Part shown: piece by piece, positions 1 through 64,000 of the stretch
Layout of the letters: each line of letters starts with the position of its first letter
How positions within the stretch are numbered: position 1 is the stretch's first letter
Source of the DNA: an uncultured Gammaproteobacteria bacterium
GTDB taxonomy: Bacteria; Patescibacteriota; Microgenomatia; Levybacterales; GWA1-39-11
Assembly (NCBI GenBank): GCA_964409875.1
Contig: CAYPEN010000001.1
Location: 1,313-65,312, forward strand
Length of the DNA stretch: 64,000 nt
Direction: 5' to 3'
Made by a program: the position numbers and the translations under genes
The notes under the pieces: model-generated
Database searches by the model: none
What the model was told of the DNA's origin: nothing
The model's input: only the letters and a program-made list of their open reading frames with translations

Positions 1-3000
1 TTGCAGCCGGTACCAATCCGACAGCATCAGTCAGTGCAACTTCAGGTTCAAATAATGGAAACGGAATTGTTATCGCCGGTGACGGTTCAATACAGTCCTT
101 AAGGAATAACACGTTAACACTTGGAGGTAATACAACAGGCAACATCACCATCAGCCCACAAAATGGAGCTGGAACGGTCACGGTCAATGGCACACTTGCA
201 GCAAAGACGAGTGGGGGTGCAACAATTGTCGTTGCTGCAAGCAACTCCTCGGCAAAAGGTAAAGCACAGGCTGACTATGTAGCAACAGGTACAAATGATG
301 ATGTAACTATCGAGTCGGCAATAGCCGCTCTCCCTGCAACTGGGGGGTCCGTGGTGTTATTGGATGGTACATACAATATCGGCAATGCTGCAGGAGACGG
401 AATTGATATTACTAAGTCGAACGTCTCAATCATAGGGTCTGGTAAGGCTACGATTCTGAAAAGACAAGGAGATACGGCTACAAATGATGGCGTTATTGCC
501 GCCACCTCAGTTTCACGTATAGCAATTGCTGATCTTGCGATAGACGGAACCAAGGCAACCTATACGGGCACACAAAATAGAGGTATTTATTTCAGTTCGG
601 CTGTTACTAATTCCCAAATCAGAAATACATACATTCACGACAATGACGGGACCGGTATTTATGTAGATTCATCAAGTAACAATAATACATTCAAAGATAA
701 TGACCTACAGTCTAACGGCGAGTACGGCGGTATTGTAATTGTCTCTTCAAATAGCAATATTATTTCGGGAAACAACCTGCAGTCCAATACTACGTATGGT
801 ATCTGGCTAGTCGCTTCAACAAATAACACGGTTACGGGTAATAATGTACAGTCAAACACCGGAACAGGTATCGAGATGTTCAACGGCGCCAACAATAACA
901 TCGTGACAGGGAATACATTGCAATCCAATACTCAAATCGGTATCTCTATTGATACAGCCAACAACAACAGCATAACGGGGAATAAGCTTTATGACAACAC
1001 CGGTAGCGGATCCAATTCATCAATCGTTCTTGCTACTGCCGACGCAAATACTATTGCTAATAACGACATTACGGATACAGCAGGAACGGGATATGCAATA
1101 AATATCTCAAACTCAGCAAGCGACAATAACTATGTGACAGGGAACCGTTATTCGGGGACAGGTGCGGCCAATATTTCAGATTCGGGTACAGGAACAATGT
1201 TAGCTTCGCAGCTTGCAAACAGCGGTAATGACCTTATTCTAAATGCAGCCCGGTATTTGGGTATTGGAACCGCAACACCCACCTCCGTTTTGAGTGTAGT
1301 GGGGGGCACTATGGGTGGTAATGCAGCTGTAATTCTCAACCAAACTGGTTCTTCCACTAATGATATTTTTGCCGCATCTTCATCGGGTACGACCAAATTC
1401 GTCATCAAAAATGATGGGACTGCTTCAACATCAGGAAATCTAGTTATCAATTCAACAGGTTCACTTCAAACCACAAATAACCAAACACTTACCCTTGGAG
1501 GGAGTTCCACAGGTGATATCGTTCTTAAGCCACGGAATGGGAGCGGTTTTGTGGGAATTGGTAATGCAAGTCCTGCCTATCCATTGGACCTTCTCTCTAC
1601 CACCAATCCGCAAGTCCGCTTCGGATATGATACTTCAAATTACATGACGCTGCAGATAGGTTCAAGCGGAGTAACAACCTTTGATGCGGTCGGGAGCGGA
1701 GCGGCATTCAACTTCAAAGATACGGTTTCGTTGGGTGTGTCAGGAGCTTCAAATGGGATTTTGCAATTTAATAATAGTGCTGGTGGAACAGCAGCAAGTA
1801 TTACTACTAACGCTTCAGGCGACTTAATTTTGCAGTCTTCAGGAGGAATTGTGAATTTGGGAGTAGGTTCGGGAGATATTACTATTGATCCCGGCACTAA
1901 TAATATAGTAGCCAATCTTACGTCAGGTAATTTCTATGGGCAGAAAAATGGAACAAGCCTTATCTCACTTTCTACATCAGGGACTCTTCCAGTTGCCTCC
2001 TTCTCCGGGACAACTTCTTTTGCAGGATTATTGGTTGATAACAGTGGGGTAGGCAATCTCTTCACCGCCTCAACCTCGGGTCTTACGAGGTTTACAATCA
2101 CTAATAATGGGACTGCTTCTTCATCAGCAGGGTTTACTATCGACGGAAATGGGGGAAATATTCAGTCAACACGAAACCAAAGTCTGACAATTGGTGGCGG
2201 CTCGACCGGGGAATTGACTATCGGTAGGACCTCGCAAAGGGTTTTTCTTCCCGGCTTTGATTGTTCGGGTAGCGGCAACGGAGGAAAACTTACGACTACC
2301 GCAGGCGGAGTCCTTACTTGTGCTGCCGATGGCGGAAGTAGCGGAGCAGCAGGTACTTGGACCCTGGATGGAACGAACGGCATTCACACTCCTATAAATA
2401 ATACAGCTGACCTTCTCGTTGGAGGGACTTCAACGCAGTCAGCCATGTTTAGTGTTTTGGGAATTGCAGCTGGTACCAATCCATCAGCATCTGTATCGGC
2501 CATCAATGGTGCAAATGCTAATAAGGGTATCTATATGGCAGGAGACGGGAGTTTGCAGAGTGTCCGCAACAACTTCCTCACCCTTGGAGGAAATACAACA
2601 GGAGATATTTATCTCAAGCCGCTGAACGGCGCAGGAATGGTGAGAATTATCCATGGCACTACCGGAACAGGTGGACTTATGCTAGGTGATTCAGAGACCG
2701 ATGCCACACAAAAGGCAGCACGTTTGAAGTCAATTCCATATAACAGTGCTTCCTCTCTTCCAATCTCAATGCTTATTGCTATCAATTCATCGACAAATAA
2801 CGTACTTAATATTGGGGGAGGTTCAAGCTCTGAGTATGCAGTAACCGATGTATATATTAAAACAGCTACCACTCAGACCACTACAGTAGGAACGACAAGA
2901 TTTTATGTTGGAGGAGCAAGCGGTTTTGTAGGAATCGGTGATACAAATACTTCTCCTGTTGCAAGGCTTGATATTTTAGATAATGCGACCGATATCAATG

Positions 3001-6000
3001 GGGAAAAACTGGTACTCAGGAGAACCGGGGCAGGAGATGTCGGTCTGTCATTCCAGCAGAATGGTATATCAGCATTCGGAATTGTTAATAGAAGTGGTTC
3101 TGGTAACGGTCTTGCATTTGTTGATAATTATTATGAAGGAAGCAATGGAACAGAAATTGCACGGTTCTATGCTTCATCAGGTGTCGGTATTGGAACGCTT
3201 GGCAATACTCCTGTTGCAACACTTGACGTAAGAGGAGTTTTTGCCAATTCAGGTACTCAGCCCGTTGCTTCATTCTCCGGAACAACTTCATTTGCCGGGC
3301 TTATAGTGGATAATAGTGGGGTAGGAGACCTCTTTACTGCCTCAACTTCAGGGTTAACGCGGTTTGTGCTTCAGAGTAATGGGGTTGCTTCAGCCTCCGG
3401 AGGATTTACCATCAACAATGCAGGGAGTCTTCAAACAACCAAAGGTCAAACCCTGACAATCGGTGGAAATTCAACAGGTGACATCTCATTTAAACCAGGA
3501 AATTCTTCAACAAGTCTGTACCTTGCCTCAACAGGGGCTATTGGGGTAAATGGCTCATTTGGGGCACTTGGCCAATGTCTTCTCTCAAATGGGGCAGGGG
3601 CGGCTGCTTCATGGGGAGGATGCGCGGCCGGTGCTGCGGGAGGATGGTTCAACCTCATCTCGTCTCAAGGAACAATTGTCCCTGTCAATCAGACCCTTGA
3701 TCTTCTCTGGGGAGGAAACTCGACCGCTTCTGCGGGCTTTAGAATTTCTGGAGCAACGAAGAACTATGGCACTGTTGCAGCCGCTTCCGTAAGCGCTAAT
3801 ACCTCATTTGCCGGCATGGTTATTGATAACCGTGGAACCGGAGAGCTGTTGACTGCCTCCTCATCAGGTCAGACACGCTTCACTATATATAACAGCGGGA
3901 ATGTAGTTATCGGAAATGGAGGCGACTCAGGATTTAGGCTTGATGTGAAAGGCTCTGTAAGGATAGGCAATAACACGACAACTGACGATATCGTGAAAGA
4001 CAGCTCCGTTGACTTTACTCAGTCGGGATATGCAATTACCACAAATGATAGCGTTAATACTGTTTCGACTTCAGAAAATCAAATCAAGCTTGTTACCGAC
4101 CTTATCGGGGCCGGAGCGTCGCTTACAGCGCCTGCCGCTGACCAGACAACAGGCACCAATGTGACGACCGGGTCTGTAGCCTTCCAGAGACCGGATAAAA
4201 AATTCGTCGTCTTTGTCGGCGGAGCCGCAACAAGCAAAATGTATGATCCGACAACAGGTACGTGGATTGCAGGTCCAAGTACTGCCGGTGCGGTATCCAT
4301 GGGTGCCGGTGCAAGGGCATTCCAGAGACAAAACGGGTCATTCCTGGTAATTCACGGCGGAGCGGCTACTAGTACAACTGTTTATTCCTCGGGTGGTTCT
4401 GCCAATTTGGGAACTGCTATTGCAGGTCCGGCGACAACAGCAGCAGTGGGAGCAGGCTCACAGATAATAAGGCGTCCCGATGGAAAAATTCTCGTTATCC
4501 ATGGAAATACCAGTACAACCTCTAGCGTTCATGACCCGGTTACCGCTACGGGTACGACTTCTTTAATTGGCACCTTTATTACAGGACCTGCAACAACGGG
4601 CAATGTGGTTGCTGGCTCATTTGTTTTCCAGCGGCCTGACGGAAAATGGATTTTGGGGCTTGGAGGAAGTACAACAACCAACCTCTATGACCCCTCTTCC
4701 TCAGGGGTCGGTGGTGGAGGCGCATTTTCAGCAGGGCCATCTCTTTCTGCAGGTGCTCCTGCAGCAGGAACACATGTTATTCAGCTTCCCGATGGTCGGT
4801 TCATGGTTCTTGTGGGTGGAAGCACGGCGACCCAGATATATGACTGGAAGTCTAATTCTTTCTCTGCCGGTAGTACGATGACTGTGACAATTGGTGCCGG
4901 CGCTCATTCTTTCCAGAGGTCTGACGGTAAGTGGGTTGTCGTAGCAGGAGGAAATTCGACAAGCCTTATGCTCTATGACCCAACGAGCGGAGCGGATGGA
5001 ACTTTCAGCAACTTAGCAAGCGGTTTGTCGGCAGCGGCAGGTGCGGGTGCTCTTACCTTCCAAAGACCGGACGGAAAATACATTGTAGTTCACGGAAATA
5101 CTGTCCAAACAACAACTCTCTATGATGCGGGGTGGAATACCACAGGAACTTGGACATCGGAGGACATTCTCAACACAAAGATTTCTACCTATTCGGCGAT
5201 GATTTGGTCGGCAAATCCACAGTCTGCGAATAACAATGCCCGGCTCGATTCTGAAACTATCAATATAGCCGTCAAGACAGGAGACACGCTTACTTCTCTT
5301 GGTAACAATCCATACAGGACTCTTCAGGATAGTGGTGACCTTATTAAGGCGTATGGAAACTCACAATACGCAAAGATTCAGGTTACGTTCACTGTCCCAA
5401 TTCGCTCATATCCCGGAGGAGCAACGGCCTATTTAGCTCAATCAAACATTTGGGACGGCGAGGGAGGTACTTTCCTTCGAAGAAGCTTTATTCAACCAAC
5501 AGTATTTAGTATGCGGATTCAAAATCCTCTTGTGAGTTATGGTGATCCGTCAGGTCAAGGAGATCCTGCTTTTGGAAGAAATTTTGCAACAGCCTCAGCT
5601 CAACTTGAGGGGGTGGGAACGGATAATTCAAACCGCTTGACACTTTTGACCCTCAGAAATCAACCAACCTCGACTGCCTCAGCAGGCATCATTATCGCCT
5701 CTGCATCGGCAAATCTTGGCGGAAATGCGGGTGCCGGTGCTCACACCATAGAGCGCAATAACGGGCAATTCCTTACGATACTTGGCGGCGGCACGACTAC
5801 AACACGCACATATGACTCTGATACGAATACTTGGTCGGCGGGACCCGATTTGCCGAATGCAGCAGGTGCCGGGGCCCATTCCTTCCTCCTTCCTGATGGA
5901 AGATTCTTCGTTGTATTGGGGAACACAACCAATAAGACTGCTATCTTTGACCCCCAGACAAGCCTGTTCTTAGCAGGACCAAACCTCTTTGGAAACGTAG

Positions 6001-8606
6001 GGACTGGTGCTAATTCATTCCAGAGACCCGATGGGTACTTCGTCATTCTCAATGGAGGAGCCACTCCGGCCACTAATATTTTAGATCCGTTCACGATGAC
6101 TGTGACCCAGGGGCCATTTACGGCTGGTGCAACCCCAAATGTAGGCGCAGGCGCCTTGAATATAAAGCGGTCTGATGGAAGAGTTACGATAATTTTAGGA
6201 AATGGTAATGCTATAGCTACAGGAACGAACGTGTACGATCCGGCTTCAAATTCGTTTGCAGCGGGACCGGCGCTTGTTGGAGGGACGGTTAATACCGGAG
6301 GCAGTGCAATACAAATTAATACGGGAAGAATTCTTCTCTTTAAGTCCACAGCTACCTCAAACTGGTATGATCCCGTCCTAAATACATTCGCCGCAGGTCC
6401 GACACCGACTGCTAATGGCGCCGGCGCATTTGTGATTCCTCGTTCTGACGGAAAGATATTCAAGGCGAACGGAGGAAACGCGGCTACAACAAATATTATC
6501 GACCCTCAGTCAGGCGTCGCAGTAACGGCCACCAGTGCTCCAACGCTTCCATGCAACATCAATACGGGTGCCCATACATTCCAGCGTCCAACGGGGGAGT
6601 ACGTTGTCATCTGTGGAGGCAGTACTGCAAATACTCTTGTTATCGATGCGGGTTGGAATTTGGGCGGAACTTATACTACGGAGCAAATCCAGGTCCCCAA
6701 CCTCAGCAGTACGAGCTCATTATTCTGGAAGAATGTAGGACAAGGGTCAATTACTGTAAAGTACAGAACTGCCGCTTCACAGCAGGCATTAGGAGTATCT
6801 TCATGGAAGGATTTACCTAAAAGCGGGTCTTATATTTCGCCAGCTGCTGGGGATACATGGATTCAAGCGAGGTTTGATTTGCAGGGAGTATTGCAGGATT
6901 TGCCGGGTGCAAAAACAAGAGTATGGAACGGGTCTGATGCGGGTGGTGGAATGGTCTATTACCGCTCAGTTCAGGCGCCAATACTTGAGTATTGGAAACT
7001 CATCAATATACAAGACCCGACGCTTTTGACTCTTTCAAGCGGTGGAGATAATGTGTTCCGTTTCTCCTCGGACGGTCAAGCATATACCTCTGACAATGGA
7101 GCATGGAATTCAGGAGGCGCCGACCTTGCAGAGCGCTATCAATCCCAAGATAGCCTTGTTGCAGGTGAAGTTGTATCTCTTGACAGGTTCCATCCGCAGA
7201 ACACCCGTCGCGCAACTACAGCTTATGACCAGAATGCCATGGGGGTTGTTTCGACTCAGCCCGGATTTGTTGCAGGTGCTTACACCGAGAATTCGTACCC
7301 AATTGCGCTTGTCGGACGTGTGCCTGTCAAGGTAAGCAATGAAAATGGAGAAATTCACGCGGGTGACTACCTCACTTCAGCCTCAATTCCAGGATATGCG
7401 ATGAAAGCAACCGTTGCAGGTCGGGTCATAGGTCAGGCGATGGAATCCTTCGACTCCGCTCAGGACCATGGGACTTCCAACCTGCAGGATTGTCCTAAAT
7501 TCGGTGCCGGAAATCTGACGGCAACACGATGCGGAACCATAACAGTATTTGTGAACCTGACCTCCTACAATGGCGAATCCGTAGACGTTGCCATGAAAGA
7601 GAATGGGTACGCCCTCAAAGAGGAGGAGTTACCCGCAATTTCCGGGATGGACTTTTCTGAAGGAACGGATGCAAGGCGCCAACAAGAAGTGCTCGGGTTC
7701 CTAAAGACCCAAAAAGATAACGGGCAAAGTATCTATACGGATAGAATTGCTGCAACGCAGGAGGTTATAAGTCCGCAGATTGTGACCGACCTTTTGGTCG
7801 CAAAGAAGATAAAGGCCGAGTCTATCGAAGGGCTTGAAATCATCACTAACTCAATTGAGAGGCTAACAGACCAGGTTGGAACAGGTAGTGCTATCCAGAA
7901 TTTCTCAGATAGGCTTACGATGTTAAGCCTTACTCAGAAAGACTTTGAAACTCAGGTTTCATCATTATCTGCAAAACTTGACAAGATAAGCTCACTTAAC
8001 CTCCTAAGCTTTATTGCCCAGGGCTCGACAAGCGGAGAGCTAACCATGGTCAACAATTTTGCTTCCTACGGCACGACAACGCTCTCAGAGGCCTCTGTAA
8101 TGAACACAATAACAATTGGTACGGGTTCTACCCTCAACCTTTCAAATAACTCACTGTACACGCTTGGAGACGACCTTTCTATACAGCCATTCAGACAGGG
8201 CGGCGTCAACTTCCTCGGTGGACTCATCAGCTTCGACACAGATGGGAAAGCGGTATTTAAAGAGGACGTTACCTTTGAAAAGAATGTGGGCGTTGCTGGT
8301 GTTCTTTCGGCCAAAACCGTTGCCTCAACTGAGCTTCAACTCGGCCAGGGAACAACGACCGTTATCTCAGATACGGAAGTAACGGCTACCGCCGCTGCAG
8401 GCCTTGTTACTTTGAAGAAGAACACAGACCACGTCAAGGTCAACAATCCGCTCGTACGTGACAATTCGTTCATATTCATAACTCCAAAGACCAAGACTGT
8501 CCTGCAACTGTTCTTGCTCGACCAAGCTGAGGGTACATCATTCACCGTCGGAGTAGACGGCAAATCCACAGAAGACATCAAGTTCAATTACCTCATCGTC
8601 AACTGA
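1..8606 (+). CDS. giant secreted/cell-surface repeat protein, 5' end outside window (>2860 aa): right-handed parallel beta-helix repeats, ~130-aa tandem modules, ~20 Kelch-like propeller blades, tail-fibre-like C-terminal region with coiled coil
   Basis: Frame 3 is open from nt 3 to the stop at 8604-8606. The ORF track starts at 351 only because it needs a start codon. Residues encoded at 3-350 (LRNNTLTLGGNTTGNITISPQNGAG) repeat the internal module seen later (VRNNFLTLGGNTTGDIYLKPLNGAG), so the gene starts upstream. N-terminal part: NosD/pectate-lyase-like repeats (GNNLQSNTTYGIWL, GNNVQSNTGTGIEM, GNTLQSNTQIGISI). nt about 4040-6540: about 20 tandem ~48-aa units with FQRPDGK...GG...YDP, a Kelch-type blade signature. 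C-terminal part: SGGADLAERY block, then heptad-like coiled coil and a final beta-rich domain. Confidence 0.8.
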   Translation, partial: AAGTNPTASVSATSGSNNGNGIVIAGDGSIQSLRNNTLTLGGNTTGNITISPQNGAGTVTVNGTLAAKTSGGATIVVAASNSSAKGKAQADYVATGTNDDVTIESAIAALPATGGSVVLLDGTYNIGNAAGDGIDITKSNVSIIGSGKATILKRQGDTATNDGVIAATSVSRIAIADLAIDGTKATYTGTQNRGIYFSSAVTNSQIRNTYIHDNDGTGIYVDSSSNNNTFKDNDLQSNGEYGGIVIVSSNSNIISGNNLQSNTTYGIWLVASTNNTVTGNNVQSNTGTGIEMFNGANNNIVTGNTLQSNTQIGISIDTANNNSITGNKLYDNTGSGSNSSIVLATADANTIANNDITDTAGTGYAINISNSASDNNYVTGNRYSGTGAANISDSGTGTMLASQLANSGNDLILNAARYLGIGTATPTSVLSVVGGTMGGNAAVILNQTGSSTNDIFAASSSGTTKFVIKNDGTASTSGNLVINSTGSLQTTNNQTLTLGGSSTGDIVLKPRNGSGFVGIGNASPAYPLDLLSTTNPQVRFGYDTSNYMTLQIGSSGVTTFDAVGSGAAFNFKDTVSLGVSGASNGILQFNNSAGGTAASITTNASGDLILQSSGGIVNLGVGSGDITIDPGTNNIVANLTSGNFYGQKNGTSLISLSTSGTLPVASFSGTTSFAGLLVDNSGVGNLFTASTSGLTRFTITNNGTASSSAGFTIDGNGGNIQSTRNQSLTIGGGSTGELTIGRTSQRVFLPGFDCSGSGNGGKLTTTAGGVLTCAADGGSSGAAGTWTLDGTNGIHTPINNTADLLVGGTSTQSAMFSVLGIAAGTNPSASVSAINGANANKGIYMAGDGSLQSVRNNFLTLGGNTTGDIYLKPLNGAGMVRIIHGTTGTGGLMLGDSETDATQKAARLKSIPYNSASSLPISMLIAINSSTNNVLNIGGGSSSEYAVTDVYIKTATTQTTTVGTTRFYVGGASGFVGIGDTNTSPVARLDILDNATDINGEKLVLRRTGAGDVGLSFQQNGISAFGIVNRSGSGNGLAFVDNYYEGSNGTEIARFYASSGVGIGTLGNTPVATLDVRGVFANSGTQPVASFSGTTSFAGLIVDNSGVGDLFTASTSGLTRFVLQSNGVASASGGFTINNAGSLQTTKGQTLTIGGNSTGDISFKPGNSSTSLYLASTGAIGVNGSFGALGQCLLSNGAGAAASWGGCAAGAAGGWFNLISSQGTIVPVNQTLDLLWGGNSTASAGFRISGATKNYGTVAAASVSANTSFAGMVIDNRGTGELLTASSSGQTRFTIYNSGNVVIGNGGDSGFRLDVKGSVRIGNNTTTDDIVKDSSVDFTQSGYAITTNDSVNTVSTSENQIKLVTDLIGAGASLTAPAADQTTGTNVTTGSVAFQRPDKKFVVFVGGAATSKMYDPTTGTWIAGPSTAGAVSMGAGARAFQRQNGSFLVIHGGAATSTTVYSSGGSANLGTAIAGPATTAAVGAGSQIIRRPDGKILVIHGNTSTTSSVHDPVTATGTTSLIGTFITGPATTGNVVAGSFVFQRPDGKWILGLGGSTTTNLYDPSSSGVGGGGAFSAGPSLSAGAPAAGTHVIQLPDGRFMVLVGGSTATQIYDWKSNSFSAGSTMTVTIGAGAHSFQRSDGKWVVVAGGNSTSLMLYDPTSGADGTFSNLASGLSAAAGAGALTFQRPDGKYIVVHGNTVQTTTLYDAGWNTTGTWTSEDILNTKISTYSAMIWSANPQSANNNARLDSETINIAVKTGDTLTSLGNNPYRTLQDSGDLIKAYGNSQYAKIQVTFTVPIRSYPGGATAYLAQSNIWDGEGGTFLRRSFIQPTVFSMRIQNPLVSYGDPSGQGDPAFGRNFATASAQLEGVGTDNSNRLTLLTLRNQPTSTASAGIIIASASANLGGNAGAGAHTIERNNGQFLTILGGGTTTTRTYDSDTNTWSAGPDLPNAAGAGAHSFLLPDGRFFVVLGNTTNKTAIFDPQTSLFLAGPNLFGNVGTGANSFQRPDGYFVILNGGATPATNILDPFTMTVTQGPFTAGATPNVGAGALNIKRSDGRVTIILGNGNAIATGTNVYDPASNSFAAGPALVGGTVNTGGSAIQINTGRILLFKSTATSNWYDPVLNTFAAGPTPTANGAGAFVIPRSDGKIFKANGGNAATTNIIDPQSGVAVTATSAPTLPCNINTGAHTFQRPTGEYVVICGGSTANTLVIDAGWNLGGTYTTEQIQVPNLSSTSSLFWKNVGQGSITVKYRTAASQQALGVSSWKDLPKSGSYISPAAGDTWIQARFDLQGVLQDLPGAKTRVWNGSDAGGGMVYYRSVQAPILEYWKLINIQDPTLLTLSSGGDNVFRFSSDGQAYTSDNGAWNSGGADLAERYQSQDSLVAGEVVSLDRFHPQNTRRATTAYDQNAMGVVSTQPGFVAGAYTENSYPIALVGRVPVKVSNENGEIHAGDYLTSASIPGYAMKATVAGRVIGQAMESFDSAQDHGTSNLQDCPKFGAGNLTATRCGTITVFVNLTSYNGESVDVAMKENGYALKEEELPAISGMDFSEGTDARRQQEVLGFLKTQKDNGQSIYTDRIAATQEVISPQIVTDLLVAKKIKAESIEGLEIITNSIERLTDQVGTGSAIQNFSDRLTMLSLTQKDFETQVSSLSAKLDKISSLNLLSFIAQGSTSGELTMVNNFASYGTTTLSEASVMNTITIGTGSTLNLSNNSLYTLGDDLSIQPFRQGGVNFLGGLISFDTDGKAVFKEDVTFEKNVGVAGVLSAKTVASTELQLGQGTTTVISDTEVTATAAAGLVTLKKNTDHVKVNNPLVRDNSFIFITPKTKTVLQLFLLDQAEGTSFTVGVDGKSTEDIKFNYLIVN

Positions 8607-8629
8607 CGATGAGATTCAATTTTTAAGCT

Positions 8630-9070
8630 CAAATTTTTAATTTTTAAACAAATAAAAATGACAAAAGTAGAAAAAAGATACGACTTAGAAGAAAGAACGG
8701 CAGTTTTTGCAGAAAATGTTATAGCGCTTTGTAAAAGAGTGAAAAAAGACGTTGTTTTACCGCCTCTTATAAGTCAATTAGTACGTTCTGCAACAAGCAT
8801 TGGAGCAAATTACTGTGAGGCAAATGGAGCATCTTCTAAGAAAGATTTCACAAATAAAATCCATATCTGCAAAAAAGAAGCAAAAGAAACAATGTATTGG
8901 CTGAGGATTTTGGGTTCTAGCACTGAAGACCAAAAAGAAGAATGTAGGATTTTATGGAAAGAATCACATGAACTAGCACTCATCTTTGGAAAAATAGCAA
9001 CCAATTCAAAGCAAACAGGTTTAGAGCTTAGAAATTGAAATTTGATTAAAAATTTTAAATTAAAAATTTG
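8630..9070. repeat. AT-rich cassette bounded by imperfect terminal inverted repeats, carrying the four-helix-bundle gene
   Basis: Left end caaatttttaatttttaaa (8630-8648). Its reverse complement tttaaaaattaaaaatttg matches the right end ttttaaattaaaaatttg (9053-9070) with a 2-nt indel. Related cargo-less AT-rich copies lie at 50449-50565 and 52335-52440. Confidence 0.3.
8658..9038 (+). CDS. four-helix-bundle protein (23S rRNA intervening-sequence protein family)
   Basis: 126 aa. Family hallmarks are FAENVIALCKRV, QLVRSATSIGANYCEANGASSKKDFTNKIHICKKEAKETMYWLRIL and a C-terminal helix. Typical size for the TIGR02436-like family. Confidence 0.8.
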   Translation: MTKVEKRYDLEERTAVFAENVIALCKRVKKDVVLPPLISQLVRSATSIGANYCEANGASSKKDFTNKIHICKKEAKETMYWLRILGSSTEDQKEECRILWKESHELALIFGKIATNSKQTGLELRN

Positions 9071-9765
9071 AATTTGAACAAGATTATGAACAAATTAATC
9101 AATATGAAACAAGTTATTTTTAGCTATTTTTCCTCGCCATAGGCGAGAGGAAGGAGGTGAAGATATGTGGCACAAAAAGCATTAAAGAAAGTACGAAAAC
9201 AAGTGAAGCTTTTCGTGTATTTCTTGTCAGCATCATACGCCAATTAAATTAGTAGCTAGAAGCTAGAAGTTAGTAGTTAGCAGAAAGAAGAGTATATAAA
9301 GCCTCAAATTTCTTCAACAACTACAAGAAAACTTCAGTTACTGCCAGTTTTCTTTTTGTTAAAAACTAATAACTAGCGACTAATAACTAATAACTATTGT
9401 TATGAAAGACTGCCCAGAAATCGAAGAGCTTTTGCTCAGAGTCATCGGAGACGATGTCGTGGGTTTTTTTGAGAGAAAAGCCTCAACATCAGAACAGGAA
9501 GTGAGGGTATTCACGCCTGTATACAGCAGTACAAAGTCGCAAGGCTTGGTCAATTAACGCAGAGCAAAAGCAAACCATAACTCCGGTTAGCCCCAGCCTC
9601 GCGTAGACAACGAGTCTAGGCGGGCCGGTTTGCTTTTGGGGAAGCGTTTTCGATCCGATGATAGAGTAAAGTGAGTTTTTTAAGCTTCGATTTGGAGGGT
9701 AGGTATTCCTGTAGAAAGAGCGAATTGACTTCCATTTCACTATCTACTATATTCTGGCTATTGCC

Positions 9766-10758
9766 ATGGTAAGAATAATTATTATTGTACTAATATCTCT
9801 TGGAATTGGTTTTGTTTTGGGTAAATATGTATTCACTGCCAAGAGTTCATCGGTGCAAGCTCTTCCGGAAAAAGATCTGCGGGAGGTAAGAGAAAGTGGA
9901 TATAAGTTCATTAGCCCCCTATTGGAATGTGAAACCGGAAAGGATTATTACAAGCTCAACGGGCTTGATTCCCTGCAAAAAGAAGTAGAGGATTTCGTAA
10001 CCAAAGAGAAAAGTGTTGGAACTATTACCGACGCTGCGGTTTATTTTCGTGATCTTAATAACGGGCCATGGTTTGGGGTAAATGAGCATGTAGCATTCTC
10101 ACCTGCGAGCCTTCTGAAGCTTCCTGTGATGATGGCTTATTATAAGAAAGCAGAATCCGATCCAGAATTCTTAAAAAAGAAGGTTACATATGAGGCAAAA
10201 GATGCACTTCTAGGTCAAAATATTGCTCCTAAAGAGTCATTGCAAATAGGAAAATCCTATACTTTCGAAGAATTACTCGAGAGGATGATGGTATATTCGG
10301 ATAATGCTGCATTAACTCTTCTCGAGGATAATATCGATCCAAAGCTTATTGATAAAGTAACTCTTGATCTTGGGGTTGAGACAGCAAATGAAACTACACC
10401 TGTTAATTTTATGAGCGTGAAGGGGTACGCTGGACTTTTCCGAATACTTTATAATGCCTCATATCTTGAAAAAGAATTTTCAGAGAAGACACTTCAGATT
10501 TTGAGCAATTCAGAATTTATGAATGGAATTGTAGCCGGTGTGCCGAAAGACGTGGTTGTTTCACACAAATTTGGGGAACGGCAGCTGGAGGAAAATTCAT
10601 TCCAGCTTCATGACTGCGGAATTGTATATTACTCAAAGGGCCCATACCTAATATGCATTATGTCTCGAGGAAATTCAATGCAAAATCTCGAGCAATTTAT
10701 AAGTAAAATTTCGGAAATTACCTATAACGGCATTCAAAAGCGGAGAGATTCAAAGTAG
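9766..10758 (+). CDS. class A beta-lactamase-like serine hydrolase, N-terminal membrane anchor
   Basis: 330 aa. N-terminal TM helix. SxxK motif (FSPASLLKLP), SDN motif (YSDNAALTL), KTG-like HKFGE. Confidence 0.7.
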   Translation: MVRIIIIVLISLGIGFVLGKYVFTAKSSSVQALPEKDLREVRESGYKFISPLLECETGKDYYKLNGLDSLQKEVEDFVTKEKSVGTITDAAVYFRDLNNGPWFGVNEHVAFSPASLLKLPVMMAYYKKAESDPEFLKKKVTYEAKDALLGQNIAPKESLQIGKSYTFEELLERMMVYSDNAALTLLEDNIDPKLIDKVTLDLGVETANETTPVNFMSVKGYAGLFRILYNASYLEKEFSEKTLQILSNSEFMNGIVAGVPKDVVVSHKFGERQLEENSFQLHDCGIVYYSKGPYLICIMSRGNSMQNLEQFISKISEITYNGIQKRRDSK

Positions 10759-10806
10759 CCGGAAAATCTAATTGACAGCCAATAGGCGCGGGAATATATT
10801 GTAAGA

Positions 10807-11766
10807 ATGCACCGGTTCTTGACAATAGGTTCTGTTGTCGTTTTTATTACGAGTCTTGCAATTAACGCTTATTTTTTTAACTCCTATGTAAAAACCCTGG
10901 GGCTTGTGAAAAGCCAGAAAAATTACGAGGAAAATCTTCAGAAATATCCGTTTCTTGCATCCCGTACGCTCATGGATAAGCATGGAGATTTTTTGCTTAA
11001 TTTCCTTGATTTGAGGGAAAAGTTACACCAAATGGCAGACCCCTTGGGGGACAAAATTGAACTTTATTTTGAGTATCTTCCTACAGGCACTTCAATTGGC
11101 ATTAATTCAGGCAACAATTTCTTTGCTGCCTCGCTTTTCAAACTTCCGGTGGTGATGGCATACTTCAGGCATAAAGAGAAGGTGACATCAGCGCAAGATT
11201 ATAAAGTAAAACTTACGAAAGATATGCTTGACAACCGGTTTGGGGATTTATGGCAGAAGGGGGAAGGGTATGAGCTTGACTTAAATGAAGCAGCACGTCT
11301 TGCTCTTGAAAAATCGGACAACACGGCCGCAAAAGCGCTTGGAACAGTTATAACTCAGGACGATTTTGATGATGTATATTTGGGGGTTGATGTTGACCTT
11401 CAGATTGCAAGCGAAGGAGCGGTCATGACTACAAAGAAATATTCCTCAATCCTCAAGGCGTTATACTTTTCTGCAGTTCTCACCAGGGAGGATTCCCAGA
11501 CAATTCTTGATTATCTTTCCCACTCCGAATTTAACGATAAGCTTGTCGCAGGTATACCAAAAGATGTTACTGTGGCGCACAAAATAGGTGTTATTGATGA
11601 AAAGTCTTATATGGATTGCGGAATAGTATATGTGCCCTATAGACCTTATATGCTGTGCATGGTATCAAGCGGAACAGAGGAAGAAGCACGTGTGCGCATG
11701 AGCAGGATTTCCAAAACCATCTATGAATATGTCGTCAGTGCAAAAAGTCCGGCTCCGGAAAATTAG
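10807..11766 (+). CDS. class A beta-lactamase-like serine hydrolase (tandem paralog)
   Basis: 319 aa. Same architecture: TM helix, AASLFKLPVVMAYF (SxxK), EKSDNTAAKAL (SDN), AHKIGV (KTG-like). Collinear with the upstream paralog. Confidence 0.7.
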   Translation: MHRFLTIGSVVVFITSLAINAYFFNSYVKTLGLVKSQKNYEENLQKYPFLASRTLMDKHGDFLLNFLDLREKLHQMADPLGDKIELYFEYLPTGTSIGINSGNNFFAASLFKLPVVMAYFRHKEKVTSAQDYKVKLTKDMLDNRFGDLWQKGEGYELDLNEAARLALEKSDNTAAKALGTVITQDDFDDVYLGVDVDLQIASEGAVMTTKKYSSILKALYFSAVLTREDSQTILDYLSHSEFNDKLVAGIPKDVTVAHKIGVIDEKSYMDCGIVYVPYRPYMLCMVSSGTEEEARVRMSRISKTIYEYVVSAKSPAPEN

Positions 11767-11772
11767 GAATTC

Positions 11773-11802
11773 TTGACAGGTAACTTCTCCTTTTTCTATA
11801 GT
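11773..11802 (+). promoter_or_regulatory. sigma70-like promoter (TTGACA-18-TATAGT) for the first LytR_C gene
   Basis: TTGACA at 11773-11778, 18-nt spacer, TATAGT at 11797-11802. ATG at 11812 gives a very short leader. Confidence 0.45.
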
Positions 11803-11811
11803 AGAACTACC

Positions 11812-12570
11812 ATGAAAAAGCCTGCCCTTAAGAAGAGCTCCAAAGAAAAAGAAGATATTTCCAAAATTGTTTCAGAAATTGTTGAGGAGAACGAGAAAGA
11901 AGAGAGGGAAGATGAGGTTGCAGAAATTCCTGTGGAGCTTGATGAGAGTGAAAAGGAGACCGAGGTAACAGAGGAAAATAAGGAAGGAGTCGGTGAGCCG
12001 GAGAATGAAGAACAAGCCGATGAAGTAACTAGGAGATCTTCATTTTACGAGAAGGTGATGGGGGAGAAGCCTCCTGAACGGCGGGATGAGGTGAAAGAGG
12101 AAAAAAAAGAGCGGTCAATTAACACAAAGCTATTCCTGCTTGGTGCTTTTGTTTTTGTTCTCACCGTTCTTATTGCTTCAATGGCGGGATTGGCAATACT
12201 CAATAAAGACATGCTTTTTACCCAGCTTTCAAAGAAAACTGTAAAGCCTACGCCAACCGCCGCACTACCTACCCCTACGCCATTTGCAATCCAACGCGAC
12301 AAATGGCAATTTGAAGTTCTGAACGGAAGTGATACACCAGGAGTGGCGGCAAAAGGTTCAGAAAAAGTAAAAGCATTAGGTTACAAAGTTACTAAAGTAG
12401 GGAATACCGATGCAACAGTAGATGCTGCACAAATTTCTTTCTCAAAAGACGCAAATGAGGAAGAAAAGAATGCAATTTTAAAAGACCTAAAGCCCGAATT
12501 CGGGGATGTTGCAGTAGGCGAAGCGCTTTCTGATACGGAAAAGACAGTCCGTCTAATCCTTATAAAATAA
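11812..12570 (+). CDS. membrane protein with acidic low-complexity N-region and C-terminal LytR_C domain
   Basis: Preferred start MKKPALKK at 11812 (ORF track 11773) because of the promoter spacing. E/K-rich region, one TM helix (LFLLGAFVFVLTVLIASMAGLAIL). C-terminus WQFEVLNGSDTPGVAAKGSEKVKALGYKVTKVGNTD...VRLILIK matches the LytR_C pattern. Confidence 0.6.
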   Translation: MKKPALKKSSKEKEDISKIVSEIVEENEKEEREDEVAEIPVELDESEKETEVTEENKEGVGEPENEEQADEVTRRSSFYEKVMGEKPPERRDEVKEEKKERSINTKLFLLGAFVFVLTVLIASMAGLAILNKDMLFTQLSKKTVKPTPTAALPTPTPFAIQRDKWQFEVLNGSDTPGVAAKGSEKVKALGYKVTKVGNTDATVDAAQISFSKDANEEEKNAILKDLKPEFGDVAVGEALSDTEKTVRLILIK

Positions 12571-12624
12571 GCTTCTTTTGCTCTTACGCATTCAGCGGCA
12601 AGTGAACAAGTGTAACTCTTTTCC

Positions 12625-12654
12625 TTGACAGTATCCTTTTTCAACGGGTATTAT
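12625..12654 (+). promoter_or_regulatory. sigma70-like promoter (TTGACA-18-TATTAT) for the second LytR_C gene
   Basis: TTGACA at 12625-12630, 18-nt spacer, TATTAT at 12649-12654. ATG at 12664. Same architecture as the promoter at 11773. Confidence 0.45.
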
Positions 12655-12663
12655 TATCAAGCC

Positions 12664-13581
12664 ATGAAAAAAGCTGCCCGCAAGAAGAAGGAATCTTTTT
12701 TTGAGTCCACTTCGACGAAGCATGGGTACGGCGAGAAAGTTGAAGAACAAATTGCAGAAGTTGTCGTTCCACAGGAGGAAAAAAAGATGAAAGGCACGTT
12801 TTTTGGCCGGTTTTCAAGCAAGCGTTTTCAAATAGGCGCATTTCTCCTACTCTCATTTATCATCGTTGCAGTGCTGGTAGGATATAACTGGCTGCAAAAT
12901 GGAAAACAGACTGTCGGAACAGATGGAAAATTAAATTCGGCTGCTGTTAAGGCTCTGATTGACGAAGTAGCAGATAAAATGGAACTTCCTCAAAATGAAA
13001 CTCCTACTATTGCAACCGTTACCGATGTTACAAAACTTGCCGACCAGCCGTTTTTCAGAAATGCAAAAAATGGCGACAAGGTGATGATTTATGGTTCGAC
13101 AAAGGAAGCAATTCTGTACCGCCCCTCTAATCACAAAATTATCGCGGTTGCACCCATCAATGCAACTGCAAATCCTACCGGTACACCTGTAGCCCAAGCA
13201 ACAAATGTGACCGGTACCCCTACTGTTTCTGTTACACCCTCAGTTTCAGTTACCCCAACTCCCACAAAAGAGGCTGAAAAATTGAAAGTTGTGGTGCTTA
13301 ATAGTACTAAAACAGCGGGTCTTGCCAAAAAAGCTGCTGATATGCTGGATAAGGAGAAATTCAATGTATTAAGTACCTCAAATGCCCAAGGAGAATATAA
13401 AACAACCAGCGTTTCAAGCGTTTCAAAAGACAAGAAGGTTACCGATTCGGACCTTAAATCAATTGCAGCGACATTTTCCAAAGTAAAAGCAAACGTTTCG
13501 TCACTTCCATCTGGCGAAGCTGCACCTGCAGGTGCTGATGTGGTTGTAATTGTGGGTAGTGACTTCTCCGATTCATATTAA
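12664..13581 (+). CDS. membrane protein with C-terminal LytR_C domain (tandem paralog)
   Basis: Start MKKAARKKK at 12664 (ORF track 12625). TM helix IGAFLLLSFIIVAVLVGY. T/P/V-rich linker. C-terminus KLKVVVLNSTKTAGLAKKAADMLDKEKFNVLSTSNAQ...VVVIVGSDFS is LytR_C-like. Confidence 0.6.
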   Translation: MKKAARKKKESFFESTSTKHGYGEKVEEQIAEVVVPQEEKKMKGTFFGRFSSKRFQIGAFLLLSFIIVAVLVGYNWLQNGKQTVGTDGKLNSAAVKALIDEVADKMELPQNETPTIATVTDVTKLADQPFFRNAKNGDKVMIYGSTKEAILYRPSNHKIIAVAPINATANPTGTPVAQATNVTGTPTVSVTPSVSVTPTPTKEAEKLKVVVLNSTKTAGLAKKAADMLDKEKFNVLSTSNAQGEYKTTSVSSVSKDKKVTDSDLKSIAATFSKVKANVSSLPSGEAAPAGADVVVIVGSDFSDSY

Positions 13582-13637
13582 CCGTATTAACCCTCATTGA
13601 ATCGAACCTAATTTTCTTCTAGAATGAGATTAGCTTC

Positions 13638-14033
13638 ATGAATTTTTTTAAGGAAAATTACCGAGTTTTTGTTGTTTTTGGGATTCCACTGGCCGTACTT
13701 TTCATTGTTATTGTTCTTCACAAAGACAAACCCGTCAAAAAAGATGTAGCTACATCATTCAAGGAAGCAGTTACTTTTCCAAATAATCCCGAATTGATAA
13801 AAAAAAGTATCTCTGATGTCAGCAATCTTGTGGAGATTCCCGACGAGAGTCAGGCAAAAGTCTTTGAGGTTGTTGATGTCAAATCACTTCGTGTAAGGAG
13901 CCCGATTTTTAAGAAAGCTTATCCTCATGATTTTGTTGTTCTTCTGCCTGATAAAACTATAATATATGACCCTTCGACTAAGACCGTGAGGGATATTTCG
14001 AGTAAAGTATTCTATGATGAATTTTCAAATTGA
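13638..14033 (+). CDS. hypothetical small membrane-anchored protein
   Basis: 131 aa with an N-terminal TM helix (VFVVFGIPLAVLFIVIVL). No recognisable motif. Confidence 0.45.
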   Translation: MNFFKENYRVFVVFGIPLAVLFIVIVLHKDKPVKKDVATSFKEAVTFPNNPELIKKSISDVSNLVEIPDESQAKVFEVVDVKSLRVRSPIFKKAYPHDFVVLLPDKTIIYDPSTKTVRDISSKVFYDEFSN

Positions 14034-14061
14034 TAAAACAACAATCTTTGTAATAAGAACG

Positions 14062-15876
14062 ATGGGAGGATTGAGACTTTTAACAATAGTGTCTTTTGTC
14101 TTCTGTCTATTGTTTTTTTTCCCTTCAAAAGCTCATGCTGCTGTCAAGACATGGAATCCAACAGGCTGTGCTAGTTCGAGTTGGAATGTGGCAGGTAACT
14201 GGTCGGGAGGATTACCGGGGACTGCAGATGTTGCGACATTTGACGGGGCGACAAGTAACTGTCCTGTAACCGTTAATGCTTCTATTGATGTTGGCGGAAT
14301 TAATATTACCGGCGGGTATACAGGCACAATTACTCAAGGAAATGGAAACAGTATCAATATCAGAGCATCAGGATTTACTCAGAATGCATCGTCAAGCACA
14401 TTTATTGGTGGTGATGCGACGAGCAATATAACTCTTGACAGTAATGGTGGAGATTTTACGCTCACAGCGGGCACTTTTACAGCCAGCGGCGGAACTTTTC
14501 TATTTCATGATAACTTTACAATCAATGGGGGTACTTTTAACAGTAATTCAGGGAAGGTAGAGGAGCTGGCAAGTGCGGACAGTACGGCAACAATTACAGG
14601 TTCTGCTTCATTTTACGATTTTCAATTGGATAATGACGGAGGAAATGAAACAGTAACTTTTGCAGCCGGAACAACTATAACTGTTACCCATACCCTTTAT
14701 TTGAATGATACAACAGGAGGGTTTGGAGGGACTTATATTACCGGAAGCGGAGGAATAACAGCTCTTGGGGATATTTCAACGACAGATGGTTCTTCCTCTG
14801 CCGATGCCGGGGGAATCGGAGGGGATGCGACTGTAACTATAAGAGGAACGGGCAATCAAAATTTAATTGGAATGAATACCGGAAGAGGAAGGTTTCCTTC
14901 TCTTGTGATCAACAAACCATCAGGAACACTCAATATAACAGGAAATTTTTATGGTGGAAATTTTACCTATACAGCTGGGTCGTACAATATAAATACAAGC
15001 TCTTTTAATCTCCAAGGAAGCGTTGGTATCACTGGTTCTTTTACTTTTTACGACTTGGATATCGATAACGGTCAATGTACGAATGATACTATGACTGTCG
15101 CAAGCGGAACGACAATAACAGTCACCCACAAACTGTATCTTGATGATGATAGTACGGGTTGTGGAGGATTGTCGCTTAATGGGCCTGGCGTTTTTGTTGT
15201 TACGGGAGATATAGACACAAATACGACTGATGGGATAGGCGGGGATATTGCCATTACACTAAGTGGTGGAGCTGACCAAACGATAAAACAAGGATCATCA
15301 GGTAGTTTTCCTTCCGGAACTTTTACCATAAATAAATCAGCAGGAACTGTGACGCTTGTTTCTCCACTTGTCCTTAATTCTTCCGGTCAGGATATGGTTA
15401 TTTCTGCAGGTATTTTCAATGTCTCAAGTTACAATCTCACAATAAACGATATCTTGACTATTTCCGGGCAGCTGATTCAAACGACGGGGAATTTGACTAC
15501 CGGGAGTGTCTCTGTCGGTTCAAAAGGGGTATGGCAGAATAATTCTTCAGGCAGTATCACCTTAGGAGGAAATGTCTCAAATTCCGGATACATTCATCTT
15601 GATGGAGGAGGGTCTGCATGTGGTGACAGCGACCCGCTTCAAATCCTTTCAAGCTCAAATGGGGTACAAAGGACTTGGTCAGGAGCCGGGACATTTGTTT
15701 TGGACGATTTGAATGTGAAGGATCAGGGAGGAACAATAACTGCATACAGCAGCACATCTGTGAGCGGGAATGGGTGGACTTTTAATTCAGGCTGTCCGGC
15801 GTATTCCAATAGGACTGATGTAAAGGTAAGTGGTGGGACAAAGATAACGGGCGGTACAAAATTGAAAAGTCTTTAG
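14062..15876 (+). CDS. secreted beta-strand-repeat surface protein (PATR-like motif)
   Basis: Start at MGGLRLL (14062) preferred over 14014, which overlaps the upstream gene. Signal peptide ending SKAHA-AV. Then WNPTGCASSSWNVAGNWSGGLPGTADVATFDG, the WxxGG...NWS...P...D.A.F signature of passenger-associated transport repeats. Rest is G/T/N-rich beta-helix-like sequence. Confidence 0.65.
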   Translation: MGGLRLLTIVSFVFCLLFFFPSKAHAAVKTWNPTGCASSSWNVAGNWSGGLPGTADVATFDGATSNCPVTVNASIDVGGINITGGYTGTITQGNGNSINIRASGFTQNASSSTFIGGDATSNITLDSNGGDFTLTAGTFTASGGTFLFHDNFTINGGTFNSNSGKVEELASADSTATITGSASFYDFQLDNDGGNETVTFAAGTTITVTHTLYLNDTTGGFGGTYITGSGGITALGDISTTDGSSSADAGGIGGDATVTIRGTGNQNLIGMNTGRGRFPSLVINKPSGTLNITGNFYGGNFTYTAGSYNINTSSFNLQGSVGITGSFTFYDLDIDNGQCTNDTMTVASGTTITVTHKLYLDDDSTGCGGLSLNGPGVFVVTGDIDTNTTDGIGGDIAITLSGGADQTIKQGSSGSFPSGTFTINKSAGTVTLVSPLVLNSSGQDMVISAGIFNVSSYNLTINDILTISGQLIQTTGNLTTGSVSVGSKGVWQNNSSGSITLGGNVSNSGYIHLDGGGSACGDSDPLQILSSSNGVQRTWSGAGTFVLDDLNVKDQGGTITAYSSTSVSGNGWTFNSGCPAYSNRTDVKVSGGTKITGGTKLKSL

Positions 15877-18635
15877 CTTCTTGTTGCCCGGGCATTTGCC
15901 GCCCAGAGGAAGATATTGATAAGTGAAATTACAATAAAGGGGAGTACTTTTAACCACCCAAATTCAAGGACAAAAAGGAATTCAACGGCCATTGTCAAAA
16001 AGAGAAATGTTTCAAAGAGGGTGCCTGAAATGTAACTTATGTACCAATAAAGCACTTCAAACCCGAATCCTTTTGGCTTATTCAGTTGAGAAAGTTGTAC
16101 CTCAATTTTGTTATCCAACTTTTCCTTACCGATACTAAGCACGGTATTGCGGAAGCCTTTTTTAGAAACAGTTACCTTTACTGTCGTTGCATCTTGTATG
16201 TTGGTGAAAAACTCACCGTCCGAATTGGTTGTTGTGTGTGTTATTACTTTTCCGTTAGGGTGCGAAATGTAAAGTAGTGCTCCGGGTATCACTTCCCCTC
16301 CCGGTGTGAGGACTGTCCCATGAAGCGGATACGTATGGGTGGATTTTCCGATAATTCGTCCTACAAAATATAGGCAAAAATATGGCAATTTAGTTAAGGG
16401 AACGCTCAATTTCCGGGCAGTGGAAATGGTGAGGAGTCCAACTAAAAGGAGTGCAGTGGAGAAAGCTAGAAAATCAAAAAAACGGATAGATTTTCTGAGG
16501 GTGTGAATGTACTCTTTAATAAGCGTTGCCACATCAACGACCGTTGCGGTCGTGTATTTGGCATACGCTAACACACTGAAAGGGAGAGGTTTTAGCTCAA
16601 CTGTCGGATAATTTGAAGATGTTGCATTTATCTCAAAATCAACCGTTTTATCCTCAAACCCTATGGCTGTTACCTCCGCTCTGTATTTGCCCGTTGGCAA
16701 AACGCTTGCAACAGTTCCATCAACGTCAGAATAATTTGGATTCTTCACAGGAGTAATATCTGAAGTGAGCTTGTCATATATTTTGAGGCGAGTGTTATAG
16801 AAAGAGAATGTTACTTTTGCACGTTCAATTGGGTCTTTAGAAGCAGCGTTGATAACACGGAAAGAGGGGACTGTTTGAATTGTGGAGAGGGTTTCCTCCG
16901 TTATATTCCCGTTGAAGTCCTGAATTTGTATGACGAGGTGGTACGTCCCCGGTTCAACATTGGATTGCAGTTTGCCGATATATTCACCCGGAGCAATTTC
17001 CGTAATTTCGACAAAATCGTTGCTGGCATATGCTTGAAAAGAGGCAAGCCCCAACACTTTATCGTTTCTGATAATTGCTTTTATCGACTTTATTTTCTCA
17101 TATGATGCGACCGAGAATTTGAATGAATATGTAGTGTTGCGGGGAATTATAACAATAGGTCTTGTGGTTACTGCTCTTAATGGGTCTGTTAATACTACGT
17201 CATTGCTGGTCAAAATAAGTGAATTGGCCAAAATTTGAGGTGGCGTAGACGGGAGGGCAGTATCAATCACGTAAAAATCGGACACTGTATTTTTGCCGTC
17301 TTTATCTACGACCGTTACTTTATAGTAGTAACGTGTTGCAGGGGAAAGAGCAGAGAGGTGAATAATGTGCTCGGTAGAGAGAGTGTTTGAAGCGGCAGTT
17401 TTTGAAAGCGATTTTAGTGATGTCCCGTATTGAATTTTTGCAGTCGTGTTTTTATCTGTCACGACTAAGATTGCCGCCTCAGATGAGCTTACCGTCCGAA
17501 GCTGAATGTCATTGATAACAGGAGCTTTTGTGGGTGATGACGCTTGAGTTGGAGTGGGAGTGGGCGTTGAAGTTGCAGATGTTGCAGTCGAAGAGCTTGA
17601 ACTTGAGGAAGATGTAGACCCCGGAGTGGGGGTTGGTGTTACGGGCGTACTATATTGAAAGGTGGAAGTTACCGTCGAATCGGCTGTAACTGTGCCGGGT
17701 CCGTAGGTCCGGCCATTAACGGTAAAAGTGACGGGTAAGGCTCCAGTATAGGAGGCGTTGGTTTTTAGCTTAAAACTTACCGTTTGATCCGTTGTTAAAC
17801 CCGGAATAGCCGAAATTGTCCAATCTATTTTACGGTTAACGCTATCAACAACGGGAGGAGAACTGTTGTAGCCATTTGTTGCGCTCCCAACTACATAATC
17901 GAGAAGGTCAACGGTTGGCGTTGCTCCTCCCTGTACCGTGCCCAAATCCCAACTGGCCTCAACCGTAATGTCGGCCGGATAGGTAAGAAGATTTCCGTAT
18001 GTTAACGAGTAGGTAAGTGTGGTGTTTTGAGCGAAGGTGGCATTCGTCGGGTCTGAAAGCGCGAGGTCTGCGGAAAAGTCAGTAGGATTAGCGGCTACTG
18101 TTGCCGTAACACTTATGGAGTCATTGGTAACAATAGGAATACCATATGCATGGTAGTCGACCACCTGGTTTGACACATTCATAGTGCGTAGAATTCCTAC
18201 GTACGTGCCTGTTGAGGAGGGTGTGGTCAACGTGTTATTTGAGGCAAAATTGAAGCAGTATTCAGTCCCAGTAGACAAGTCATTTATGGGAAATGTGACA
18301 ATCTGACCAGAAACAGTCGTGGCAGTTGTGATGCCGGGCATGGCAACTGCGCCTGATGGGAGATTTGAGGTAGTGACAGTCCAATTTGAAGCAGTTTGGT
18401 TAACCGTAAAGCCGGTTGGAAAAACAACCTGTATCTGTGTTTCGGCTCCTGCAGTTTCAGGAGTGGCGCAAACCAACCCACCTGTTGAGCGTGAAATAGC
18501 AGTTCTATCAAGCCTCACAAGCGTACCTAAATCGCCAGCATACACCTCCCCCGTGAGTAGAGGAATAATAAATGAAACCAGGGTAAGTCCCAGAAAAAAA
18601 AGGGCAGACTTTTTCACCTTCCTTAATAATAGCAT
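15873..18635 (-). CDS. secreted multidomain cell-surface protein with C-terminal membrane anchor (FN3-like and carboxypeptidase-regulatory-like domains)
   Basis: 920 aa. N-terminal signal/anchor (LFFLGLTLVSFIIPLLTGEVYA). S/T/P-rich linker (TPVTPTPTPGSTSSSSSSSSTATSATSTPTPTPT). FN3-like block (IQLRTVSSSEAAILVVTDKNTTAKIQYGTS...TRYYYKVTVVDKDGKN). CarboxypepD_reg-like block (GTVLTPGGEVIPGALLYISHPNGKVITHTTTNSDGEFF). Two C-terminal hydrophobic helices. Confidence 0.7.
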   Translation of the reverse strand: MLLLRKVKKSALFFLGLTLVSFIIPLLTGEVYAGDLGTLVRLDRTAISRSTGGLVCATPETAGAETQIQVVFPTGFTVNQTASNWTVTTSNLPSGAVAMPGITTATTVSGQIVTFPINDLSTGTEYCFNFASNNTLTTPSSTGTYVGILRTMNVSNQVVDYHAYGIPIVTNDSISVTATVAANPTDFSADLALSDPTNATFAQNTTLTYSLTYGNLLTYPADITVEASWDLGTVQGGATPTVDLLDYVVGSATNGYNSSPPVVDSVNRKIDWTISAIPGLTTDQTVSFKLKTNASYTGALPVTFTVNGRTYGPGTVTADSTVTSTFQYSTPVTPTPTPGSTSSSSSSSSTATSATSTPTPTPTQASSPTKAPVINDIQLRTVSSSEAAILVVTDKNTTAKIQYGTSLKSLSKTAASNTLSTEHIIHLSALSPATRYYYKVTVVDKDGKNTVSDFYVIDTALPSTPPQILANSLILTSNDVVLTDPLRAVTTRPIVIIPRNTTYSFKFSVASYEKIKSIKAIIRNDKVLGLASFQAYASNDFVEITEIAPGEYIGKLQSNVEPGTYHLVIQIQDFNGNITEETLSTIQTVPSFRVINAASKDPIERAKVTFSFYNTRLKIYDKLTSDITPVKNPNYSDVDGTVASVLPTGKYRAEVTAIGFEDKTVDFEINATSSNYPTVELKPLPFSVLAYAKYTTATVVDVATLIKEYIHTLRKSIRFFDFLAFSTALLLVGLLTISTARKLSVPLTKLPYFCLYFVGRIIGKSTHTYPLHGTVLTPGGEVIPGALLYISHPNGKVITHTTTNSDGEFFTNIQDATTVKVTVSKKGFRNTVLSIGKEKLDNKIEVQLSQLNKPKGFGFEVLYWYISYISGTLFETFLFLTMAVEFLFVLEFGWLKVLPFIVISLINIFLWAANARATRS

Positions 18636-18653
18636 TTATAATCTTCTTACTCT

Positions 18654-18680
18654 AATTTGCAGCTTTCAATGCTGCAAATT
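18654..18680. promoter_or_regulatory. 10-bp perfect palindrome in a divergent intergenic region
   Basis: AATTTGCAGC (18654-18663), TTTCAAT, GCTGCAAATT (18671-18680). It lies between the divergent starts of 15873..18635 (-) and 18776..19453 (+). Confidence 0.3.
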
Positions 18681-18739
18681 AAGTCTAGAAGAGTCAATAC
18701 CCGACTGATTTATGTATAAAAAGGGTATATGGGTGTTTT

Positions 18740-18769
18740 CTTGACAAGTTTTTTTGAATTTGAGCATAA
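18740..18769 (+). promoter_or_regulatory. sigma70-like promoter (TTGACA-18-CATAAT)
   Basis: TTGACA at 18740-18745, 18-nt spacer, CATAAT at 18764-18769. ATG of the next gene at 18776. Confidence 0.4.
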
Positions 18770-18775
18770 TGGGAC

Positions 18776-19453
18776 ATGACGAGAAAAGATGAGGGTTCTT
18801 TCTTCTTCGAGAACACGCTTGAGAAAGAAAAAGAAGAGCTCCAGAAATTAGAGAAAAAAGGAGCTAAAAAGGTACTTCGCTGGTACGATTTCGGTGCCTC
18901 AAAGCTTCGCGATGAGATAAAAAAGCATCCTGCCCAGTACTTTTTCCTTTTCATTTCTACCTTTTTAGGGTCTGTTGTGACCTCAAGTCTTGCATTTCTA
19001 GGGTTCACGGGCAATCTTTTGACACTTTTTGTGCCAAAGTCATCTACTCCAAAAGTTCAGGCTGTACAGGAATTGCAAATTTCCCAAAAGTCTGTTGAAA
19101 GCAATAAGTACGACCCACTACTTTTAGCTTCAAAACTCCGTAAGAATGAGGCTGATATAGAGATTGTTGATATACGAAGTGGTGCGGAGTTTCAGAAAGG
19201 ACATATTCTTCATGCTCAGAACGTGCCTGTGTACGACACTGCGCTTATCACAAAAACCGGAGGGGTAGACCAAGAAGGAATAAAAAAAGCGTTTAAAGAC
19301 TTTATGGGGACGCCGAAATTACTCATTGTATATGCTCACAGTTCGTATTCCACGCTGCCTTCCGATATTGCCGCAATTTTAAATAGTGATGCCAAAAAAG
19401 TGAAGGCTTTGGCTGTTGGATGGGAAGAGTGGCTGCAACTTCAAGGTAAATGA
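18776..19453 (+). CDS. membrane-anchored rhodanese-like domain protein, probably catalytically inactive
   Basis: 225 aa. TM helix FFLFISTFLGSVVTSSLAFLGF. Rhodanese fold signature IVDIRSGAEFQKGHILHAQNVP. The active-site loop position reads YAHSSYS, with no Cys. Confidence 0.6.
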   Translation: MTRKDEGSFFFENTLEKEKEELQKLEKKGAKKVLRWYDFGASKLRDEIKKHPAQYFFLFISTFLGSVVTSSLAFLGFTGNLLTLFVPKSSTPKVQAVQELQISQKSVESNKYDPLLLASKLRKNEADIEIVDIRSGAEFQKGHILHAQNVPVYDTALITKTGGVDQEGIKKAFKDFMGTPKLLIVYAHSSYSTLPSDIAAILNSDAKKVKALAVGWEEWLQLQGK

Positions 19454-19661
19454 TCCCCGGTCAGTAAATTTCAGTGGCTTAAATCGCATTTTTTTCTGTT
19501 TTGAGCTCAAATCTGGTAAAGTGTCTCATAATATTATCGTATATCTCATAATATGATTTATACACACGATATCCACAGTCCTGGAGTAAATCTTACTGTT
19601 AGATTCAAAAGATTATTACGGGATTATTGAATTATTTTTTTAACACAATATAATTTCTTTT

Positions 19662-20327
19662 ATGGCATATCCTGAGAACGAAGGACACGATATCCGACTT
19701 GGTGAAGGGAGAAACGCTGCATTTTATCGTCTGCGTGGGAGGTATGCTGAAGAAATGGAATCCATTTTACATAGCTCTTTTGGAGAAAATCTCATCACTG
19801 CAGAACGTATTTTTTCGATGTTCTTAAAGCGCGGCCATGTACCTCACCCAACACATCTTCTTAATGAAGAGGGAAAAGTTGAGCCAGAGTTATCATTTGG
19901 AATTGCCCTTCTTGCTTCAAAAGAGCTGGTCGGGAATAGGTTGGCGGCAATTGGAAGGGTTTTGGAGGCTGGTGTTGAAGAGCCCATTGCTTTACCTGTT
20001 ACCGATGATTTGCCTCAATTTACGACTCTTATGAGAAGCATGTTTCCGCCTGAAGCAGATGCCCAGGTAATGGGTATTTGCCAAAATGGGCTGCAAGACG
20101 GATGGAATACTGTTCTAAATCTTTTGGGGAGCCAAGACGTTCCATTGGCAATGTTTCCGAAGTCTTTAGGGCAACATTTAAAGAGGAAAACTGAGGAATT
20201 ATATCCTCACACCAGTGGCATCGTGCTTCCCACTGCAATTTCCGGGGTGCAGGCTCATTATGAATATAATTCGGAATTTGCTCTTCCCTATGTCTCGCTT
20301 ACTATCGAACCATCTAAAGCCGCCTGA
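19662..20327 (+). CDS. hypothetical protein
   Basis: 221-aa ORF with balanced composition. No recognisable motif. Confidence 0.45.
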   Translation: MAYPENEGHDIRLGEGRNAAFYRLRGRYAEEMESILHSSFGENLITAERIFSMFLKRGHVPHPTHLLNEEGKVEPELSFGIALLASKELVGNRLAAIGRVLEAGVEEPIALPVTDDLPQFTTLMRSMFPPEADAQVMGICQNGLQDGWNTVLNLLGSQDVPLAMFPKSLGQHLKRKTEELYPHTSGIVLPTAISGVQAHYEYNSEFALPYVSLTIEPSKAA

Positions 20328-20391
20328 ACTTAAAAATTAGAAATACGGTTCATATGACGAGAATGGCGCGTTCGCTTGTCCGCTATGCAGG

Positions 20392-20469
20392 TAAACAAGT
20401 TTGTTCTCGTCCCAAATTTACTTTGTAAATTTATGCCGAAAATAAAACAAGTTTGTTCTCGTCCCAAAA
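20392..20469. repeat. direct repeat aacaagtttgttctcgtcccaaa x2
   Basis: Two copies of a ~23-nt sequence about 55 nt apart, immediately 3' of tRNA-Tyr on the minus strand. Confidence 0.5.
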
Positions 20470-20484
20470 AACTACGTTTTTTGT

Positions 20485-20569
20485 GCCGAGAATAGGATTC
20501 GAACCTATGTAGCCCAAACGGGCGACAGATTTACAGTCTGTTACGATTGACCGCTCCGTCATCTCGGCA
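20485..20569 (-). tRNA. tRNA-Tyr (anticodon GTA), long variable arm
   Basis: Reverse complement GCCGAGA-TG-ACGG-AGCGGTCAAT-TCGT-A-ACAGA-CTGTAAA-TCTGT-CGCCCGTTTGGGCTACAT-ATAGG-TTCGAAT-CCTAT-TCTCGGC-A. 7-bp acceptor stem, GTA at positions 34-36, canonical TTCGAAT T-loop. 85 nt, CCA not encoded. Confidence 0.85.
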
Positions 20570-20705
20570 CTAACTCTTTGTTTTCGACGATTGATGGTTC
20601 TGCAAGGCAGAAGCATATGATTTGCTCATTTTAAACTATATTTCTACAATCAAACAAATCATACCGCATTAATCATCTCGGCACGTTTATATTTTACTAT
20701 AAATT

Positions 20706-20768
20706 TGAGCCCCGAGTGGGAATCACCGCTCAATTGTTAAATTGACGCACCCACGGCCTCGTTCTTAC
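20706..20768 (-). pseudogene. partial copy of the tRNA-Thr 3' half (anticodon loop to 3' end) with a 24-nt insertion in the T-loop
   Basis: gagccccgagtgggaatc + accgctcaattgttaaattgacgc + acccacggcctcgttcttac. Identical to the intact tRNA-Thr at 20830-20874 except that the 24-nt insert replaces gg. Similarity stops in the anticodon loop. Confidence 0.5.
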
Positions 20769-20829
20769 GATTGACGAAGTCAAACGCAAGAGAGAAACGA
20801 CTCATTAAAGTTATCTCATATTCTATTTG

Positions 20830-20901
20830 AGCCCCGAGTGGGAATCGGACCCACGGCCTCGTTCTTACCAAGAACGCGCTCTACCACTGAGCCATCAGGG
20901 C
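20830..20901 (-). tRNA. tRNA-Thr (anticodon GGT)
   Basis: Reverse complement GCCCTGA-TG-GCTC-AGTGGTA-GAGC-G-CGTTC-TTGGTAA-GAACG-AGGCC-GTGGG-TCCGATT-CCCAC-TCGGGGC-T. 72 nt. One G-U in the acceptor stem. The T-loop reads TCCGATT (C at position 55), which is atypical. Confidence 0.75.
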
Positions 20902-20936
20902 AAACTATAACGATGGTGAAAGTGGCAAGGTTTCCT

Positions 20937-21002
20937 TACCACTGAGCCATCAGGGCAAACGCAATGGATCAGTGTAGTGATCACTGAGCCATCAGGGCTA
21001 AC
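20937..21002 (-). repeat. two extra copies of the tRNA-Thr 5' end (acceptor strand plus D-arm start), each preceded by GTTT/GTTA
   Basis: taccactgagccatcagggcaaac (20937-20960) and cactgagccatcagggctaac (20982-21002) repeat the ccactgagccatcagggca of the intact gene (20883-20901). They lie 5' of it on the coding strand. Confidence 0.5.
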
Positions 21003-21119
21003 TACAAACAATTCTGTTTGAATTGAAATTTTACCAAGAAGAACCATTTTTTTAAAGTGGTTATACGTATTTCAACCAACGTATTGATAAATTTGAGCGT
21101 ATAATTTATAATTGACAAC

Positions 21120-21299
21120 ATGGCAAAAAAATCTAAAGGAACACGACTTACACTCGGGCTGCAATGTACCGTTTGCAAGAATGTGAATTACATAACGGAG
21201 AGAAATAAGCTCAATACGCCGGAAAAATTAAATCTCAAGAAGTTCTGTAATTTCTGTAAGAAAATTCAGGTACATAAAGAAAGAGAAAAACTTAAATAG
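21120..21299 (+). CDS. rpmG: 50S ribosomal protein L33
   Basis: 59 aa, not in the ORF track because it is under the length cutoff. MAKKSKGTRLTLGLQCTVCKNVNYITERNKLNTPEKLNLKKFCNFCKKIQVHKEREKLK, with two CxxC pairs and the conserved NTPE(K/R)L(E/N)LKK(F/Y)C core. Confidence 0.85.
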   Translation: MAKKSKGTRLTLGLQCTVCKNVNYITERNKLNTPEKLNLKKFCNFCKKIQVHKEREKLK

Positions 21300-21310
21300 T
21301 CCTCGACTTG

Positions 21311-21412
21311 AGCTTGAAGTCTTCGTTTCACTCGACTATAAGCAAGCTTGAAGTCTTCGTTTCACTCGACTATAAGCAAGCTTGAAGTCTTCGTTTCACT
21401 CGACTATAAGCT
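21311..21412. repeat. 34-nt perfect tandem repeat x3 (agcttgaagtcttcgtttcactcgactataagca)
   Basis: Three head-to-tail copies read directly from the sequence, immediately downstream of rpmG. Confidence 0.85.
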
Positions 21413-21536
21413 CAACACACCTGAGAAATTAAATTTGAAGAAGTTCTGCAATTTTTTGCAAAAAGATACAGACTCACAAAGAAAGAGAAAAGTTAAAGTG
21501 AGTCGTTTCTTCACTCCCATTCGGTCCTTACGCTAA
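21413..21536 (+). pseudogene. degraded duplicate of the rpmG 3' half
   Basis: Encodes LNTPEKLNLKKFCNFLQKDTDSQRKRKVK versus LNTPEKLNLKKFCNFCKKIQVHKEREKLK of the intact gene. The second Cys of the CxxC pair is lost. It is fused in frame to repeat-derived sequence (ORF 21348..21536). Confidence 0.5.
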
Positions 21537-21561
21537 GTCATTACTCATTATCATATGCGGA

Positions 21562-21585
21562 AGTTTTTTTAAAAAAACTTCCTGA
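21562..21585. terminator. stem-loop GGAAGTTTTTTT/AAAAAAACTTCC, member of a hairpin family
   Basis: Perfect palindrome followed by tgaaaagaggaagaatgtcttgg. Closely similar elements lie at 63470-63492 (with the same tail aaaagaggaagaaagtcatgg) and 43163-43183. Confidence 0.45.
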
Positions 21586-21645
21586 AAAGAGGAAGAATGT
21601 CTTGGCTCCGCTCCTATTCAGTCGCTTCGCTAGTCTTTCTTTGTT

Positions 21646-22434
21646 TTAAAATTCCAAAACATCCAACACCTCAACATACGGTCCTACTACATGGTCCATT
21701 TTAAATGGAGCATATACATCAAGAATTCCGAGGATAAATCCTCTTTTTCCACTATCAACCAAATTGCCAATAGCAGTACTTGCATTTGCCAATTCCGGTT
21801 CGCTTTCCAACATTTGCTCTTGAAATACGGCAGAATTAGTTTTGAACCTTATTTGAACCTCTTTCAATAATGGGTCAGAGTAATTGGCCACCATTCTTTC
21901 AGTAAGTGCTTTAGGGGTAATGGGAGTTTTGAGGATGCCCGGCTGTGTTGCGACCAATATGTTGTACTTCATGTCACTATTTTTCCGCGCGTCTCTATCG
22001 GTAATGAGGCTTTTGAAATAGGTGGCAACTGCATGTTCATTGGATGGAGGCAATTCAAGTCCCACGTGTTGATATTGGTTGGCAAGTAGATTTACTCCGA
22101 ATACGGCGCCATTCATATATTGAGCGCTTTGTTCTTCTGAAAGGTGTATTTCATTACGCAACTTACTCATGTGCTCTAAATAAGAAAATAGAGCGTTGTC
22201 ATTTCTTTGTTGTTTGTCTTTTTCTACCTCAAAATAATATGGTGAGCGTGATGTTACATAGGTGTACCAGTCAATAGAATCGCGGACTGCCTTCTCAGAA
22301 ATAGGAAATGTAAACATGTGTTGTAACTCAGGGGTTGGAAAACCTTGCTCAGACTCTATGCTCATGGTAAATAGTGTAGAGCATGTTAGGATTTTTTCAA
22401 GAGTTACCATTTTGTATCTTCTTTTGTATGTCAA
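21646..22434 (-). CDS. hypothetical protein
   Basis: 262-aa ORF. An alternative start MVTLEKIL at 22410 would shorten the overlap with glpX. No recognisable motif. Confidence 0.5.
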   Translation of the reverse strand: MTYKRRYKMVTLEKILTCSTLFTMSIESEQGFPTPELQHMFTFPISEKAVRDSIDWYTYVTSRSPYYFEVEKDKQQRNDNALFSYLEHMSKLRNEIHLSEEQSAQYMNGAVFGVNLLANQYQHVGLELPPSNEHAVATYFKSLITDRDARKNSDMKYNILVATQPGILKTPITPKALTERMVANYSDPLLKEVQIRFKTNSAVFQEQMLESEPELANASTAIGNLVDSGKRGFILGILDVYAPFKMDHVVGPYVEVLDVLEF

Positions 22435-22501
22435 ACTGACAAGCTCTTTCTGTCAGGATTCCGTCAAGATTGTAAGAAAACCTTCGCTTAAGATAACTTT
22501 T

Positions 22502-23584
22502 ATGGGCAGCGAACTAAAAGATAGAACGTCCTACGACTTTACGGGTCTTCACCCCGAACTTTACCCTCAGCCAGAACTCGTCAGACAGCATATGGTGGGA
22601 GTAACGCTTGAGGCAGGAGTAGCCGTTGCCGAGGCGATTTCACAGTTTATTCCCGTTCCCGAAGGAGAAAGTCTTTCAAAGAGAAATAAAGATATCAGGG
22701 TTGAACTTCTTGATACTTTGGCGGCAGCCCGGTTTGAAGATAATCTCAAAAATGTTCCTTTTAGAGTCCTTTCTGTTGCAAGTGAAGGAGAAAAAGAATG
22801 GGAAAAGATGGGACGTGGCATGCCAACCGTACTTGGCGAACATGGTATGGGAGATAGGATGATAAGCATTGCAAATGATGTTGTTGAAGGAACAACTGCC
22901 GCATCACACAACAGGCCGGGAGCAATTTCGGTGCTTGCGGCTAGCACATATGGAGGAATTATGCCGACACCAAAAGGCGTAAAGTATATGGAGAAATTCT
23001 TTGCTCCGCCTGAGACAAAAGAGTATGTTGATATCCGGTATCCGCTTGGTCACAATCTTGATATGGTAAGAATGGTATATGGAGTGCCTGCTCATGAGAT
23101 AAACGTAGTGTCTATGAACAGAAAGACAAATGCCAGAATTCACGAAGAAACTCGGAAGTTTGGGGCGAATCTGCATCTTATTGAGGCAGGTGACTTAATG
23201 CCTTCATTGCTAGCAATAACAAGTCCGCATGAAAATGGGAGAGGAATTTATTTGGTTGCAGGTAGGGGTGGCATGGAAGAGGGAATTATTGCGGCTGTGG
23301 GTGCAAAGGCGCTCGACGCACACGCTCAAGGAAGAGAATGGCGAGAATCGCCGGAAAATAAAGATTTTCCTATCCCTGGCGGAAGAGTCATAAATCTTGA
23401 CGAGCTTGTCAGGGGACGACGGGAGCAGTCATTGGTGACCTTCACGCCTATAACCGACGATCCATGGTTTGATTTCCCGGGTGTTAAATTTACGAATGGC
23501 TCACTTGATGCGAAGGCAGTATTGCTGGACATGAATGGATTTCAGGTTATTCCGCACCACAAAGAATTGGGAATAGCTGCTTGA
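22502..23584 (+). CDS. glpX: class II fructose-1,6-bisphosphatase (GlpX-like)
   Basis: Start at MGSELKD (22502) rather than 22262, which overlaps the upstream gene. The block SIANDVVEGTTAASHNRPGAISVLAASTYGGIMPTPKGVKYMEKFFAPP aligns with E. coli GlpX [47 protein letters not shown]. Downstream glycine-rich LVAGRGGMEEGIIAA block also matches. Confidence 0.75.
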   Translation: MGSELKDRTSYDFTGLHPELYPQPELVRQHMVGVTLEAGVAVAEAISQFIPVPEGESLSKRNKDIRVELLDTLAAARFEDNLKNVPFRVLSVASEGEKEWEKMGRGMPTVLGEHGMGDRMISIANDVVEGTTAASHNRPGAISVLAASTYGGIMPTPKGVKYMEKFFAPPETKEYVDIRYPLGHNLDMVRMVYGVPAHEINVVSMNRKTNARIHEETRKFGANLHLIEAGDLMPSLLAITSPHENGRGIYLVAGRGGMEEGIIAAVGAKALDAHAQGREWRESPENKDFPIPGGRVINLDELVRGRREQSLVTFTPITDDPWFDFPGVKFTNGSLDAKAVLLDMNGFQVIPHHKELGIAA

Positions 23585-23587
23585 GCA

Positions 23588-24268
23588 TTACAAAACCAAA
23601 AGAGAGAAGAGGGCAAACGAGGCTCCCAGTAGCATTCCTCCGATAACATCGGTTGTCCAGTGTTCTCCAAGACTAATTCTTGAAACGAGCATAAGAAACA
23701 TATATATAAGTACAACTCCTATTAAACCATATCGCAAATATGCGGGTAGTCTTTTAGTTTTATATAAAAGAGATATGATTATAATGCTCAAAAAAATTAC
23801 ACGTAACGAATGTCCCGATGGATAGCTATCATTGGCATCAATATAAAAGCCAGGGAACTCTTTTGAGAGAGTTGTAGTACGCAGGAACATGTGTGGCGGT
23901 GGTGGTTGGTTGAGATAATTCTTGCCGATTATCTCAATGATATGTCCCAGACCGAAAAGGCCAACGGATAAAAGGCCCAAGAGTTTTCTATGCAGCAAAA
24001 GCGCTACAAGAAGGATAACAATTGAGGTTTCAAATCTACCTGAAACCGATAGAAACGAGAAAAGATCATCAAACCTGACCGGAATATGCGCCTGAAGTCT
24101 GACTGTTGTGTCAAAGTCGAAATGCCGCAACACATCCTTTTTTACGACAATTGTGAATATTGCAAAGAGAAGCGAAAAGAACGCTCCTGCACAAAAGAAG
24201 AATATAAGGTGATGATTTTGGAATGATGGTTTAAGATTGCGTTTCAAATGATGGGCAGCTTTTTCCAT
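23588..24268 (-). CDS. PAP2-family membrane phosphatase
   Basis: Multiple TM helices. PAP2 motifs SYPSGHS and SRISLGEHWTTDVIGG. Confidence 0.7.
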   Translation of the reverse strand: MEKAAHHLKRNLKPSFQNHHLIFFFCAGAFFSLLFAIFTIVVKKDVLRHFDFDTTVRLQAHIPVRFDDLFSFLSVSGRFETSIVILLVALLLHRKLLGLLSVGLFGLGHIIEIIGKNYLNQPPPPHMFLRTTTLSKEFPGFYIDANDSYPSGHSLRVIFLSIIIISLLYKTKRLPAYLRYGLIGVVLIYMFLMLVSRISLGEHWTTDVIGGMLLGASFALFSLLVL

Positions 24269-24330
24269 GGTAGTGACTATGATAACAGAATTTACGCTCG
24301 AAAAGAAATAAGTTCCGGCAATTCTTGGCG

Positions 24331-24900
24331 CTATTGTTTGGCTTGCTGCAAAACTAACGGGAACGCTTGATTCAATTCTTTTGAAATGAGAGATACCTTG
24401 ATTGTATTATTGGTATTGGTGATGAGTGCATTTTGTGATGAAAACTGACTCTCAACTAACGTTATATTCATAAGTTCTTTGACATCTCCTTGCATGAGTA
24501 GTGAACCTAAGTTAACCGAATTGTTGATGGCTTTATTTTTAGTGTCAATTCCTATTATTTGAACCAGATTTGGAAATTTTATATTGTAATTGAAAAAAGT
24601 TGAGTCAAGCGCATTGGAAGGTTTAAAGTCTACGAAATGAAGCTTTGCTGGATTGTAGTTAAAGGTTAGTTTTACGCCCGTGAGACTTCGCCCGCTTGTA
24701 CTGATTTGTAAGTTCAAAATATGTAAGTCCCCTTGATTTTTTGTAGCTTTGCGGGAATTTGTATACTGAGGAGTGGCTTGATCAGGCACATTTAGTGACT
24801 TTTTCCCGGTATCCAACAAAAGGGATGCAAAAGTTATAGCAACGGTTAAAAGTATTACAAAAGCAATTAACAGTAATGTTTTTTTATCGGATAGATTCAT
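24331..24900 (-). CDS. hypothetical secreted/membrane-anchored protein
   Basis: 189 aa with an N-terminal signal anchor (LLLIAFVILLTVAITFASLLL). A 3-nt gap to the upstream gene suggests an operon. Confidence 0.5.
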   Translation of the reverse strand: MNLSDKKTLLLIAFVILLTVAITFASLLLDTGKKSLNVPDQATPQYTNSRKATKNQGDLHILNLQISTSGRSLTGVKLTFNYNPAKLHFVDFKPSNALDSTFFNYNIKFPNLVQIIGIDTKNKAINNSVNLGSLLMQGDVKELMNITLVESQFSSQNALITNTNNTIKVSLISKELNQAFPLVLQQAKQ

Positions 24901-24903
24901 ATT

Positions 24904-25947
24904 TTATAATGCGTTTTTTCTCCAAATCAGGTAATCCGACAAGTCAGCTTTGCCATCCGAATTGAAATCAGCATTTTGTGGTCTTTGACTTGCCGTTTCT
25001 GTTTTCCAAACATTAAGGTCTGAAATATTTGTCTTACCGTCACAATTGGCATCACCTTGTGCTTTTGTTGTGCAACTGACAACGCTTGTTGGAGCCTGTT
25101 GAGTTGGCTGCGTTTGCTTCGTTTGTGGTGATTGTGGCGCAGTCGTAGGGTTTGGTGTCGTTTGTTGGGTATGGGTGGGGTTACTTGTGGGTGTAGGTGA
25201 TTTTTTAAAGAAATTCCAAAATGATGAATTTCCCGAAGAGTTATTTTGCTGGTTACTTGAGGAAGAATCTGGTTTATTTTGTGTGGTACCAGATGATGTA
25301 GTCGTAGGTTCTACTTTTGTTGCAGGTTGAGAGGTAACTACAGGTATAGAAGTTGGTGATGCAGGATTTTGAACGATAATGTTGGTAGATGAAGAAGTGA
25401 TGGAGCCTTGTGTTGGGTCGATAATTTCTACCGTATTTCTTGTCTCATGAGATAAAGGGTACATGGTTGTATCAGAACCGAAGGATGCATCAGATATTGT
25501 TATGTCTGCAATTCCAGGTTGGACTCCGCGAAAGTAAAGCGTTCCGATTGTTCTTTTGCCACTTATGGATTCTCCTAATGTATCAAGTGCTAAAAACCTA
25601 AATGTACCGTGTGACTCCGTATCTTGTGTCGGCTCGTTGGGAGTAAGTTCGTTGTCAAATATGCTTTGAGGGATAAATGACACAAGCTTGAGGCTTTTGG
25701 GATTATAAGAGACAGTAAAGTCTAATAATGCAGCATTTACGCTTTTGCTATCAAGAATTACGGTTACAGGAAATAGCAATCCTATGCCTGCTTTTGTTAA
25801 ATTATTTTGAAGCGAAAGTGAAGCGGATTCTATGTCTGCTCGTGAACGCGTGTCCTGAATACTTTTCAATGCAAAAATAACAAGAGGAAGTGCTAAAAGC
25901 ATGAAGAAAAATAGAAATAATGTTTTTTTTGAATTCAATTTTTTCAT
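24904..25947 (-). CDS. secreted protein with T/P/Q-rich linker and C-terminal dockerin-like double repeat
   Basis: Signal anchor. Linker PTSNPTHTQQTTPNPTTAPQSPQTKQTQPTQQAPTS. C-terminus KAQGDANCDGKTNISDLNVWKTE...ADFNSDGKADLSDYLIW has two D-x-N/D-x-DGK-x-x-x-x-DL calcium-loop-like repeats. Confidence 0.55.
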   Translation of the reverse strand: MKKLNSKKTLFLFFFMLLALPLVIFALKSIQDTRSRADIESASLSLQNNLTKAGIGLLFPVTVILDSKSVNAALLDFTVSYNPKSLKLVSFIPQSIFDNELTPNEPTQDTESHGTFRFLALDTLGESISGKRTIGTLYFRGVQPGIADITISDASFGSDTTMYPLSHETRNTVEIIDPTQGSITSSSTNIIVQNPASPTSIPVVTSQPATKVEPTTTSSGTTQNKPDSSSSNQQNNSSGNSSFWNFFKKSPTPTSNPTHTQQTTPNPTTAPQSPQTKQTQPTQQAPTSVVSCTTKAQGDANCDGKTNISDLNVWKTETASQRPQNADFNSDGKADLSDYLIWRKNAL

Positions 25948-25948
25948 A

Positions 25949-28900
25949 TCAATTTATCGGAATATAATTGTCCAAATCCTCTAAAGATACTTTCCCATCG
26001 TTATTAAAGTCAGCAGTCTTACCATTCCCGCTCAACTTTTCAGAACGCCATATCAAAAGGTCTGAATTGTTGACCTTATTATCACAGTTAGCATCTCCTT
26101 GAGCTTTCAGTGGGCACGATTGGGCGGTTTGAGCACCCTGTACACTGCTATATGCCGTGTTTTGTTTTTTCGCACAAACAACGCATCTGTCATCAAATAT
26201 CTTACATGCGGTACCTTTGTCCGGACAACTTCTGAATTCAGAAGAAGCTACACCTGATTCTACATCTATTCTTCTTTTCTCCATTTTGTCTCCGTTGCAT
26301 GTCCAGTAGTCATATTTCACGCCTGCAAAAGCTGCCGATACAAAAGTTTTTGTGGCATCATACACAAGTGCTACATCAGCAGGACTTATGATATATGTAG
26401 CAGTTCCAAAAATATGTTCAGAAACTTGTTGAGCAATTATTTTGTTAACTCCTTTTGATGCTAAACGTTCTTCTAGCTCATAACCCACCAACTGGGTATA
26501 CTGACCGTGGGAATAGCTAATTATGTCTTGTCTTGATGCTTCTTCAAAATCCCTATTAACAATTAGTTCGGCATAGCTTACACCAGTTTTATCTTTGATA
26601 TATTGGTATGCCGTATCAATGATTAAGTTTTTCAAACTGAATGGCATAGGGATATTCGTTCCATCACCGCAATAGAGATGTTCAATGGTCGTGTTATCAA
26701 CTACAATAGGATCTGCACATTTAACCTTTTGATCTATCTCAGTACACACTTTGTTTTCTTTCCCGCAGTCTTCTTCTTTTATGAATGGACCGGACAATAT
26801 ATTGTTTCTGCATGCGGCTGAACCCTTAGGATACCATCCGTCCTTATCGGCTATCATATTAACATAGTTCTTTCCATTTTCGCCCTGATTAATTCCGCTT
26901 GATGGGTCATCTGCGCGATTCGTTGGGGGATGGACAGTAACGTTTTCAAGAGGCCGGTCATTACATATTGCGACAAGACCCACTTGGGTACATACCTTGC
27001 CTTCTGCAGCACAATCTTTTAAAAATTTATTAAAGGTCCATTCTGTTTTTGGATTACCCGACGAATCTTTTTCACCTGTTTCAATAATTCCAAGGTTATA
27101 TATTTTGTTGCTATCATTTCCTGTCCCGCAATGATTTGTAGCATTTTCCCTTTCATCAATGTTTTTCTTATCATTCGTACTATTGTCAAGGCAAGTATAT
27201 GATTCGAAATTTCCTGCGCCGACCACCTTACACTCTTGCCCTTTTGCTTTACAGTCAATGGCATTAGGATCCAGTCTTGGTGGGTTGAGGAAATTAAATT
27301 TTTGGGTTGGGTCGTATTTAGCATTCCCAGAAGAGAGATTAAAAATAACATTATCAACGCAGGTCCAACCTTCGGATTTGAAGTAAATATATTGTTTTTC
27401 CGAGGGACCTGAAGCACCGGGAATTATGGGTTTTGGAACACAACACAACTGTGACGTTGTTGCGCAGCTAGTGGTTCCGGTGGTATAGACTTCCTCCGTA
27501 TCACTGCAACTTTGACTCAAGCCGTTAATACATCTTCCACCTTTTGACGAGCAGTCGATAGGAGCAGCTGCCTTGCAACATGCCACATCAAATCCTGAAG
27601 AATCAGAGCAATTTGTCCCTACCGTATTTTGCTGTGTTCCGGTGGTGCATGCATTAGCTAAGGTAGTAAGGCATTCATATCCGGTCCCGTATTTTTGGGC
27701 GCAAGTCGTCGAAGGGTTGGTTTGTGAAGTGGTAGATGCATTTGTCGCAGTAACTTGAGTATTACCTGCTTTACAGCACATCATTTGAAAACCTCCTGAA
27801 TTATCACAGTCGGTTCCGGTCGGGTCCTTTTGAATCCCTGCCTTGCATTCATCGGTTGATGCTATCACACATTGGTATCCACTACCGTATTTTTGAGCGC
27901 AGGTTGATGTTGGACTAGATTGGGAGGTCGTTGAAGTGTTCGAAGAAGAATTTGAAGGAGCTACTGTTGGTGCGGCTGCTTTACAGCATGCCATATCAAA
28001 TCCAGCTGTATCCGAGCAATCTGTTCCCACAGTATTTTGTTGTATACCAGATTGGCATTCAGTTGATGAAGTCGTAAGACATTGGTATCCAGCACCGTAT
28101 TTTTGGTCACAAGAGAGTAATGAGGTTGTCGGTGTTGGGGTTGGTTGGGAATAGGGTGTTGGTGTGGGTGCGGCAGCTTTGCAGCATGCTACATCAAATC
28201 CTGCTGTATCCGAGCAATTTGTCCCTACTGTGTTTTGTCGTGTGCCGGACTGGCATTCGGTAGCGGAAGTTGTCAGACATTGATATCCATATCCATATTT
28301 CTGGTCACAGGAGAGTAATGTATTTGCCGGAGTTGGAGTGGATTGATAATAAGGGGTTGGTGTCGGGGTCGCAGCCTTGCAACACGCGACCTGAAACCCT
28401 GAAGAATCAGAGCAATCTGTACCTACCGTGCTTTGTTTTATTCCCGACTGGCATTCGGTAGCGGAAGTTGTAAGACATTGGTATCCTGCACCGTATTTTT
28501 GGTCACAGGATGAAGTGACAGGCGGCGCACAGGATTCACCGGTACTGATAGGTCCAAAATATCCGTTGGGGTCAAGCGTACACCCCTGTGCATTACAGGC
28601 TTCTACATCATAGAAAATACTTAAATTAGGTGCAAAACCTGAAATCGAGAAATTGGGTTGTGAGGAGGAAATCTGTTGCTGCCCGTTGGTATAACTTCCC
28701 CAGCCGTAAATTAAATGATAAGAGGTAGCATTTGGAACGGGAGCTGCAGAGAAGGAAATTGAAATTTGATTATTAGAACAAGTTCTGTTGGCACCCATAA
28801 CTCTTGGTCCTTGTGGAGGTCCTGCAACAACTTTGCAGCACGCATATGCACCTCCTGTATTGCATGTTGTTCCTATGGCAGACTGTTGTAGGTTGGGTGG

Positions 28901-29362
28901 TGCGCAGGTAGATGAGAAAGCGTCAACACATTGGTACCCTGCACCGTATTTTTGGTCACACGTTTGAGAGGACATTTGGGGAGTTGGGGTGGGTGCATCA
29001 GGAGCAAAACAACACATTGATTCTTGTCCAATCCATTGAGTGCATGCTGCATCCCCGTCCGGAGATGAGTAATGGGTTGAACCTGCAGGACATTGCGAAA
29101 AGTAGGAGAGAGGAACACAACTATTTGTGCCTCCCGTCGGATAATTGGGACAGCCGCTTTCTGCCGCATGCTGGCGGATATCAACCTGTTGCTTGAGTAC
29201 AAAAACCGTAACCGGAATAGAAAGCGCTGCTATAGCCACCAGAACCAATATGGGGATGAAGCCTTTTGAATTAAAATTAAATAATTTCGCTTGTGATATA
29301 TTTCTCACAAAAAATGATAGCCCGGTTATCAATATAGTAGCAGTGTTTAGTGTGCTTGACAA
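25949..29362 (-). CDS. large secreted protein with seven or more tandem 6-Cys ~40-aa repeats and a C-terminal dockerin-like module
   Basis: 1137 aa. Signal anchor. Repeats CDQKYGAGYQCLTTSATECQSG(I/T)(K/Q)QNTVGT(D/N)CSD(S/T)(S/A)GF(Q/D)VACCKAA, separated by AAPTPTPY linkers. C-terminus KAQGDANCDNKVNNSDLLIWRSEK...ADFNNDGKVSLEDLDNY, the same module as the neighbouring gene. A 2-nt gap to that gene. Confidence 0.65.
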   Translation of the reverse strand: MSSTLNTATILITGLSFFVRNISQAKLFNFNSKGFIPILVLVAIAALSIPVTVFVLKQQVDIRQHAAESGCPNYPTGGTNSCVPLSYFSQCPAGSTHYSSPDGDAACTQWIGQESMCCFAPDAPTPTPQMSSQTCDQKYGAGYQCVDAFSSTCAPPNLQQSAIGTTCNTGGAYACCKVVAGPPQGPRVMGANRTCSNNQISISFSAAPVPNATSYHLIYGWGSYTNGQQQISSSQPNFSISGFAPNLSIFYDVEACNAQGCTLDPNGYFGPISTGESCAPPVTSSCDQKYGAGYQCLTTSATECQSGIKQSTVGTDCSDSSGFQVACCKAATPTPTPYYQSTPTPANTLLSCDQKYGYGYQCLTTSATECQSGTRQNTVGTNCSDTAGFDVACCKAAAPTPTPYSQPTPTPTTSLLSCDQKYGAGYQCLTTSSTECQSGIQQNTVGTDCSDTAGFDMACCKAAAPTVAPSNSSSNTSTTSQSSPTSTCAQKYGSGYQCVIASTDECKAGIQKDPTGTDCDNSGGFQMMCCKAGNTQVTATNASTTSQTNPSTTCAQKYGTGYECLTTLANACTTGTQQNTVGTNCSDSSGFDVACCKAAAPIDCSSKGGRCINGLSQSCSDTEEVYTTGTTSCATTSQLCCVPKPIIPGASGPSEKQYIYFKSEGWTCVDNVIFNLSSGNAKYDPTQKFNFLNPPRLDPNAIDCKAKGQECKVVGAGNFESYTCLDNSTNDKKNIDERENATNHCGTGNDSNKIYNLGIIETGEKDSSGNPKTEWTFNKFLKDCAAEGKVCTQVGLVAICNDRPLENVTVHPPTNRADDPSSGINQGENGKNYVNMIADKDGWYPKGSAACRNNILSGPFIKEEDCGKENKVCTEIDQKVKCADPIVVDNTTIEHLYCGDGTNIPMPFSLKNLIIDTAYQYIKDKTGVSYAELIVNRDFEEASRQDIISYSHGQYTQLVGYELEERLASKGVNKIIAQQVSEHIFGTATYIISPADVALVYDATKTFVSAAFAGVKYDYWTCNGDKMEKRRIDVESGVASSEFRSCPDKGTACKIFDDRCVVCAKKQNTAYSSVQGAQTAQSCPLKAQGDANCDNKVNNSDLLIWRSEKLSGNGKTADFNNDGKVSLEDLDNYIPIN

Positions 29363-29390
29363 TCAATAGGGCTATTTATAGACTAATTCT

Positions 29391-30077
29391 ATGGAAATTC
29401 AAAATGAGAATAGTAAAGTGAATGCAGGAAACGAAAAAAAAGGATATGTACCTGAAACAACGGATGAGATTTTAGAGGATCTTACACCCACGCCTGAGAA
29501 AACTGATAGTTCTTTATTAAATTTTTTGAAATCCCGCACAATTAAATTGGCTCCATTAGCCTTGTTGGGAGCCGCAGTTTTTGGGGGTGCGAAAGTATAT
29601 GAGAATTCGCAGAATGGGAGTAGTGGGCAAGAAACTGCCGAAATTACTATGCAAGATCAAAAATTAATAGAAGGTTTTCAGCAGGGGGAGGGAATGATAC
29701 TTAAAGACTTGGCAAAAAGTCCGGAAGCATTTATGAATACTTACAAAAAAGGCGAAGTTATAGGGAGGGACGAGCATGGGAAGCCGGTTGAAACGGGGTA
29801 TGTTGATGTGAAAAATTATCCTGCAGATAAATTTCCGAATGGAGCTCCTGTGGAAGTAATTGCAAAACTGCCTGTTGGAACAAAAATCGAAAACCTAGCC
29901 ATAATTTCACCACAAGATAAGAAAGATGCTTCGGTGGGTGATAATTACATTTCATTTTCCTGCGAGTCAGTGAAAGGGGAATTTCATGATGCAAAAGAAG
30001 TTGAAAAGGTTATCGATCTTGGGAATGGAACTGTTTGTGTGGTCCCATGGGTAAATATTTACGGACAGGCTAGATAA
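29391..30077 (+). CDS. hypothetical membrane-anchored protein
   Basis: 228 aa with one predicted TM helix (LAPLALLGAAVFGGAKV). Confidence 0.45.
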   Translation: MEIQNENSKVNAGNEKKGYVPETTDEILEDLTPTPEKTDSSLLNFLKSRTIKLAPLALLGAAVFGGAKVYENSQNGSSGQETAEITMQDQKLIEGFQQGEGMILKDLAKSPEAFMNTYKKGEVIGRDEHGKPVETGYVDVKNYPADKFPNGAPVEVIAKLPVGTKIENLAIISPQDKKDASVGDNYISFSCESVKGEFHDAKEVEKVIDLGNGTVCVVPWVNIYGQAR

Positions 30078-30078
30078 A

Positions 30079-30477
30079 CTAGATACTGTCTTCTGTTTCA
30101 GTCTTTGCAAGTCTTAGCGCTTCATCTATTTTGCCGTTTCTTACTAGCTCAATGACTCCCCGTATTACTTCAGACTCTTCTTTTTTATCAAGTTTTCCCC
30201 ATTCTTCGATTTCATTTGATTTAAAAAGAGGCCATTTTTGAGACAACTTTTTATAAAGTAAGGGGATATCAAGTTCGCTTTGTGCGGCTTGCAAAAAATC
30301 GTATGTTATCCGGGCAATTTCTTTCCCTTCATCATCGGTAATTTTTTTCTTCTCCAATAAATACATCAGTATTTTAAGAACTGTTTCGGCGTGTACATTC
30401 TTCTGTATTTCGCTCAGCATAAATATGTACAAGAATGGTAGCAAACAGACCCTATTAACTGCAACATGAAAATGCAT
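30079..30477 (-). CDS. hypothetical protein
   Basis: 132-aa ORF. Alternative start MLSEIQ at 30420. No motif. Confidence 0.4.
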   Translation of the reverse strand: MHFHVAVNRVCLLPFLYIFMLSEIQKNVHAETVLKILMYLLEKKKITDDEGKEIARITYDFLQAAQSELDIPLLYKKLSQKWPLFKSNEIEEWGKLDKKEESEVIRGVIELVRNGKIDEALRLAKTETEDSI

Positions 30478-30526
30478 TTGGCGTCAATTTACTTAAGATG
30501 ATAGATGGAATATAATTAAGCCTCAA

Positions 30527-30597
30527 AGGGCTGTGATGAAATGGTATCATAGAGGTCTCCAAAACCTCTTTTCAGAGTTCGAATCTCTGCGGCCCTG
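30527..30597 (+). tRNA. tRNA-Trp (anticodon CCA)
   Basis: AGGGCTG-TG-ATGA-AATGGTA-TCAT-A-GAGGT-CTCCAAA-ACCTC-TTTT-CAGAG-TTCGAAT-CTCTG-CGGCCCT-G. 71 nt. Anticodon loop CTCCAAA. One G-U in the acceptor stem. Confidence 0.8.
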
Positions 30598-30636
30598 CAG
30601 CGATTTTAGCCTCAAAAAATCTGTTATAATTTACGA

Positions 30637-30963
30637 ATGGAAGATTTTTATTGTGAAGAGGTATTGAGCGGTAAAACGTTCGTTGAGAAGGTTTTAGAAA
30701 CAGACAACGTGCTTGCCTTCTACCACACAAAACCATACTGGCCTGTACATATTGTAGTTACCCCGAAAAAACATATAAGCTCGCTTCTTACAATTACACA
30801 AGAAGAGAACGATATTTTATTGGAGTTAATAAGTACTATTAAGCAAGTTGCCACAAAAGTTACCGATGAAAATGGAGCTTCTCGTATCCTGACCAACTTA
30901 GGAAAATATCAAGACTCAAAACATCTCCATTTTCATGTTTCCTACGGCGAACCGAATAAATAG
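30637..30963 (+). CDS. HIT-family (histidine triad) hydrolase
   Basis: 108 aa with the C-terminal histidine triad HLHFHV. Confidence 0.8.
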   Translation: MEDFYCEEVLSGKTFVEKVLETDNVLAFYHTKPYWPVHIVVTPKKHISSLLTITQEENDILLELISTIKQVATKVTDENGASRILTNLGKYQDSKHLHFHVSYGEPNK

Positions 30964-31014
30964 TAGTCCTTTACAACCCCAAGTGATTCGAACTACTTTG
31001 ATATAATTGATTTT

Positions 31015-31896
31015 ATGACAACGGAGCATAAAACACCAAACGAAGCGCTCGTCCTTAGTGAAGGATTTAATTCGGCGATAAATGCGGCTATTGCTGCAAG
31101 CGAGCCAATTCTCGCTTATTGGCCAGGTCCTTCAAATCAACTCTTCGATCGTGAACAAGTCATGCAAATCATTGAAAAAGATCACGGAACTGGTAATTAC
31201 GCAACAGTTGCTGATATTGAGTCAGAGGAAGTTATTAAAGATGTTATTCAGAAAAATCCTCTTTTTTCTTTTCATACCATCGTTGGAGAAGAGTCTGATA
31301 GAGTCGAAGGTTCATCTGAGTGGCAATGGATTATTGATCCCATCGATGGAACACAAGCTTTCAGACACGGTCTTCCGGATTTTGGAATAAATGTAGCCCT
31401 AGTTAAAGGCCAAGATCCAGTAATTGGGGTTATAGCAATGCCTGCGTTAAAACAACTAATAGCAGCCCAAAAAGGAAAAGGAGCATTTTTGTACGATTAT
31501 GATGGCAATGTTCTTTCTGATCTTCACAAAAATCAGGTAGAGAGAAATGAGAGTTTTGACAAAATACTGGTAGGGTTTGATACGGGATATGTGGGAAGAG
31601 GAAAGCAAATGACAGAATATGTAGCAAAATTGGCAGATAAAATCGGGTATCCGGTGTCATACGCATCATCAGCAACGGCAAATTTTAGACTTGCACAAGG
31701 AAGTCTAGCAGCTTATTTTCTTCAAACGCCCACTACTATGGATATAGCTGCACCAGCTGCGATTATTACAGAGGTGGGTGGAAAAGTAAGTGATATGAAT
31801 GGGAATCCAATTGATTGGAATGCTGATTCTAGATCCTATCTTGCTGCACGTAATGAAAAAATACATTCGCAAATTTTAGAAATATTTAATAGTTAA
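31015..31896 (+). CDS. inositol monophosphatase-family phosphatase (SuhB/CysQ-like)
   Basis: WQWIIDPIDGTQAF (DPIDGT metal-binding motif), EES at the N-terminus, WD near the C-terminus. Confidence 0.8.
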   Translation: MTTEHKTPNEALVLSEGFNSAINAAIAASEPILAYWPGPSNQLFDREQVMQIIEKDHGTGNYATVADIESEEVIKDVIQKNPLFSFHTIVGEESDRVEGSSEWQWIIDPIDGTQAFRHGLPDFGINVALVKGQDPVIGVIAMPALKQLIAAQKGKGAFLYDYDGNVLSDLHKNQVERNESFDKILVGFDTGYVGRGKQMTEYVAKLADKIGYPVSYASSATANFRLAQGSLAAYFLQTPTTMDIAAPAAIITEVGGKVSDMNGNPIDWNADSRSYLAARNEKIHSQILEIFNS

Positions 31897-32007
31897 ATTT
31901 GATTTTGTAAAATAGTAGTTCCTAACATAATCGCTCAAGCCCTGCAGCGAGTTCTGCCTTAAAATTGGATATAAGAGGAGCTTGAATCACTCAGATATAA
32001 TTTCTGC

Positions 32008-33003
32008 ATGACTATTGAATCGAGAAGTGTAAATCCAGAAAATTTGCCTCCTCTTCCCTTTGTGTATCGGCGGGTCGATTTGCCTGAAGAAGCGGAGTTT
32101 CGGATGCGAAGAATAAGTTCTGCAAGAATTGTTGGGCAAACAAATGAGCCTTATACAGACGAGCGAATACTTGCCCAGATAGAAAGGAGAAAAAAAGAAC
32201 AGGAATGGTTTTACCAAGATTACTGGAGAGAAAAAGGGTTAGCTTCAGAACAAATTGAATTTGATGCCGATGGTAATCCAATAACTCTCTATAATTTTGA
32301 TAGACCAAATCCCTTCGGCGACGATAGGTTACGAAGCCTCACAAATGCTATGAAGCAATTGGGATTGCATTTCCCGCAGGCTCTTCACAAACTCAGATGG
32401 ATTTTGATTGACGACACGCAGCAGGCAAGTATTTATGGGGATATACAAAAGTTCCCGACAAATGGGCAGGTTGTGCATGGCACAAATGCATTCAGATTCT
32501 TTCCTCGTGGGGCAAGAATAGATATTCCACATAGAATACCTACCGCCAATAACTTGGAAGGAACCTTCGTCCATGAAACAGCCCATTTGATTCAAGACGG
32601 ATTCCGAGATAGATGGAGTGAAAATTTTCAATGGGATATGTGCGATGAGCATCTTGACAAGTTTGAATATAGAGGTACACCAATGGGAGGGAGCCAATAT
32701 CCTTTCAATAAGCGAACAGATGAAATGATGCCCCAATTTCAGTTCCCTAGGCAGCCGGAGAACTGTGTGAATTATTATGCGAAGCTGAGTTTGGAAGAGG
32801 ACATTGCAGAAAGCCTGACGGCGTATGTATATAGCCCAGATGTATTGCAAAGTGTTTCCACTGAAAAGTTTGAGATTTTGGCAGGACACGATGCCAATAG
32901 ATCGGTAGTTGAAATAACTGCAAGAAGAGCAAATGCTGTGACAATGCCTGATCTTGGGCCAACGGAAATTACGTACTTCATCCAGGAGCCGGCAAACAGT
33001 TAA
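32008..33003 (+). CDS. hypothetical protein with HExxH motif (possible zinc metallohydrolase)
   Basis: 331 aa. FVHETAHLIQDG contains HETAH. Otherwise unrecognised. Confidence 0.45.
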   Translation: MTIESRSVNPENLPPLPFVYRRVDLPEEAEFRMRRISSARIVGQTNEPYTDERILAQIERRKKEQEWFYQDYWREKGLASEQIEFDADGNPITLYNFDRPNPFGDDRLRSLTNAMKQLGLHFPQALHKLRWILIDDTQQASIYGDIQKFPTNGQVVHGTNAFRFFPRGARIDIPHRIPTANNLEGTFVHETAHLIQDGFRDRWSENFQWDMCDEHLDKFEYRGTPMGGSQYPFNKRTDEMMPQFQFPRQPENCVNYYAKLSLEEDIAESLTAYVYSPDVLQSVSTEKFEILAGHDANRSVVEITARRANAVTMPDLGPTEITYFIQEPANS

Positions 33004-33099
33004 AATAGTAGCTCATGATATACATGTAAATACTAATCCCCAAAGTATTGGCTCAAGCCATGTAACAACTATAGCCTGAGGCTTTGCTATAATTGCCAC

Positions 33100-33912
33100 A
33101 TGACCAAAAAAAAGATTCATCGTAGAATCAGAATAGGAAAGCAATTTATATTCCTTTCAACGGTTTTAGTTTTGGCATTTGTTGCAATCGGGATATTGTA
33201 TGATGTGTCTACCTTCCCGAGTGCAAAACACACATTTGATATCACGCCGAGGCCAACTCTTGCGCCTCGTATAACGATTAGTTACCCAACCCCTACGCCA
33301 CCGGAAGGTTTTGTTGAGGTAAAAAATTTCAAAGCTCGGCAATATGACCCAAAAAGCATGCTGATAGATTACTCGGAAAAGGTAAAATATCCCCAGGAAT
33401 TACTTGATAGTAACGAGAGTGATTTAACGCCTCTTTCATGTACTAGAACTTATTTAAATACAATTGGAAATTGGGGCAGCTTTGTTACGTATCAAGATCA
33501 AGACGGAGGAACAAAAAAATACTTTTTAATTGATCCTCAATTATTGAGATACATTGATTATTTAGAAAAAAAATATTCATCTAAACGTCTTATGATGATA
33601 AATGCCTGTAGTACAAAAGATGATAAAACTTTTATTTTTTATGGAATGAGTCTGGGTGGAGGTGGAGATTATTGGGGAAAGCCCTATATTGGAATTGATA
33701 AAGGAAAAGGCATAGATGAAACAATTGATGGGATACCATTAGGCGGATGTTCTGTTTTACAACTTTTGAAAAATGAATTTTTATATATAAAATGCTCCAT
33801 GCATGAAGGCGGCGGAGGGATTGACGCGATTTACCAAGTCAATTTGAGTAATAAGTCTGTTAATCAACTGCTTTATTGTTTGATTGAGGGCACAAAGACA
33901 ACCTGCAAATAA
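33100..33912 (+). CDS. hypothetical secreted/membrane-anchored protein
   Basis: 270 aa. N-terminal TM helix FIFLSTVLVLAFVAIGILY. G-rich GGGGDYWG stretch. Confidence 0.45.
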   Translation: MTKKKIHRRIRIGKQFIFLSTVLVLAFVAIGILYDVSTFPSAKHTFDITPRPTLAPRITISYPTPTPPEGFVEVKNFKARQYDPKSMLIDYSEKVKYPQELLDSNESDLTPLSCTRTYLNTIGNWGSFVTYQDQDGGTKKYFLIDPQLLRYIDYLEKKYSSKRLMMINACSTKDDKTFIFYGMSLGGGGDYWGKPYIGIDKGKGIDETIDGIPLGGCSVLQLLKNEFLYIKCSMHEGGGGIDAIYQVNLSNKSVNQLLYCLIEGTKTTCK

Positions 33913-33939
33913 CACACGTCAAATTCATTCCTTCTCCAA

Positions 33940-34845
33940 TTGAACCTATCCCATAGTTATTGTATAATGCAACCTATGGGTTCGCCTGAATTTTCAGAAG
34001 AAAGAGAAAAAGAATTATTCGAAGATTCCCAGCTGCAGCTGGAGTATTTAAAGAAAGCAAGAAAAGGCAATGAGCTGATTGCACTTGCTGATTTTTTGCA
34101 TGTGATTGCCGAAACTTTTACGGGTAACATGAAAAGAAGTTTGGCATTGGTTGGGTCTATGGCAGCTATAATCGGACTGCAGTATTTGGTTGATAATCAT
34201 GAAGTAACCATGTATTCAACATTAGCCGTAAATACTATTGGTGGTACGTTATTGGGAGATGCAATTAGGCCAATTTCTCGAATTTCCGAATCAACAGGAA
34301 AATATCAAGCGAGAAAAAATTTTGAAAAACCCGAATATGTTCAAACAGATAATGAGCGACTTTATGAAGTTAGGAATAAATTGGTAGACACGCTTGTCCA
34401 CGAGGAAGGAATTGTTCCGCCCGAAGAGATTAGAATGTGGCTTGAGAGTAATGCACTGCATGCAGATTGGAAAAATGGAAACCAGTTCACACTTGCCCAT
34501 ATGACCGATGCCAAACTTGGACTAGGTGATAACCTTACACAAGAGGACACGGTATTGCTATTCTTGGAATCCCAGAGAGAAGCACAAATTCATAAGCAGG
34601 CTTTATGGCGCTTGAGTATGATTGGCACGAATAAGACTTTGGATATAGTTGCTGGAAATGCAATGTTGTGGGCAGGTTGGGCAGGTGTTAGAAATTTTGC
34701 AGGAGAAAACTATGCGCTTTTGACCAGTATTGCTGATGATATTACGGCTGTTGGTATCGCTGTTGTTACAACTCCTGTCAAAACGCTTCTTGATGCTGAT
34801 TTTATTAGGGAGGGACGAGATAAAATTAAAAACCTCTTTAATTAA
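33940..34845 (+). CDS. hypothetical protein
   Basis: 301-aa ORF. No motif. Confidence 0.45.
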   Translation: MNLSHSYCIMQPMGSPEFSEEREKELFEDSQLQLEYLKKARKGNELIALADFLHVIAETFTGNMKRSLALVGSMAAIIGLQYLVDNHEVTMYSTLAVNTIGGTLLGDAIRPISRISESTGKYQARKNFEKPEYVQTDNERLYEVRNKLVDTLVHEEGIVPPEEIRMWLESNALHADWKNGNQFTLAHMTDAKLGLGDNLTQEDTVLLFLESQREAQIHKQALWRLSMIGTNKTLDIVAGNAMLWAGWAGVRNFAGENYALLTSIADDITAVGIAVVTTPVKTLLDADFIREGRDKIKNLFN

Positions 34846-34859
34846 CCGTTTTTTTCAAA

Positions 34860-35096
34860 TCACTTTCTTTCAACCGTTATCGTACACTCCGCAACAAGAG
34901 CCGCAATAGCACCAACTGCCGCCAGAACCGGGGCTATAGCTGCGCCCACAACACCTATTGTGAGTGGGAATTCTATGAGAGTAGTCCCTTTTTTGTCCTT
35001 TATCGTGATTTTCCTGATATTCCCCTCATGAATGAGTTCTTTCACTTTTTTTAAAAGCTCATGCCCCTCAACTTTAAATGATTCTTCTTTTGCCAT
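34860..35096 (-). CDS. DUF4342-like small protein
   Basis: 78 aa. MAKEESFKVEGHELLKKVKELIHEGNIRKITIKDKKGTTLIEFPLTIGVVGAAIAPVLAAVGAIAALVAECTITVERK fits the conserved DUF4342 pattern: K..ELI.EGN.R.I.IKD..G.TL.E.PLT.G plus a hydrophobic A/V/G segment. Confidence 0.65.
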   Translation of the reverse strand: MAKEESFKVEGHELLKKVKELIHEGNIRKITIKDKKGTTLIEFPLTIGVVGAAIAPVLAAVGAIAALVAECTITVERK

Positions 35097-35192
35097 TTTA
35101 TCTATTGTAACACAGTCTAATAATCACGTTTTGGCATGAGAGCACTGCAAAAACTCTTTACATAACAATATTTTTTTTGCTACACTATTTCC

Positions 35193-35492
35193 ATGCCAAG
35201 AAAAAAAGCAGCACCCAAAAAGACACAAAGAAACGACTTTAACACCGTAACTACTTTATCAAAGCTTCTCGCATTTTTTATGTTCATTACCTTCCCATTC
35301 ATAGGGTTTTATTTGGGGATGAATTTTCAGAAAGAATTAGACAGGCCATTCATAGACGAGGTGACTTCACGTCAATTTGAAGAAGAGCAAAAAAGGTCCT
35401 GCACAATGGAGGCAAAACAATGCCCTGATGGATCGTATGTTGCCCGTACAGGACCCAATTGCACCTTCGAAAAATGTCCGGGAGAAAAATAG
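35193..35492 (+). CDS. hypothetical small membrane protein with C-terminal Cys cluster
   Basis: 99 aa. TM helix LLAFFMFITFPFIGFYLG. C-terminus CTMEAKQCPDGSYVARTGPNCTFEKCPG has four Cys. Confidence 0.4.
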   Translation: MPRKKAAPKKTQRNDFNTVTTLSKLLAFFMFITFPFIGFYLGMNFQKELDRPFIDEVTSRQFEEEQKRSCTMEAKQCPDGSYVARTGPNCTFEKCPGEK

Positions 35493-35547
35493 ACTTCTTA
35501 TATCTTCGCGATTGATATTTCTTGCTCATTTATTCTAAACTGGTTAG

Positions 35548-36957
35548 GTGAAGTACATCTTTATTTCTTTTTCCGGTCTTGGTCTCCCAATAGCCTACAA
35601 ACTCATCCAGGAGGGGTGTGAGGTAAAGGTAGGTATGATTGATGACATCAAAGAATACTGCATGGAGGAAGAGGTAGCAACGGCAACTGAGTCGGAGTTT
35701 GATAAAAAGCGGCGCACGTCACAATTTCAGAACGTCATGCCCATACAGGAAGCGAATAAAGTCATCGAGTGGGCAAAAACTCTTAAAAACCCTCATGAAT
35801 ATTTCTTCTTTTTTGACGAGAACAATTTATACCGGTGGGCTGACAAAGTGCGCGATCTGGGGTTTGAGGGGACATTTCCGACTCGTGAGGATTATCTTTT
35901 TGAAGTCGACAGGGAAATGGCCAAGAAATTTGTCGCGACCCATTACTCAAAGCTTTATACACCCGAGGTAAAAGAGTTCGATAAAGTTGAAGACGCAATT
36001 CCCTTTCTTGAAAAGACGCAGGAATTGTGGGTTTTGAAAGGAAAGCATGATAGTGCAAAGACTTTTGTTCCCGATATTCACGACCCACAATTTGCCAACC
36101 AGCAAGTCGTTGAAATGCTCAAAAATTACCCGGAGCATTACGAGCAATTAGGGTTCATTTTAGAACTTTTCATCCCCTCAATTATTGAGATGACACCTGA
36201 GAAATTTTATTACGACGGGGTGCCCATAGGTACGTCAATTGATTTTGAGAACAAGAGCTTCGGGTCGGGTAATTTATCAGTGCAGACCGGATGCGCCGAG
36301 GACTTGGTGTTCCCGACCAATATGGAGGATAGGATAAATCAGATTTCTTTTCCACCAATAGTTGATGAGATGGCACGAAAGCACAAAGGGCTTTTTATTT
36401 GGGATGCATCCATTCTTATCAACAAAAAAGACGGGAAAATGTATTTTGGAGAGTTTTGCTCTAATAGATTTGGGTACAATTCTGTGTTTACCGAGCTTGC
36501 TCAGTCAAAATCAGTTGATGATTTTTTCACCAAAATGGTGCACAAGCAAAATCCATATACTGTTGGAACAGTAGCTGCATCAGTCAGGATTTTTAATATG
36601 AATAGGGATGAACAAACAGAACAGGTAGCGGAGAACATGGCGCTCAATTTTTTGCCTGAGGTAGAACGCGATTTATGGTTGTGGGATGTCAAGAGAAAAG
36701 CAGATGGGCAATTTTTAACGGTTGGGACTGACTGGAATTTGGCTGTAATGACTGGGAGTGGAAAATCTATAGAGGAAGCGGTTGGGAATCTATATAAAAA
36801 TATTGAAGGTCTGGCATTTGTGGGAGGGTATTTTAGGCCCAAAGATGATTATTTATCTCTTGACTACCCCACATCAATATTAAATAGGGTAAATTATGGA
36901 ATGGAACGTGGCCTTTATAAAATACCGTTTAATGTAAAAATAGGAGATATAGTATAG
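35548..36957 (+). CDS. ATP-grasp enzyme, PurD (GAR synthetase)-like
   Basis: N-terminus MKYIFISFSGLGLPIAYKL resembles the PurD N-domain MKVLVIGSGGREHALAWKL. LWVLKGKHDSAKTFV matches the ATP-grasp K-loop. KMYFGEFCSNRFGYNS aligns with PurD KVIEFNCRFGDPE. Confidence 0.5.
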   Translation: MKYIFISFSGLGLPIAYKLIQEGCEVKVGMIDDIKEYCMEEEVATATESEFDKKRRTSQFQNVMPIQEANKVIEWAKTLKNPHEYFFFFDENNLYRWADKVRDLGFEGTFPTREDYLFEVDREMAKKFVATHYSKLYTPEVKEFDKVEDAIPFLEKTQELWVLKGKHDSAKTFVPDIHDPQFANQQVVEMLKNYPEHYEQLGFILELFIPSIIEMTPEKFYYDGVPIGTSIDFENKSFGSGNLSVQTGCAEDLVFPTNMEDRINQISFPPIVDEMARKHKGLFIWDASILINKKDGKMYFGEFCSNRFGYNSVFTELAQSKSVDDFFTKMVHKQNPYTVGTVAASVRIFNMNRDEQTEQVAENMALNFLPEVERDLWLWDVKRKADGQFLTVGTDWNLAVMTGSGKSIEEAVGNLYKNIEGLAFVGGYFRPKDDYLSLDYPTSILNRVNYGMERGLYKIPFNVKIGDIV

Positions 36958-36991
36958 GGATTAGTTTCTAGGCTTTCGCATTTCGTTATCA

Positions 36992-37480
36992 ATGAAGAAC
37001 AGGCTTTTAGATTTAAAAAAACTCAAATTCGAGGTAAGAGACATCATGCGGTATGATGATGTAGGAGACTATTTTGGAGATACAATTGTTGCGTATGACT
37101 TTAAAGATGACGTCATAACGAATGCAATTTTTTTGCACGAATTTATAGAATATACATTGGTCAAATCCGCAGGTATTGATCCATCTCTTATTGACCAATT
37201 TGACACCGATAAAAGTGCGCCCGCAAAGTATCCTGAGGAATTTATGCAGTACGGGAAATTTCACGATCTTGCCAATTTGGTAGAGCGGCAGTTTATAGAA
37301 AATTTGGGGCTCAATTGGGAGGAGCATGATAGAGTTATCAATACTGCAAAAGTAAATGTTGCGGTTGAAGTCATTTCTGAAGAGCTTCATAAAGAGAATC
37401 CATCAGAGAGTGTAATCGAACAAGCGAAGGAAGAAGTAAAAGATGAGATAAAGGACAGCCTCGAAAGTATAGCAGAATAG
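36992..37480 (+). CDS. hypothetical acidic protein
   Basis: 162-aa ORF. No motif. Confidence 0.45.
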   Translation: MKNRLLDLKKLKFEVRDIMRYDDVGDYFGDTIVAYDFKDDVITNAIFLHEFIEYTLVKSAGIDPSLIDQFDTDKSAPAKYPEEFMQYGKFHDLANLVERQFIENLGLNWEEHDRVINTAKVNVAVEVISEELHKENPSESVIEQAKEEVKDEIKDSLESIAE

Positions 37481-37494
37481 CGTATACTTAAAAT

Positions 37495-38130
37495 ATGAAA
37501 GCTCTTCCGGATTTTGCTCTTGAAAAACCCCTCTGGGACAAAGGATTTAGTGTCATGGGAATCGATGAAGTGGGGAGAGGAGCTTTTGCAGGCCCGGTAG
37601 GGATAGGTGGGGTGATTTTTGACCCAAAAATGAGTGAAAAAGATAAAAAATTCCTTTTGAACTTAGGACTCGATGACAGTAAAAAGTTGACTCCTCTCAA
37701 ACGCAAATCATTTGCATCTGTTATCAAAGAATATGCTATGGCCTATGCAGTCGAATTTATCGATGTTCCGGTAATTGAAAGTGTCGGCATTGGAAAAGCT
37801 ACTTTTTTAGGAATGAAAAAAGTTGCAGATTCGCTTTCAAAAAAGGTCAGCAACCTGCATCTTCTTATCGATGCTTTCGAAATTCCGGATATATTCTATC
37901 CTCAGCGAGGCATACTACACGGTGATAGCCTTAGTATTTCAATAGCTGCCGCGTCTATTGTGGCAAAGGTTGAGAGGGATATGCTTATGGAACAGTTGGC
38001 GCGGGAGTTCACTTGCTACGATTGGGAGAACAATAAGGGGTATGGTACACTAAGACATAGAAGAGCGGTTTCGGAGTTTGGCGTAACAAAGTTCCATCGA
38101 AGACAATTTTGCAGAAATGTAACAGGGTAA
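37495..38130 (+). CDS. rnhB: ribonuclease HII
   Basis: GIDEVGRGAFAGPV and DDSKKLTPLKR are the RNase HII catalytic motifs. About 210 aa. Confidence 0.85.
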   Translation: MKALPDFALEKPLWDKGFSVMGIDEVGRGAFAGPVGIGGVIFDPKMSEKDKKFLLNLGLDDSKKLTPLKRKSFASVIKEYAMAYAVEFIDVPVIESVGIGKATFLGMKKVADSLSKKVSNLHLLIDAFEIPDIFYPQRGILHGDSLSISIAAASIVAKVERDMLMEQLAREFTCYDWENNKGYGTLRHRRAVSEFGVTKFHRRQFCRNVTG

Positions 38131-38166
38131 CTTGTTGTTTTGGTCTCATTTTAGTACAATATAGCC

Positions 38167-38949
38167 TTGAATTATAAAAATATGTTTGGCAAAAAGAGCT
38201 CCGGCAAAACAGTTTGGGAAAAATTCCCCGAACTAAAAAATATACCTGAAGAGAAATTCCCAAAACATTTACTTCTCATTCCTGATGGAAACGGAAGGTG
38301 GGCAAAAATGTATCATAAGAATATCACCGAGGGGCACAAGGCGGGGGCCGAGGTCATCAAAAACATCTACAATGACCTTTGGCAGCTCCCTATAAAATTT
38401 ATAACGATTTGGGGTTTTTCGGCAGATAATTGGTCCCGGACAAAAGAAGAAGCAGATGGCATTATGCGCGTTATTGATGAAACGTTGAAGGTGCTCCTTC
38501 CCCAAGCGTTGGAGAGAAATGAACGGATAGTTCATATTGGGAGGAAAGACCGCATTCCTGCTTTTTTGAGGGAAGCATTTGAGAATGCTGAGAAATTGAC
38601 AGAAAAGAATACTGGTACTGTTTTGTCGCTGGCAGTTGATTATGCGGGGCAAGATCAGGAGGTACGGATGTTTAAGAAAATGATAGCGGATGGAGTGAAA
38701 AATATTACCAATGATTCAATTGTTAAATACCGTGATGGAGGAGGAATAGTTCCTCCTGCCGACCTTGTCATAAGAACTTCTGGTGAAAAAAGAACCTCTG
38801 ACTTAGGGTGGCTTTCAACAAATTCTGAACTTGCCTTTATTTCAAAGCTTCTCCCCAACACCGGTTCAAAGGATATAGTTGAGGCTATCATTGATTTTAC
38901 AAAAAGAGAGCGCCGCTTTGGAGGAAGGCCGGCCCCTGCTTCCGCTTGA
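38167..38949 (+). CDS. uppS: isoprenyl transferase (undecaprenyl diphosphate synthase)
   Basis: LLLIPDGNGRWA, ITIWGFSADNWSR and the C-terminal RERRFGG are UppS hallmarks. Confidence 0.85.
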   Translation: MNYKNMFGKKSSGKTVWEKFPELKNIPEEKFPKHLLLIPDGNGRWAKMYHKNITEGHKAGAEVIKNIYNDLWQLPIKFITIWGFSADNWSRTKEEADGIMRVIDETLKVLLPQALERNERIVHIGRKDRIPAFLREAFENAEKLTEKNTGTVLSLAVDYAGQDQEVRMFKKMIADGVKNITNDSIVKYRDGGGIVPPADLVIRTSGEKRTSDLGWLSTNSELAFISKLLPNTGSKDIVEAIIDFTKRERRFGGRPAPASA

Positions 38950-38982
38950 ATACGTACCAAATTTATCCTATAATATTCTTCT

Positions 38983-39696
38983 ATGAATCCTGAGTTTGGT
39001 TTTGAGGGTGTCCCACCGAAAGGGACAGATTGGAAAAAAATCATAAAGTCGGAATTTATCTCCCCGCTTGGGTTTGATTTTGAAATGCCAATTAACAGCG
39101 GCGGAATAACAGTTGCAACGACAGTTGAGGGTGAATCTTTGTATGGTTTAATGTCACACTTCGATGAGGATACAAAAATAAATATTGAGAGATTATGTGG
39201 CCAGAATGGCCAACGAAAAGAAGCATTCGGAAGTATTCTTCAAGAAATTCAGCCTTATGCTTGGGTAACTCCCGATTCAGTAACCTTTATAGTTTCACAA
39301 ACCCCTGTTCTTACCATATCTGAATCTAACGGGGTTGTCTTTGATACTCATACACTGACCGAAGACGGTTCCATTATAGGAAAAAATTTTGACGTTGGAA
39401 AAAGTAACCCAGCACGTCCTACTACAGGCTCACCGTATTACCGTTTTGAAGTAAAAACAGTTCAGGATGAACCCGTACTTGTAGAGAAAAATGTAGAATA
39501 TTGTGCCGAGCTTACTGCAGGAATTAAAATCCGGACACTTGATATTGAGCAAATATATAGAATAATTACAATGATGAGAAAGACGTCATGTATGACATCT
39601 GATAATATGCAAAAAATTGTTAATCCATATTTTAGTATTGATTTAATGCCTTATCGCGAGGTACTGAATGAAAAAACAAGAATGGAGGGATATTAA
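38983..39696 (+). CDS. hypothetical protein
   Basis: 237-aa ORF. No motif. Confidence 0.45.
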   Translation: MNPEFGFEGVPPKGTDWKKIIKSEFISPLGFDFEMPINSGGITVATTVEGESLYGLMSHFDEDTKINIERLCGQNGQRKEAFGSILQEIQPYAWVTPDSVTFIVSQTPVLTISESNGVVFDTHTLTEDGSIIGKNFDVGKSNPARPTTGSPYYRFEVKTVQDEPVLVEKNVEYCAELTAGIKIRTLDIEQIYRIITMMRKTSCMTSDNMQKIVNPYFSIDLMPYREVLNEKTRMEGY

Positions 39697-39699
39697 TGT

Positions 39700-40542
39700 A
39701 TGAAATCAGGAACGGTAGCCCTTGTGGGACGGCCTAATGCAGGCAAATCTACGCTTCTCAATGCCCTTTTGGGAACTAAAGTATCTATTACTTCCCCAAA
39801 GCCGCAGACGACGCAATTTTCAGTAGAAGCTATTTATGATGATCCTAAAAGAGGGCAAATAATTTTTGTCGATACGCCGGGAATATTTGCTAAGACTGAT
39901 AATCCGAAGGCTCATGATATCAATTTTTCAGCAGAACACGCTCTGAAAGAAGGTGTAAATGTCGTGGTGTATGTGGTAGATAAAACACGTGAGCGGGGAA
40001 TAGAAGAAAATAAAGTTTTGGGAATAATAAGAAAGGTCGATATTCCAAAAATTCTCGTTATTAACAAGGTAGATAAAAGAAAACCTGATTTTATTGAGCA
40101 GTATATGTTTTTGAAAGACGAATTTGATGCTTATATTGAGCTGTCAGCTCGCACTCATACCAATTTGAATGTTCTGGTAGACACGATATTTGCATTCTTA
40201 CCCGAAGGAGAAAGCTTGGTCGAAACGAAAGAGCTCCCTACCCCAATTCTTAATATGGATTCAAAACTTTTCTTGGAAGAGATGATAAGGGAGAAGGCAT
40301 TTTTGAGACTTCGCCGTGAGGTACCTTATTCGATACGGGTAGTTGTTGACAGCATCACCGAAAAACCACATAAAAATATGTCGGTTATAAAGGCCCGGAT
40401 TGTATGCCCCCTTCGCTACAAAAAAATGATTATTGGAGCAGGTGGCTCAAAGATAAAAGAAATCGGTATGATGACAAGAAGGGAACTGGAGCTTGCCACC
40501 AATCGTAAAATTTTTCTCGAGCTAACTGTTGAGGAAGAATAG
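39700..40542 (+). CDS. era: GTPase Era
   Basis: G1 motif GRPNAGKST, G3 motif DTPG, NKVD. C-terminal KH-like region (VPYSIRVVVD). 280 aa. Confidence 0.85.
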   Translation: MKSGTVALVGRPNAGKSTLLNALLGTKVSITSPKPQTTQFSVEAIYDDPKRGQIIFVDTPGIFAKTDNPKAHDINFSAEHALKEGVNVVVYVVDKTRERGIEENKVLGIIRKVDIPKILVINKVDKRKPDFIEQYMFLKDEFDAYIELSARTHTNLNVLVDTIFAFLPEGESLVETKELPTPILNMDSKLFLEEMIREKAFLRLRREVPYSIRVVVDSITEKPHKNMSVIKARIVCPLRYKKMIIGAGGSKIKEIGMMTRRELELATNRKIFLELTVEEE

Positions 40543-40544
40543 CT

Positions 40545-41345
40545 TCATTTTGCCGTTGCGATAACAACAGTTTTGGAAGTGCCTACATAGCTGAAAATGT
40601 AAGGTGATTGCCCTTCGTTCTTGAATTGTAGTTCTCGATAGTAAGTATCCCCTCCAAGCATATGGTGCATGAAGTAAGAACCAAGATTTGTGGCAATAGA
40701 TCCAGCGCTTGCCTGCCCAACATATGACATTTGAACTTTCGATACGTCTACATTTAAAGAATTCTTGCCGTAATTAACAACTTCAATATTCACTTTTATA
40801 TCTCTTGATGTTTTTTCAACAGATATCAGCCGCATTTTTAAATCCGTATCAACGATAACGAGTGTGCTTGGGCTGACGGTTAAAAATGGGGTGAGAGTCG
40901 GAGTTGCCCTTTGGGTGGGGGGAACCAATCTTACTTCATGAACCTCAGGCTCCGTTGTGGCAGAAAATTTTAGACAATCGTACCCTTTCGCGTGATTATT
41001 TTTAGTCACTACATATCGGTTTGAGGGATCATCGGTGCTGTCGGATGAGAACGTAGTACACAGCTTGTACGAAGTATCACTTATTATTTCATAATCAAAC
41101 GTTTTTTTTGTTTTAATGTCGGTCTTTATTGTTTCTGGGAAAGAATTCAAATTATCCGGCAGTTTCTTATTCTTTTCATAATAAGACTGAATCTTAAGGC
41201 TTAATGATGTCATAGATCCAACCCGCAGTTGGTCATATATCTGCCCTTGTTTTGAGGTTGGTGTCCCGACCAACTTGAAACCAAGACCGATGAGTACCAT
41301 GCAAAATAACCCAAGAAATATAATAAATGCATAATATTTACTCAT
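40545..41345 (-). CDS. hypothetical membrane-anchored/secreted protein
   Basis: 266 aa with an N-terminal TM helix. It overlaps the upstream gene by 4 nt, which suggests an operon. Confidence 0.5.
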   Translation of the reverse strand: MSKYYAFIIFLGLFCMVLIGLGFKLVGTPTSKQGQIYDQLRVGSMTSLSLKIQSYYEKNKKLPDNLNSFPETIKTDIKTKKTFDYEIISDTSYKLCTTFSSDSTDDPSNRYVVTKNNHAKGYDCLKFSATTEPEVHEVRLVPPTQRATPTLTPFLTVSPSTLVIVDTDLKMRLISVEKTSRDIKVNIEVVNYGKNSLNVDVSKVQMSYVGQASAGSIATNLGSYFMHHMLGGDTYYRELQFKNEGQSPYIFSYVGTSKTVVIATAK

Positions 41346-42007
41346 GGTAATTTTTTTATAATTTGGTCATGTCGTACTTCGTTCAAAAAATAAGAAAATA
41401 TTGAGCCCGACACACTTACGGTTACAAAAAAATGAAGGACAGAATTAAACAAAATAAAACCATTGAGTATTTGAAAAACTAAGAAAATCAGATGACATAG
41501 GGTGATTATAAAAGTAATGATGAGCGTGAAATAAATAAAAACCTTCCTTAATTCAAGTTTGACAATTTCCGGAACTTCCATTTTCCTTTTGTTGATGGAG
41601 ATAAAAAAGTATGAAAAAAATGGGTACGAAACAATCAACGAGGCAGATAAGCCTGAAATCAGCGCCCGATTTGCTGTTTCTTGAACATTTCCATACAAAC
41701 CTATTAAGGGCATACCCAAATGCCAATAATCAATGTAATAATTAAGAAATATTGTTATGGTAGTAGCCATTATATAAAGGCTAATAAACATTAATATGTG
41801 CTGGAACGAATCCCACATGCCCAACTCTGAGGATACTTCGGTTGAAGGTTTTGGGGGAATGATACCATTCAGGGAATTGGAAGAATGAAGGTAGGGTTGA
41901 ATTTGATCCAGTCTCCATCCTTGTTCAAGGAGAGTTTTGACAATTTCTTCATCAGTGGCATTGCTGGCACGGGCCCGTCCAACAAATTCTTTAATTTTAT
42001 TCTCCAT
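41342..42007 (-). CDS. hypothetical polytopic membrane protein
   Basis: 221 aa. Several hydrophobic helices after a soluble N-domain. Confidence 0.5.
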   Translation of the reverse strand: MENKIKEFVGRARASNATDEEIVKTLLEQGWRLDQIQPYLHSSNSLNGIIPPKPSTEVSSELGMWDSFQHILMFISLYIMATTITIFLNYYIDYWHLGMPLIGLYGNVQETANRALISGLSASLIVSYPFFSYFFISINKRKMEVPEIVKLELRKVFIYFTLIITFIITLCHLIFLVFQILNGFILFNSVLHFFVTVSVSGSIFSYFLNEVRHDQIIKKLP

Positions 42008-42039
42008 AGCCTAAGCATAGCTAGAGAGAATTCAGACTG

Positions 42040-42204
42040 TCAATACGTAATTAGAATACGTGCATCAACCTTAGCACTAAGAGTACTACCAATATTAATA
42101 CAATTGCGCCTCCGGCGGTTCTTGGAATAGGTATGAGTGCCCAAAAAAGATTTACCAAGAATAAAAAAATTAATACTCCGAAAATGAGTTCTAAAATGCC
42201 CATA
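42040..42204 (-). CDS. small hydrophobic membrane protein (54 aa)
   Basis: Not in the ORF track because it is short. MGILELIFGVLIFLFLVNLFWALIPIPRTAGGAIVLILVVLLVLRLMHRILITY. A strong Shine-Dalgarno AAGGAGGTG lies 6 nt upstream of the ATG on the minus strand. Confidence 0.5.
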   Translation of the reverse strand, partial: YGHFRTHFRSINFFILGKSFLGTHTYSKNRRRRNCINIGSTLSAKVDARILITY

Positions 42205-42329
42205 TACCACCTCCTTTCACCTTATTAAGCGTATGAATTGGTGGTTATAAAACAATATGAAGCGGGTAAGAAACGGGAAAGAGGAGGAAAGGTATTGACA
42301 AACAATTGTTGATACTATAATCTTGTCGC

Positions 42330-43079
42330 ATGGCAACAACAAAAACTGCAAAGAAGACTCTTGTCAAATCTTCAAAAGTAACTACAAAAAAAGCACCTGC
42401 AAAAGTTTTCCGCGCAAGAACTTCCGTTTCGTCAATGAAAGTTGCACCACAAAAGAAAAGTGCAACCGTTACAGACCTTCGCAATAAAGTATTAGACCCA
42501 AAAAATAGACGCTCACTCATTCTGGCAATTGTTGTTATTGTGTTGGCGCTTGTTGTGTTTTTCGGGAAAAGCCTTGTTGTTGCTGCAACCGTTAATGGAC
42601 AACCGATTTCACGGTTGGCAATAATTAAGGATTTGGAAACTCAAAGCGGTAAAGCGACGCTTGATTCAGTAATCACACGCACATTAGTGTATCAGGAGGC
42701 AAGCAAGAAAAATATATCGGTTACTGAGAAAGATATAGACAATGAAGTATCAAAAATCCAAAAACAATTCCAAGCACAAGGTCAGAACCTTGATGCATTG
42801 TTGGCAACACAGGGTCTAACAAAAGAAAGATTTCGGGATGAGGTAAAAGTTCAATTGTTGGTCACAAAAATTTTGGGAGACCAGGCAAAAGTAACCGATA
42901 AGGAATTTAACGATTTTCTTGAGAAAAATAAAGACCTCGTTGCCAACGAAAAAGACCAAGAAGCAGCAAAGAAAAGTCTTCGACAACAAATGGAACAACA
43001 AAAATTGGCCCAAAAATATCAAGAATGGATAGCAAACGTTAAGAAAAACGCTAAAATCAACTACTTCGTCAATTATTAG
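42330..43079 (+). CDS. SurA N-terminal-domain-like periplasmic chaperone-like protein (no PPIase domain)
   Basis: 249 aa. TM helix, then ATVNGQPISRLAIIKDLETQSGKATLDSVITRTLVYQEASKKNISVTEKDIDNEVSKIQKQF, a SurA_N-like pattern (NG..I........Q........L..LI...L..QEA.K..I.V). Confidence 0.55.
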   Translation: MATTKTAKKTLVKSSKVTTKKAPAKVFRARTSVSSMKVAPQKKSATVTDLRNKVLDPKNRRSLILAIVVIVLALVVFFGKSLVVAATVNGQPISRLAIIKDLETQSGKATLDSVITRTLVYQEASKKNISVTEKDIDNEVSKIQKQFQAQGQNLDALLATQGLTKERFRDEVKVQLLVTKILGDQAKVTDKEFNDFLEKNKDLVANEKDQEAAKKSLRQQMEQQKLAQKYQEWIANVKKNAKINYFVNY

Positions 43080-43082
43080 ATT

Positions 43083-43110
43083 GACGAAGCAAGCTCCGCT
43101 TACTTTGTGA
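43083..43110. repeat. 25-nt repeat acgaagcaagctccgcttactttgt with an internal hairpin (copy 1)
   Basis: First of three copies. The other two are tandem at 43283-43335. AAGCAAGC-TCC-GCTTACTT is a near-palindrome. Confidence 0.5.
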
Positions 43111-43162
43111 ACTATTGAAACGAACGAATGTGAGTGGAAAAAGCTTCTATACCTCTGTTCAG

Positions 43163-43183
43163 GAAGTTTTTCCAAAACTTCCG
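43163..43183. terminator. stem-loop GGAAGTTTT-TCC-AAAACTTCC after the 42330..43079 gene
   Basis: Perfect 9-bp stem. The stem sequence is the same as the hairpins at 21562 and 63470. Confidence 0.4.
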
Positions 43184-43282
43184 CATTCCATATTTTCAAG
43201 CTTACTAGATTAACAAAGCAAGGCAGAAATCCTCAGTTTCTACATCTTTCAAATAATTAAAATTCTGACTTACTTTGTCATT

Positions 43283-43335
43283 CACGAAGCAAGCTCCGCT
43301 TACTTTGTCATTCACGAAGCAAGCTCCGCTTACTT
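43283..43335. repeat. two tandem copies of the 25-nt repeat tcacgaagcaagctccgcttactttgt
   Basis: Read directly from the sequence. Confidence 0.6.
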
Positions 43336-43405
43336 TGTTGTTTGATAATCTATTCACAAAGCAAGACTGAACACCTTCTTTAAATTTACCACCTTGTATC
43401 AACTG

Positions 43406-44053
43406 TCAAAATGTAATGATATGTACCCTTGCGTTCTCGAGGTTAGTGCGCGCCTGAAGCTGGGTTTTCATCTGGACAATGTAGAGCTTGCTCCCTTTAT
43501 CAAGCTTTATCGCTTCAGAAATGAGTAGCTTTGGTGTTCCTCCGTCAATTCTTACCTCCGAATTCCAAACCGGATGTTTGTCTGTGATATTGTAGAGCCG
43601 TGCGTAGGCCGTTTGGTTAGCTGTAGGAGTATAAAGAGATACTTCAAAAGTTACTGTTTTTATTGATGGATAGGAAGTGGTGTCAATGTATGCCTGTGCT
43701 CCGGGTACGTCTTCCCAATCGGAAGACGTACTGCTCCCCGAGCCGAGCGGTATGAAAAATTCCTTAATAGAGGAAGTAGTGTTGCTATTGGTAGCGGGGT
43801 TTTGATTAAGCTTTGCATCGGCAACAGCTTTTGCAATTTCCTCTTTGCAGGCTTTGGAGCATGTGTCATTTGTGATAGTAGGGGTTTTTGAGGGAATAGT
43901 TGTAGTAGTAAGCGATTTTTCTTTCGTGTGTGAGTTATTCCAGAATAAAGCTACATCAATAATAAATAGGTTGCCAAGAATTATTATTAAGAAAAGGAAC
44001 AGTAGAGACCAGGGAGAAAAAAATATCAGTCTGTGATTTAATTCTTCGTCCAT
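43406..44053 (-). CDS. hypothetical secreted/membrane-anchored protein
   Basis: Start at MDEELNHRL (44053) preferred over 44101, which runs into the upstream hairpin. TM helix LLFLFLIIILGNLFIIDVALF. Confidence 0.5.
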   Translation of the reverse strand: MDEELNHRLIFFSPWSLLFLFLIIILGNLFIIDVALFWNNSHTKEKSLTTTTIPSKTPTITNDTCSKACKEEIAKAVADAKLNQNPATNSNTTSSIKEFFIPLGSGSSTSSDWEDVPGAQAYIDTTSYPSIKTVTFEVSLYTPTANQTAYARLYNITDKHPVWNSEVRIDGGTPKLLISEAIKLDKGSKLYIVQMKTQLQARTNLENARVHIITF

Positions 44054-44148
44054 ATTTTTATTGTAGCAAATACGAAAAGGCACCCTTTTTCGCACGGCCA
44101 CTGTGGGCTTGTGCCCCCCCGCTAAGCGGGGGGAAGGGTGCCTTGAAC

Positions 44149-44409
44149 TTAGGTTATCGTGTCGTTTGAGTCGCCTCCTTTCGTATCCCGCGATGCGAGA
44201 AGCACCGTTTCCGGAACGCTGCTTCTCCCAGAAGCACGTCCTGTGTCATTGTATGGAGCATGGGCGAGGTATTGTCGCGCCATGTCTTGGGTGTACTTGC
44301 GGTCCCGCTCCTTCTTGCGCTTCTCCCTCCAAAGCGGGAGGAAGGCAAAGAGCATGATAAGGGTGAGGACCACAACGCTGAAGGCAGCTCTACCTAGGAC
44401 ACCTTCCAT
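44149..44409 (-). CDS. island-1 small membrane protein (about 86 aa)
   Basis: Start MEGVLGRAAFSVVVLTLIMLFAFLPLWREKRKK, with GGAGGAAAAGAGG immediately upstream of the ATG. One TM helix. The longer 171-aa form of the ORF track has an R/S-rich, implausible N-terminus. Confidence 0.45.
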   Translation of the reverse strand: MEGVLGRAAFSVVVLTLIMLFAFLPLWREKRKKERDRKYTQDMARQYLAHAPYNDTGRASGRSSVPETVLLASRDTKGGDSNDTIT

Positions 44410-44458
44410 CCTCTTTTCCTCCGTAGGGAAGATCTTGTACGGCTGGTGCCGTATGGGT

Positions 44459-44737
44459 TTACCCAGCCGGACTGGGAACCAGTGAGGACTCGGATGGGTC
44501 CAACGGCGAGATGTCGACGTGCAGATGACGCACATCTTCGAAGTTGAGCGCGATGACCTTTTCGAGGGCAACGCGATCTTCTTTGCTCCGGGCTGACCCG
44601 GCGTTGAAGCGGATGCTTGCGCGCAGGTTGGCCTCAAGCGACGGGTCGCTTGTAGGGATGTCACATTGGACGCGGATGGTCCCCCAGGAGAGCCTGATGT
44701 TTTCGTCGATGTGGATGAGGTCGTTGCTGCTGCTCAT
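44459..44737 (-). CDS. island-1 hypothetical protein (about 92 aa)
   Basis: Start MSSSNDLIHIDENIRLSWGT. Its ATG overlaps the stop of the upstream gene (ATGA-type coupling). No motif. Confidence 0.4.
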   Translation of the reverse strand: MSSSNDLIHIDENIRLSWGTIRVQCDIPTSDPSLEANLRASIRFNAGSARSKEDRVALEKVIALNFEDVRHLHVDISPLDPSESSLVPSPAG

Positions 44738-45201
44738 GCGAGGCCACCTGCGTGTGCAAGCCGGAAATCCTCGCTCCAATCTGTAGCCACGGGATGTACT
44801 CTCCGTGCCTCTTCTTGGCCGCGGGCGTGTGCTCTGGCCATCCGTCGCCGGAGAGCCTCCGTTAGAGTGTCGCTGTTGTTGAGCAGCTCGCGAAACGCAG
44901 CAATAGCGTCCGGCGTTTTGAAGACGACCGAAAGGCCATCCTCATACAGGTCGGTGAGCTTGTGGGCATTGCGCTTCATAAGCGCCACCCGGACTCCAGA
45001 CGCGACCCGGCCGGTCGCCTCGATGTGTTCCCGTCCGAGCTGGAATACGAATCCGCCGGCGAGGGCAAAATGGGTTGTGTCCCGGATCCAGAGCCGTTCA
45101 GGCTCGAAGCCGCTCTTTCTGAGAAGCGACCCGAACCATTCTGCGGTGGAAGCCTCTTTGTGCTCCCGGTCTTTCCAAAGTGACATTGACTGCTCCGCCA
45201 T
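44734..45201 (-). CDS. island-1 hypothetical protein (about 155 aa), possible C-terminal Rx4H (HEPN-like) motif
   Basis: Start MAEQSMSLWKDREHKE at 45201. The upstream part of the 214-aa ORF lies in AT-rich sequence and reads as low-complexity FFVFYKFF. C-terminus ALRRRMARAHARGQEEARR contains R-x4-H. Confidence 0.4.
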   Translation of the reverse strand: MAEQSMSLWKDREHKEASTAEWFGSLLRKSGFEPERLWIRDTTHFALAGGFVFQLGREHIEATGRVASGVRVALMKRNAHKLTDLYEDGLSVVFKTPDAIAAFRELLNNSDTLTEALRRRMARAHARGQEEARRVHPVATDWSEDFRLAHAGGLA

Positions 45202-45524
45202 ATTATTTTTCAAACTGATGTCTTGTTCAGCTTGAAGATGGCTTTTCGGCTGCAGTCTCTCAACAACCAAAAAGCCACCTTCAAAAATCCCAGCAAAATA
45301 AGGGAAATTTCCGAACAAGTGATAACCTAAATTTTCAAAGAACTTGTAAAAGACAAAAAATGGCACGCAAAAAGCCAAATGTTTTTTACAAAAACCAGTT
45401 ATTATACACGCTTAAAGCGGAAATGTTCAAGTAACATGTGAGTTGACAAAGAGTCTCATTTTTTTGGCTGTCTGTGATTGTTATACTTGACTGACTTTGC
45501 CATTCTCCTGTACTCTTAAAAAGT

Positions 45525-46883
45525 ATGATTTTTCAGAGTGTTTCAGAATTGGACCAGAACCTTGCAGATGTGGTACGCATGAATGACGAGGATATCTCGA
45601 TTAAGGACGAAGGAAAACTTCAGGAATTTGGTATCGATTACCTTATTTATTCAGCAGTGTTGTCCGATGACTCACAGGTTAGGCATTTATCCCGCGTCTA
45701 TATCAGAAAATTAGCCCGCAACCTTGGGATTTTTCCTGCTTCTATTTTTCCTCTGTACCAAGCGTATGGGGAGAAGAAAGTGAATGGGTTTACGGTTCCC
45801 GCAATGAATACACGGGCTTTGACGTATGATTTTGCCCGGGAAGTATTTAAGAAAGCAATTGTTCATGAAGCGCAAGCTTTTATTTTTGAGATATCCAGAA
45901 GCGAGATGGTATATACAAAACAGAATCAGGACGAGGTTGCTGTGTGTGTTTTGGCTGCTGCAATAAAAGAAGGATACCGGGGGCCTGTTTTTCTACAAGG
46001 AGACCATTACCAGTTCAATACCGGAAAGTTCAAGGAATATCCCCAGGGTCAAATAGACGAAATAGAACTTTCCATCAAAGACGCGTTGTCTGCAGGATTT
46101 TACAATATTGACATCGATGCATCGACATTAGTTGACCTTTCGCTTCCTACAAAAGACGAGCAACAAAAAGACAATTTTGAGATGACTGCACTCTTGACCA
46201 AATTCATCCGCAGTATGCAACCTGCAGGAGTGACCGTTGCTATAGGGGGCGAAATTGGACACATTGGGGAGAAGAATTCGGACGTTGGAGATTTTGAGGC
46301 GTTCATGAGCGGATATTTAGATAGGCTTGCAAATGAAAATCTCAATATTATTTCAAAAGTAAGTGTTCAGACGGGAACAAGCCATGGTGGAGTTCCTAAT
46401 CCAGACGGAACCCTAAAAGAAGTCAATGTGGATTTTGAAGTTCTAAAAAGTATCGGGGAAGTAGCAAGGGACAAATATGGCCTTGCGGGTCCGGTACAAC
46501 ACGGCGCGTCTACATTGCCAAATGAACTCTTTGATAAATTTCCCGAAGCGGGAACTGTTGAAATCCATTTGGCTACCGGGTTTTTAAGTATTATTTTCGA
46601 TACGATGCCTGATGCTTTACGGCAAAAAATGTATGAATATGTGACAACTACTCTTCAAAATGAACGCGAGGAGGGGTGGACTGACGAACAATTCCTATAT
46701 AAATTGAGGAAAAAAGCTGTTGGACCTTTCAAAAAAGATATGTGGCTTATGACCGAGGAGGAGAAAAATGTCATCCGTCAAAAGCTTTCTGACCAACTTG
46801 AAATATTATTCCAAAAATTAAATATTGTAGGAACCTCGCACACAGTGCATCAATATATCACAGAATCCTCCCTTCTGATATGA
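45525..46883 (+). CDS. fba: class II fructose-bisphosphate aldolase family protein
   Basis: VQTGTSHGGVP matches the class II aldolase signature IGTSHGAYK. Other conserved-looking blocks: FTVPAMNT near the N-terminus, QGDHYQF, VQHGAS. Confidence 0.7.
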   Translation: MIFQSVSELDQNLADVVRMNDEDISIKDEGKLQEFGIDYLIYSAVLSDDSQVRHLSRVYIRKLARNLGIFPASIFPLYQAYGEKKVNGFTVPAMNTRALTYDFAREVFKKAIVHEAQAFIFEISRSEMVYTKQNQDEVAVCVLAAAIKEGYRGPVFLQGDHYQFNTGKFKEYPQGQIDEIELSIKDALSAGFYNIDIDASTLVDLSLPTKDEQQKDNFEMTALLTKFIRSMQPAGVTVAIGGEIGHIGEKNSDVGDFEAFMSGYLDRLANENLNIISKVSVQTGTSHGGVPNPDGTLKEVNVDFEVLKSIGEVARDKYGLAGPVQHGASTLPNELFDKFPEAGTVEIHLATGFLSIIFDTMPDALRQKMYEYVTTTLQNEREEGWTDEQFLYKLRKKAVGPFKKDMWLMTEEEKNVIRQKLSDQLEILFQKLNIVGTSHTVHQYITESSLLI

Positions 46884-48064
46884 TAATCTACATAGACAAG
46901 GCGCATATCAAGCACAAGAGAGTGCTTTTGAGGGTTGATTTCAATGTCTCAATGAAAGGCAACCGGATCACTGATGACGAGCGCATCCGTTCAACGCTTC
47001 CGACAATATCAAAACTTCTCAAAGACGGGAATAAGATTATCCTTGTTTCACATTTAGGACGTCCTGAAGGATGGGATGACAAATTAGTCTTGCGTCCTAT
47101 CGCCAAAAGGCTTCATAAATATCTTCCACACGTTTCCCTTACCGTGGTTGATGATTTTATGTCCGAGGGGGCACAAAAAATTTTTGAAGAACAGAAATAT
47201 GGAGAAATCGTATTTCTTGAAAATATTCGCTTTTACGAAGAGGAAGAGGATCCTTCTACAAGTTCAGGACAAGAATTTGCGAGAAAATTAGCGTCCCTTG
47301 CTGATGTGTATGTCAACGATGCGTTTGGGGTTTCCCACAGGGAATGCGTATCCGTTACCGAAGTTCCTAAATTATTGCCGCATTATGGGGGGCTTCTTAT
47401 GGAACGTGAGGTTGAAACCATCGGGCACGCGCTCAAGCATCCCAAGCACCCGTTTGTAGCAATAATTGGAGGCGCAAAAGTCTCAACAAAATTAAAATTA
47501 TTATTCCGTCTTACAGAAATTGCAGATTATTTGGTTCTCGGGGGAGGACTTGCAAACACTTTGTTATTCGCTTTGGGTTATCCTGTTGGGAAAAGTTTGT
47601 GCGAAAAAGAGATGGTTGATGATGTCAAGAGGATAGTCAGGCACGCAAAAGAGACAAAAACGAAAATTCTCCTTCCTAGGGATGTTGTGGTGGGAAGCAA
47701 AGAAGGGAATGATAGTATCGTCAAAAAGATTTCAGAAGTGCAGCATAATGACATGATTCTGGATATCGGACCTGAGGCACAAGCAGACTACGCAAAAGCA
47801 ATACTTTCTTCAAAAACATTAATTTGGAATGGGCCTGTTGGGTATATGGAGAACCCGGAGTATGGCCGTGGTACGGATTTTTTGTACTACACAATTGCAC
47901 AAAACAAAGGATTGATATCAATTGTCGGAGGAGGAGATACATTGGCGGCAATTTCAAAAAAAGAATATTTGGACACAATCACCCATATCTCAACGGGTGG
48001 TGGGGCAATGCTTGAGTATATTGAAAATGGGACGCTCCCCGGAATTGAGGCATTAAAACAATAA
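46880..48064 (+). CDS. pgk: phosphoglycerate kinase
   Basis: KRVLLRVDFNVSM is the PGK N-terminal signature. IIGGAKVSTKL is the ATP-binding region. GGG near the C-terminus. 4-nt overlap with fba. Confidence 0.85.
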   Translation: MIIYIDKAHIKHKRVLLRVDFNVSMKGNRITDDERIRSTLPTISKLLKDGNKIILVSHLGRPEGWDDKLVLRPIAKRLHKYLPHVSLTVVDDFMSEGAQKIFEEQKYGEIVFLENIRFYEEEEDPSTSSGQEFARKLASLADVYVNDAFGVSHRECVSVTEVPKLLPHYGGLLMEREVETIGHALKHPKHPFVAIIGGAKVSTKLKLLFRLTEIADYLVLGGGLANTLLFALGYPVGKSLCEKEMVDDVKRIVRHAKETKTKILLPRDVVVGSKEGNDSIVKKISEVQHNDMILDIGPEAQADYAKAILSSKTLIWNGPVGYMENPEYGRGTDFLYYTIAQNKGLISIVGGGDTLAAISKKEYLDTITHISTGGGAMLEYIENGTLPGIEALKQ

Positions 48065-48132
48065 TCTTTGTAGGGTTCCCCCCGGGAACCCAAAGTAGGG
48101 TCCCCGAGGGGAGGAAAAGATCAGCGGAAGAG

Positions 48133-48324
48133 CTACACATGAGTGGCATTGCTGCCACCCATGCTTTTGACTGCGTGAAGCAGCCCTTTTCCAGCGAGGA
48201 AAACCAGCAAGTAGGCAACTGCTACCAGACTCCACATCAGAAGTTCTACCCACCAGCCGGTGCTGTTGGGGTTGGTGAACTCCTCAGGAGGGTAGGTGCC
48301 CGTGAAGGCATATGCTTTCTTCAT
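48133..48324 (-). CDS. island-2 small membrane protein (about 63 aa)
   Basis: MKKAYAFTGTYPPEEFTNPNSTGWWVELLMWSLVAVAYLLVFLAGKGLLHAVK has a C-terminal TM helix. Confidence 0.4.
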   Translation of the reverse strand: MKKAYAFTGTYPPEEFTNPNSTGWWVELLMWSLVAVAYLLVFLAGKGLLHAVKSMGGSNATHV

Positions 48325-48368
48325 CTGCGTTTTTCCAATGAGGGAGGTGAGACGTTGATGACGGGGCT

Positions 48369-48596
48369 TTACGCCCATTCTTTGCCTTCCGGCAGAAGCT
48401 TGGCTTCTCCTGAAAGGATGTCGGCGATGGTAGTTGATGTAGGATGGGTGTCACTGAGCGGGTTTTTTTCGAGAGCCGCTAGGTTGAATCCAAGCGCTCC
48501 TCTTTCGCACCAGCTTCCACAGTAGGTGAAACGAAGAACGTCTTTGGGGACCTTCGTCTCATCGTAGCGTTTTTTACAACGTTGGCACACTCTCAC
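48369..48596 (-). CDS. island-2 zinc-ribbon-like small protein (75 aa)
   Basis: GTG start. CQRCKK...YCGSWC gives four Cys in a CxxC-(21)-CxxxC arrangement. Confidence 0.4.
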   Translation of the reverse strand: MRVCQRCKKRYDETKVPKDVLRFTYCGSWCERGALGFNLAALEKNPLSDTHPTSTTIADILSGEAKLLPEGKEWA

Positions 48597-48597
48597 G

Positions 48598-48735
48598 TCA
48601 ATTCTCTGTTGGGTTGGGGCCGACTATCAAGCCGACGATGATGGTTGAGATGATGAGCGCGATGGCTGCAATGAGGGTCGCTGCGACGCATCCCTTTGGA
48701 AGAGGCTCTACCGAGTCATGCGACGTATCGTTCAT
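48598..48735 (-). CDS. island-2 small membrane peptide (45 aa)
   Basis: MNDTSHDSVEPLPKGCVAATLIAAIALIISTIIVGLIVGPNPTEN. Its stop is 1 nt from the GTG of the zinc-ribbon gene, which suggests coupling. Confidence 0.35.
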   Translation of the reverse strand: MNDTSHDSVEPLPKGCVAATLIAAIALIISTIIVGLIVGPNPTEN

Positions 48736-48866
48736 GTATTTCCTTTCTGACCTTTTTCAATGTGCAAGGAGGGGATGCCCCTCCACGCCGTTGAGGAAGG
48801 GGTCCAAACCTCACGCAGGCAATTATAGGCCTTCGAAATTAAAAAAACAATGGAAAGTGGACGAGG

Positions 48867-49529
48867 TTATACCTTAAATTTAAGGAAATATTCCTTCTTT
48901 GGGAGTTTTTCAAGGACGCTTAAAATCGTATCGCAATCATGTTTTTGACTTCTATGAGCACGCATTGCTTTTACTTTCGTTTCCCAAACAGTTTCAACAG
49001 AGACCTCCCAATCGGTTTGTTCTTTTACATATCCTTCAGGGAAGTAAATAAAATAATCACCCTGTTGCCGCCTGCGCTCCTCTTTTAGTATGCAGTAATA
49101 ATACAAATCCTTTATACTTTTCATGTGACTCACAACGTAGGTTACTACAAAACTCACCGTAATGTGGTCGATGTGCCCTGAGATGCCGCGTGGTTCAAAA
49201 GTTATAACCATATGGGGCTTTAATGCTTTGAATTTGCTTTTGAGCTTTTTAGCGATAGCGTGATATACACTATTAGAAAGGGTGCCGTCAACAAAGCCCA
49301 GACAGTATACTTTTTTGATCCCGAGTGTTTTGGCCGATTCTAAAAGTTCACTTTTCCGAATATTAGATAGCTTGTTTTCGGGATGTTTGATGCTATTTTT
49401 TCCGGCTTCTCCACCTGTAACACATATTAAATAAACATCGTGGGTTTTTGCCAATATGGCCAGAGTGCCAGCAGGGCCGAAGGCTTCGTCATCAGGATGG
49501 GCAAAAACAGCAACTACTGTTTTTCTCAT
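48867..49529 (-). CDS. PIG-L/LmbE-family N-acetylglucosaminyl deacetylase
   Basis: AHPDDE motif (VFAHPDDEAFGPAG). HxxH/D-containing GISGHIDH. Confidence 0.75.
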   Translation of the reverse strand: MRKTVVAVFAHPDDEAFGPAGTLAILAKTHDVYLICVTGGEAGKNSIKHPENKLSNIRKSELLESAKTLGIKKVYCLGFVDGTLSNSVYHAIAKKLKSKFKALKPHMVITFEPRGISGHIDHITVSFVVTYVVSHMKSIKDLYYYCILKEERRRQQGDYFIYFPEGYVKEQTDWEVSVETVWETKVKAMRAHRSQKHDCDTILSVLEKLPKKEYFLKFKV

Positions 49530-49560
49530 GTACCGGAATTATACACCAAGAATGCAAGAA

Positions 49561-50448
49561 TTAGAGGCTGAGGCGGAGCCCTGGGCTCATGGTAGACTTA
49601 AGCGTCACGGATGAGATTTTTTCGTTACCAACGCTTGAAAGAAAAGTTTTTATATTATCTTTGAGCTTGTTATCCTCAAAGCTTACTTTTCCGACAATGG
49701 CATGAATTATTGGGGCTTCACTTTCGGTTTTGAAACTGATTTGTCCGCCTGAAAGCTTTTTTACCGCTTCTTCAGGGTTTTCCGCAATTGTCCCATTTTT
49801 TGGATTTGGCATGAGCCCGCGGGGACCGAGAATCTTTGCGACCCGGGCAAGCTGCGGCATCATTTGGGGAGTTGCAACAAGCACATCAAAATTTATTTTT
49901 CCTTTGGCAACTTCAGCTAGTATTGCATCATCAGCGATTTTTATAACCAAAGTTTTTCCGGTCCCGTGTGGAAGGACAACTTGACCGCTGATTCCTTTTT
50001 CGCGGGTATTGATATGAAGCTCTACAGTTTCATCAAATTTTGATTTTTTGAACTTTTTAAGAGCTTCTAGCGCTTGGTCGAGTGAATAAGACTGAGTTTT
50101 TGAAACGAGCGTCTGGTTTTCTTTGTGTCTTTTTGATTCAACTTTGGCGTTAGCCTTTGCGAATTTTTCTTTTTTTGCTTTTTTCACCGGCTTTTCATCA
50201 ACAGGTTGGGCATCGGATTGTTTTTCTTCTTTTGCTTCTGCTGCATCTACTTTTGAAAGGTCCTCTGTTGCCTCAAGTTGTGCTTCAACAGCATCTTTTG
50301 CGACCGGTTCTTCAACCGTTTCCATTTCACCCTTTTCAGCCTTTTTTGCAGCCATCTTTTCAGCCTTTTTTGCTTCCCGTTTTGCTTTCAGTTTTGCCTC
50401 TTCCTCAGGGGAAGTTTCATCAAATGATTTAACTCTTATTTTACCCAT
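49561..50448 (-). CDS. rplA: 50S ribosomal protein L1 with about 110-aa K/E/A-rich N-terminal extension
   Basis: Core VELHINTREKG...LPHGTGKT...GPRGLMPNPKNGTI matches L1. The N-terminal region is low-complexity KKAEK/AKKEK. Confidence 0.85.
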   Translation of the reverse strand: MGKIRVKSFDETSPEEEAKLKAKREAKKAEKMAAKKAEKGEMETVEEPVAKDAVEAQLEATEDLSKVDAAEAKEEKQSDAQPVDEKPVKKAKKEKFAKANAKVESKRHKENQTLVSKTQSYSLDQALEALKKFKKSKFDETVELHINTREKGISGQVVLPHGTGKTLVIKIADDAILAEVAKGKINFDVLVATPQMMPQLARVAKILGPRGLMPNPKNGTIAENPEEAVKKLSGGQISFKTESEAPIIHAIVGKVSFEDNKLKDNIKTFLSSVGNEKISSVTLKSTMSPGLRLSL

Positions 50449-50565
50449 AATATTTAAAATTTTTAATTTTTAATTCTTAATTTATAATGAATGTTTCAAT
50501 TCTTTAATTTTAAAATTTAATCATTTGAATTTGATTTTAAATTTAAAATTTGAATTTAAAAATTC
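50449..50565. repeat. AT-rich element related to both flanks of the four-helix-bundle cassette, with no cargo
   Basis: aaaatttttaatttttaa matches the left flank 8631-8648. catttgaatttgattttaaatttaaaatttgaatttaaaaatt matches the right flank 9041-9080. They are in the same order but only about 40 nt apart. Confidence 0.35.
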
Positions 50566-50575
50566 TATTCTTGGT

Positions 50576-50626
50576 AAAGAACAAGCTCTGCTTATTCTTG
50601 ACTAAGAACAAGCTCTGCTTATTCTT
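50576..50626. repeat. tandem duplication of a hairpin-forming unit aagaacaagctctgcttattcttg in the rplK-rplA intergenic region
   Basis: Two adjacent copies. Each can fold as AAGAACAAGC-TCT-GCTTATTCTT with one mismatch. Confidence 0.6.
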
Positions 50627-51044
50627 GTACCTTTATACCCATCGAGCGGGCGGTCCCCTTTACGATTCTCGATGCCATTTCATCGTCTTTTGTATTCAAA
50701 TCGTCCATTTTCTTTCTTGCAACATTCAGAATTTGTTCCTTTGTGAGAGTTGCTGCAACCTCCCGGCCTGGTTTTTGTGAACCTTTCTCAATTTTCAGCT
50801 CCATTTTGATAAGTTCTGACATCGGCGGTTTTTTGACGATGAATGAAAATGTTCTATCTTCATATACCGAAATAACAACAGGGAGTAGAATCCCTTTTTG
50901 ATCTGAGGTTTTGTCATTGAAAGCCTTCACGAATTCCATGATTGGAAGTCCGTGGGGACCAAGAGCGGTACCAACAGGTGGTGCGGGAGTAGCCTCGCCA
51001 CCCTTGATAGCCAATTTTATGTATGTTTTTACCTTTTTTGCCAT
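50619..51044 (-). CDS. rplK: 50S ribosomal protein L11
   Basis: MAKKVKTYIKLAIKGGEATPAPPVGTALGPHGL is the L11 N-domain with the PPVGPALG signature. Confidence 0.85.
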   Translation of the reverse strand: MAKKVKTYIKLAIKGGEATPAPPVGTALGPHGLPIMEFVKAFNDKTSDQKGILLPVVISVYEDRTFSFIVKKPPMSELIKMELKIEKGSQKPGREVAATLTKEQILNVARKKMDDLNTKDDEMASRIVKGTARSMGIKVQE

Positions 51045-51165
51045 ATGTAGCTTATGTAATAAGCGAAATAAAGACTGGCTTCCTTAAAGTTTTGTTTGCG
51101 AAGCAAACTAAACTGAATCTTAATAAGGTGCCTGTGCTTATAAAGTCCTTTTAAAGTTTCAGTGA

Positions 51166-52059
51166 TTATATCTTCGAAACCTGAAGGAAGTCAAGCTCAA
51201 CGGGTGTTTCCCGTCCAAAAATTGAGACAAGTACTTTGACTTTCCCTTTTGCCTCATCAATTGACTCGACAGTTCCCAAAAAGTCTGAGAATGGTCCGTC
51301 TGTGATTTTGACTGCTTCTCCTTGAGTGAATTGCGCTTTGTAAACCGGTTCTTTTTGGCCTACGAATGCGACAATTGCCTGGACTTCATCATCTCTAATA
51401 GGAGTTGGTTTGTTCTGTGCACCTACAAATGAAGTAACACCTGGAGTGGTTCTCACCAAGACCCACGCTTCATCTGACAAATCCATGTTGACCAAAATGT
51501 ATCCGGGGAAGATTTTCTCCTTGATTGTTTCTTTTTTACCTCCACGGACTCGGATAGTGTCTCTCGTTGGAACAAGCGCGTCAAAAATTCTCTCTTCAAA
51601 TCCCATCGCCTGGACTCTTTGCATCAAGGTCTTTGCAACCTTGTTCTCGTGCCCGGAGTAGGTGTGGACGATATACCATTTTCCTCTATATTCTTTTTTG
51701 GGCGTAACGGGTGCTGGTGCGGGAGTTGCCTCTTCTTTGGCCGGCTCTTCCGCAGCTGCTTCCTCTATCATGTCCGTTGCATCTTCGGAAGTTTCCTCTG
51801 CACTTTCTTCGTTTGGGGCGGGGTCGACTACTTCGCTTTCTTCAATAGGCGCCTCAGGCGAATCCTGAATTTCATCAGCTACCGTTTCTTCAGCTTGATT
51901 TTCCTGAGTATCATCAGCCGGTACAGCTGATGCCAGTCCATCTTGCGATTCCGTGTCATCAGCTGGAACAGCTGATGCCATCATGTCATCCAGTGACATT
52001 TCGTCTGTATTATTTTGGTCTAATGTTTCCTCTTGTTTTAATTCGTCTTGTGTGTCCAT
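51166..52059 (-). CDS. nusG: transcription antiterminator NusG with about 120-aa acidic repeat-containing N-terminal extension
   Basis: NGN domain KWYIVHTYSGHENKV. KOW domain GEAVKITDGPFSDFLGTVESID. N-extension has a duplicated ASAVPADDT(E/Q) unit. Confidence 0.85.
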   Translation of the reverse strand: MDTQDELKQEETLDQNNTDEMSLDDMMASAVPADDTESQDGLASAVPADDTQENQAEETVADEIQDSPEAPIEESEVVDPAPNEESAEETSEDATDMIEEAAAEEPAKEEATPAPAPVTPKKEYRGKWYIVHTYSGHENKVAKTLMQRVQAMGFEERIFDALVPTRDTIRVRGGKKETIKEKIFPGYILVNMDLSDEAWVLVRTTPGVTSFVGAQNKPTPIRDDEVQAIVAFVGQKEPVYKAQFTQGEAVKITDGPFSDFLGTVESIDEAKGKVKVLVSIFGRETPVELDFLQVSKI

Positions 52060-52097
52060 AGATTAGTTGTTAGCTATTATCTATTAGCTATTAAATA

Positions 52098-52271
52098 TTA
52101 GCTAATGAGTAATTTTAGGAGTTGGGTGAAGAGCATATCCAAGCCCCCCAAGTAGAGCCCGACACCAACTGAAATTGCAATTACGATAATTGTCAATCGA
52201 ATTGTTTCCGGTCGGGTAGGCCAAGTAACTTTTGCCAACTCAGTCCTTACCTCCTTAATAAAGGTGAACAT
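52098..52271 (-). CDS. secE: preprotein translocase subunit SecE
   Basis: 57 aa, below the ORF-track cutoff. MFTFIKEVRTELAKVTWPTRPETIRLTIIVIAISVGVGLYLGGLDMLFTQLLKLLIS has the typical SecE amphipathic start and single TM. It is directly upstream of nusG, as in most bacteria. Confidence 0.7.
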   Translation of the reverse strand: MFTFIKEVRTELAKVTWPTRPETIRLTIIVIAISVGVGLYLGGLDMLFTQLLKLLIS

Positions 52272-52334
52272 AGCTTTCGATTATACATAAATAAGCTCAA
52301 TATGTAAAGTGTTTGACAATTCACAGTAAGCAAT

Positions 52335-52440
52335 TTAGACTTTACATATAGTAATTTTCAATTTTTAATTTTAAATTTTTAAATAAAACATTTTAATATC
52401 ATTGAAAATTATAAATTTAGAATTTAAAATTAGTTGATAT
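52335..52440. repeat. AT-rich element, third copy, with no cargo
   Basis: ttcaatttttaattttaaatttttaaataaaa resembles ttcaatttttaagctcaaatttttaatttttaaacaaataaaa at 8616-8657. aaatttagaatttaaaatt resembles the right-flank motif. It sits in the secE/galU divergent region. Confidence 0.35.
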
Positions 52441-53337
52441 ATGGCAAAGATTAGAAAAGCTGTAATCCCTGCCGCCGGTTTTGGAACCCGGTTCCTCCCC
52501 CAAACAAAAGCGATGCCTAAAGAAATGCTTCCTATTGTCGATAAGCCGATTGTCCAATATATTGTCGAAGAGCTTGTTGATGCCGGAATTGAGGACATCA
52601 TCATCGTTACGGGTTCCCACAAGAGGACAATTGAAGACCATTTCGACAGGCCTTCGATGGAGTTGGTTGAGAACTTACGGATGGGTGGGGAGAAAAAAAT
52701 GAAATTTTTGGAAGAGGCAGAACGCATCGCGTCGATGGCCAACTTTATTTATGTAAGGCAAAAAGGTCCGTATGGGAATGGAACGCCACTTATGAATGTA
52801 AAATCAATCGTTGGCAACGAACCATTTATCTATACGTGGAGTGATGATTTCATCAAGGCAGAGCCCAAATCCCGCTTCCAACAGATGATTGAGGTATACG
52901 AGAAATATAATTGTTCGGTGCTTGCATCTGTTAAGGCGAAAAGCGATGAGGATTATGACCGTTATGGATTTGCAGGAGGAGAACAAATAGAGGATGGTCT
53001 TATTGATGCTAAAACCATTATTGAAAAGCCAGGAAAGCAAAATGCTCCCTCAGACTTGGCCACGGTAAGCGGTTTCTTGTTAACTCCTGACATATTTGGC
53101 TACTTGGAGCAAGCGCTTAACAATCTTCGTGAAGGTGATGAGTTGTATTACAACGATGCACTAAAACTTATGTTGGGCGATGGGAAGCGGGTTTTGGCGT
53201 ATGAAATAAAAGATGGAAAATACTATGATACGGGTAACAAAATAGAATACATGAAGACAATTGTAGAATTTGCGCTTGCTCATCCGGGGATTAATGGGGA
53301 ATTCAGACAGTTTCTCAAAAGTCTCTCTCTAGACTAA
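52441..53337 (+). CDS. galU: UTP--glucose-1-phosphate uridylyltransferase
   Basis: MAKIRKAVIPAAGFGTRFLPQTKAMPKEMLPIVDKP is the canonical GalU N-terminus. Confidence 0.85.
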   Translation: MAKIRKAVIPAAGFGTRFLPQTKAMPKEMLPIVDKPIVQYIVEELVDAGIEDIIIVTGSHKRTIEDHFDRPSMELVENLRMGGEKKMKFLEEAERIASMANFIYVRQKGPYGNGTPLMNVKSIVGNEPFIYTWSDDFIKAEPKSRFQQMIEVYEKYNCSVLASVKAKSDEDYDRYGFAGGEQIEDGLIDAKTIIEKPGKQNAPSDLATVSGFLLTPDIFGYLEQALNNLREGDELYYNDALKLMLGDGKRVLAYEIKDGKYYDTGNKIEYMKTIVEFALAHPGINGEFRQFLKSLSLD

Positions 53338-53583
53338 GTGCGCAACCATCACTTCCCGCTCTTTTTCTGCTGCAATTCTGTGGGCGACATTCACTGCTAA
53401 AGCTTGTGCGATCCAATCTGTAGCGCTCGAAAGCTCAATGGTCGCGCTAATTACTTCAGGAAGAATATCTTTTACTTCGGGATGAAGACGCTTTGCATCA
53501 AATGCCGCTTTTCGTGCGAAGGGCACCGGGTCTTTCTCCAAGACCTGAATAGGCTCGCAATTATGAGGGAGGAGTTCTTGCAT
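53329..53583 (-). CDS. hypothetical small protein (84 aa)
   Basis: ORF with a plausible upstream promoter on the minus strand: TTGACA-17-TATTAT, 14 nt before the ATG. A palindrome CCTGCT...AGCAGG spans the -35. It overlaps the galU 3' end by 9 nt. No motif. Confidence 0.35.
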   Translation of the reverse strand: MQELLPHNCEPIQVLEKDPVPFARKAAFDAKRLHPEVKDILPEVISATIELSSATDWIAQALAVNVAHRIAAEKEREVMVAHLV

Positions 53584-53685
53584 GACCTTAATGCAATAAT
53601 ATTCCTGCTATTTGAACCTGTCAAGCAGGAAATATAGAAGATAATTATTGATAAAATGTGAGTTTGTTTGTAACATATCTCACAT

Positions 53686-54717
53686 ATGTCAGTAGTCTCC
53701 GAGCTTGGTGTTTCCCATGAATTGCCTTCAAGCTCACCGGAGGGTGTGTGGATATTTCCGGCGCAAGGAGACCTCAAGCCCGGAATCGGAAAAGAAGAAT
53801 ATATGACTTCCCCTGCTTTTCGCGCGCTCGTTGATACGGCTGACGAAATCATCGGAGGGGAGAGAAAATTTTCAGAGACAATTTTCGATGACCCCGATGG
53901 GGTTCTTGCTTCCCCTCCCAATGCGCATTTAGCACTCACAATAATTACTCTTGCAAAGCTTGAAATGGGAGTTGAGCAAGGAAAAATAACTGCTGCACCT
54001 ACTTCTATTATCAGTAACAGCGCTGGTGAAGTTGCTGCATTGTACGCTGCCGGCGTCACAAAAACGCTTGAACAAACTCTAAGAATTGCCAAAAAAAGAG
54101 GGGAGCTGACTGAAGAGGCAAGCCGGGGACATGATGTTCTGATGACAACTCTTTTAGCAACGAATGCAAATGTGAACATTTTGGAAAAAGCACAACTCGT
54201 TGTTGATGCTCTTACCGGGCGGGAGCAGGAAAATGAAGGGAAAGATACGGTTGTAATAAGCGGCATCAACTCACCGGTTTCAATTGGCCTTACCGGAGAC
54301 AGAAGGTTGGTGGAAGAAGCAAAGGCTCATTTGAAAGATATATCAAGAAAGCAAAATGATATGGATATGATAAAAATCGCATCCCACTGCGGAATAATGG
54401 AGGATGCTTCAAAAAAGTTTGGGGAATTTCTAAAAGGTGAGGAATTGAACGACCCACTGGTTGAGATGAATATGAATGGGGTAACGGCAAAAACATTAGA
54501 TGAAGTTTTGGAGAGGCTTGAGAAAGGGTTGGTAGAGCCTGTAGATTTTGTATCTTCTGTTGGAAATGTCACGACTGACGGTCAAGCGCCGACATTGTAC
54601 GAATTGTCGACCAAGCAAGTTGACCCTGTAAAAGGTGAAATTACCTCCGTCTGGGGAAGATTTGCGAATGACACGTTAAAGGCACAAGAAAAAGAATTGA
54701 AAGTAGTTGTTATATAG
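53686..54717 (+). CDS. FabD-like acyltransferase (ACP S-malonyltransferase family), divergent
   Basis: FPAQGDLKPGIG versus FabD FPGQGSQ. The nucleophile region ISNSAGEVAALYAAGV aligns with GHSLGEYSALVCAGV, with the Ser kept and His replaced by Asn. The downstream RGEL...EA block is conserved. Confidence 0.55.
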   Translation: MSVVSELGVSHELPSSSPEGVWIFPAQGDLKPGIGKEEYMTSPAFRALVDTADEIIGGERKFSETIFDDPDGVLASPPNAHLALTIITLAKLEMGVEQGKITAAPTSIISNSAGEVAALYAAGVTKTLEQTLRIAKKRGELTEEASRGHDVLMTTLLATNANVNILEKAQLVVDALTGREQENEGKDTVVISGINSPVSIGLTGDRRLVEEAKAHLKDISRKQNDMDMIKIASHCGIMEDASKKFGEFLKGEELNDPLVEMNMNGVTAKTLDEVLERLEKGLVEPVDFVSSVGNVTTDGQAPTLYELSTKQVDPVKGEITSVWGRFANDTLKAQEKELKVVVI

Positions 54718-55534
54718 TATTAACCGTTTTGTGGGGCAGGTACGTTGGTGGGACGATTTTTGTAAATTCATCAAATACGAACCTGTCTATGTTTCCCATC
54801 CCATCAACTTCAAGCTTATTTTTTGCCGCGTGTTCTGAAGACTTCTCAAGTGCCTCACTGAGTGTGAATGTGGGGCCATGATACACATCATAACTTCTGA
54901 AAAAATTAAATCCCTTCCGTTCGCCATAGTCTTCGGTTCCCGGTATACCAAAGGACATCAAATGGATGCCAATATTTGGAGTTTTTCTTGCAGCAATTCT
55001 GAGCAGCCCATTCACACTATCTTCCCCTTGATATTCAAGAGTGGCACGCCTCGTTGCCTGGGGAGCCATGATAACGACTTCGCCGCTTTCAAGGGCTCTC
55101 GTGGCGGCTTTTATATATGGGAGACTTCCGCTACCGACCCGAAGGTCACAGGGTATGCCTTTATCCAGTTCTTTTTGAATTGTTGCCGGGGTAACAACTG
55201 GATACATGTCAACACCCATCCGCTTTCCGACTGGAGGCACCATGCCTCGCACCGTCTGGTGCTTTGCAATTGGTCCGGTTATCTTCGTGTTTTTGAAAAC
55301 TTTTGACCTCATGAACGTATCCATTGCTTGCTCAGGGTCGCGTCTTGAAAAATGAGTGATAAGTGCTAATATTCCATATCCTTCCTGATGCAGTTCTTCA
55401 GCCCGTTGCATGCCATTGGTAACATGGATATTTTCACTAGGTAAAAACCATGGTTCCAGAACTCTTCTTGCAACTTGACGCGCAGCTTTCTGGGAAAAGT
55501 TTATTTCTTGTTGGGGGTTCTCAGGATGAGTCAT
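54710..55534 (-). CDS. lysophospholipid/glycerol-phosphate acyltransferase family protein (PlsC-like)
   Basis: HxxxxD motif in ITHFSRRDP. Size and position next to the FabD-like gene fit a lipid-metabolism role. Confidence 0.55.
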   Translation of the reverse strand: MTHPENPQQEINFSQKAARQVARRVLEPWFLPSENIHVTNGMQRAEELHQEGYGILALITHFSRRDPEQAMDTFMRSKVFKNTKITGPIAKHQTVRGMVPPVGKRMGVDMYPVVTPATIQKELDKGIPCDLRVGSGSLPYIKAATRALESGEVVIMAPQATRRATLEYQGEDSVNGLLRIAARKTPNIGIHLMSFGIPGTEDYGERKGFNFFRSYDVYHGPTFTLSEALEKSSEHAAKNKLEVDGMGNIDRFVFDEFTKIVPPTYLPHKTVNTI

Positions 55535-55806
55535 TAAGTTGTGATTGTATCACATTATAATTACGAGTAAAGAAAATGGAAATATTCAAACTATATAATC
55601 TCATAGTAATTGCGTTTTCCTTCAAAAATTAGTATAATTTGCAGGTTTTGAAATACTCAAACGGTTTGCATGTTTGGGATATTTCACTGCACATTTACAA
55701 CTTGGTTGCTTAAAACAATTTGTAGTCCTATACGGGAATGAAGTATTTTCGTTACCGGACAGGACTACAAAAAAATCGGTGGAATACCGAATGAAAGGAA
55801 AAAAAG

Positions 55807-56121
55807 TTGGAACCTGATCCTGCTCAAGTATTGCTTGAGTGGAAGAGGCTCGTCAGTGAGGGTAGGCTTCAAGCCGCAGACAAGATGGTCTGGGGATATG
55901 ACTCAGGCACCATTTCCGCAGTAGCGGATCTGTGTTTTGGGGTGGCCTCTGTAAATCCTAAGCTGCGGGACATGTACCAGTGGCTTGGACAGGAAATGCG
56001 CCGGAAGGCGTCTCTCAAGATAAAAGAGGAAAACGGCAAGACCGTGCGCATAAGCACGGCAGAGTACGCCGCGTACCTCCGGATGACTGACACTTCAGGG
56101 ACTCGTTTCGACAAGCCCTAG
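55807..56121 (+). CDS. island-3 hypothetical protein (104 aa)
   Basis: TTG start per the ORF track. No motif. Confidence 0.35.
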   Translation: MEPDPAQVLLEWKRLVSEGRLQAADKMVWGYDSGTISAVADLCFGVASVNPKLRDMYQWLGQEMRRKASLKIKEENGKTVRISTAEYAAYLRMTDTSGTRFDKP

Positions 56122-56180
56122 AGGCAAGCCTCCGCTTCATGCGGAGAGAAACATTCGACCCTCAAAGGGAGGTAAACGAG

Positions 56181-56288
56181 ATGAAATTCTTCGTACTACT
56201 GGTGGCCTGCACGCTTGGTCTCATCCTGCTCATGCGGGAGAAAGACGACGATGGTTACTACCGCGGAGGACCATCTGTTCTCGACTAG
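56181..56288 (+). CDS. island-3 small hydrophobic peptide (35 aa)
   Basis: MKFFVLLVACTLGLILLMREKDDDGYYRGGPSVLD. AGGGAGG Shine-Dalgarno 8 nt upstream. Not in the ORF track. Confidence 0.35.
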   Translation: MKFFVLLVACTLGLILLMREKDDDGYYRGGPSVLD

Positions 56289-56340
56289 CCCCGTGCACCG
56301 CGCGGGAGAAACATTCGACCTAAGCTCACGGGGAGGTATC

Positions 56341-56676
56341 GTGTCAGACAAAACCAACAGTCAACGGCTCGCACAGCGGGCGGTTGACCTTCGTTTCCGA
56401 CAGGCTCTCATCGAGCATGGAGCGTTCCGGTACGGAGTAACCGTACTTGAGTACGGAAGCGTAGAGCTCTCGGAGCAATACGTGACAAGAGAGGGTGCAC
56501 GTCGTGCCCTCAGGGTTGCTATCGTCAGCGACAAGGTATCTATACACGCCTACAATGGCCTGCGCGTCGTGCCGGTCGAGGATGAAAGCGGCCATCAGCC
56601 GGCCCAGACGATGGGCATCACCGGGGAGGTCGACTTTGACCTTAGCGTTCACTCAGTGCGGTTTGCAACCCACTAA
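56341..56676 (+). CDS. island-3 hypothetical protein (about 111 aa)
   Basis: GTG start preceded by GGGGAGGT. The ORF-track form starting at 56215 would run through the upstream peptide gene region. Confidence 0.4.
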   Translation: MSDKTNSQRLAQRAVDLRFRQALIEHGAFRYGVTVLEYGSVELSEQYVTREGARRALRVAIVSDKVSIHAYNGLRVVPVEDESGHQPAQTMGITGEVDFDLSVHSVRFATH

Positions 56677-56773
56677 CAGCAACCAAGTCCAGGGGGCGCG
56701 ACTCATTCGCGCCCCCGCCATCACTTCTACATCCTTCTTGAGTTCAAGACCTCATTCGTTTAAACTTACACAT

Positions 56774-58504
56774 ATGAATATTGTTAATGAGATTGGCAGT
56801 GAATTAGTTCATATAGCGCGAGAAATTTGCGGTGACGGATTGGAATTTGATGTTTCCTTTACATCAGATCTTTCGAAAGGAGATATAGCTTCAAATATTG
56901 CCCTTATCCATTTTAAAAAACTTGGGTTTCAAAACCCTAGAGAGGCAGCCGAAAAAATTAAAGGAATATATGAGGAAATGGGTGATCCTTGTATTAAAAA
57001 GATAGAAGTTGCAGGCCCAGGCTTTATTAATTTCTTTTTGAGCTCAAAATACCTCTCGCAAATGCTTCAAGAAATTGTTCAGAGTAACGGGTTGCAGGAA
57101 AGTTTGAATAAAAATAATCCGCAAAAAGTTATCGTCGAATTCGGCGACCCAAATCCATTCAAAGAAATCCACATAGGGCATTTGAGAAACTTTTCTATTG
57201 GGGAGAGTTTTTCAAGACTCCTTGAGGCACATGGTAACACTGTGATAAGAGCAAATTATCAGGGGGACGTTGGTCTTCATGTTGCAAAGGCAATGTGGGG
57301 ACTTTTGAAGCGCGAAGAGAAATTCTTGGACGAAAGTTTGGGTGAGGAAGAAAAGGTAAAAATTTTGGCCGAATCGTATGTTGAGGGGGCAACGGAGTTT
57401 GAAAATAATGAAGAGGCAAAGAAGGAAATTATCGAAATCAACAAGAAAATATATAGTGATGATGAAAGTTTGCATGCTCTTTGGGAAGAAGGGAGAAAAG
57501 TCAGTCTTGAGCATTTTGAAGAATTGTACAAAAGAATTGGTATAAGCTACGACAAGTATTATTTCGAGTCGGTTACGGCAAAAAAAGGGAAGGAAGTTGT
57601 TCTGTCCCACATTGAGGATGGAGTTTTTGAAAAAGACGACGGGGCGGTTATTTATCGGGGTGAAAAGGATGGACTTCACACAAGAGTCTTTCTGACCTCC
57701 CAAGACTACGCAACTTATGAGGGGAAAGACTTGGCTTTGGCAATTCTTAAAAACGAAGATGAACCGTGTGATGAATCCGTCATTTTGACAGGTAACGAGC
57801 AATTAGAATATTTTCAGGTGATGCTCGCAGCACTTAAGAGAATTGCGCCTGAATTGGCTCAGAAAACCAGGCATTTAACTTTCGGGCATGTAAGGCTCAA
57901 AGAAGGGAAAATGTCTTCAAGAACCGGGGACGTCATAACCGCTTCTTGGCTGCTGGATGAGGCTGTTTCACAAGTCAAGAAAGCATTTCCGGAGATGGAT
58001 GAAGGAACCGCTGAAAAGGTTGGGGTAGGGGCGGTTAAATATTCAATGTTGAGGTTTTCCATCCCTTCTGACATTCACTTTTCTTTCGAGGAGTCCATAT
58101 CTTTGGAGGGGAATTCGGGTCCATATTTGCAGTATTCTTATGTGAGGACACAAAGTGTTCTTGCTAAAGCAAATGCTCAATGGCCAATAGCTAATAGCCA
58201 AAATGATCTGGAAAATTTTAGCTATCAACTATCAGCTATAAGTTATAATGATGAAGAAAGTCAGCTGCTTCGATATCTTGCTCAGTTTCCTTTCCACTTG
58301 GAGCAGGCGGCAAATGAATTTGCACCGAATTTGATATGCAATTATCTCTTTGAGCTTGCCCAGAAATTCAACCTTTTTTATCAGAAGCACAAAATAATAG
58401 GAAGCGAAAATGAAGCATTTAGACTTTCTCTTACAAAGGCAGTAGGACAAGTTCTTCAAAACGGCCTCAAAATCCTCGGAATTGAAACGGTTGAGAGGAT
58501 GTAG
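56774..58504 (+). CDS. argS: arginine--tRNA ligase
   Basis: Start MNIVNEIG at 56774. The ORF-track start at 56495 lies in the GC-rich island and gives an R/S-rich N-terminus. HIGH motif (EIHIGHLRN). MSSR is KMSKS-like. C-terminal DALR-type ending ...IETVERM. Confidence 0.85.
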   Translation: MNIVNEIGSELVHIAREICGDGLEFDVSFTSDLSKGDIASNIALIHFKKLGFQNPREAAEKIKGIYEEMGDPCIKKIEVAGPGFINFFLSSKYLSQMLQEIVQSNGLQESLNKNNPQKVIVEFGDPNPFKEIHIGHLRNFSIGESFSRLLEAHGNTVIRANYQGDVGLHVAKAMWGLLKREEKFLDESLGEEEKVKILAESYVEGATEFENNEEAKKEIIEINKKIYSDDESLHALWEEGRKVSLEHFEELYKRIGISYDKYYFESVTAKKGKEVVLSHIEDGVFEKDDGAVIYRGEKDGLHTRVFLTSQDYATYEGKDLALAILKNEDEPCDESVILTGNEQLEYFQVMLAALKRIAPELAQKTRHLTFGHVRLKEGKMSSRTGDVITASWLLDEAVSQVKKAFPEMDEGTAEKVGVGAVKYSMLRFSIPSDIHFSFEESISLEGNSGPYLQYSYVRTQSVLAKANAQWPIANSQNDLENFSYQLSAISYNDEESQLLRYLAQFPFHLEQAANEFAPNLICNYLFELAQKFNLFYQKHKIIGSENEAFRLSLTKAVGQVLQNGLKILGIETVERM

Positions 58505-58505
58505 C

Positions 58506-60212
58506 TTATTTAGCGCTTGAGCTGTTTTTTTCTTCAATTCCAGCCGCTGCAAATGCCTCATCTACCAGTCGATAAATCTCTTTCACTTCGGTTCTGGTAA
58601 GACCATGGCGATATTTGTTCATGATATCTGCTGCAACAGCTTCTTTTTGAGTGTAGTCCGGGTGGTGATCTTTACCGCTTGAGCCTGGTTTTAAGAAGTT
58701 TTTTTCTTGCAAATTGATGATATTTCGAGTACTCACCCTTAAGATCGCGCTTAGTTGTAGATGCCCGATTCTCTGCAGCCCTGTATCCAATACTGTCTTT
58801 ATAGATTTATCTATTTCATTCCGGATATCAGGGACCCTTTTTTCAATATTTAGAACTTTTGGTTCACGTACTGGTTGCTCAACAGGCAGTGGGGTGCTTG
58901 ATAAAAGTATCGTTTCCTCTTCGTTTTTAGCTTCATATTCGGCTTCGTCTGTCATTTCAGAAACTGTTTCAGTCTCAATTTCTTCAACCAGTGAGGAAGA
59001 CACTTCCTTAACGGATGTATCTTCAGAAATTTTTACCTCAACATCTTCTGACAGTTGTTCAAGTGTCTCTTCTCTTTCATCTACTTGTTCTTTAGCTTCT
59101 TTTTGCTTAAGTTGAATTTCAAAAAAGTCAGCAAGGGTTTTTTGAACACTCTCGTAGGTTTGTCTGTCCTCACCTGGGAACTTTTCTTTCATTTTATCCC
59201 ATAATGCGAGCTCAATGTCAGAAATATTTTTTGTTCCTTTTCTCTTTATTCGTACAAAAAAGAATTGTGTTGCATTCCTCAATGCAGCCCAGGCTTGGCC
59301 TCTGTGATAGGGTCTTCCGTTTTTCATCAACCCAAGTCCATCAATAATTTCCTTTTGGATTAGGGCCCCATCCATAATGAGTCCAATAGCACTAGCATTC
59401 CTGTCTGATATTGGATGCTTGAGTGGAGATTCTTTTTTCGGTTTTTCCTCTGCTTCACTTTTCGGGGATTGTTCAACCGTGACTATTGTAATTTTTATCG
59501 GTTCTTTGTCCGACTTTGTACGCTCAATTCTTTCGTCATCTTTCAGTGGTAACTGAGTGAGATTTGCGGAAATTTTTGCTCGTGAATCACGATCATCAAC
59601 TCCATAAATCGATAATGCTGCTTCAGCGTAAGTAAATGAACCTGATCTTAAAAGATCATAAATTTCTTGTCTGTATGTTTTCTTTTTTGGCTGACTTTCA
59701 CCTTGAGCTGCTTCAATTATTATTGACTGTTCTTGCACAGGAACGACAGTTGAGGTTAATTCTTCTTGTATAGAGGTTTCAGATGGTTGTTCTGTTTCCG
59801 TTACTGCTTGAACGGTAGTTCTTGACTTAAGATTATGCAATTGGCTTTGTGCGATAGTAAGGGCTTCTTTCGTCGGTAAAAACCCTTTTTCATCAAGTGT
59901 CTGAAGCTGCACAACCTTTCGCTCGAGAACTTCTACGCGGTTGGTTATTTCACTCTCTACTTCCTCGTTTTGTTGTTGTAGAGTAGGGATAGCATTTTCT
60001 GATAAAGCCTGTTTGATTTGACCTATTCGAAGCGCATTATCGACAAAATCAGGGTCGGTTGCATCTGAAATGTCCAATGCGTGACTTACGGGAGCAAATT
60101 CGGCCGTCCCAATGGTCTCAAAAACCCTTTGTGCTTTTACAAGGTGTCCTTGCGACTTTGCTGCGTGTTCTTGAAGCTCGTCTACATTCATTACTGATAA
60201 TTCTTTATTCAT
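58506..60212 (-). CDS. hypothetical coiled-coil protein
   Basis: Start MNKELSVMNVDELQ at 60212 preferred, to avoid overlap with the upstream gene. Long acidic coiled-coil regions. Confidence 0.45.
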   Translation of the reverse strand: MNKELSVMNVDELQEHAAKSQGHLVKAQRVFETIGTAEFAPVSHALDISDATDPDFVDNALRIGQIKQALSENAIPTLQQQNEEVESEITNRVEVLERKVVQLQTLDEKGFLPTKEALTIAQSQLHNLKSRTTVQAVTETEQPSETSIQEELTSTVVPVQEQSIIIEAAQGESQPKKKTYRQEIYDLLRSGSFTYAEAALSIYGVDDRDSRAKISANLTQLPLKDDERIERTKSDKEPIKITIVTVEQSPKSEAEEKPKKESPLKHPISDRNASAIGLIMDGALIQKEIIDGLGLMKNGRPYHRGQAWAALRNATQFFFVRIKRKGTKNISDIELALWDKMKEKFPGEDRQTYESVQKTLADFFEIQLKQKEAKEQVDEREETLEQLSEDVEVKISEDTSVKEVSSSLVEEIETETVSEMTDEAEYEAKNEEETILLSSTPLPVEQPVREPKVLNIEKRVPDIRNEIDKSIKTVLDTGLQRIGHLQLSAILRVSTRNIINLQEKNFLKPGSSGKDHHPDYTQKEAVAADIMNKYRHGLTRTEVKEIYRLVDEAFAAAGIEEKNSSSAK

Positions 60213-60280
60213 AGTGGCGGATATTATACAAAAAGTATCCTGTAGTGTCAATATTAAGAAGAAAAAGTGCCGGAAATTAT

Positions 60281-61534
60281 TTACTTGGCGGAAGGAAGCG
60301 GGTGCTCCTTTTCCCATTCATCAACCCTCTGAAGAATTGCAAGCATTATCTCTTCCCTCTGTTGCTTGTTCAATCTTTTATTTTTCAGTATAGCTGTCGT
60401 AAGTCCATCAGCAAAGGTAAACATCATATGGTGGTCATTTGATGACGGTTCAAGTTTTAATGTTCCGTCATGTTGAAGCCTGTCGCTATCGTCGCTATGA
60501 AACCCGAATGCTTCATTAGCAGCGTTTGGTTTGAATCTCTGCCGCATGTCAATGACACGGTTTTTGGCAATGTACTTTGCAATTTCAGCGTCAACAATTG
60601 CTAAAGCATCGAACTCTCTTTTCGGCGCTCTTTCTCTGGTTATTGGTGCAGGTTTTGGTGTAGCAGCCGTAGGTTGGAATTCCTCAGGATGGAAAAAATC
60701 ATAAATTTTTTCACGGAATTCATTTCTCATCTGTCGGGACCCATTTGCGGTTGTAGCTCCTCTTATAAATGACCAGGCATCCACTTCTGCTGCACTTGCA
60801 TCTCCTTCCGTAATCTTTGAATATAATTTTGTGAATAACGCATTTATTAACCGTTCTGCATCTGTTTCTGAAAACGGATAGCGAGCAGTTTGATTTAACG
60901 CGTCTAAAACCCCCTCAATTGTTCCCCCATTTGCTATAAGTTGGAGAGCATGAAGCTTACTTGAATCGATGCCAGGTTCCTGTAGTATTTGGGTTTCAGC
61001 AGGCACGTGAGGTGTCTCAACAGGAGGAACTACCGCATGTTCCGGTGGGTTCTTTTCTGGTTGGTCGGCCGATGGTAAGACTGAGGGATGGAGTTCTTCG
61101 TCTATTTTTCTCAACGCTTCCTCTACCATTCCAATTACACTTTGGTTGGTCAAAGCACCTTTGCCTTCAAGTTCTCTCAATTCATGCAGATTCATGGTGT
61201 ATTCCGCAGCATCTGAGAGTAATTGTTGGCGGTCTGCAATTTTTTCCTTGAGCGAGCGCTGCAATTCCTCAAGTGCCGGTAGGGACCTATGCATTATGGC
61301 ATCGTTCACCCGGGAACTTGCGAGTGTTGTCGCAATTAGCTCTTTCAAGTAATTTGGGTGGTCGGGGGTAGGGGGAATGTATTTCTCAGGACCTTGAAAA
61401 TCGGGTGTTCCAATTGTTGCAGAAATGTGCTCAAGTTTGGTAGCTGCTGTGGCGAATTTATCAGCACGTTCTTGAAGCTGCGCTATTTCCGGAGGGGTTT
61501 GTCCTCTGTCTTCCATATAAAAATATTGTAGCAA
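60281..61534 (-). CDS. hypothetical coiled-coil protein, possible paralog of the downstream gene
   Basis: 417 aa. Its N-terminal region is loosely similar to the neighbour: ATIGTPDFQGP versus ETIGTAEFAPV. Confidence 0.45.
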   Translation of the reverse strand: MLQYFYMEDRGQTPPEIAQLQERADKFATAATKLEHISATIGTPDFQGPEKYIPPTPDHPNYLKELIATTLASSRVNDAIMHRSLPALEELQRSLKEKIADRQQLLSDAAEYTMNLHELRELEGKGALTNQSVIGMVEEALRKIDEELHPSVLPSADQPEKNPPEHAVVPPVETPHVPAETQILQEPGIDSSKLHALQLIANGGTIEGVLDALNQTARYPFSETDAERLINALFTKLYSKITEGDASAAEVDAWSFIRGATTANGSRQMRNEFREKIYDFFHPEEFQPTAATPKPAPITRERAPKREFDALAIVDAEIAKYIAKNRVIDMRQRFKPNAANEAFGFHSDDSDRLQHDGTLKLEPSSNDHHMMFTFADGLTTAILKNKRLNKQQREEIMLAILQRVDEWEKEHPLPSAK

Positions 61535-61559
61535 AAAGAAAAAGTGCCGGAAGGGAAGG

Positions 61560-62000
61560 TTTGGAACCTACAAAACACTCAGATAAGCTCTGAGTTGCCT
61601 TCCGGCCAAAGTCGGTTACTACACTGCGGGAGTGGGGCCTAGCGCGCCTGCGCTTGGGAGACCGTTAGCCGTTGGGCAGGGACACGGTCGTTGTTGTTGA
61701 GCTTGAAGCTCTCATCGCGTTGCCGTTTCTTGGCAGCTTTTCGAGCTTCGTCGCGTTGCCGGGCTGCAGACCGGGCGGCTTTCACGAAGAGACCCCGACA
61801 GGCTGCAGCTTCGTGGCCGCAAACCTACCAGAGACGGAAGCGGTGAGGGTCCTTGTTGTGGACCCTCCGGGCGTAGGGCCTTGTTGGGCCTTCCGCGCCA
61901 TGCGCCTGTTCTTGGAAGCTTTCTGCCTCCATGGTTCTCTCGCTTTGCTCAAGTTGCCTCTCCTGATTGTGTTGTGCCCCTAACCGCAGTGTTGTTCCCA
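61560..62000. other. GC-rich island 4 (about 60% GC, about 440 bp)
   Basis: Composition shift between two AT-rich intergenic stretches. G/C hairpin AGCGC-GCCT-GCGCT at 61641-61654. Only short ORFs. A minus-strand 35-aa ORF (MEAESFQEQ...FRLW) is followed in frame, after a TAG, by a basic segment KAARSAARQRDEARKAAKKRQRDESFKL. Confidence 0.5.
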
Positions 62001-62177
62001 ATGAATTTAACATAGAACCAAATAACCTCTACCATGGGAAACCCAGGGATTCAGTTAAGCTTAGTCCGCTGTTACTAATAGTATACTGCTATATTGCAAA
62101 AAAGTAAGTGTTTTGTATGGAATAAGAAAGAATTAATTTGGTTTGCAATTTGACTTTAGACCCGTATAATTTAGTGT

Positions 62178-63449
62178 ATGCGATTTCATAGAAGCGTTCT
62201 TTCGAATGGGGTAAGAGTCATTGTTGTTCCTGTTGCAGGAGTTGAGTCGGCGACGACTTTAGTCATGTACGGAGCAGGCAGTAGATACGAGGAAAAGAAG
62301 AACAACGGTATTTCCCACTTTTTAGAGCACATGGCCTTTAAAGGTACCACCAATAGACCATCAGCCCGTGAAATTTCTGCGCTCATTGACGGGATCGGCG
62401 CAGAATTTAATGCTTTTACCGGTAAGGAATACACTGGTTACTACATAAAATCAGCCACAACGCATGTCAATTTATGCCTTGATGTGCTTTCCGATATGCT
62501 TAAGAATTTACTTCTCGACCCTGCAGAAATTGAGCGGGAAAAGGGAGTAATAATAGAAGAAATCAATCTTTATGAAGATACTCCGATGCGAAACATAGGA
62601 GATATTTATGAACGGCTTTTGTACGGAGATACGCCTCTGGGATGGGATACGGCTGGAACTCCGGACATTATAAAAAGCTTAAATCGTGATGACTTCGTAA
62701 ATTATATGGGCAGACTTTACAGCGCCCACAACATGACGGTTGTTGTTGCGGGAAATGTTCATCTGGAGACAATTCACAAAGAAATTGAAAAGTATTTTGG
62801 TGATGTTCCCAGATTTGACGTCGAGAAATTTTTGCCAATTCATGAAAAACAACATAAATACGAAGTTGCAATAAAACACAAAAGGACTGAGCAGGCGCAT
62901 TTTGCATTGGGAGTCAGGACCGTTGGAATTCATGACAAGAAAGACAGATATCCTTTGGAAATTTTGGCCTCAATTTTGGGAGGAGGCATGTCATCGAGGC
63001 TTTTTTATGAGGTACGTGAACGGCGCGGGTTGTCGTATTATGTGAGAACATCCTCGGACCATTATATAGATGCCGGCTACATGGCAACATATGTCGGGGC
63101 AGATCCAAAGAGAATTGATGAGGCAATACAAGTTGTTGCCGAAGAATATGTAAAGGTAAGTGAGAAAGGGGAGATAACCGAGGATGAGCTGAAAAAGGCA
63201 AAGGAGTACACAAAGGGGCATTTTGTTTTGGAGCTGGAGGACACGAGAAGTGCCGCGATAATGTATGCATCCCAAGAAATTTTGCAGCATGAGTTACATA
63301 ATCCGCACGAAGTTATTGAAAGAATAGAAAAAGTGAGCGTGGATGACGTTCACCGCGTTGCAAAAGAATATCTGGATACAAAATTATTGTCGTTAGCGGT
63401 TATTGGTAATTTTGAGGATAAAGACCGCTTTGAAAGGTTGCTAAGATAA
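62178..63449 (+). CDS. M16-family zinc peptidase (pitrilysin/insulinase-like)
   Basis: HxxEH inverted zinc motif in GISHFLEHMAFKGT. E at the expected distance (GVIIEEI). 423 aa. Confidence 0.8.
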   Translation: MRFHRSVLSNGVRVIVVPVAGVESATTLVMYGAGSRYEEKKNNGISHFLEHMAFKGTTNRPSAREISALIDGIGAEFNAFTGKEYTGYYIKSATTHVNLCLDVLSDMLKNLLLDPAEIEREKGVIIEEINLYEDTPMRNIGDIYERLLYGDTPLGWDTAGTPDIIKSLNRDDFVNYMGRLYSAHNMTVVVAGNVHLETIHKEIEKYFGDVPRFDVEKFLPIHEKQHKYEVAIKHKRTEQAHFALGVRTVGIHDKKDRYPLEILASILGGGMSSRLFYEVRERRGLSYYVRTSSDHYIDAGYMATYVGADPKRIDEAIQVVAEEYVKVSEKGEITEDELKKAKEYTKGHFVLELEDTRSAAIMYASQEILQHELHNPHEVIERIEKVSVDDVHRVAKEYLDTKLLSLAVIGNFEDKDRFERLLR

Positions 63450-63469
63450 GCCTTTCCTCTGTATGGTAT

Positions 63470-63492
63470 GCGGAAGTTTTGTTTCAAAACTT
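63470..63492. terminator. stem-loop GGAAGTTTTG-TTTC-AAAACTTTC, member of the hairpin family
   Basis: One-mismatch stem. The flanks tatgcggaagtttt...aaaagaggaagaaagtcatgg are almost identical to the element at 21555-21606. Confidence 0.45.
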
Positions 63493-63566
63493 TCTAAAAA
63501 GAGGAAGAAAGTCATGGATCCGCTAAAGATAGGTTTGAAAAGCTTTTAAAGTGATATACTTCGATT

Positions 63567-64000
63567 ATGGACTCAGCAGGAGAACAAGAAAAAGCACCAC
63601 AGCCCTCAATAGAACAAGCCCCAAACACACCCGAAGTTCATGCAAGTGAAAGTCTTGCGGAAAAATATCCTCTTCAGACGATGGAGTTTGGAAAATTGGG
63701 AACTGTGAGTTTCCGTGATATTGCTCCCGAAATGCCCCGTCCCGGGGGGGAGGTTCCAATGGTGATGATGACAGGATGGGCCATGAATCAGGATGTCATT
63801 GGAAATACTACTCAAGCACTCGTGGAGGCGGGACAGCGTGTAGTTCCATTTGATATTAAAGGCGGAGGAAAAGGAGTTGAGGGAGTAGGAGATACGTCCG
63901 CAGAAATCAACAGACAGGGTGAACTTTTGAAAAAATGGATTGAGCAGAGTGGGAACGAAAAATTGCACCTTGTCGGCCAATCAATGTCTGCTTTGGTTCT
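63567..64000 (+). CDS. alpha/beta-hydrolase-fold protein, 3' end outside window
   Basis: The frame is open from ATG 63567 to the window end. GQSMSA is a GxSxG nucleophile elbow, preceded by the LHLVG beta-strand. Confidence 0.5.
   Translation, partial: MDSAGEQEKAPQPSIEQAPNTPEVHASESLAEKYPLQTMEFGKLGTVSFRDIAPEMPRPGGEVPMVMMTGWAMNQDVIGNTTQALVEAGQRVVPFDIKGGGKGVEGVGDTSAEINRQGELLKKWIEQSGNEKLHLVGQSMSALV

Follow-up and report, generated by a model that had tools for sequence, protein, structure and literature searches.

Why is the gene rpmG followed by three perfect copies of a short repeat, and these in turn by a second, incomplete version of its own 3' half? The question is raised by a locus in the window (the whole 64-kb stretch of DNA that was analysed), the features of which are given here by position, strand and kind.

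20483-20568, minus strand: tRNA-Tyr, a neighbour of rpmG.
20829-20901, minus strand: tRNA-Thr, a neighbour of rpmG.
21084-21112, plus strand: promoter-like site for rpmG, TTGATA-17-TATAAT, sigma-70-like and near consensus (11/12 matches).
21120-21299, plus strand: working rpmG (ribosomal protein L33, 59 aa), an ORF with both CxxC pairs present.
21300-21310, plus strand: linker head after the rpmG stop, TCCTCGACTTG, a type of flank that also lies 3' of rpmG in the relatives L002, L024 and L026.
21311-21412, plus strand: tandem array of 3 x 34 nt, unit AGCTTGAAGTCTTCGTTTCACTCGACTATAAGCA, an apparently amplified linker of ~40 nt.
21406/21408-21501, plus strand: remnant of the rpmG 3' half, codons 30-59 and a TGA stop, with no start codon.
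21452-21457, plus strand: T-run with one extra T, which shifts the frame of the remnant between its two Cys codons.
21502-21535, plus strand: native-type rpmG 3' flank, …TCTTCACTCCCATTCGGTCCTTACGCTA.
21536-21605, unstranded: 70-nt insert with a palindrome and a minus-strand terminator-like hairpin.
21559-21582, unstranded: the palindrome, GGAAGTTTTTTTAAAAAAACTTCC, which overlaps the terminator-like hairpin for the convergent minus-strand gene.
21606-21633, plus strand: second, imperfect copy of the native flank, CTCCGCTCCTATTCAGTCGCTTCGCTAG, running into the end of the convergent gene.
21646-22410, minus strand: convergent gene for a 254-aa hypothetical protein.
49.5-52.1 kb, minus strand: nusG, rplK and rplA, ~30 kb from rpmG.

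The product of rpmG was annotated as PF00471 Ribosomal_L33 through an identical protein in the collection. That rpmG, a perfect array of three 34-nt units, a partial rpmG copy and a hairpin lie side by side had been proposed from the letters alone (hereafter the sequence-only reading), and was confirmed by the coordinates and by Tandem Repeats Finder, which returned a 34-nt unit in 3.0 copies with 100% matches at 21311-21411. The array begins 11 bases past the rpmG stop codon, and its sole deviation is the final base of the third unit (A to T). Its last six bases, ATAAGC, double as the first bases of the remnant (codon 29/30). The remnant has the same orientation as rpmG, codons 30-59 recurring 201 nt downstream with 78% identity, and about 106 nt of non-coding linker separate the two copies in the window as opposed to ~40 nt in L024 and L026.

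Other parts of the sequence-only reading had to be amended. The second zinc-ligand Cys of the remnant was said to be lost; in fact the second zinc pair retains its second Cys codon, and what the remnant carries instead is a +1 frameshift from the extra T, such that it reads KLNTPEKLNLKKFCNF in the first frame and, past the extra T, CKKIQTHKEREKLK* in the next. The remnant was also described as a duplicate, since degraded, of the 3' half of the gene itself, a view that its differences from the working copy do not fit: 20 of 90 nt differ (22%), amounting to 15 synonymous codons and a lone replacement, V51T, at a position that is freely variable among relatives. Twenty random substitutions produced a mean of 13.9 replacement codons, and one or fewer in none of 20,000 trials. 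Since the differences are almost all synonymous, the working 3' half and the remnant diverged as parts of working genes.

Two ways of assigning a product to the remnant were discarded. A zinc-free (C-minus) L33 paralogue is at odds with a copy that begins at codon 30, is startless and keeps both Cys codons, and translation by read-through or frameshifting is at odds with several in-frame stops in the array and with a frame relative to rpmG that differs between the window and L024. An exact look-up of the 62-aa ORF spanning the remnant returned no record.

As the source is metagenome-assembled sequence, as perfect short tandem repeats are difficult for assemblers, and as the copy number of three comes from the assembly, the structure might have been created by joining two strain alleles of the rpmG tail in series or by mis-expanding a repeat. 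Other sequencing runs supplied two contigs with 100% identity to the window: L001, approaching from the left, ends at 21340, and L198, approaching from the right, starts at 21382. Both end precisely at the branch points that a real array, with the 34-nt unit present at least twice, would introduce into a k-mer graph. The independent L198, which represents three samples, carries the linker-to-remnant join as well as the same extra T, and the join is also found in L024 and L026, two Levybacteria MAGs from different assemblies. The rpmG copies share just ~10 nt at the join, which was judged too short for an artefact of k-mer overlap, and the remnant, because it is frameshifted, cannot be any strain's only allele. 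We consider an assembly artefact highly improbable, and these comparisons argue for a real array and a real remnant, with a copy number of three that comes from this assembly alone.

How old, then, are the parts of the structure? The sequence-only reading had raised the question whether the repeat unit occurs elsewhere; it has no other occurrence in the 64-kb window, where 0 chance matches are expected. The 34-nt units are contiguous and have no spacers of the kind a CRISPR-like array would have, and no cas family was found among the neighbour genes, the sole match being a PaaX-type Cas2-like domain in some relatives. The linker is single-copy in L024, L026 and L002, three 34-nt units being seen only in the window's strain lineage, and for this reason the three-unit amplification is young and lineage-specific, the array having probably been amplified from the linker by slipped-strand or unequal recombination. 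The perfection of the copies had been taken to indicate a recent event, which holds for the lineage-specific array but not for the duplication junction, which is older. L024 and L026 have the architecture of the window and the same junction (...CGACTAT joined to AAGCTCAA), with the linker present once; as the junction is common to both, the partial duplication is older than the lineages of the window, L024 and L026 and dates from a shared ancestor.

Comparison of rpmG with the alleles of relatives (90 nt per half and ~15 alleles, such that the direction of events rests on few sites) revealed that the working gene is a mosaic. Codons 1-29 are near those of L024, the nearest relative (5/87 nt in the 5' part), whereas codons 30-59 are far from all alleles but that of L002: the working 3' half is at least 18/90 nt (~20%) from every collected allele except the L002 allele, which is identical, and no donor for it was found among the ~15 alleles collected. 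The alleles closest to the remnant are those of L024 (10/90 nt) and L022 (12/90 nt). The native-type flank that follows the remnant is found directly 3' of the working rpmG in L022, and in L199, the contig of which begins inside an rpmG-type tail, TCTTCACTCCCATTCGGTCCTTACGCTA also follows that tail. Because the nearest relatives have a matching allele in the tail of their working rpmG and a matching flank 3' of it, the remnant looks like the displaced native tail in its native context, while the working 3' half looks imported. The copies are arranged head to tail, the second being followed by the original flank (that of L022 and of the rpmG-type tail in L199), as in a tandem duplication. At the junction ATAAGC is shared, and the linker tail GTCTTCGTTTCACTCGAC and the native flank GTCGTTTCTTCACTCCCA are only loosely alike.

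The remnants of the relatives bear marks of further exchange. That of L024 is chimeric: its first 23 nt equal the remnant of the window, and the part beyond them stands at 6/90 from the L014 allele and continues into a 46-nt second linker and a shorter remnant C (KKIQPHKEREKLK*), as is also found 3' of rpmG in L003. In L026, the first 55 nt of the remnant are the same as in the gene, and the two differ beyond that point. Homologous exchange between misaligned or diverged copies would be expected to leave either pattern, and the two patterns stand next to the discordant distances of the two gene halves as features of an exchange tract. In L024 and L026 the frame of the remnant is open, and most of the variation falls at third codon positions; the short remnant C likewise keeps an open frame with third-position variation in five lineages, and is frameshifted in L028. 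Open remnants are awkward for a neutral fossil, and would reflect repeated overwriting by recombination.

L002 is a near-identical strain, with a downstream gene of 98.4% identity and an identical working 3' half, and it is devoid of the ~310-nt block of array and remnant. Two tRNA-Thr fragment units that more distant relatives retain are missing as well, and the simplest reading of the L002 loss would be deletion between short direct repeats. As the gene order of L002 is unchanged although it has neither array nor remnant, both are dispensable. Such empty sites, with rpmG directly followed by the convergent gene, are present in both L002 and L022.

In light of these results we favour, with a probability of roughly 0.6, the interpretation that the locus is a non-functional recombination scar, produced by partial duplication, exchange with diverged alleles and slippage amplification of the linker, and that this scar is probably harmless. 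From the observed architecture, allele relations, shared junction and dispensability we infer an order of events, a route of DNA entry and an origin of the duplication, as follows. The ancestor shared with L024 and L026 carried rpmG partially duplicated head to tail from codon 30 to ~40 nt beyond the stop, which would have arisen through a microhomology-mediated or illegitimate join, for which tandem duplication and insertion of foreign DNA are both possible; the upstream copy completes the working gene and the downstream copy is startless. Homologous recombination with DNA of a diverged relative, likely to have entered by DNA uptake, would then have given the working copy a new 3' half, and the native tail would survive as a fossil in the downstream copy. 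The crossover zone would be the conserved block that encodes NKLNTPEK, remnants would also serve as homology, and an exchange of the same kind would have rewritten the L024 remnant. Finally, in the window's strain lineage only, slippage of the linker would have turned one 34-nt unit into three, and one extra T would have broken the frame of the remnant. Two observations do not sit easily with the scar: near-identical repeats of 30-41 nt flanking cargo (L006, L032) resemble site-specific integration, and the boundaries of partial tRNA copies lie in loops, unlike what random recombination predicts.

The sequence-only reading had seen in the locus the breakpoint of a rearrangement or insertion that duplicated the rpmG 3' end, and had pointed to the separation of rpmG from secE-nusG-rplKA. 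The separation itself is correct, as rpmG is ~30 kb from nusG, rplK and rplA, which were seen at 49.5-52.1 kb on the opposite (minus) strand, and relatives differ in the direction in which tRNA-Tyr and tRNA-Thr point with respect to rpmG, which indicates that small inversions occur here. That a large rearrangement moved rpmG ~30 kb away and copied its own 3' end in doing so is nonetheless extremely unlikely. In none of the Levybacteria loci examined does nusG lie within 4 kb of rpmG, and the separation is thus clade-wide. Moreover, an order of rhodanese, rpmG and PAP2 genes is kept across the close clade with or without remnants, and the remnant is a diverged allele as opposed to a copy of the present gene. 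An identical gene order without the duplicate, named by the sequence-only reading as evidence against itself, is found in L002 and L022, where tRNA-Thr, rpmG and the downstream gene follow each other as in the window. What survives of the breakpoint is a scar of recombination or insertion that duplicated the 3' part of rpmG; its link to the 30-kb separation does not.

Partial copies of the rpmG tail are present 3' of rpmG at ~11 of 55 related loci. When each locus was compared at the DNA level with its own allele, such copies were detected at 6/55 rpmG loci versus 5/418 control ORFs, suggesting that the rpmG 3' end is a recombination hot spot. The interval between rpmG and PAP2 holds 0 to 3 genes and differs between relatives. 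In L032, near-identical 41-nt repeats of the rpmG tail, ending at the stop, flank a 413-aa minus-strand ORF (putative FBPase, by position), and in L006 such repeats of 26-30 nt, likewise ending at the stop, flank a DUF3179 gene.

These loci raise the possibility that the remnant marks an attachment site, at which an integrating element bringing its own rpmG 3' end displaced the native tail, as streptococcal ICEs and IMEs do; the element would have decayed to the 40-nt linker, or its recombinase would act in trans, and where remnants are stacked, they would stand for a series of integrations. Tyrosine integrases are documented to use the 3' end of rpmG as a target (PMC4701971), prokaryotic partial tRNA copies usually come from element integration (PMC9897764), and the cargo of L032 and L006 lies between just such near-identical repeats. 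In the window itself, the 3' end of tRNA-Trp recurs past an islet of a HIT and an inositol-monophosphatase gene, and tRNA fragment boundaries fall in the anticodon loop and the T-loop, both classical places of crossover. Direct repeats of the rpmG 3' end do bracket inserted DNA in the window, though they are 78% identical, and repeats 22% apart are not a recent attL/attR pair. Between them, however, there are no element genes, the linker being non-coding, and the 'element' is mostly 22-47 nt long and conserved across lineages. The start points of the remnants also vary (codons 30, ~35, ~42 and ~47-50). No integrase or recombinase was found by Pfam from ~10 kb upstream to 4.5 kb downstream of rpmG in the window, and no recombinase in the scanned neighbourhoods of L003-L021 or in the single ORFs of L025 and L032. 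Likewise, none of the viral contigs searched encodes a relative or fragment of rpmG, and they yielded no candidate phage attachment site. We regard an attachment-site remnant as unlikely, though as an alternative to be taken seriously. As to nucleases, the only leads were in L025, which has a weak LAGLIDADG-like ORF, and in L014, where a GIY-YIG gene lies close to tRNA-Trp.

The convergent gene, which lies beside rpmG in the window, L002, L022, L024, L199 and L200, was considered as a hidden recombinase and set aside. Neither Pfam nor PDB gave a match to its 254-aa protein, in which nothing suggests a recombinase; only 8 homologues were found, and its AlphaFold model has a mean pLDDT of 42. 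An exact look-up retrieved a record for the 254-aa form and none for a 262-aa form. The 70-nt insert that precedes the gene, common to L024 and absent from L022, is bracketed by imperfect copies of the native flank. A metagenome scan with the 17-mer TCGACTTGAGCTWGAAG returned 120 stretches, none of which matched 20350-22500 by BLAST; they are chance matches, the 17-mer being too short for that collection.

Partial self-copies are also carried by the tRNA genes for Thr, Tyr and Trp. Their ends lie in the D-, anticodon and T-loops, with 5' pieces upstream and 3' pieces downstream of the tRNA gene, and within each lineage the fragments are 100% identical to the resident allele although the alleles differ between lineages. 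Among close relatives, tRNA-Tyr and tRNA-Thr show all four combinations of orientation with respect to rpmG. Ectopic insertion of CRISPR-type spacers, suggested by two 24-nt repeats with 28-31 nt spacers in the window, was set aside for the tRNA fragments, because the spacers are conserved across lineages and partly complementary to the tRNA piece, and because repeat lengths differ elsewhere.

Could such copies be maintained for a function, as homology handles for the swapping of islets, as silent cassettes or as structured leader or trailer RNAs? The open, synonymously varying remnants of several lineages and the tracking of the resident tRNA allele at 100% identity would be consistent with this, as would the long hairpins with a conserved T.G pair that the tRNA 5' fragments form. 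Compensatory changes occur in a small inner hairpin, where selection and fold-back duplication would leave the same signal. Set against these are L002 and L022, which live without the rpmG remnant (L002 also without the tRNA-Thr 5' fragments), the frameshifts in the window's remnant and in remnant C of L028, and the lack of a start codon in a remnant whose frame relative to rpmG differs between genomes. Rfam gave no match other than tRNAs above threshold and nothing credible in 20300-21700 even at E up to 5, and the predicted fold of 21290-21640 was only marginally better than that of shuffled sequences (z = -2.0). A maintained function is accordingly, in our estimation, very unlikely.

Because the copies are loop-precise, allele-tracking and open-reading, and flank cargo in some genomes, it is conceivable, if doubtful, that the partial self-copies of rpmG and tRNA genes in Levybacteria are the footprint of an active, undescribed process without a local integrase gene. 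Such a process might depend on a recombinase or nuclease with specificity for tRNA loops and the rpmG tail, or on a system of homology handles, and would exchange small islets of genes and invert individual tRNA genes.

For genome annotation, the feature is a pseudogene fragment plus a short tandem repeat, and the remnant should not be called a gene; the feature also breaks short-read assemblies exactly at the array. Beyond annotation, it offers evidence, at the level of sequence, that uncultured CPR bacteria with small genomes exchange DNA with diverged relatives, an exchange that sits inside a ribosomal protein gene and beside tRNA genes, and it places a recurrent site of gene gain and loss in the rpmG-PAP2 interval. 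Should the loop-bounded tRNA copies and the frequent re-orientation of tRNA genes prove systematic, they would indicate an unrecognised recombination activity in the group. The feature is real but of an ordinary kind, and is somewhat more telling as a sign of how frequently CPR bacteria exchange DNA.

Among known systems, the closest in target are the ICEs and IMEs of Streptococcus, which integrate at the 3' end of rpmG through tyrosine integrases and are bounded by attL/attR direct repeats (PMC4701971). Akin to these, the locus has the same gene end as its target, an intact rpmG followed by a displaced copy of the tail, an empty site in relatives and variable gene content beside the site. It differs in that no integrase or element genes were found and 40-108 nt of non-coding DNA separate the repeats, which are 22% diverged; remnant starts vary, and remnants are stacked in relatives. 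Partial copies of tRNA genes are left by integrated elements in prokaryotes (PMC9897764), and here too a full tRNA gene is accompanied by a partial copy in direct orientation, with a two-gene islet at tRNA-Trp. Most copies, however, lie 15-60 nt from the gene and not kilobases away, 5' pieces are found upstream as well, and several copies have an interruption in the T-loop or are chimeras of Tyr and Thr.

The array has the properties of slipped-strand repeat expansion: its units are perfect, head to tail and non-coding, and their number is 1 versus 3 between close relatives. Nothing sets it apart from such expansions, its unit being the linker of the older duplication. In the homology-facilitated illegitimate recombination that accompanies natural transformation in Acinetobacter and Streptococcus pneumoniae, one end of the incoming DNA is anchored in a conserved sequence and the other is joined by microhomology, a reaction that adds foreign DNA beside the anchor and can duplicate part of it. 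This would fit the mosaic alleles and the absence of a recombinase at our locus, where only ATAAGC is shared at the junction. A likeness in outcome is found in fungal mitochondria, where hybrid genes such as Allomyces atp6 with its endonuclease ORF are completed by a foreign 3' part and the native 3' fragment persists downstream. The Allomyces insert carries a homing endonuclease gene, of which there is none between the rpmG copies; what the two have in common is a foreign 3' part that completes the gene and a native 3' fragment that survives beyond it, as proposed here for rpmG.

Between the window and L002, a near-identical strain, rpmG differs by seven synonymous substitutions, all of them in codons 9-24 (21146-21203). 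The aligned block that holds the gene spans 350 nt and contains 12 mismatches in total; within it, the 3' half of rpmG is identical and the upstream spacer mostly matches. By this distribution, rpmG appears to hold a second, short tract of exchange at codons 9-24. In L026, a related locus, a tandem array of ~35-nt units (…CTTGGCTTCGCTAAGAACCTGCTTCGCAGAAC…) lies 3' of the rpmG remnant, a partial copy of the gene (L026:4320-4445, the contig end falling inside the array). It represents a second expansion of repeats at the rpmG locus, independent of the one in the window.

In the window, tRNA-Thr is surrounded by partial copies of itself (20673-21002, minus strand), as follows.

Partial self-copies around tRNA-Thr in the window
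20982-20998, minus strand: tRNA-Thr piece 1-17, upstream of tRNA-Thr
20937-20956, minus strand: tRNA-Thr piece 1-20, upstream of tRNA-Thr
20749-20768, minus strand: tRNA-Thr piece 34-53, downstream of tRNA-Thr
20707-20724, minus strand: tRNA-Thr piece 56-73, downstream of tRNA-Thr

A T-loop insert of 24 nt lies between the two downstream pieces, and tRNA-Thr pieces are joined to short tRNA-Tyr pieces, with the fusion at the microhomology GTCAATCGTAA|GAACG. Partial self-copies of this kind accompany 30 of the 129 tRNAs in the relatives, where they have the same loop boundaries as in the window and are 100% identical to the resident allele. The 5' tRNA pieces that lie upstream fold into long hairpins, both in the window (20906-20960) and in three related loci (L014:3300-3356, L025:2255-2300 and L044:3530-3696). 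Each is built from tRNA positions 1-20, a short internal hairpin (for example TAAGG-AAA-CCTTG or TAAGC-ATA-GCTTG) and a stretch imperfectly complementary to tRNA positions 6-19; a T.G pair is conserved among them. In L044, three such units with a 55-nt period stand 5' of tRNA-Tyr, and a TATAAT-like box closes each of them. The orientation of tRNA-Tyr and tRNA-Thr relative to rpmG also varies: all four combinations occur (L003, L006, L014, L022-L032 and the window), with seven loci of the close clade showing +/+, four -/+, one +/- and two -/-. Single tRNA genes near rpmG have therefore been inverted repeatedly in this clade.

Other repeats adjoin tRNA genes. Directly downstream of tRNA-Tyr, the 24-nt sequence AAACAAGTTTGTTCTCGTCCCAAA forms a perfect direct repeat with a 28-nt spacer (20393-20416 and 20445-20468), which is also present in L001, a contig from another sequencing run that is identical to the window. 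The 3' end and trailer of tRNA-Trp (30582-30617) recur 1.35 kb downstream at 31929-31964 (36 nt, 78% identical), preceded by a HIT-family gene and an inositol-monophosphatase gene, which constitute an islet bracketed by the repeat. Between two genes, the region 43069-43328 holds a hairpin-forming 30-nt unit, CTTACTTTGTCATTCACGAAGCAAGCTCCG, twice in tandem and once more, as a 70% copy, 200 nt upstream of the pair; between the copies lies a GGAAGTTTTTCCAAAACTTCC hairpin resembling the one after rpmG. Small amplified intergenic hairpins may be common in this genome.

Repeats are also found within coding sequences. A predicted surface protein of 1137 aa (25949-29362, minus) is encoded in part by tandem repeats of 198 nt, each specifying a Cys-rich module (e.g. 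CDQKYG.GYQC), and adjoining ORFs terminate in dockerin-like sequences. The ORFs of rplA (295 aa, 49561-50448, minus) and nusG (297 aa, 51166-52059, minus) appear to have extended N-termini: in RplA, whose gene carries 12-nt repeats in its 5' part (50332-50379), the L1 stretch with the best score is confined to residues 180-289, and the NusG domain of the nusG product begins at residue 127.

Two related loci contain candidate homing endonucleases. In L025, the interval from the rpmG remnant to PAP2 holds a 464-aa ORF with LAGLIDADG-like motifs (2727-4121, minus), whose match to Pfam LAGLIDADG_3 (E = 0.009) does not reach the cutoff. A GIY-YIG gene directly follows tRNA-Trp in L014 (6197-6448). 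Together they point to a possible involvement of homing endonucleases at these conserved genes.

Follow-up and report, generated by a model that had tools for sequence, protein, structure and literature searches.

Gene organization of the locus

Within the window (the whole stretch of DNA analysed, 64 kb), we identified four minus-strand open reading frames that share the same direction and form a compact operon. In order from the large gene to the phosphatase gene, they are:

25949..29362, minus strand: large, Cys-rich secreted protein with a dockerin, 1137 aa counted from the annotated TTG (ORF call; only 4 full-length homologs)
24904..25947, minus strand: adaptor, 347 aa, comprising an N-terminal signal-like segment, a cohesin, a long linker and a dockerin (ORF, Pfam)
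24331..24900, minus strand: predicted anchor, 189 aa, comprising a transmembrane helix (aa 3-28), a short disordered linker and a cohesin (aa ~55-185) (Pfam, hhalign, AlphaFold)
23588..24268, minus strand: PAP2-family membrane phosphatase, 226 aa, the last gene of the cassette (Pfam PAP2, E 1.2e-17)

The intergenic gaps along this order are 1, 3 and 62 nt, and no terminator-like site was found inside the four-gene operon. The first-pass annotation had given the gaps as 2-3 nt or short, of which the shortness stands and the exact values are replaced. It had also described a minus-strand operon of secreted proteins ending in a shared dockerin-like module; the co-directional operon holds, but only two of the four products carry a dockerin. 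The window contains exactly two cohesins and two dockerins, all within this operon.

Two dockerins with a conserved cysteine pair

The near-identical end modules reported earlier for the two largest genes are present as quoted, namely ...LKAQGDANCDNKVNNSDL...ADFNNDGKVSLED in the large protein and ...TKAQGDANCDGKTNISDL...ADFNSDGKADLSD in the adaptor. A six-frame motif scan of the 64 kb revealed no dockerin-like pair beyond these two, which are located as follows:

25964..26116, minus strand: aa 1083-1133 of the large protein, a predicted type-I dockerin whose C1083 and C1093 form a C-x9-C pair (Pfam, motif, profile search)
24907..25080, minus strand: predicted type-I dockerin of the adaptor, aa 290-347, with the same Cys pair (Pfam, motif, profile search)

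Type-I dockerins consist of two tandem segments of ~22 residues, in each of which a helix follows a 12-residue Ca-binding loop. In both proteins and their orthologs, loop 1 reads D-A-N-C-D-x-K-x-N-x-x-D and loop 2 reads D-F-N-x-D-G-K-x-x-x-x-D, with Ca-ligand positions 1, 3, 5 and 12 occupied by D/N/D/D in both loops. The ligand conservation on which the original dockerin call had been made to depend is thus intact, and the isolated module of the large protein exceeds the Pfam Dockerin_1 (PF00404) cutoff (27.5 versus 22.9 bits), with the full-length proteins just under it (21.2 and 22.2 bits). Among related dockerin modules, 25 of 28 match Dockerin_1, and the family profile aligns with the solved type-I dockerins 1daq, 2mte and 4fl4 (E 1.5e-7 to 4e-7), the CelS dockerin 1daq scoring best (E 1.5e-7). 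Judged from their sequences, both C-terminal modules are true type-I dockerins. The Cys pair is kept in 34 of 36 related dockerins.

The two operon dockerins are 48% identical, a level at which they might cross-react. They differ chiefly in the second helix, where the large protein carries ...LEDLDNYIPIN and the adaptor ...DYLIWRKNAL, and each subtype is conserved across genomes; the helices of the adaptor dockerin are near-symmetric (SDLNVWK / SDYLIWRK). That this second-helix difference is maintained between orthologs suggests two distinct dockerin specificities.

Predicted cohesin partners encoded in the same operon

The dockerins had been taken to imply a cohesin-like partner, and we found two candidates, both encoded inside the operon itself, in the adaptor and in the anchor, which adds to the first reading. 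The adaptor comprises the following segments upstream of its dockerin:

25414..25830, minus strand: adaptor cohesin, aa ~40-178 (Pfam Cohesin PF00963, 28 bits versus cutoff 24.1)
25081..25413, minus strand: Ser/Thr/Pro/Gln-rich low-complexity linker, aa ~179-289, ~110 aa (translation)

The adaptor cohesin profile matches the R. flavefaciens cohesins 5m2o/5aoz (E 0.0018), and the linker sequence is not conserved between adaptor orthologs. The anchor matches Pfam Cohesin weakly (E 0.0024; 18.5 bits, below the cutoff of 24.1), and aligns with the adaptor cohesin family at 97.4% in hhalign (E 1.3e-11); the two cohesins also recover each other in reciprocal HMM searches (E 2.4e-8 and 9.2e-14). Its AlphaFold model (pLDDT 73) places nine strands after the membrane helix, in line with the nine-stranded beta-sandwich (jelly-roll) of cohesins, with the intervening linker (aa 30-54) below pLDDT 50. 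When this model was compared with the PDB using Foldseek, nearly all of the top ~45 matches were cohesins (prob 1.00; best E 1.7e-5; TM up to 0.57 on target). Profile and model agree in predicting that the 189-aa protein is a membrane-anchored cohesin.

Architecture of the large Cys-rich protein

Alignment of the four homologs showed that the N-terminal membrane segment is conserved, that the Cys modules vary, and that the C-terminal half, which ends in the dockerin, is conserved again. Disulfide-rich 6-Cys modules with Pro/Thr linkers between them make up the N-terminal half. The segments preceding the dockerin are:

29195..29266, minus strand: N-terminal hydrophobic segment KGFIPILVLVAIAALSIPVTVFVL, aa 33-56 (invariant residues across 4 homologs)
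29009..29152, minus strand: divergent N-terminal 6-Cys module, aa 71-118, CPNYPTGGTNSC...MCC (alignment of homologs)
28835..28960, minus strand: 6-Cys repeat copy 1, aa 135-176, with a variant second half (pattern reading)
28514..28810, minus strand: ~100-aa insert between repeats 1 and 2, aa 185-283 (weak Pfam Ig_7, E 0.022)
27575..28507, minus strand: 6-Cys repeat copies 2-6, aa 286-328, 352-394, 418-460, 488-530 and 554-596 (Pro/Thr/Ser linkers between copies)
27440..27553, minus strand: divergent 6-Cys module, aa 604-641, CSSKGGRCINGLSQSC...LCC (present in all homologs)
26123..27430, minus strand: conserved C-terminal region, aa 645-1080 (conservation in the 4-homolog alignment)

The hydrophobic segment is presumed to be a signal peptide or anchor, and all 72 Cys of the protein lie C-terminal to it. 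Directly after it comes a conserved KQQ-x-D-x-RQHA motif, and residues G34, F35, P37 ... Q58, D61, R63, Q64 and A66 are invariant across the four homologs. The N-terminal motif is also found in further secreted proteins encoded here and in a related metagenomic locus (L001); its Q-x-D-x-R-x-x-A form, present in both the adaptor and the large protein, is lacking in the anchor.

The listed TTG start at 29362 is doubtful, since a promoter-like -35 hexamer overlaps it and the divergent gene is just 28 nt away. The true start probably lies downstream of it yet upstream of 29266, with GTG 29308 a plausible candidate; the 1096-aa NCBI version (start 29239) cuts off the conserved KGFIPI... membrane segment. 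Depending on the start, the protein would be ~1120-1137 aa long.

The insert at aa 185-283 is possibly Ig/Fn3-like, on the strength of the weak profile match, and is conserved in the homologs P0004 and P0006. A module related to that at aa 71-118 was found in an unrelated Patescibacteria ORF (L020). The region at aa 645-1080, which found no match in a Pfam search, contains four 4-Cys units of the pattern C...DC-x3-G-x2-C-x6-12-C, together with a stretch at aa ~900-1020 that has no Cys and is probably helical.

The six-Cys repeat

Six copies are canonical and of the QKYG type. Their first Cys lie at aa 135, 286, 352, 418, 488 and 554, they follow the pattern C-x9-C-x7-C-x12/13-C-x7/9-CC, and they are 47-83% identical to copy 2, used as reference. 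The six Cys are invariant, and K6, Y7, G8, Y11 and T32 are also conserved. Since the C..C..C..C..CC framework recurs in both divergent modules (aa 71-118 and 604-641), the "seven or more copies" counted earlier resolve into six canonical repeats plus two divergent modules; the total survives, the number of QKYG-type copies does not. Tandem Repeats Finder grouped copies 2-4 into a 198-bp unit present 2.7 times (78% matches, score 645), and the copies are sufficiently diverged to make assembly collapse unlikely.

The earlier impression that the repeat belongs to no known family was borne out in every library searched. Searches of Pfam and NCBIfam with the whole large protein and a two-repeat fragment (E up to 5) yielded no repeat match, the sole profile output being a 26-residue sub-threshold match to DUF7872, and a PDB sequence search with the repeat was likewise negative. 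Structure prediction, which had been proposed for the repeat, gave a confident fold (copy 2, pLDDT 88.4); a Foldseek search with this model returned no significant match, and none to CBM1, CBM10, CBM14, CBM18/hevein or pacifastin-type structures. Among 1.84 billion representatives, the repeat is confined to four proteins, all of one family. At the level of sequence, the six-Cys repeat is thus an orphan domain family.

Conservation of the cassette in other genomes

Two further metagenomic contigs, L033 and the P0004 contig, have the same four-gene order including PAP2, and three loci (L001-L003) have the pair of large gene and adaptor, with additional cohesin and dockerin genes nearby. In L001, L033 and the P0004 contig alike, an adaptor ortholog directly follows the large gene. 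Across the genomes in which the cassette is conserved, the large protein is 29-66% identical (66% to its L033 counterpart). We further retrieved 29 other MAG loci by dockerin or N-terminal-signal peptide patterns; in 12 of them a cohesin-like ORF lies within 10 kb of a Cys-pair dockerin ORF.

The PAP2 phosphatase (PF01569, 64.4 bits versus cutoff 27.2) shows weak similarity to undecaprenyl-diphosphatase equivalogs, far under their cutoffs. The L033 gene, 76% identical, and that of the P0004 contig occupy the same position; L001 has none, so PAP2 may be no more than a neighbour of the system. As a conserved neighbour, it may act in envelope lipid-carrier turnover.

Proposed assembly and alternative interpretations

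Our preferred interpretation, which we hold to be probable though far from certain, is that the four genes form a self-contained cassette for cohesin–dockerin assembly of a non-cellulosomal kind, belonging to a probable member of the Patescibacteria (CPR). The host, assigned through relatives and not by a marker gene, is probably ultra-small. In overall design the operon resembles a surface tether that assembles itself, and not a machinery for degrading cellulose.

In this scheme, the anchor would remain in the membrane with its cohesin facing outside, while the adaptor and the large protein would be exported, with cleavage probably occurring C-terminal to the conserved ...D-x-R-x-x-A motif. 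Through its C-terminal dockerin the adaptor would bind the anchor cohesin in a Ca-dependent manner, its long linker would span the envelope, and its distal N-terminal cohesin would capture the C-terminal dockerin of the large protein. Held by that dockerin, the large protein would therefore point its Cys-repeat array away from the cell, where it might serve as a multivalent binding or adhesion tip directed at a host-cell surface or glycan; the repeat itself matched no known adhesin or CBM signature. The topology argument draws on the anchor lacking the putative processing motif and on its linker being short compared with the ~110 aa of the adaptor. If the N-terminal segments stay uncleaved, all three proteins would be membrane-tethered and the geometry would differ. 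As the 64 kb in view are part of a genome, other cohesin and dockerin genes may lie elsewhere in it.

The locus could instead encode the scaffold of a true cellulosome-like complex, in which the cohesins recruit dockerin-tagged CAZymes encoded elsewhere and the Cys repeats act as substrate-targeting CBMs. Pro/Thr-linked repeat architecture is typical of CBM arrays, and the repeat, with its conserved Tyr/Lys/Gln and Pro/Thr linkers, resembles them. In other Patescibacteria MAGs, numerous distinct proteins also carry the Cys-pair dockerin, for example an SGNH/GDSL hydrolase (P0012: PF13472, PF00657), and expressed cohesin/dockerin genes of a Microgenomates population have been interpreted as cellulosome components (PMC9123182). 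However, neither the operon nor homologous loci contain a glycoside hydrolase, lyase or esterase domain, and scans of the operon and of other proteins of the window gave no CAZyme or CBM domain; no Pfam CBM family matches the repeat, both dockerins of the 64 kb sit in the cassette, and each cohesin protein bears a single cohesin, with no multi-cohesin scaffoldin. We therefore consider the cellulosome reading unlikely.

Somewhat less likely still, the modules may be unpaired, the dockerins serving as Ca-binding stabilising or wall-binding elements, the cohesin folds playing an unrelated role, and the clustering reflecting co-expression of envelope proteins. To our knowledge, many non-cellulosomal dockerin-like and cohesin-like modules are without a demonstrated partner, and 17 of the 29 dockerin loci have no cohesin within 10 kb. 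Against this stand the 2:2 match of cohesins and dockerins in one tight operon, maintained in genomes whose large proteins are 29-66% identical, the fusion of cohesin and dockerin in the adaptor, a classical signature of hierarchical assembly, and the frequent occurrence of cohesin ORFs beside Cys-pair dockerins.

A role of the large protein as secreted effector or as precursor of a toxin, a defensin-like 6-Cys poly-protein cleaved at its linkers and delivered from the cell surface, is very improbable: the C..C..C..C..CC framework is that of beta-defensins, crotamine and sea-anemone toxins, and crotamine 1h5o is the sole Foldseek PDB match of the repeat model (TM about 0.5), but this match is insignificant (E 9, prob 0.08), the repeat carries no positive net charge (consensus 3 K versus 3 D and 1 E, net about -1), the linkers lack processing motifs, and the conserved 440-aa C-terminal region with its dockerin favours a tethered structural protein.

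Comparison with known systems

Non-cellulosomal cohesin–dockerin assembly is known as such; new here is a variant carrying an orphan domain family. The proposed tether shares with Clostridia anchoring/adaptor scaffoldins (Acetivibrio cellulolyticus ScaA-ScaB-ScaC; C. thermocellum CipA-OlpB/SdbA) the two-Ca-loop type-I-like dockerins and beta-sandwich cohesins, a cohesin and a dockerin on one adaptor, a cell-bound anchor cohesin, and clustering in a single operon. It differs in having one cohesin per protein instead of arrays, and an anchor that uses an N-terminal membrane helix in place of SLH repeats or sortase. Further differences are the absence of enzymes or known CBMs, the conserved C-x9-C pair of the dockerins, the orphan Cys-repeat cargo, and a host that is probably a small-genome CPR bacterium.

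Cohesin and dockerin modules also serve to assemble proteins in systems unrelated to cellulose, such as the Clostridium perfringens GH84/GH33 toxin complexes and the Archaeoglobus fulgidus cohesin 2xdh; 2jh2, 2o4e, 2vo8 and 2xdh are among the Foldseek and profile matches. Whereas enzymes bear the modules there, the cargo here is without a recognisable catalytic domain, and the three tiers form one conserved cassette with PAP2. In situ expression of cohesin/dockerin genes has been shown for Ca. Shapirobacterales BG1-G2 of the CPR Microgenomates (Bell et al. 2022, PMC9123182). Domain types and broad lineage agree with our locus, but that report is a one-sentence annotation read as cellulosome, without the operon architecture, the Cys-pair dockerin subtype or the Cys-repeat cargo.

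The repeat shares with crotamine/beta-defensin-like (trans-defensin) peptides a six-Cys framework ending in CC and, in its predicted structure, a small alpha/beta module of ~42 aa. The fold of these peptides combines a short N-terminal helix with a three-stranded sheet and C1-C5, C2-C4 and C3-C6 disulfides. In contrast to them, the repeat has longer inter-Cys spacings, an extra helix in its model and no cationic charge, and sits in tandem inside a large bacterial surface protein. Only speculatively, and with the odds clearly against it, the repeat might be a bacterial example of the trans-defensin disulfide fold, so far known only from animals, and act, instead of as a free peptide, as a tandem non-cationic binding module tipping the host-attachment tether, assembled by cohesin and dockerin, of an episymbiotic CPR bacterium. 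A 2024 bacterial-defensin survey describes, in its abstract, only cis-defensins in bacteria (PMC11561630).

Gene layout and translation start

ORF listing bore out the four minus-strand ORFs that the first-pass annotation had reported, and placed a divergent gene directly beside them.

25949..29362, minus strand: large protein gene, 1137 aa counted from TTG
24904..25947, minus strand: adaptor gene, 347 aa
24331..24900, minus strand: anchor gene, 189 aa
23588..24268, minus strand: gene for a PAP2-family membrane phosphatase (PAP2), 226 aa
29391-30077, plus strand: divergent gene, 228 aa, one predicted membrane segment

The intergenic gaps within the four-gene cluster measure 1, 3 and 62 nt, and a promoter/terminator scan found no terminator-like site inside the cluster on the minus strand. 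Because the same scan returned promoter-like sites at the frequency expected by chance (15 found versus 15.2 expected), we used it merely as a hint to start codons. We doubt the TTG start of the large gene at 29362, which is 28 nt away from the ATG of the divergent gene and coincides with the -35 hexamer of a promoter-like -35/-10 pair. The NCBI model (1096 aa, GTG at 29239) cuts into a conserved membrane segment and is too short: by the homolog alignment, translation must begin before the invariant G-F-x-P-I of that segment. A plausible candidate from the sequence is GTG 29308. In the large-protein family, the hydrophobic segment opens with [KR]-G-F-x-P, which is invariant and similar to a prepilin-type site.

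A dockerin subtype with a cysteine pair

The C-terminal motif quoted in the first-pass annotation is present at the ends of both the large protein and the adaptor, and a six-frame scan of the 64 kb found paired D-x-[ND]-x-[DN]...[DE] loops in these two modules and nowhere else. Each module comprises two loops of 12 residues, both followed by a helix; in each loop the calcium-ligand positions 1, 3, 5 and 12 are occupied by D, N, D and D. In the full-length proteins, Pfam Dockerin_1 scored slightly below its cutoff of 22.9 bits (21.2 and 22.2 bits); the isolated module of the large protein reached 27.5 bits, and 25 of 28 related modules matched. A profile of the module also matched solved type-I dockerins, including CelS (1daq/2mte, E = 1.5e-7), 4fl4, CelD, Xyn10B and others. 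The conserved calcium ligands, the isolated-module score and these profile matches together uphold the earlier dockerin assignment.

In both dockerins, the cysteine at loop position 4 (GDANCD) has a companion cysteine nine residues upstream. This upstream cysteine, which lay outside the search pattern used for retrieval, recurs in 34 of the 36 such dockerins of the fetched loci, and this recurrence of the C-x9-C pair suggests a disulfide staple. The Cys-pair dockerin is a new subtype, carried at the N- or C-terminus by many unrelated proteins in these loci. The two helices of the adaptor dockerin resemble each other (SDLNVWK / SDYLIWRK), whereas the second helix of the large-protein dockerin differs (EDLDNYIP), and both helix subtypes are kept in orthologs. 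Such conservation is consistent with two binding specificities and, judged by known type-I dockerins, may reflect dual-mode binding by one module and single-mode binding by the other.

Two cohesins within the same operon

The first-pass annotation had implied a cohesin-like partner; two cohesins reside inside the operon itself, where they had been overlooked. The adaptor matched Pfam Cohesin at aa 49-163 (28 bits, cutoff 24.1), followed by a ~110-aa low-complexity linker and then the dockerin. The anchor alone gave a weak Cohesin match (E = 0.0024). Profile alignment of anchor homologs with the adaptor cohesin family yielded 97.4% probability (E = 1.3e-11), and reciprocal HMMs, each built without the target sequence, matched at E = 2.4e-8 and 9.2e-14. 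By sequence, the cohesin profiles matched solved cohesins 5m2o/5aoz (E = 0.0018) and ScaB 3l8q (E = 0.028).

In a combined adaptor alignment MAFFT placed cohesin segments onto the dockerin, and the anchor was modelled in place of the full adaptor. The AlphaFold model (pLDDT 73) begins with an N-terminal helix (aa 3-28), is disordered over aa 30-54 and has nine strands; Foldseek against PDB returned almost exclusively cohesins among its top ~45 matches (probability 1.00). The window thus holds two cohesins and two dockerins, every one inside the operon. The anchor ortholog in L033, a related metagenomic locus (2922-3659; P0015; 245 aa), carries an extra C-terminal tail with a cysteine pair and a single dockerin-like calcium loop (DINHDGVIDNDD), suggesting that the anchor may itself be dockable in some genomes.

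Conservation of the cassette

Full-length relatives of the large protein number only four among 5.8 billion clustered proteins, and the cassette architecture recurs in related loci.

Contig of the homolog P0004: 1235 aa, 338-aa cohesin-dockerin, 245 aa, 226-aa PAP2
L033: four-gene order identical to that of the cassette
L001-L003: large gene, then directly a 373-aa cohesin-dockerin protein; PAP2 absent

In L001-L003, further dockerin, cohesin and Cys-rich genes lie nearby, including one for a 204-aa protein with a membrane helix and a cohesin. The divergent 228-aa protein has no Pfam match; its gene is a syntenic neighbour of the cassette (41% identity to the L001 equivalent, E = 4e-45). Between the window and L033, identity is 66% for the large protein and 76% for PAP2 versus 39% for the adaptor and 35% for the anchor, indicating that the assembly modules evolve much faster than their neighbours. 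Short peptide patterns from dockerins or N-terminal signals were used to collect 29 metagenome-assembled genome (MAG) loci (L004-L032); in 12 of them a Cys-pair dockerin ORF has a cohesin-like ORF no more than 10 kb away on the same strand. Clustering of the two gene types thus seems to be common in the radiation.

An N-terminal motif and a proposed surface assembly

Secreted proteins of the window and related loci share an N-terminal motif, in which a hydrophobic segment is followed after ~5 residues by Q/K-Q-x-D-x-R-[QS]-[HRQ]-A (as in VLKQQVDIRQHA and LKSIQDTRSRA); it is absent from the membrane-anchored cohesin proteins.

29162-29266, minus strand: N-terminal motif of the large protein
25836-25920, minus strand: N-terminal motif of the adaptor

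It also occurs in L001, L011, L017, L020, L029 and L030, and may represent a lineage-specific signal-peptide or sorting motif.

Building on the domain identities, 2:2 cohesin-to-dockerin stoichiometry, operon structure and conservation demonstrated here, we propose a three-tier assembly. The adaptor and large protein, which like many secreted proteins of related loci carry Q-x-D-x-R-x-x-A after the hydrophobic segment, would be exported and processed; the anchor, which lacks this motif, would remain membrane-bound and expose its cohesin on the outer side. The C-terminal dockerin of the adaptor would bind the anchor cohesin, its long linker would span the envelope, and its distal cohesin would bind the C-terminal dockerin of the large protein, so that the N-terminal repeat array would point outward.

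Non-cellulosomal cohesin–dockerin pairs are already known. For a Microgenomates population there is one earlier mention of cohesin and dockerin genes, which were interpreted there as a cellulosome (PMC9123182). For the present operon, we consider a true cellulosome scaffold improbable. Less probable still is that the cohesin and dockerin modules do not interact at all, given that two of each are encoded together in one conserved operon. What is new under the proposed three-tier assembly is that anchor, adaptor and cargo are encoded together with PAP2 in one compact and conserved cassette. It would carry cohesin–dockerin assembly logic to uses other than polysaccharide degradation, and would do so in a lineage for which such genes had been noted only in passing.

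A conserved three-tier cassette with non-enzymatic cargo would provide a concrete, testable model of how Patescibacteria (CPR), generally regarded as living on other cells, construct the surfaces by which they attach; with only two cohesins and two dockerins it is small enough to test.

An orphan six-cysteine repeat as proposed cargo

The large protein contains six canonical QKYG-type repeats (first Cys at aa 135, 286, 352, 418, 488 and 554) with the framework C-x9-C-x7-C-x12/13-C-x7/9-CC, which recurs in two divergent modules (aa 71-118 and 604-641); the "seven or more copies" claimed earlier holds when both classes are counted. In the DNA, copies 2-4 make up a tandem array (198-bp unit, 78% matches), and the copies are old enough to make assembly collapse unlikely.

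A repeat HMM built from 11 copies retrieved four proteins of one family among 1.84 billion representatives, a clean case of a lineage-restricted disulfide-rich domain. The earlier statement that the repeat belongs to no recognised family withstood searches of Pfam and NCBIfam (whole protein and fragments), PDB sequences (profile) and, by Foldseek, PDB and BFVD structures, none of which gave a significant match. Weak matches to DUF7872 (E = 0.0014, 26 residues) and PRMT6 (E = 1.2) were set aside as chance. Pacifastin-like domains have been reported in CPR (PMC13388995, 2026); a pacifastin-like reading of the repeat was rejected, as it differs from them in Cys spacing and shows no fold match.

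AlphaFold modelled one 47-aa unit confidently (pLDDT 88.4), with helices at 3-7 and 19-23 and strands at 12-15, 25-27 and 42-46; an orphan, confidently folding module is new as cohesin–dockerin cargo. The single Foldseek match of the model in PDB was crotamine (E = 9, TM ~0.5). Beta-defensin-like peptides share the C..C..C..C..CC framework, whereas the repeat is not cationic and has longer spacings and an extra helix; the likeness is a lead rather than a classification. A defensin-like polyprotein is a very improbable reading of the large protein. Other ORFs of the fetched loci show this framework with different sequences (22 matches, many redundant, versus 0.9 in shuffles). CPR disulfide modules probably form a broader class that is little described so far, with the QKYG repeat as one of its branches. 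Among the non-Cys positions of the repeat, K6, Y7, G8, G10, Y11, G31 and T32 are invariant or nearly so; together with the Pro/Thr linkers, they would suit a putative displayed binding module. Both the C-x9-C dockerin and this module are small and well defined, and may serve as orthogonal assembly tags or scaffolds.

Elsewhere in the large protein, a ~100-aa insert separating repeats 1 and 2 gave a weak Ig-like match (Pfam, E = 0.022), and the conserved C-terminal ~440 aa match no family. This region contains a looser second repeat.

26123-27430, minus strand: aa 645-1080, four units of C...DC-x3-G-x2-C-x6-12-C

The four 4-Cys units (Cys 668/704/711/724, 745/784/791/800, 851/866/873/882 and 1022/1046/1053/1060) flank a ~120-aa Cys-free stretch; they exist at pattern level, as self-BLAST found no significant internal repeats in the C-terminal half.

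Genomic context

Two further very large, probable surface proteins, neither with a dockerin, are encoded in the window.

351-8606, plus strand: 2751-aa ORF, NosD/right-handed beta-helix and Kelch matches
15873-18635, minus strand: 920-aa ORF, CarboxypepD_reg and purple-acid-phosphatase-N matches

A 910-aa CarboxypepD_reg protein is also encoded close to the cassette on the P0004 contig.

MAGs with Cys-pair dockerins are titled Patescibacteria, Microgenomates, Gottesmanbacteria, Levyibacteriota, Parcubacteria or Saccharibacteria. For many of the third-party assemblies with this subtype (L004-L029), the title is "uncultured Gammaproteobacteria"; their G+C is mostly ~0.4 (0.33-0.52), and several bear the Patescibacteria-type N-terminal motif; these titles may be wrong.

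GC skew is positive in nearly all 2-kb bins, and cumulative skew climbs steadily to 2.56 over the 64 kb, indicating strong strand compositional asymmetry across the whole window; a paper on a complete Microgenomates genome (PMC7143001) reportedly describes an unusual strand disparity.

Follow-up and report, generated by a model that had tools for sequence, protein, structure and literature searches.

Type I toxin-antitoxin systems such as hok/Sok and aapA/IsoA are known for a helix joining the 5' end to the 3' one, which locks the full-length mRNA in a stable and translationally inert form until its 3' end is trimmed (PMC6733600). The four GC-rich islands described here, which lie in a 64-kb stretch of Patescibacteria DNA (the window), seem mechanistically closest to these toxin mRNAs, although they would fall outside the family. 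They too encode small hydrophobic peptides (i3B of 35 aa and the candidate i2A of 45 aa) on a GC-rich, highly structured mRNA, predicted to be closed by a conserved 5'-3' helix, hereafter the clamp. Unlike type I toxin mRNAs, the island modules are polycistronic, 0.5-1.3 kb long, and carry conserved soluble proteins; their clamp arms lie 50-115 nt before the first start without SD sequestration; island 4 has no hydrophobic peptide; and no antisense promoter or RNA of the type I kind is evident in the islands.

Three other systems invite comparison. Like horizontally acquired genomic islands, these segments deviate sharply in GC and GC3, have housekeeping-gene neighbours, contain small ORFans and differ from their host in the style of translation initiation. 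Unlike them, they occupy the same sites across related genomes under purifying selection, their GC3 is not ameliorated, their promoter and leader are AT-rich and native-like, and the analysis turned up neither donor homologues nor mobility genes, att sites or any association with tRNAs. In rRNA operons, long-range pairing between the 5' and 3' flanks brackets the RNA as processing stalks, and both rRNA and tRNA genes are GC-rich in low-GC genomes by the demands of structure. The island RNAs are similar in that flank pairing brackets 0.4-1.2 kb of RNA, and in a local rise of GC that may come from the need for stable RNA helices, but they encode proteins, match no known RNA family, and have bracketing helices of 9-13 bp, shorter than the RNase III stalks of rRNA. 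Integron gene cassettes, too, place small and often unknown ORFs in arrays behind a resident promoter, with a structured element at each ORF boundary and ORF content varying by genome. Here, however, intI or attI was not found, the hairpin and 15-mer unit has no attC core sites and is conserved in sequence while attC is conserved in structure, and the position of i3C is fixed in all genomes but L083.

Composition and boundaries of the islands

A sequence-only reading had pointed out four short GC-rich segments, and windowed GC confirms that the deviation is real and sharp (53-58% GC against a window mean of 0.424; Table 1). No comparable segment occurs elsewhere in the 64-kb window; a stretch of about 50% GC at 0.35-8.6 kb is a single ORF of 2751 aa with an ordinary GC3 of 0.41. 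The codons of the island ORFs are GC3-rich as had been stated (0.51-0.73, against 0.24-0.44 in 45 native genes), and the rise in GC extends to each of the three codon positions and to the intercistronic spacers. The boundaries are sharp to tens of nt and coincide with the ORF block and the terminator, the leader being excluded. Intact native genes flank each island on both sides, all four G/C palindromes quoted earlier are found in the sequence, and the claim of G/C-rich terminal hairpins on discrete transcription units is borne out by prediction. That reading had one segment begin 1 nt past the pgk stop; the hairpin on the pgk side begins 9 nt past it. The earlier picture of self-contained units, whose small ORFs comprise membrane peptides, a Cys4 ribbon and unknowns, stands, except that the island 4 ORFs are not confirmed as coding.

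Table 1. Positions of the islands and of their features in the window
Feature	Position	Strand	Remarks
Island 1	44044-45213		GC 0.58; neighbours hyp231/fba
Predicted promoter	45401-45430	-	TTGAAC-18-TATAAT; consensus scan 10/12
AT-rich leader	45202-45400	-	high nucleotide-level conservation in L094, L098; holds clamp 5' arm
Clamp 5' arm	45321-45333	-	AAUUUAGGUUAUC
i1A	44734-45201	-	155-aa soluble protein; predicted MotA-C-terminal-like double-wing fold
i1B	44459-44737	-	92 aa; start overlaps i1A stop (ATGA); GC3 0.73
i1C	44149-44409	-	86 aa; N-terminal TM helix and charged tail; GGAGG SD
Clamp 3' arm	44146-44158	-	GAUAACCUAAGUU; spans last three i1C codons and stop
Predicted terminator	44079-44142	-	outer stem GGCACCCUU/AAGGGUGCC and U-run around inner hairpin CCCCCCGC..GCGGGGGG
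Palindrome	44113-44133		CCCCCCCGC..GCGGGGGG
Island 2	47991-48832		GC 0.53; neighbours pgk/PIG-L deacetylase
Predicted -10 box	48822-48827	-	CCTATAAT; at AT/GC boundary
i2A	48598-48735	-	candidate ORF; 45-aa TM peptide; GC3 0.65
i2B	48369-48596	-	candidate ORF; 75 aa, zinc-ribbon-like, CxxC...CxxxC
i2C	48133-48378	-	candidate ORF; 81-aa (or 63-aa) TM protein; GC3 0.62
Terminal hairpin	48073-48091	-	GGGTTCCCCCCGGGAACCC / GGGUUCCCGGGGGGAACCC; 9 nt from convergent pgk stop
Island 3	55805-56772		GC 0.56; neighbours hyp274/argS
Predicted -10 box	55633-55638	+	TATAATTTGCAGG; conserved in five genomes
AT-rich structured leader	55646-55806	+	hairpin 1, invariant core GCACAUU..CUUGGUUGCU, hairpin 2
Clamp 5' arm	55700-55710	+	ACUUGGUUGCU
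i3A	55807-56121	+	104-aa ORF; TTG start
Intercistronic unit 1	56127-56160	+	AGCC, variable hairpin, then GAGAAACAUUCGACC
i3B	56181-56288	+	35-aa TM peptide; GGGAGG SD
Intercistronic unit 2	56287-56320	+	TAG stop, AGCC, hairpin, GAGAAACAUUCGACC
i3C	56341-56676	+	111-aa conserved protein; GTG start; GGGGAGG SD; invariant C-terminal motif GEVDFDLSVHSVRF
Clamp 3' arm	56678-56688	+	AGCAACCAAGU; begins 2 nt past i3C stop
Terminal hairpin	56692-56716	+	GGGGGCGCG..CGCGCCCCC; no U-run
argS promoter (predicted)	56738-56766		argS's own, conserved, leaderless-type
Island 4	61528-62009		GC 0.57; neighbours hyp417/M16 peptidase
Predicted -10 box	62080-62085	-	TATACT
Clamp 5' arm	61984-61992	-	ACACUGCGG
Body	61639-61952	-	candidate ORFs and conserved central hairpin CACGAAG..CUUCGUG
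Alternative-frame ORF	61782-61952	-	candidate; K/R-rich
i4A	61825-61932	-	candidate ORF
i4B	61639-61785	-	candidate ORF
Palindrome	~61641-61654		AGCGCgcctGCGCT
Clamp 3' arm	61621-61629	-	CCGCAGUGU
Predicted terminator	61546-61606	-	outer stem GCCGGAAGG/CCUUCCGGC and U-run around inner hairpin CUCAGA..UCUGAG

Modules, their products and their relatives

The operon i1A-i1B-i1C of island 1 is entire in two relatives (L094 and L098), where it lies between fba and hyp231/SurA and shares the window's promoter, leader and outer terminator stem; the TATAAT box is kept and the outer stem is identical in both, while the inner terminator hairpins differ. For i1A, homologues exist at the protein level (E 8e-43) and the fold is predicted with confidence. 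It is to be noted that the identity of i1A to the C-terminal double-wing domain of phage T4 MotA is 11-15%, with no sequence-level match, and that, unlike T4 MotA, it has no N-terminal MotA domain. When 1.84 billion representatives were searched exhaustively with HMMER, i1A gave only six matches; three were significant, all of them from clade relatives, and the two of these that were checked occupy the same locus. In the L094 island, the second ORF is 47% identical to i1B across 75 aa and the last is 40% identical to i1C; gene calling on the Logan contig also recovered i1C. GC3 in the i1A family is 0.55-0.62, against 0.33-0.34 in the neighbours, even at 34-54% protein identity. Divergence in the flank does not follow that of the island: fba is 87-90% identical in relatives, yet i1A is 58% in one and 34% in another.

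No orthologue of island 2 was found. i2B has a weak Pfam match to a VATC treble-clef (E 0.015, below the cut-off), a homologue search for it found none, and gene calling on the Logan contig did not pick it up. At the post-pgk site, L083 has a GC-rich cassette unrelated to island 2, with a stand-alone Lrp/AsnC RAM domain; the two have the CCTATAAT promoter design and a terminal G/C hairpin in common. This cassette fits cassette exchange at least as well as it fits the end-clamped mRNAs proposed below.

In island 3, homologues of i3C form ten clusters with 68-98% identity, keep the length of 111 aa in nine of them, and lie within GC-rich islands directly upstream of argS, which they adjoin, L083 excepted, in all genomes whose flanking sequence is long enough. 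Differences number about 50 at third positions against 11-20 at first and second ones, and, judged from such comparisons, i3C is under strong purifying selection. Its GC3 is 0.59-0.71 in five lineages, whereas that of the neighbouring argS and M16 genes is 0.33-0.43. Divergence at fourfold sites is 0.25-0.51 in i3C and mostly 0.54-0.71 in the flanks (0.38 for one argS pair), which is consistent with constraint on synonymous sites; the island and its flanks nevertheless diverge independently and the flanks are mosaic, so that the lower synonymous divergence could also reflect exchange. Indeed, galU is 96% identical where i3C is 69%, and in L091 argS is nearest to that of L084 while the island is nearest to that of the window.

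The other ORFs upstream of argS differ between genomes. L083 has two tandem modules of the island 3 type and a frameshifted copy of i3A, 40-68% identical; i3B is 86% identical in L091-L093, and different TM peptides of 35-82 aa take its position elsewhere. Between the ORFs, the 15-mer GAGAAACAUUCGACC is identical in nine copies from five genomes, with a variant in L280, and scans of viral and metagenome sequences for it gave chance matches only. The stems of the hairpins preceding it vary but remain paired, with compensatory change in four of the seven pairs of helix 1. The leader has an MFE z of -5.1, and its hairpins are kept with differing sequences in L091, L084, L087 and L280.

L084, L083 and L087 each have a counterpart of island 4 upstream of their M16 gene, and the outer terminator stem is conserved in L084. 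Comparison of the body with L084 shows no codon periodicity, and the TAG separating i4A from i4B is a sense codon there. The 5' region, central hairpin and 3' arm are the most conserved parts.

RNA folding and the end-to-end helix

In islands 1, 3 and 4 the leader is predicted to pair, through a helix of 9-13 bp, with sequence at the last stop or immediately beyond it, and in each genome the best 5'/3' duplex comes from the same, orthologous arm pair. For island 1 it ranks top in the window, L094 and L098 (reached by 3-6 of 200 shuffles each), and for island 3 in the window, L091, L084, L280 and both L083 modules; the arm pair of island 4 is also present in L084, L083 and L087. The clamp appears in unconstrained full-length folds with probabilities of 0.91-0.99 (a mean of 0.91 for island 1, 0.98 for island 3 and 0.99 for island 4), and predicted folds form it in 10 of 12 orthologous transcripts. 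Changes in it preserve pairing: just one double compensatory change, from G-C to A-U in island 4 of L083 (arms ACACUGCAG/CUGCAGUGU), just one compensatory insertion, in island 1, where an additional U-A pair stands in the window but not in L094 or L098, and G.U intermediates, with wobble changes only in island 3. Since some end helix of at least 9 bp also occurs in the MFE folds of 7 of 30 native transcripts, closure alone is weak evidence.

Island RNAs are also predicted to be more stable than their shuffles. The sense-strand MFE z is -1.57 in the islands (n=37) against -0.23 in native genes (n=117; Mann-Whitney p=1.3e-7), and the island sense strand is modestly more structured than the antisense strand (p=0.04). 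In a structure derived from the same small alignment of seven i3C sequences, 21 pairs show compensatory changes, whereas shuffles give 8.6 +/- 2.1 (0/500) and slid controls 7-10; by this comparison RNA covariation reaches into the i3C coding region. Neither the leaders of islands 1 and 3 nor any island as a whole matches an Rfam family.

Origin and maintenance of the islands

How, then, did such segments come to stand among AT-richer genes? Four independent acquisitions from a high-GC donor, for example the host of an episymbiont, had been suggested, and the comparisons do not support it. Islands 1, 3 and 4 occupy identical junctions in several Patescibacteria genomes, which speaks against recent insertion; searches for a donor lineage, exhaustive with i1A and word-indexed with i3C, brought up no relatives beyond the clade's own context; and none of the islands has an integrase, transposase, recombinase, tRNA, direct repeat or att-like feature at its flanks. 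GC3 of 0.55-0.71 is held across lineages with about 25-50% fourfold-site divergence, even at 34% protein identity, and the AT-rich promoters and conserved leaders of the islands resemble native sequence. Native genes have neither leader nor SD, whereas island ORFs stand in leadered polycistrons, some with GGAGG. As far as genome comparison can tell, the islands are old, resident, clade-specific modules of this lineage rather than recent imports. The idea of a cassette family survives in part: there are module families, the tandem modules and the differing post-pgk cassette of L083 among them, while a selfish or defence role is conceivable but finds no positive support in PADLOC, PHROGs or Pfam.

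The reading we favour, with about an even chance of being right, is that the islands are clade-specific, hyper-structured, end-clamped mRNAs for small proteins, some of them in the membrane, whose GC is held by selection at the RNA level. Each module would be one transcription unit, with a sigma-70-type TATAAT promoter, an AT-rich structured leader of 100-250 nt, two or three small ORFs for membrane peptides of 35-86 aa and small soluble proteins (one with a predicted MotA-like double-wing fold, another a putative Cys4 ribbon), and a G/C-rich terminal hairpin. Prediction gives its RNA folds of much greater stability than those of native mRNAs, and the high GC may be the mark that selection for RNA structure has left on composition within a 42%-GC genome. 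The clamp might keep the full-length mRNA compact and long-lived, and small-protein expression might be gated post-transcriptionally, either through processing at the intercistronic units of hairpin and GAGAAACAUUCGACC or by a ribosome that opens the clamp on arriving at the last stop codon. The clamp arms cover no ribosome-binding site, these sites being only partly occluded, and the gating mechanism is therefore speculative.

Alternatively, the ORF blocks may be exchangeable cassettes from a GC-rich pool (plasmid, phage or another lineage, possibly ultimately a high-GC donor), repeatedly exchanged at a few permissive intergenic sites by homologous recombination through conserved leaders, terminators and flanking genes, so that their composition mirrors the pool rather than selection in situ. 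The unrelated cassettes at the post-pgk site, the variable ORFs and tandem modules upstream of argS, the decoupled divergence of fba from i1A and of galU from i3C, the mosaic flanks of L091, the reduced fourfold divergence of i3C and the SD-led polycistrons among leaderless genes all suit this view. We regard it as unlikely, though still a serious contender: no recombinase, transposase, att-like repeat or tRNA accompanies any island, no homologue (nor any but chance matches to the 15-mer) turned up outside the clade's chromosomal context, leaders and clamp arms change together with the islands, the island 1 operon is collinear across three deep lineages, and exchange does not predict excess RNA structure or covariation. 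GC-biased gene conversion at recombination hot spots, with neither RNA selection nor foreign origin, is improbable. The region is clearly recombinogenic and mosaic, and GC is up at all codon positions and in spacers, yet the sharp boundaries track ORF block and terminator while leaving out the leader of the same unit, and adjacent genes share the recombination breakpoints with ordinary GC3 (0.33-0.43). To our knowledge, moreover, a GC3 effect of +0.25-0.30 is much above the values reported for bacteria.

Could the islands instead be essentially large structured non-coding RNAs, with small ORFs as by-products of high GC? Island 4, with its missing codon periodicity, its stop replaced by a sense codon in L084 and its conservation pattern, would suit such RNAs, as would the strong predicted structure of all islands and the candidate status of the island 2 ORFs. 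The third-position bias and constant length of i3C, the homologues and predicted fold of i1A, the protein-level conservation of i1B, i1C and i3B, and the lack of an Rfam family make this decidedly improbable. That the islands are assembly chimeras or contaminating reads, to which only their composition points, is very unlikely, to the degree that we hardly reckon with it. The Logan assembly of run SRR11845634, which may share its reads with the window, is 99.993% identical across 43309-58064, spanning three islands; i1A and the genome's own pgk are found on the same three contigs; and orthologous islands are present in MAGs and contigs from other, independent samples.

Position, composition and distribution of the islands

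When the GC content of the window (mean 0.424) was scanned as a sliding 120-300-nt profile, four sharp rises to 0.53-0.58 against 0.42 appeared where the sequence-only reading had claimed GC jumps, and no rise like them was seen in the first 44 kb. The GC3-rich codon usage claimed for the same segments was also borne out (0.51-0.73 in island ORFs, 0.24-0.44 in 45 native genes), all four G/C palindromes quoted are found in the window sequence, and the genes on either side of the islands are intact as described. These flanking housekeeping or conserved genes are of Patescibacteria type and encode class II aldolase, Pgk, PIG-L deacetylase, uL1, uL11, NusG, GalU, FabD, ArgS, M16 peptidase and a DUF5671 protein. 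Two further candidates for islands were rejected. The end of the window at 63.5-64 kb holds an ordinary, leaderless hydrolase-like gene, and the region of about 50% GC at 0.35-8.6 kb is a single giant ORF with native GC3. This ORF of 2751 aa, probably a giant surface or repeat protein, accounts for the GC of the left end through its codon positions 1 and 2 (0.50 and 0.52), GC3 being a normal 0.41.

Islands, their predicted helices and other features of the window (positions in nt)
Feature	Position	Strand	GC	Content	Predicted helix arms and changes in relatives
Island 1	44044-45213	-	0.58	i1A 155 aa; i1B 92 aa; i1C 86 aa with TM helix	AAUUUAGGUUAUC/GAUAACCUAAGUU; extra U-A pair in window relative to L094 and L098, a compensatory insertion
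Island 2	47991-48832	-	0.53	i2A 45 aa, TM; i2B 75 aa, Cys4; i2C 81 aa, TM
Island 3	55805-56772	+	0.56	i3A 104 aa; i3B 35 aa, TM; i3C 111 aa	ACUUGGUUGCU/AGCAACCAAGU; G.U changes only
Island 4	61528-62009	-	0.57	two tiny basic candidate ORFs	ACACUGCGG/CCGCAGUGU; L083 ACACUGCAG/CUGCAGUGU, a G-C to A-U compensatory change
Island 2 helix, 11 bp	48808-48818 with 48171-48181	-			CUGCGUGAGGU/GCUUCACGCAG
i3C	56341-56676	+
argS promoter	56738-56773			TTGAGTTCAAG..N..TAAACT
In-frame TAG between i4A and i4B	61822-61824	-
Giant ORF	351-8606	+
uL1 (rplA)	49561-50448	-
NusG	51166-52059	-
Repeats in nusG extension	51908 and 51953			GTATCATCAGCCGGTACAGCTGATGCCA
AT-rich intergenic regions	50449-50620 and 52280-52432		0.27-0.31	AATTTTTAATTTTTAA-type repeat families
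Leaderless native genes (examples)	19662, 31015, 33100, 42330, 48867 (-), 62178

Each island is a short operon-like unit of small ORFs, and what do these ORFs encode? Sequence searches of Pfam, NCBIfam and PDB with the island proteins found no family, PADLOC profiles gave no match at E<=0.1, and PHROGs gave noise alone (E>0.03). At the RNA level, Rfam 15 had no match in the islands at gathering thresholds, islands 1 and 3 yielding noise alone at E<=5-10. No tRNA genes lie inside the islands or within 13 kb of them, and a literature search turned up no relevant work on GC-rich islands, or on leaderless translation, in Patescibacteria. Residues 45-76 of an i3C profile are similar to a single blade of designed beta-propellers ('Pizza') in PDB, with an E-value of 8e-9 that is a sum over repeats, no single stretch being significant; from this likeness i3C may carry a blade-like beta motif that oligomerises. 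Its AlphaFold model has a pLDDT of 54.

It is to be noted that the islands are not peculiar to one contig. That they are assembly chimeras is unlikely, since a Logan assembly (run SRR11845634), possibly made from the same reads, agrees with the window at 99.993% identity over 43309-58064 and orthologous islands are present in relatives; taken together, these make misassembly very unlikely. The same relatives speak against the proposal of four recent acquisitions from a high-GC donor. Islands 1, 3 and 4 lie at the same junctions in related genomes, and a check of those genomes for insert-free sites found the three sites occupied in L083, L084, L087, L091, L094, L098 and L280 (loci of related Patescibacteria genomes). 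Homologues of i3C form 10 clusters of 68-98% identity, and all those with checked context are clade-internal; in most genomes with readable context argS directly follows i3C, which is part of a GC-rich island, the exception being L083, in which a second module sits between i3C and argS. For i1A, a protein with a predicted MotA-C-terminal-like double-wing fold, an exhaustive HMMER search returned six matches, none placed in a high-GC context, and the best two sit, as i1A does in the window, between fba and the hyp231/SurA genes. No plausible donor lineage came out of either search. The complete three-gene operon of island 1 is also present in L094 and L098, which have in common with the window its promoter, its AT-rich leader and the outer terminator stem GGCACCCTT/AAGGGTGCC, and L084, L083 and L087 each have a counterpart of island 4 upstream of M16.

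For island 2 no orthologue was found, L083 being the sole comparator at the post-pgk site; no homologues of i2B were found, and the island-2 ORFs are not called as genes on the Logan contig. In L083 the site is occupied by an unrelated GC-rich cassette (L083:2305-2559, minus strand) that encodes a protein of 84 aa, a stand-alone RAM domain of Lrp/AsnC type (PF01037, 35 bits with a cut-off of 25; GC3 0.67). It shares with island 2 the CCTATAAT promoter and the design of the terminal hairpin. In wider Patescibacteria loci around galU, about 1.25 Mb in all, GC-rich islands are rare, and the nearest GTDB representatives (GalU identity 77-78%) are without them; therefore, the islands are specific to a narrow clade. 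Searches of Pfam, PHROG and NCBIfam found no mobility domains among the island neighbours, and no direct repeats flanking the islands were found. An insertion of GC-rich ORFs behind a resident argS leader was considered but is not supported, as the outgroups L002 and L003 do not have that leader.

Coding, maintained GC and excess RNA structure

Five i3C orthologues differ from one another at 30-56 third positions and at 6-21 first and second positions, an excess which indicates protein coding under purifying selection. Thus the islands are unlikely to be pure non-coding RNA, with islands 2 and 4 as perhaps the exceptions: in island 4, codon periodicity is absent from the comparison with L084, and conservation is centred on the 5' region, the central hairpin and the 3' arm. 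The TAG between i4A and i4B in the window is CGG in L084, where one ORF of 132 aa runs through; this codon could reflect a pseudogene, stop-codon read-through or a non-coding region.

The GC3 of i3C is 0.59-0.71 in all five lineages while that of the adjacent argS and M16 genes is 0.33-0.43, and the i1A family keeps 0.55-0.62 against 0.33-0.34 in its neighbours even at 34-54% protein identity. Amelioration with divergence is seen neither in i3C, at 25-51% fourfold divergence, nor in the i1A homologues. High GC3 across such divergent lineages argues that the high GC is maintained, and is not the decaying remnant of a recent import. Fourfold-site divergence of i3C itself (0.25-0.51) is depressed relative to the flanks, which are mostly at 0.54-0.71 with one argS pair at 0.38.

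What distinguishes the islands at the RNA level? With 150-nt windows and dinucleotide shuffles, the mean sense-strand MFE z-score is -1.57 in the islands (n=37) and -0.23 in nine native genes (n=117; Mann-Whitney p=1.3e-7), and within the islands the antisense strand has less structure than the sense strand (-1.02 vs -1.57, p=0.04). Per 150 nt, the MFE of islands is -43 to -52 kcal/mol and that of native genes -27 to -34. In a seven-sequence alignment of the i3C unit, compensatory changes fall in 21 of 125 predicted pairs, with 8.6 +/- 2.1 in shuffles (0/500) and 7-10 when the structure is slid, and the alignment has a covariation score of 0.222, the controls scoring 0.166 and about 0.07; the tested structure was derived from that same alignment, and the comparative alignments hold 3-7 sequences each. 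The island-3 leader has a predicted folding z of -5.1, and its two hairpins recur with differing sequences in five genomes, a small alignment in which they bring no net covariation bonus.

Predicted transcription units and end-to-end clamps, and known systems

Native genes of the window are nearly all leaderless: a TATAAT-like box ends 6-8 nt ahead of the ATG, and just 2 of 45 genes show an SD-like motif. Island ORFs form predicted polycistrons behind AT-rich leaders of 100-250 nt, several with GGAGG sites, and are the only leadered, SD-using genes seen in the window. Since AT-rich leader and GC-rich ORFs belong to one unit, the GC boundary is internal to the transcription unit. In the islands upstream of argS, every internal ORF is preceded by one intercistronic unit, which runs 5' to 3' from the stop codon of the preceding ORF (usually TAG) through AGCC, a hairpin, GAGAAACAUUCGACC and 10-40 nt to the SD and start codon. 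The stem of the hairpin varies in sequence with its pairing kept, and the 15-mer GAGAAACATTCGACC is present in nine identical copies across five genomes, with a slight variant in the more distant L280. Exact copies of this 15-mer elsewhere (61 single matches in viral contigs and at least 120 in metagenome contigs) come with neither hairpin context nor island proteins, and are therefore taken as chance. The ORFs upstream of i3C differ among genomes and are mostly TM peptides of 35-82 aa. L083 has two tandem island-3-type modules upstream of argS (L083:7700-9830), each equipped with a TATAAT, a leader, 5' and 3' arms and a G/C hairpin of its own; i3C is in one of them, and the other has a TM protein of 82 aa together with a copy of i3A that carries a frameshift. 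Directly after the island-3 hairpin, 7 nt before its ATG, argS has a promoter of its own that is kept in L091, L084, L087, L280 and L281, so that argS is a separate leaderless unit. A TTTGCRTG box shared by the island leaders was discarded as a candidate, with 7 observed and 7.4 expected.

In islands 1, 3 and 4 the best duplex between leader and trailer is the same orthologous pair in every genome compared, and its 3' arm lies on the last stop codon or no more than about 15 nt past it. These predicted helices, or clamps, span 354-1162 nt in unconstrained full-length folds with mean pair probabilities of 0.91-0.99, and they are predicted in 10 of 12 orthologous transcripts. Some end helix of at least 9 bp also occurs in 7 of 30 native transcripts, so closure of the MFE fold alone is weak evidence and the weight falls on the conservation of the helices and on the compensatory changes. 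For island 2, folding of the full-length RNA predicts a helix between a site a few nt past the predicted transcript start and the 3' part of i2C.

The closest known likeness to the clamps is the long-distance 5'-3' interaction of type I toxin mRNAs such as hok and aapA, which keeps them stable and translationally inert until 3' processing (PMC6733600). Islands 1, 3 and 4 have such an interaction by prediction, and island 2 from the predicted fold of one sequence. Among the putative counterparts of the small hydrophobic toxins (<60 aa), i3B and i2A are within the size, whereas i1C and i2C are larger and island 4 is without a hydrophobic ORF. The toxin interaction hides the SD of the toxin, but the first start codon comes 50-115 nt after the clamp arms, which overlap no RBS; P(unpaired) of the RBS is 0.2-0.66 in predicted folds, a partial occlusion, and SD sequestration by the clamp was rejected as a mechanism. 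A consensus scan inside the islands gave nothing convincing as antisense promoter or terminator and, unlike type I toxin mRNAs, island units are polycistronic with conserved soluble proteins. Integron arrays are another comparison. They have intI, attI and attC, while a scan of neighbouring genes brought up no integrase domain, and the RYYYAAC/GTTRRRY cores of attC are absent from the AGCC-hairpin-GAGAAACATTCGACC unit.

Possible origin and meaning of the islands

Islands of high GC in a low-GC genome are routinely attributed to horizontal transfer. The best-supported reading here is that they are resident, clade-specific modules whose mRNAs are structured-RNA-like, with GC kept by selection on that structure. 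Upkeep of GC over deep divergence comes most plausibly from such selection, which would also account for the depressed synonymous divergence; biased gene conversion is an unlikely source of the high GC. The main rival supposes a pool of GC-rich cassettes that are exchanged through recombination in the flanks. It draws on the replacement of the pgk-site cassette between the window and L083, on ORF arrays that vary among genomes, and on the divergence of islands being decoupled from that of their mosaic flanks. For instance, fba is 87-90% identical and yet i1A is at 58% in one relative and 34% in another, galU is 96% identical while i3C is at 69%, and in L091 argS is closest to L084 and the island with its upstream genes to the window. 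Against such a pool, no donor, vehicle or recombinase was found, and the signal at the RNA level also speaks against it.

Going further than this, it is possible, though we regard it as rather doubtful, that the islands are an undescribed class of gene unit, protein-coding 'RNA islands' whose structured, clamped polycistronic mRNAs switch between a stored and an active state. In such a unit an AT-rich leader resembling a riboregulator would precede a GC-rich coding body that contains conserved helices, hairpin units of invariant sequence would separate the cistrons, and a helix would tie the 5' leader to the last stop codon. Termination of translation at the last cistron, or site-specific processing, would then flip the whole RNA between the two states. 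If 'RNA islands' exist, an island of deviant composition in such a genome would be a sign of regulation at the RNA level and not of horizontal transfer, and island mRNAs would be the sole leadered, SD-dependent ones in a lineage with leaderless ordinary genes. Confirmation of the resident-module reading, with GC kept by selection on mRNA structure, would call for a caveat in composition-based detection of transfer for Patescibacteria and similar genomes, and would extend conserved kilobase-scale 5'-3' clamps beyond tiny toxin mRNAs to polycistronic operons. It would also give a handle on the small proteins that one CPR clade retains beside argS, pgk and fba, namely the membrane peptides, the MotA-like protein and the i3C family. 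The islands also offer a test of whether joint constraint on protein and RNA lowers synonymous divergence.

Some other features of the region are worth recording. GalU of the window is 58% identical to that of L084 and 96-97% to those of L091 and L280, while between the window and L084 M16 is 94% and argS 76% identical. Strong mosaicism of the window with L084, L091, L280, L094 and L098 indicates frequent recombination in this region. In L084, fabD and the hydrolase-like gene 3' of M16 are broken up (L084:1404-2253 and 7061-7989), and so are taken as pseudogenes; beside them lies an 86-aa fragment of a Y1 transposase of IS200/IS605 type. Relative to the NCBIfam models, NusG of the window has an N-terminal extension of about 127 aa and uL1 an extension of about 170 aa. 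Within the nusG extension lie two palindromic repeats of 28 nt, almost identical to each other, and GC rises locally to 0.50-0.53. The two very AT-rich intergenic regions flank the rplK-nusG-secE block, and both carry families of direct and inverted repeats.
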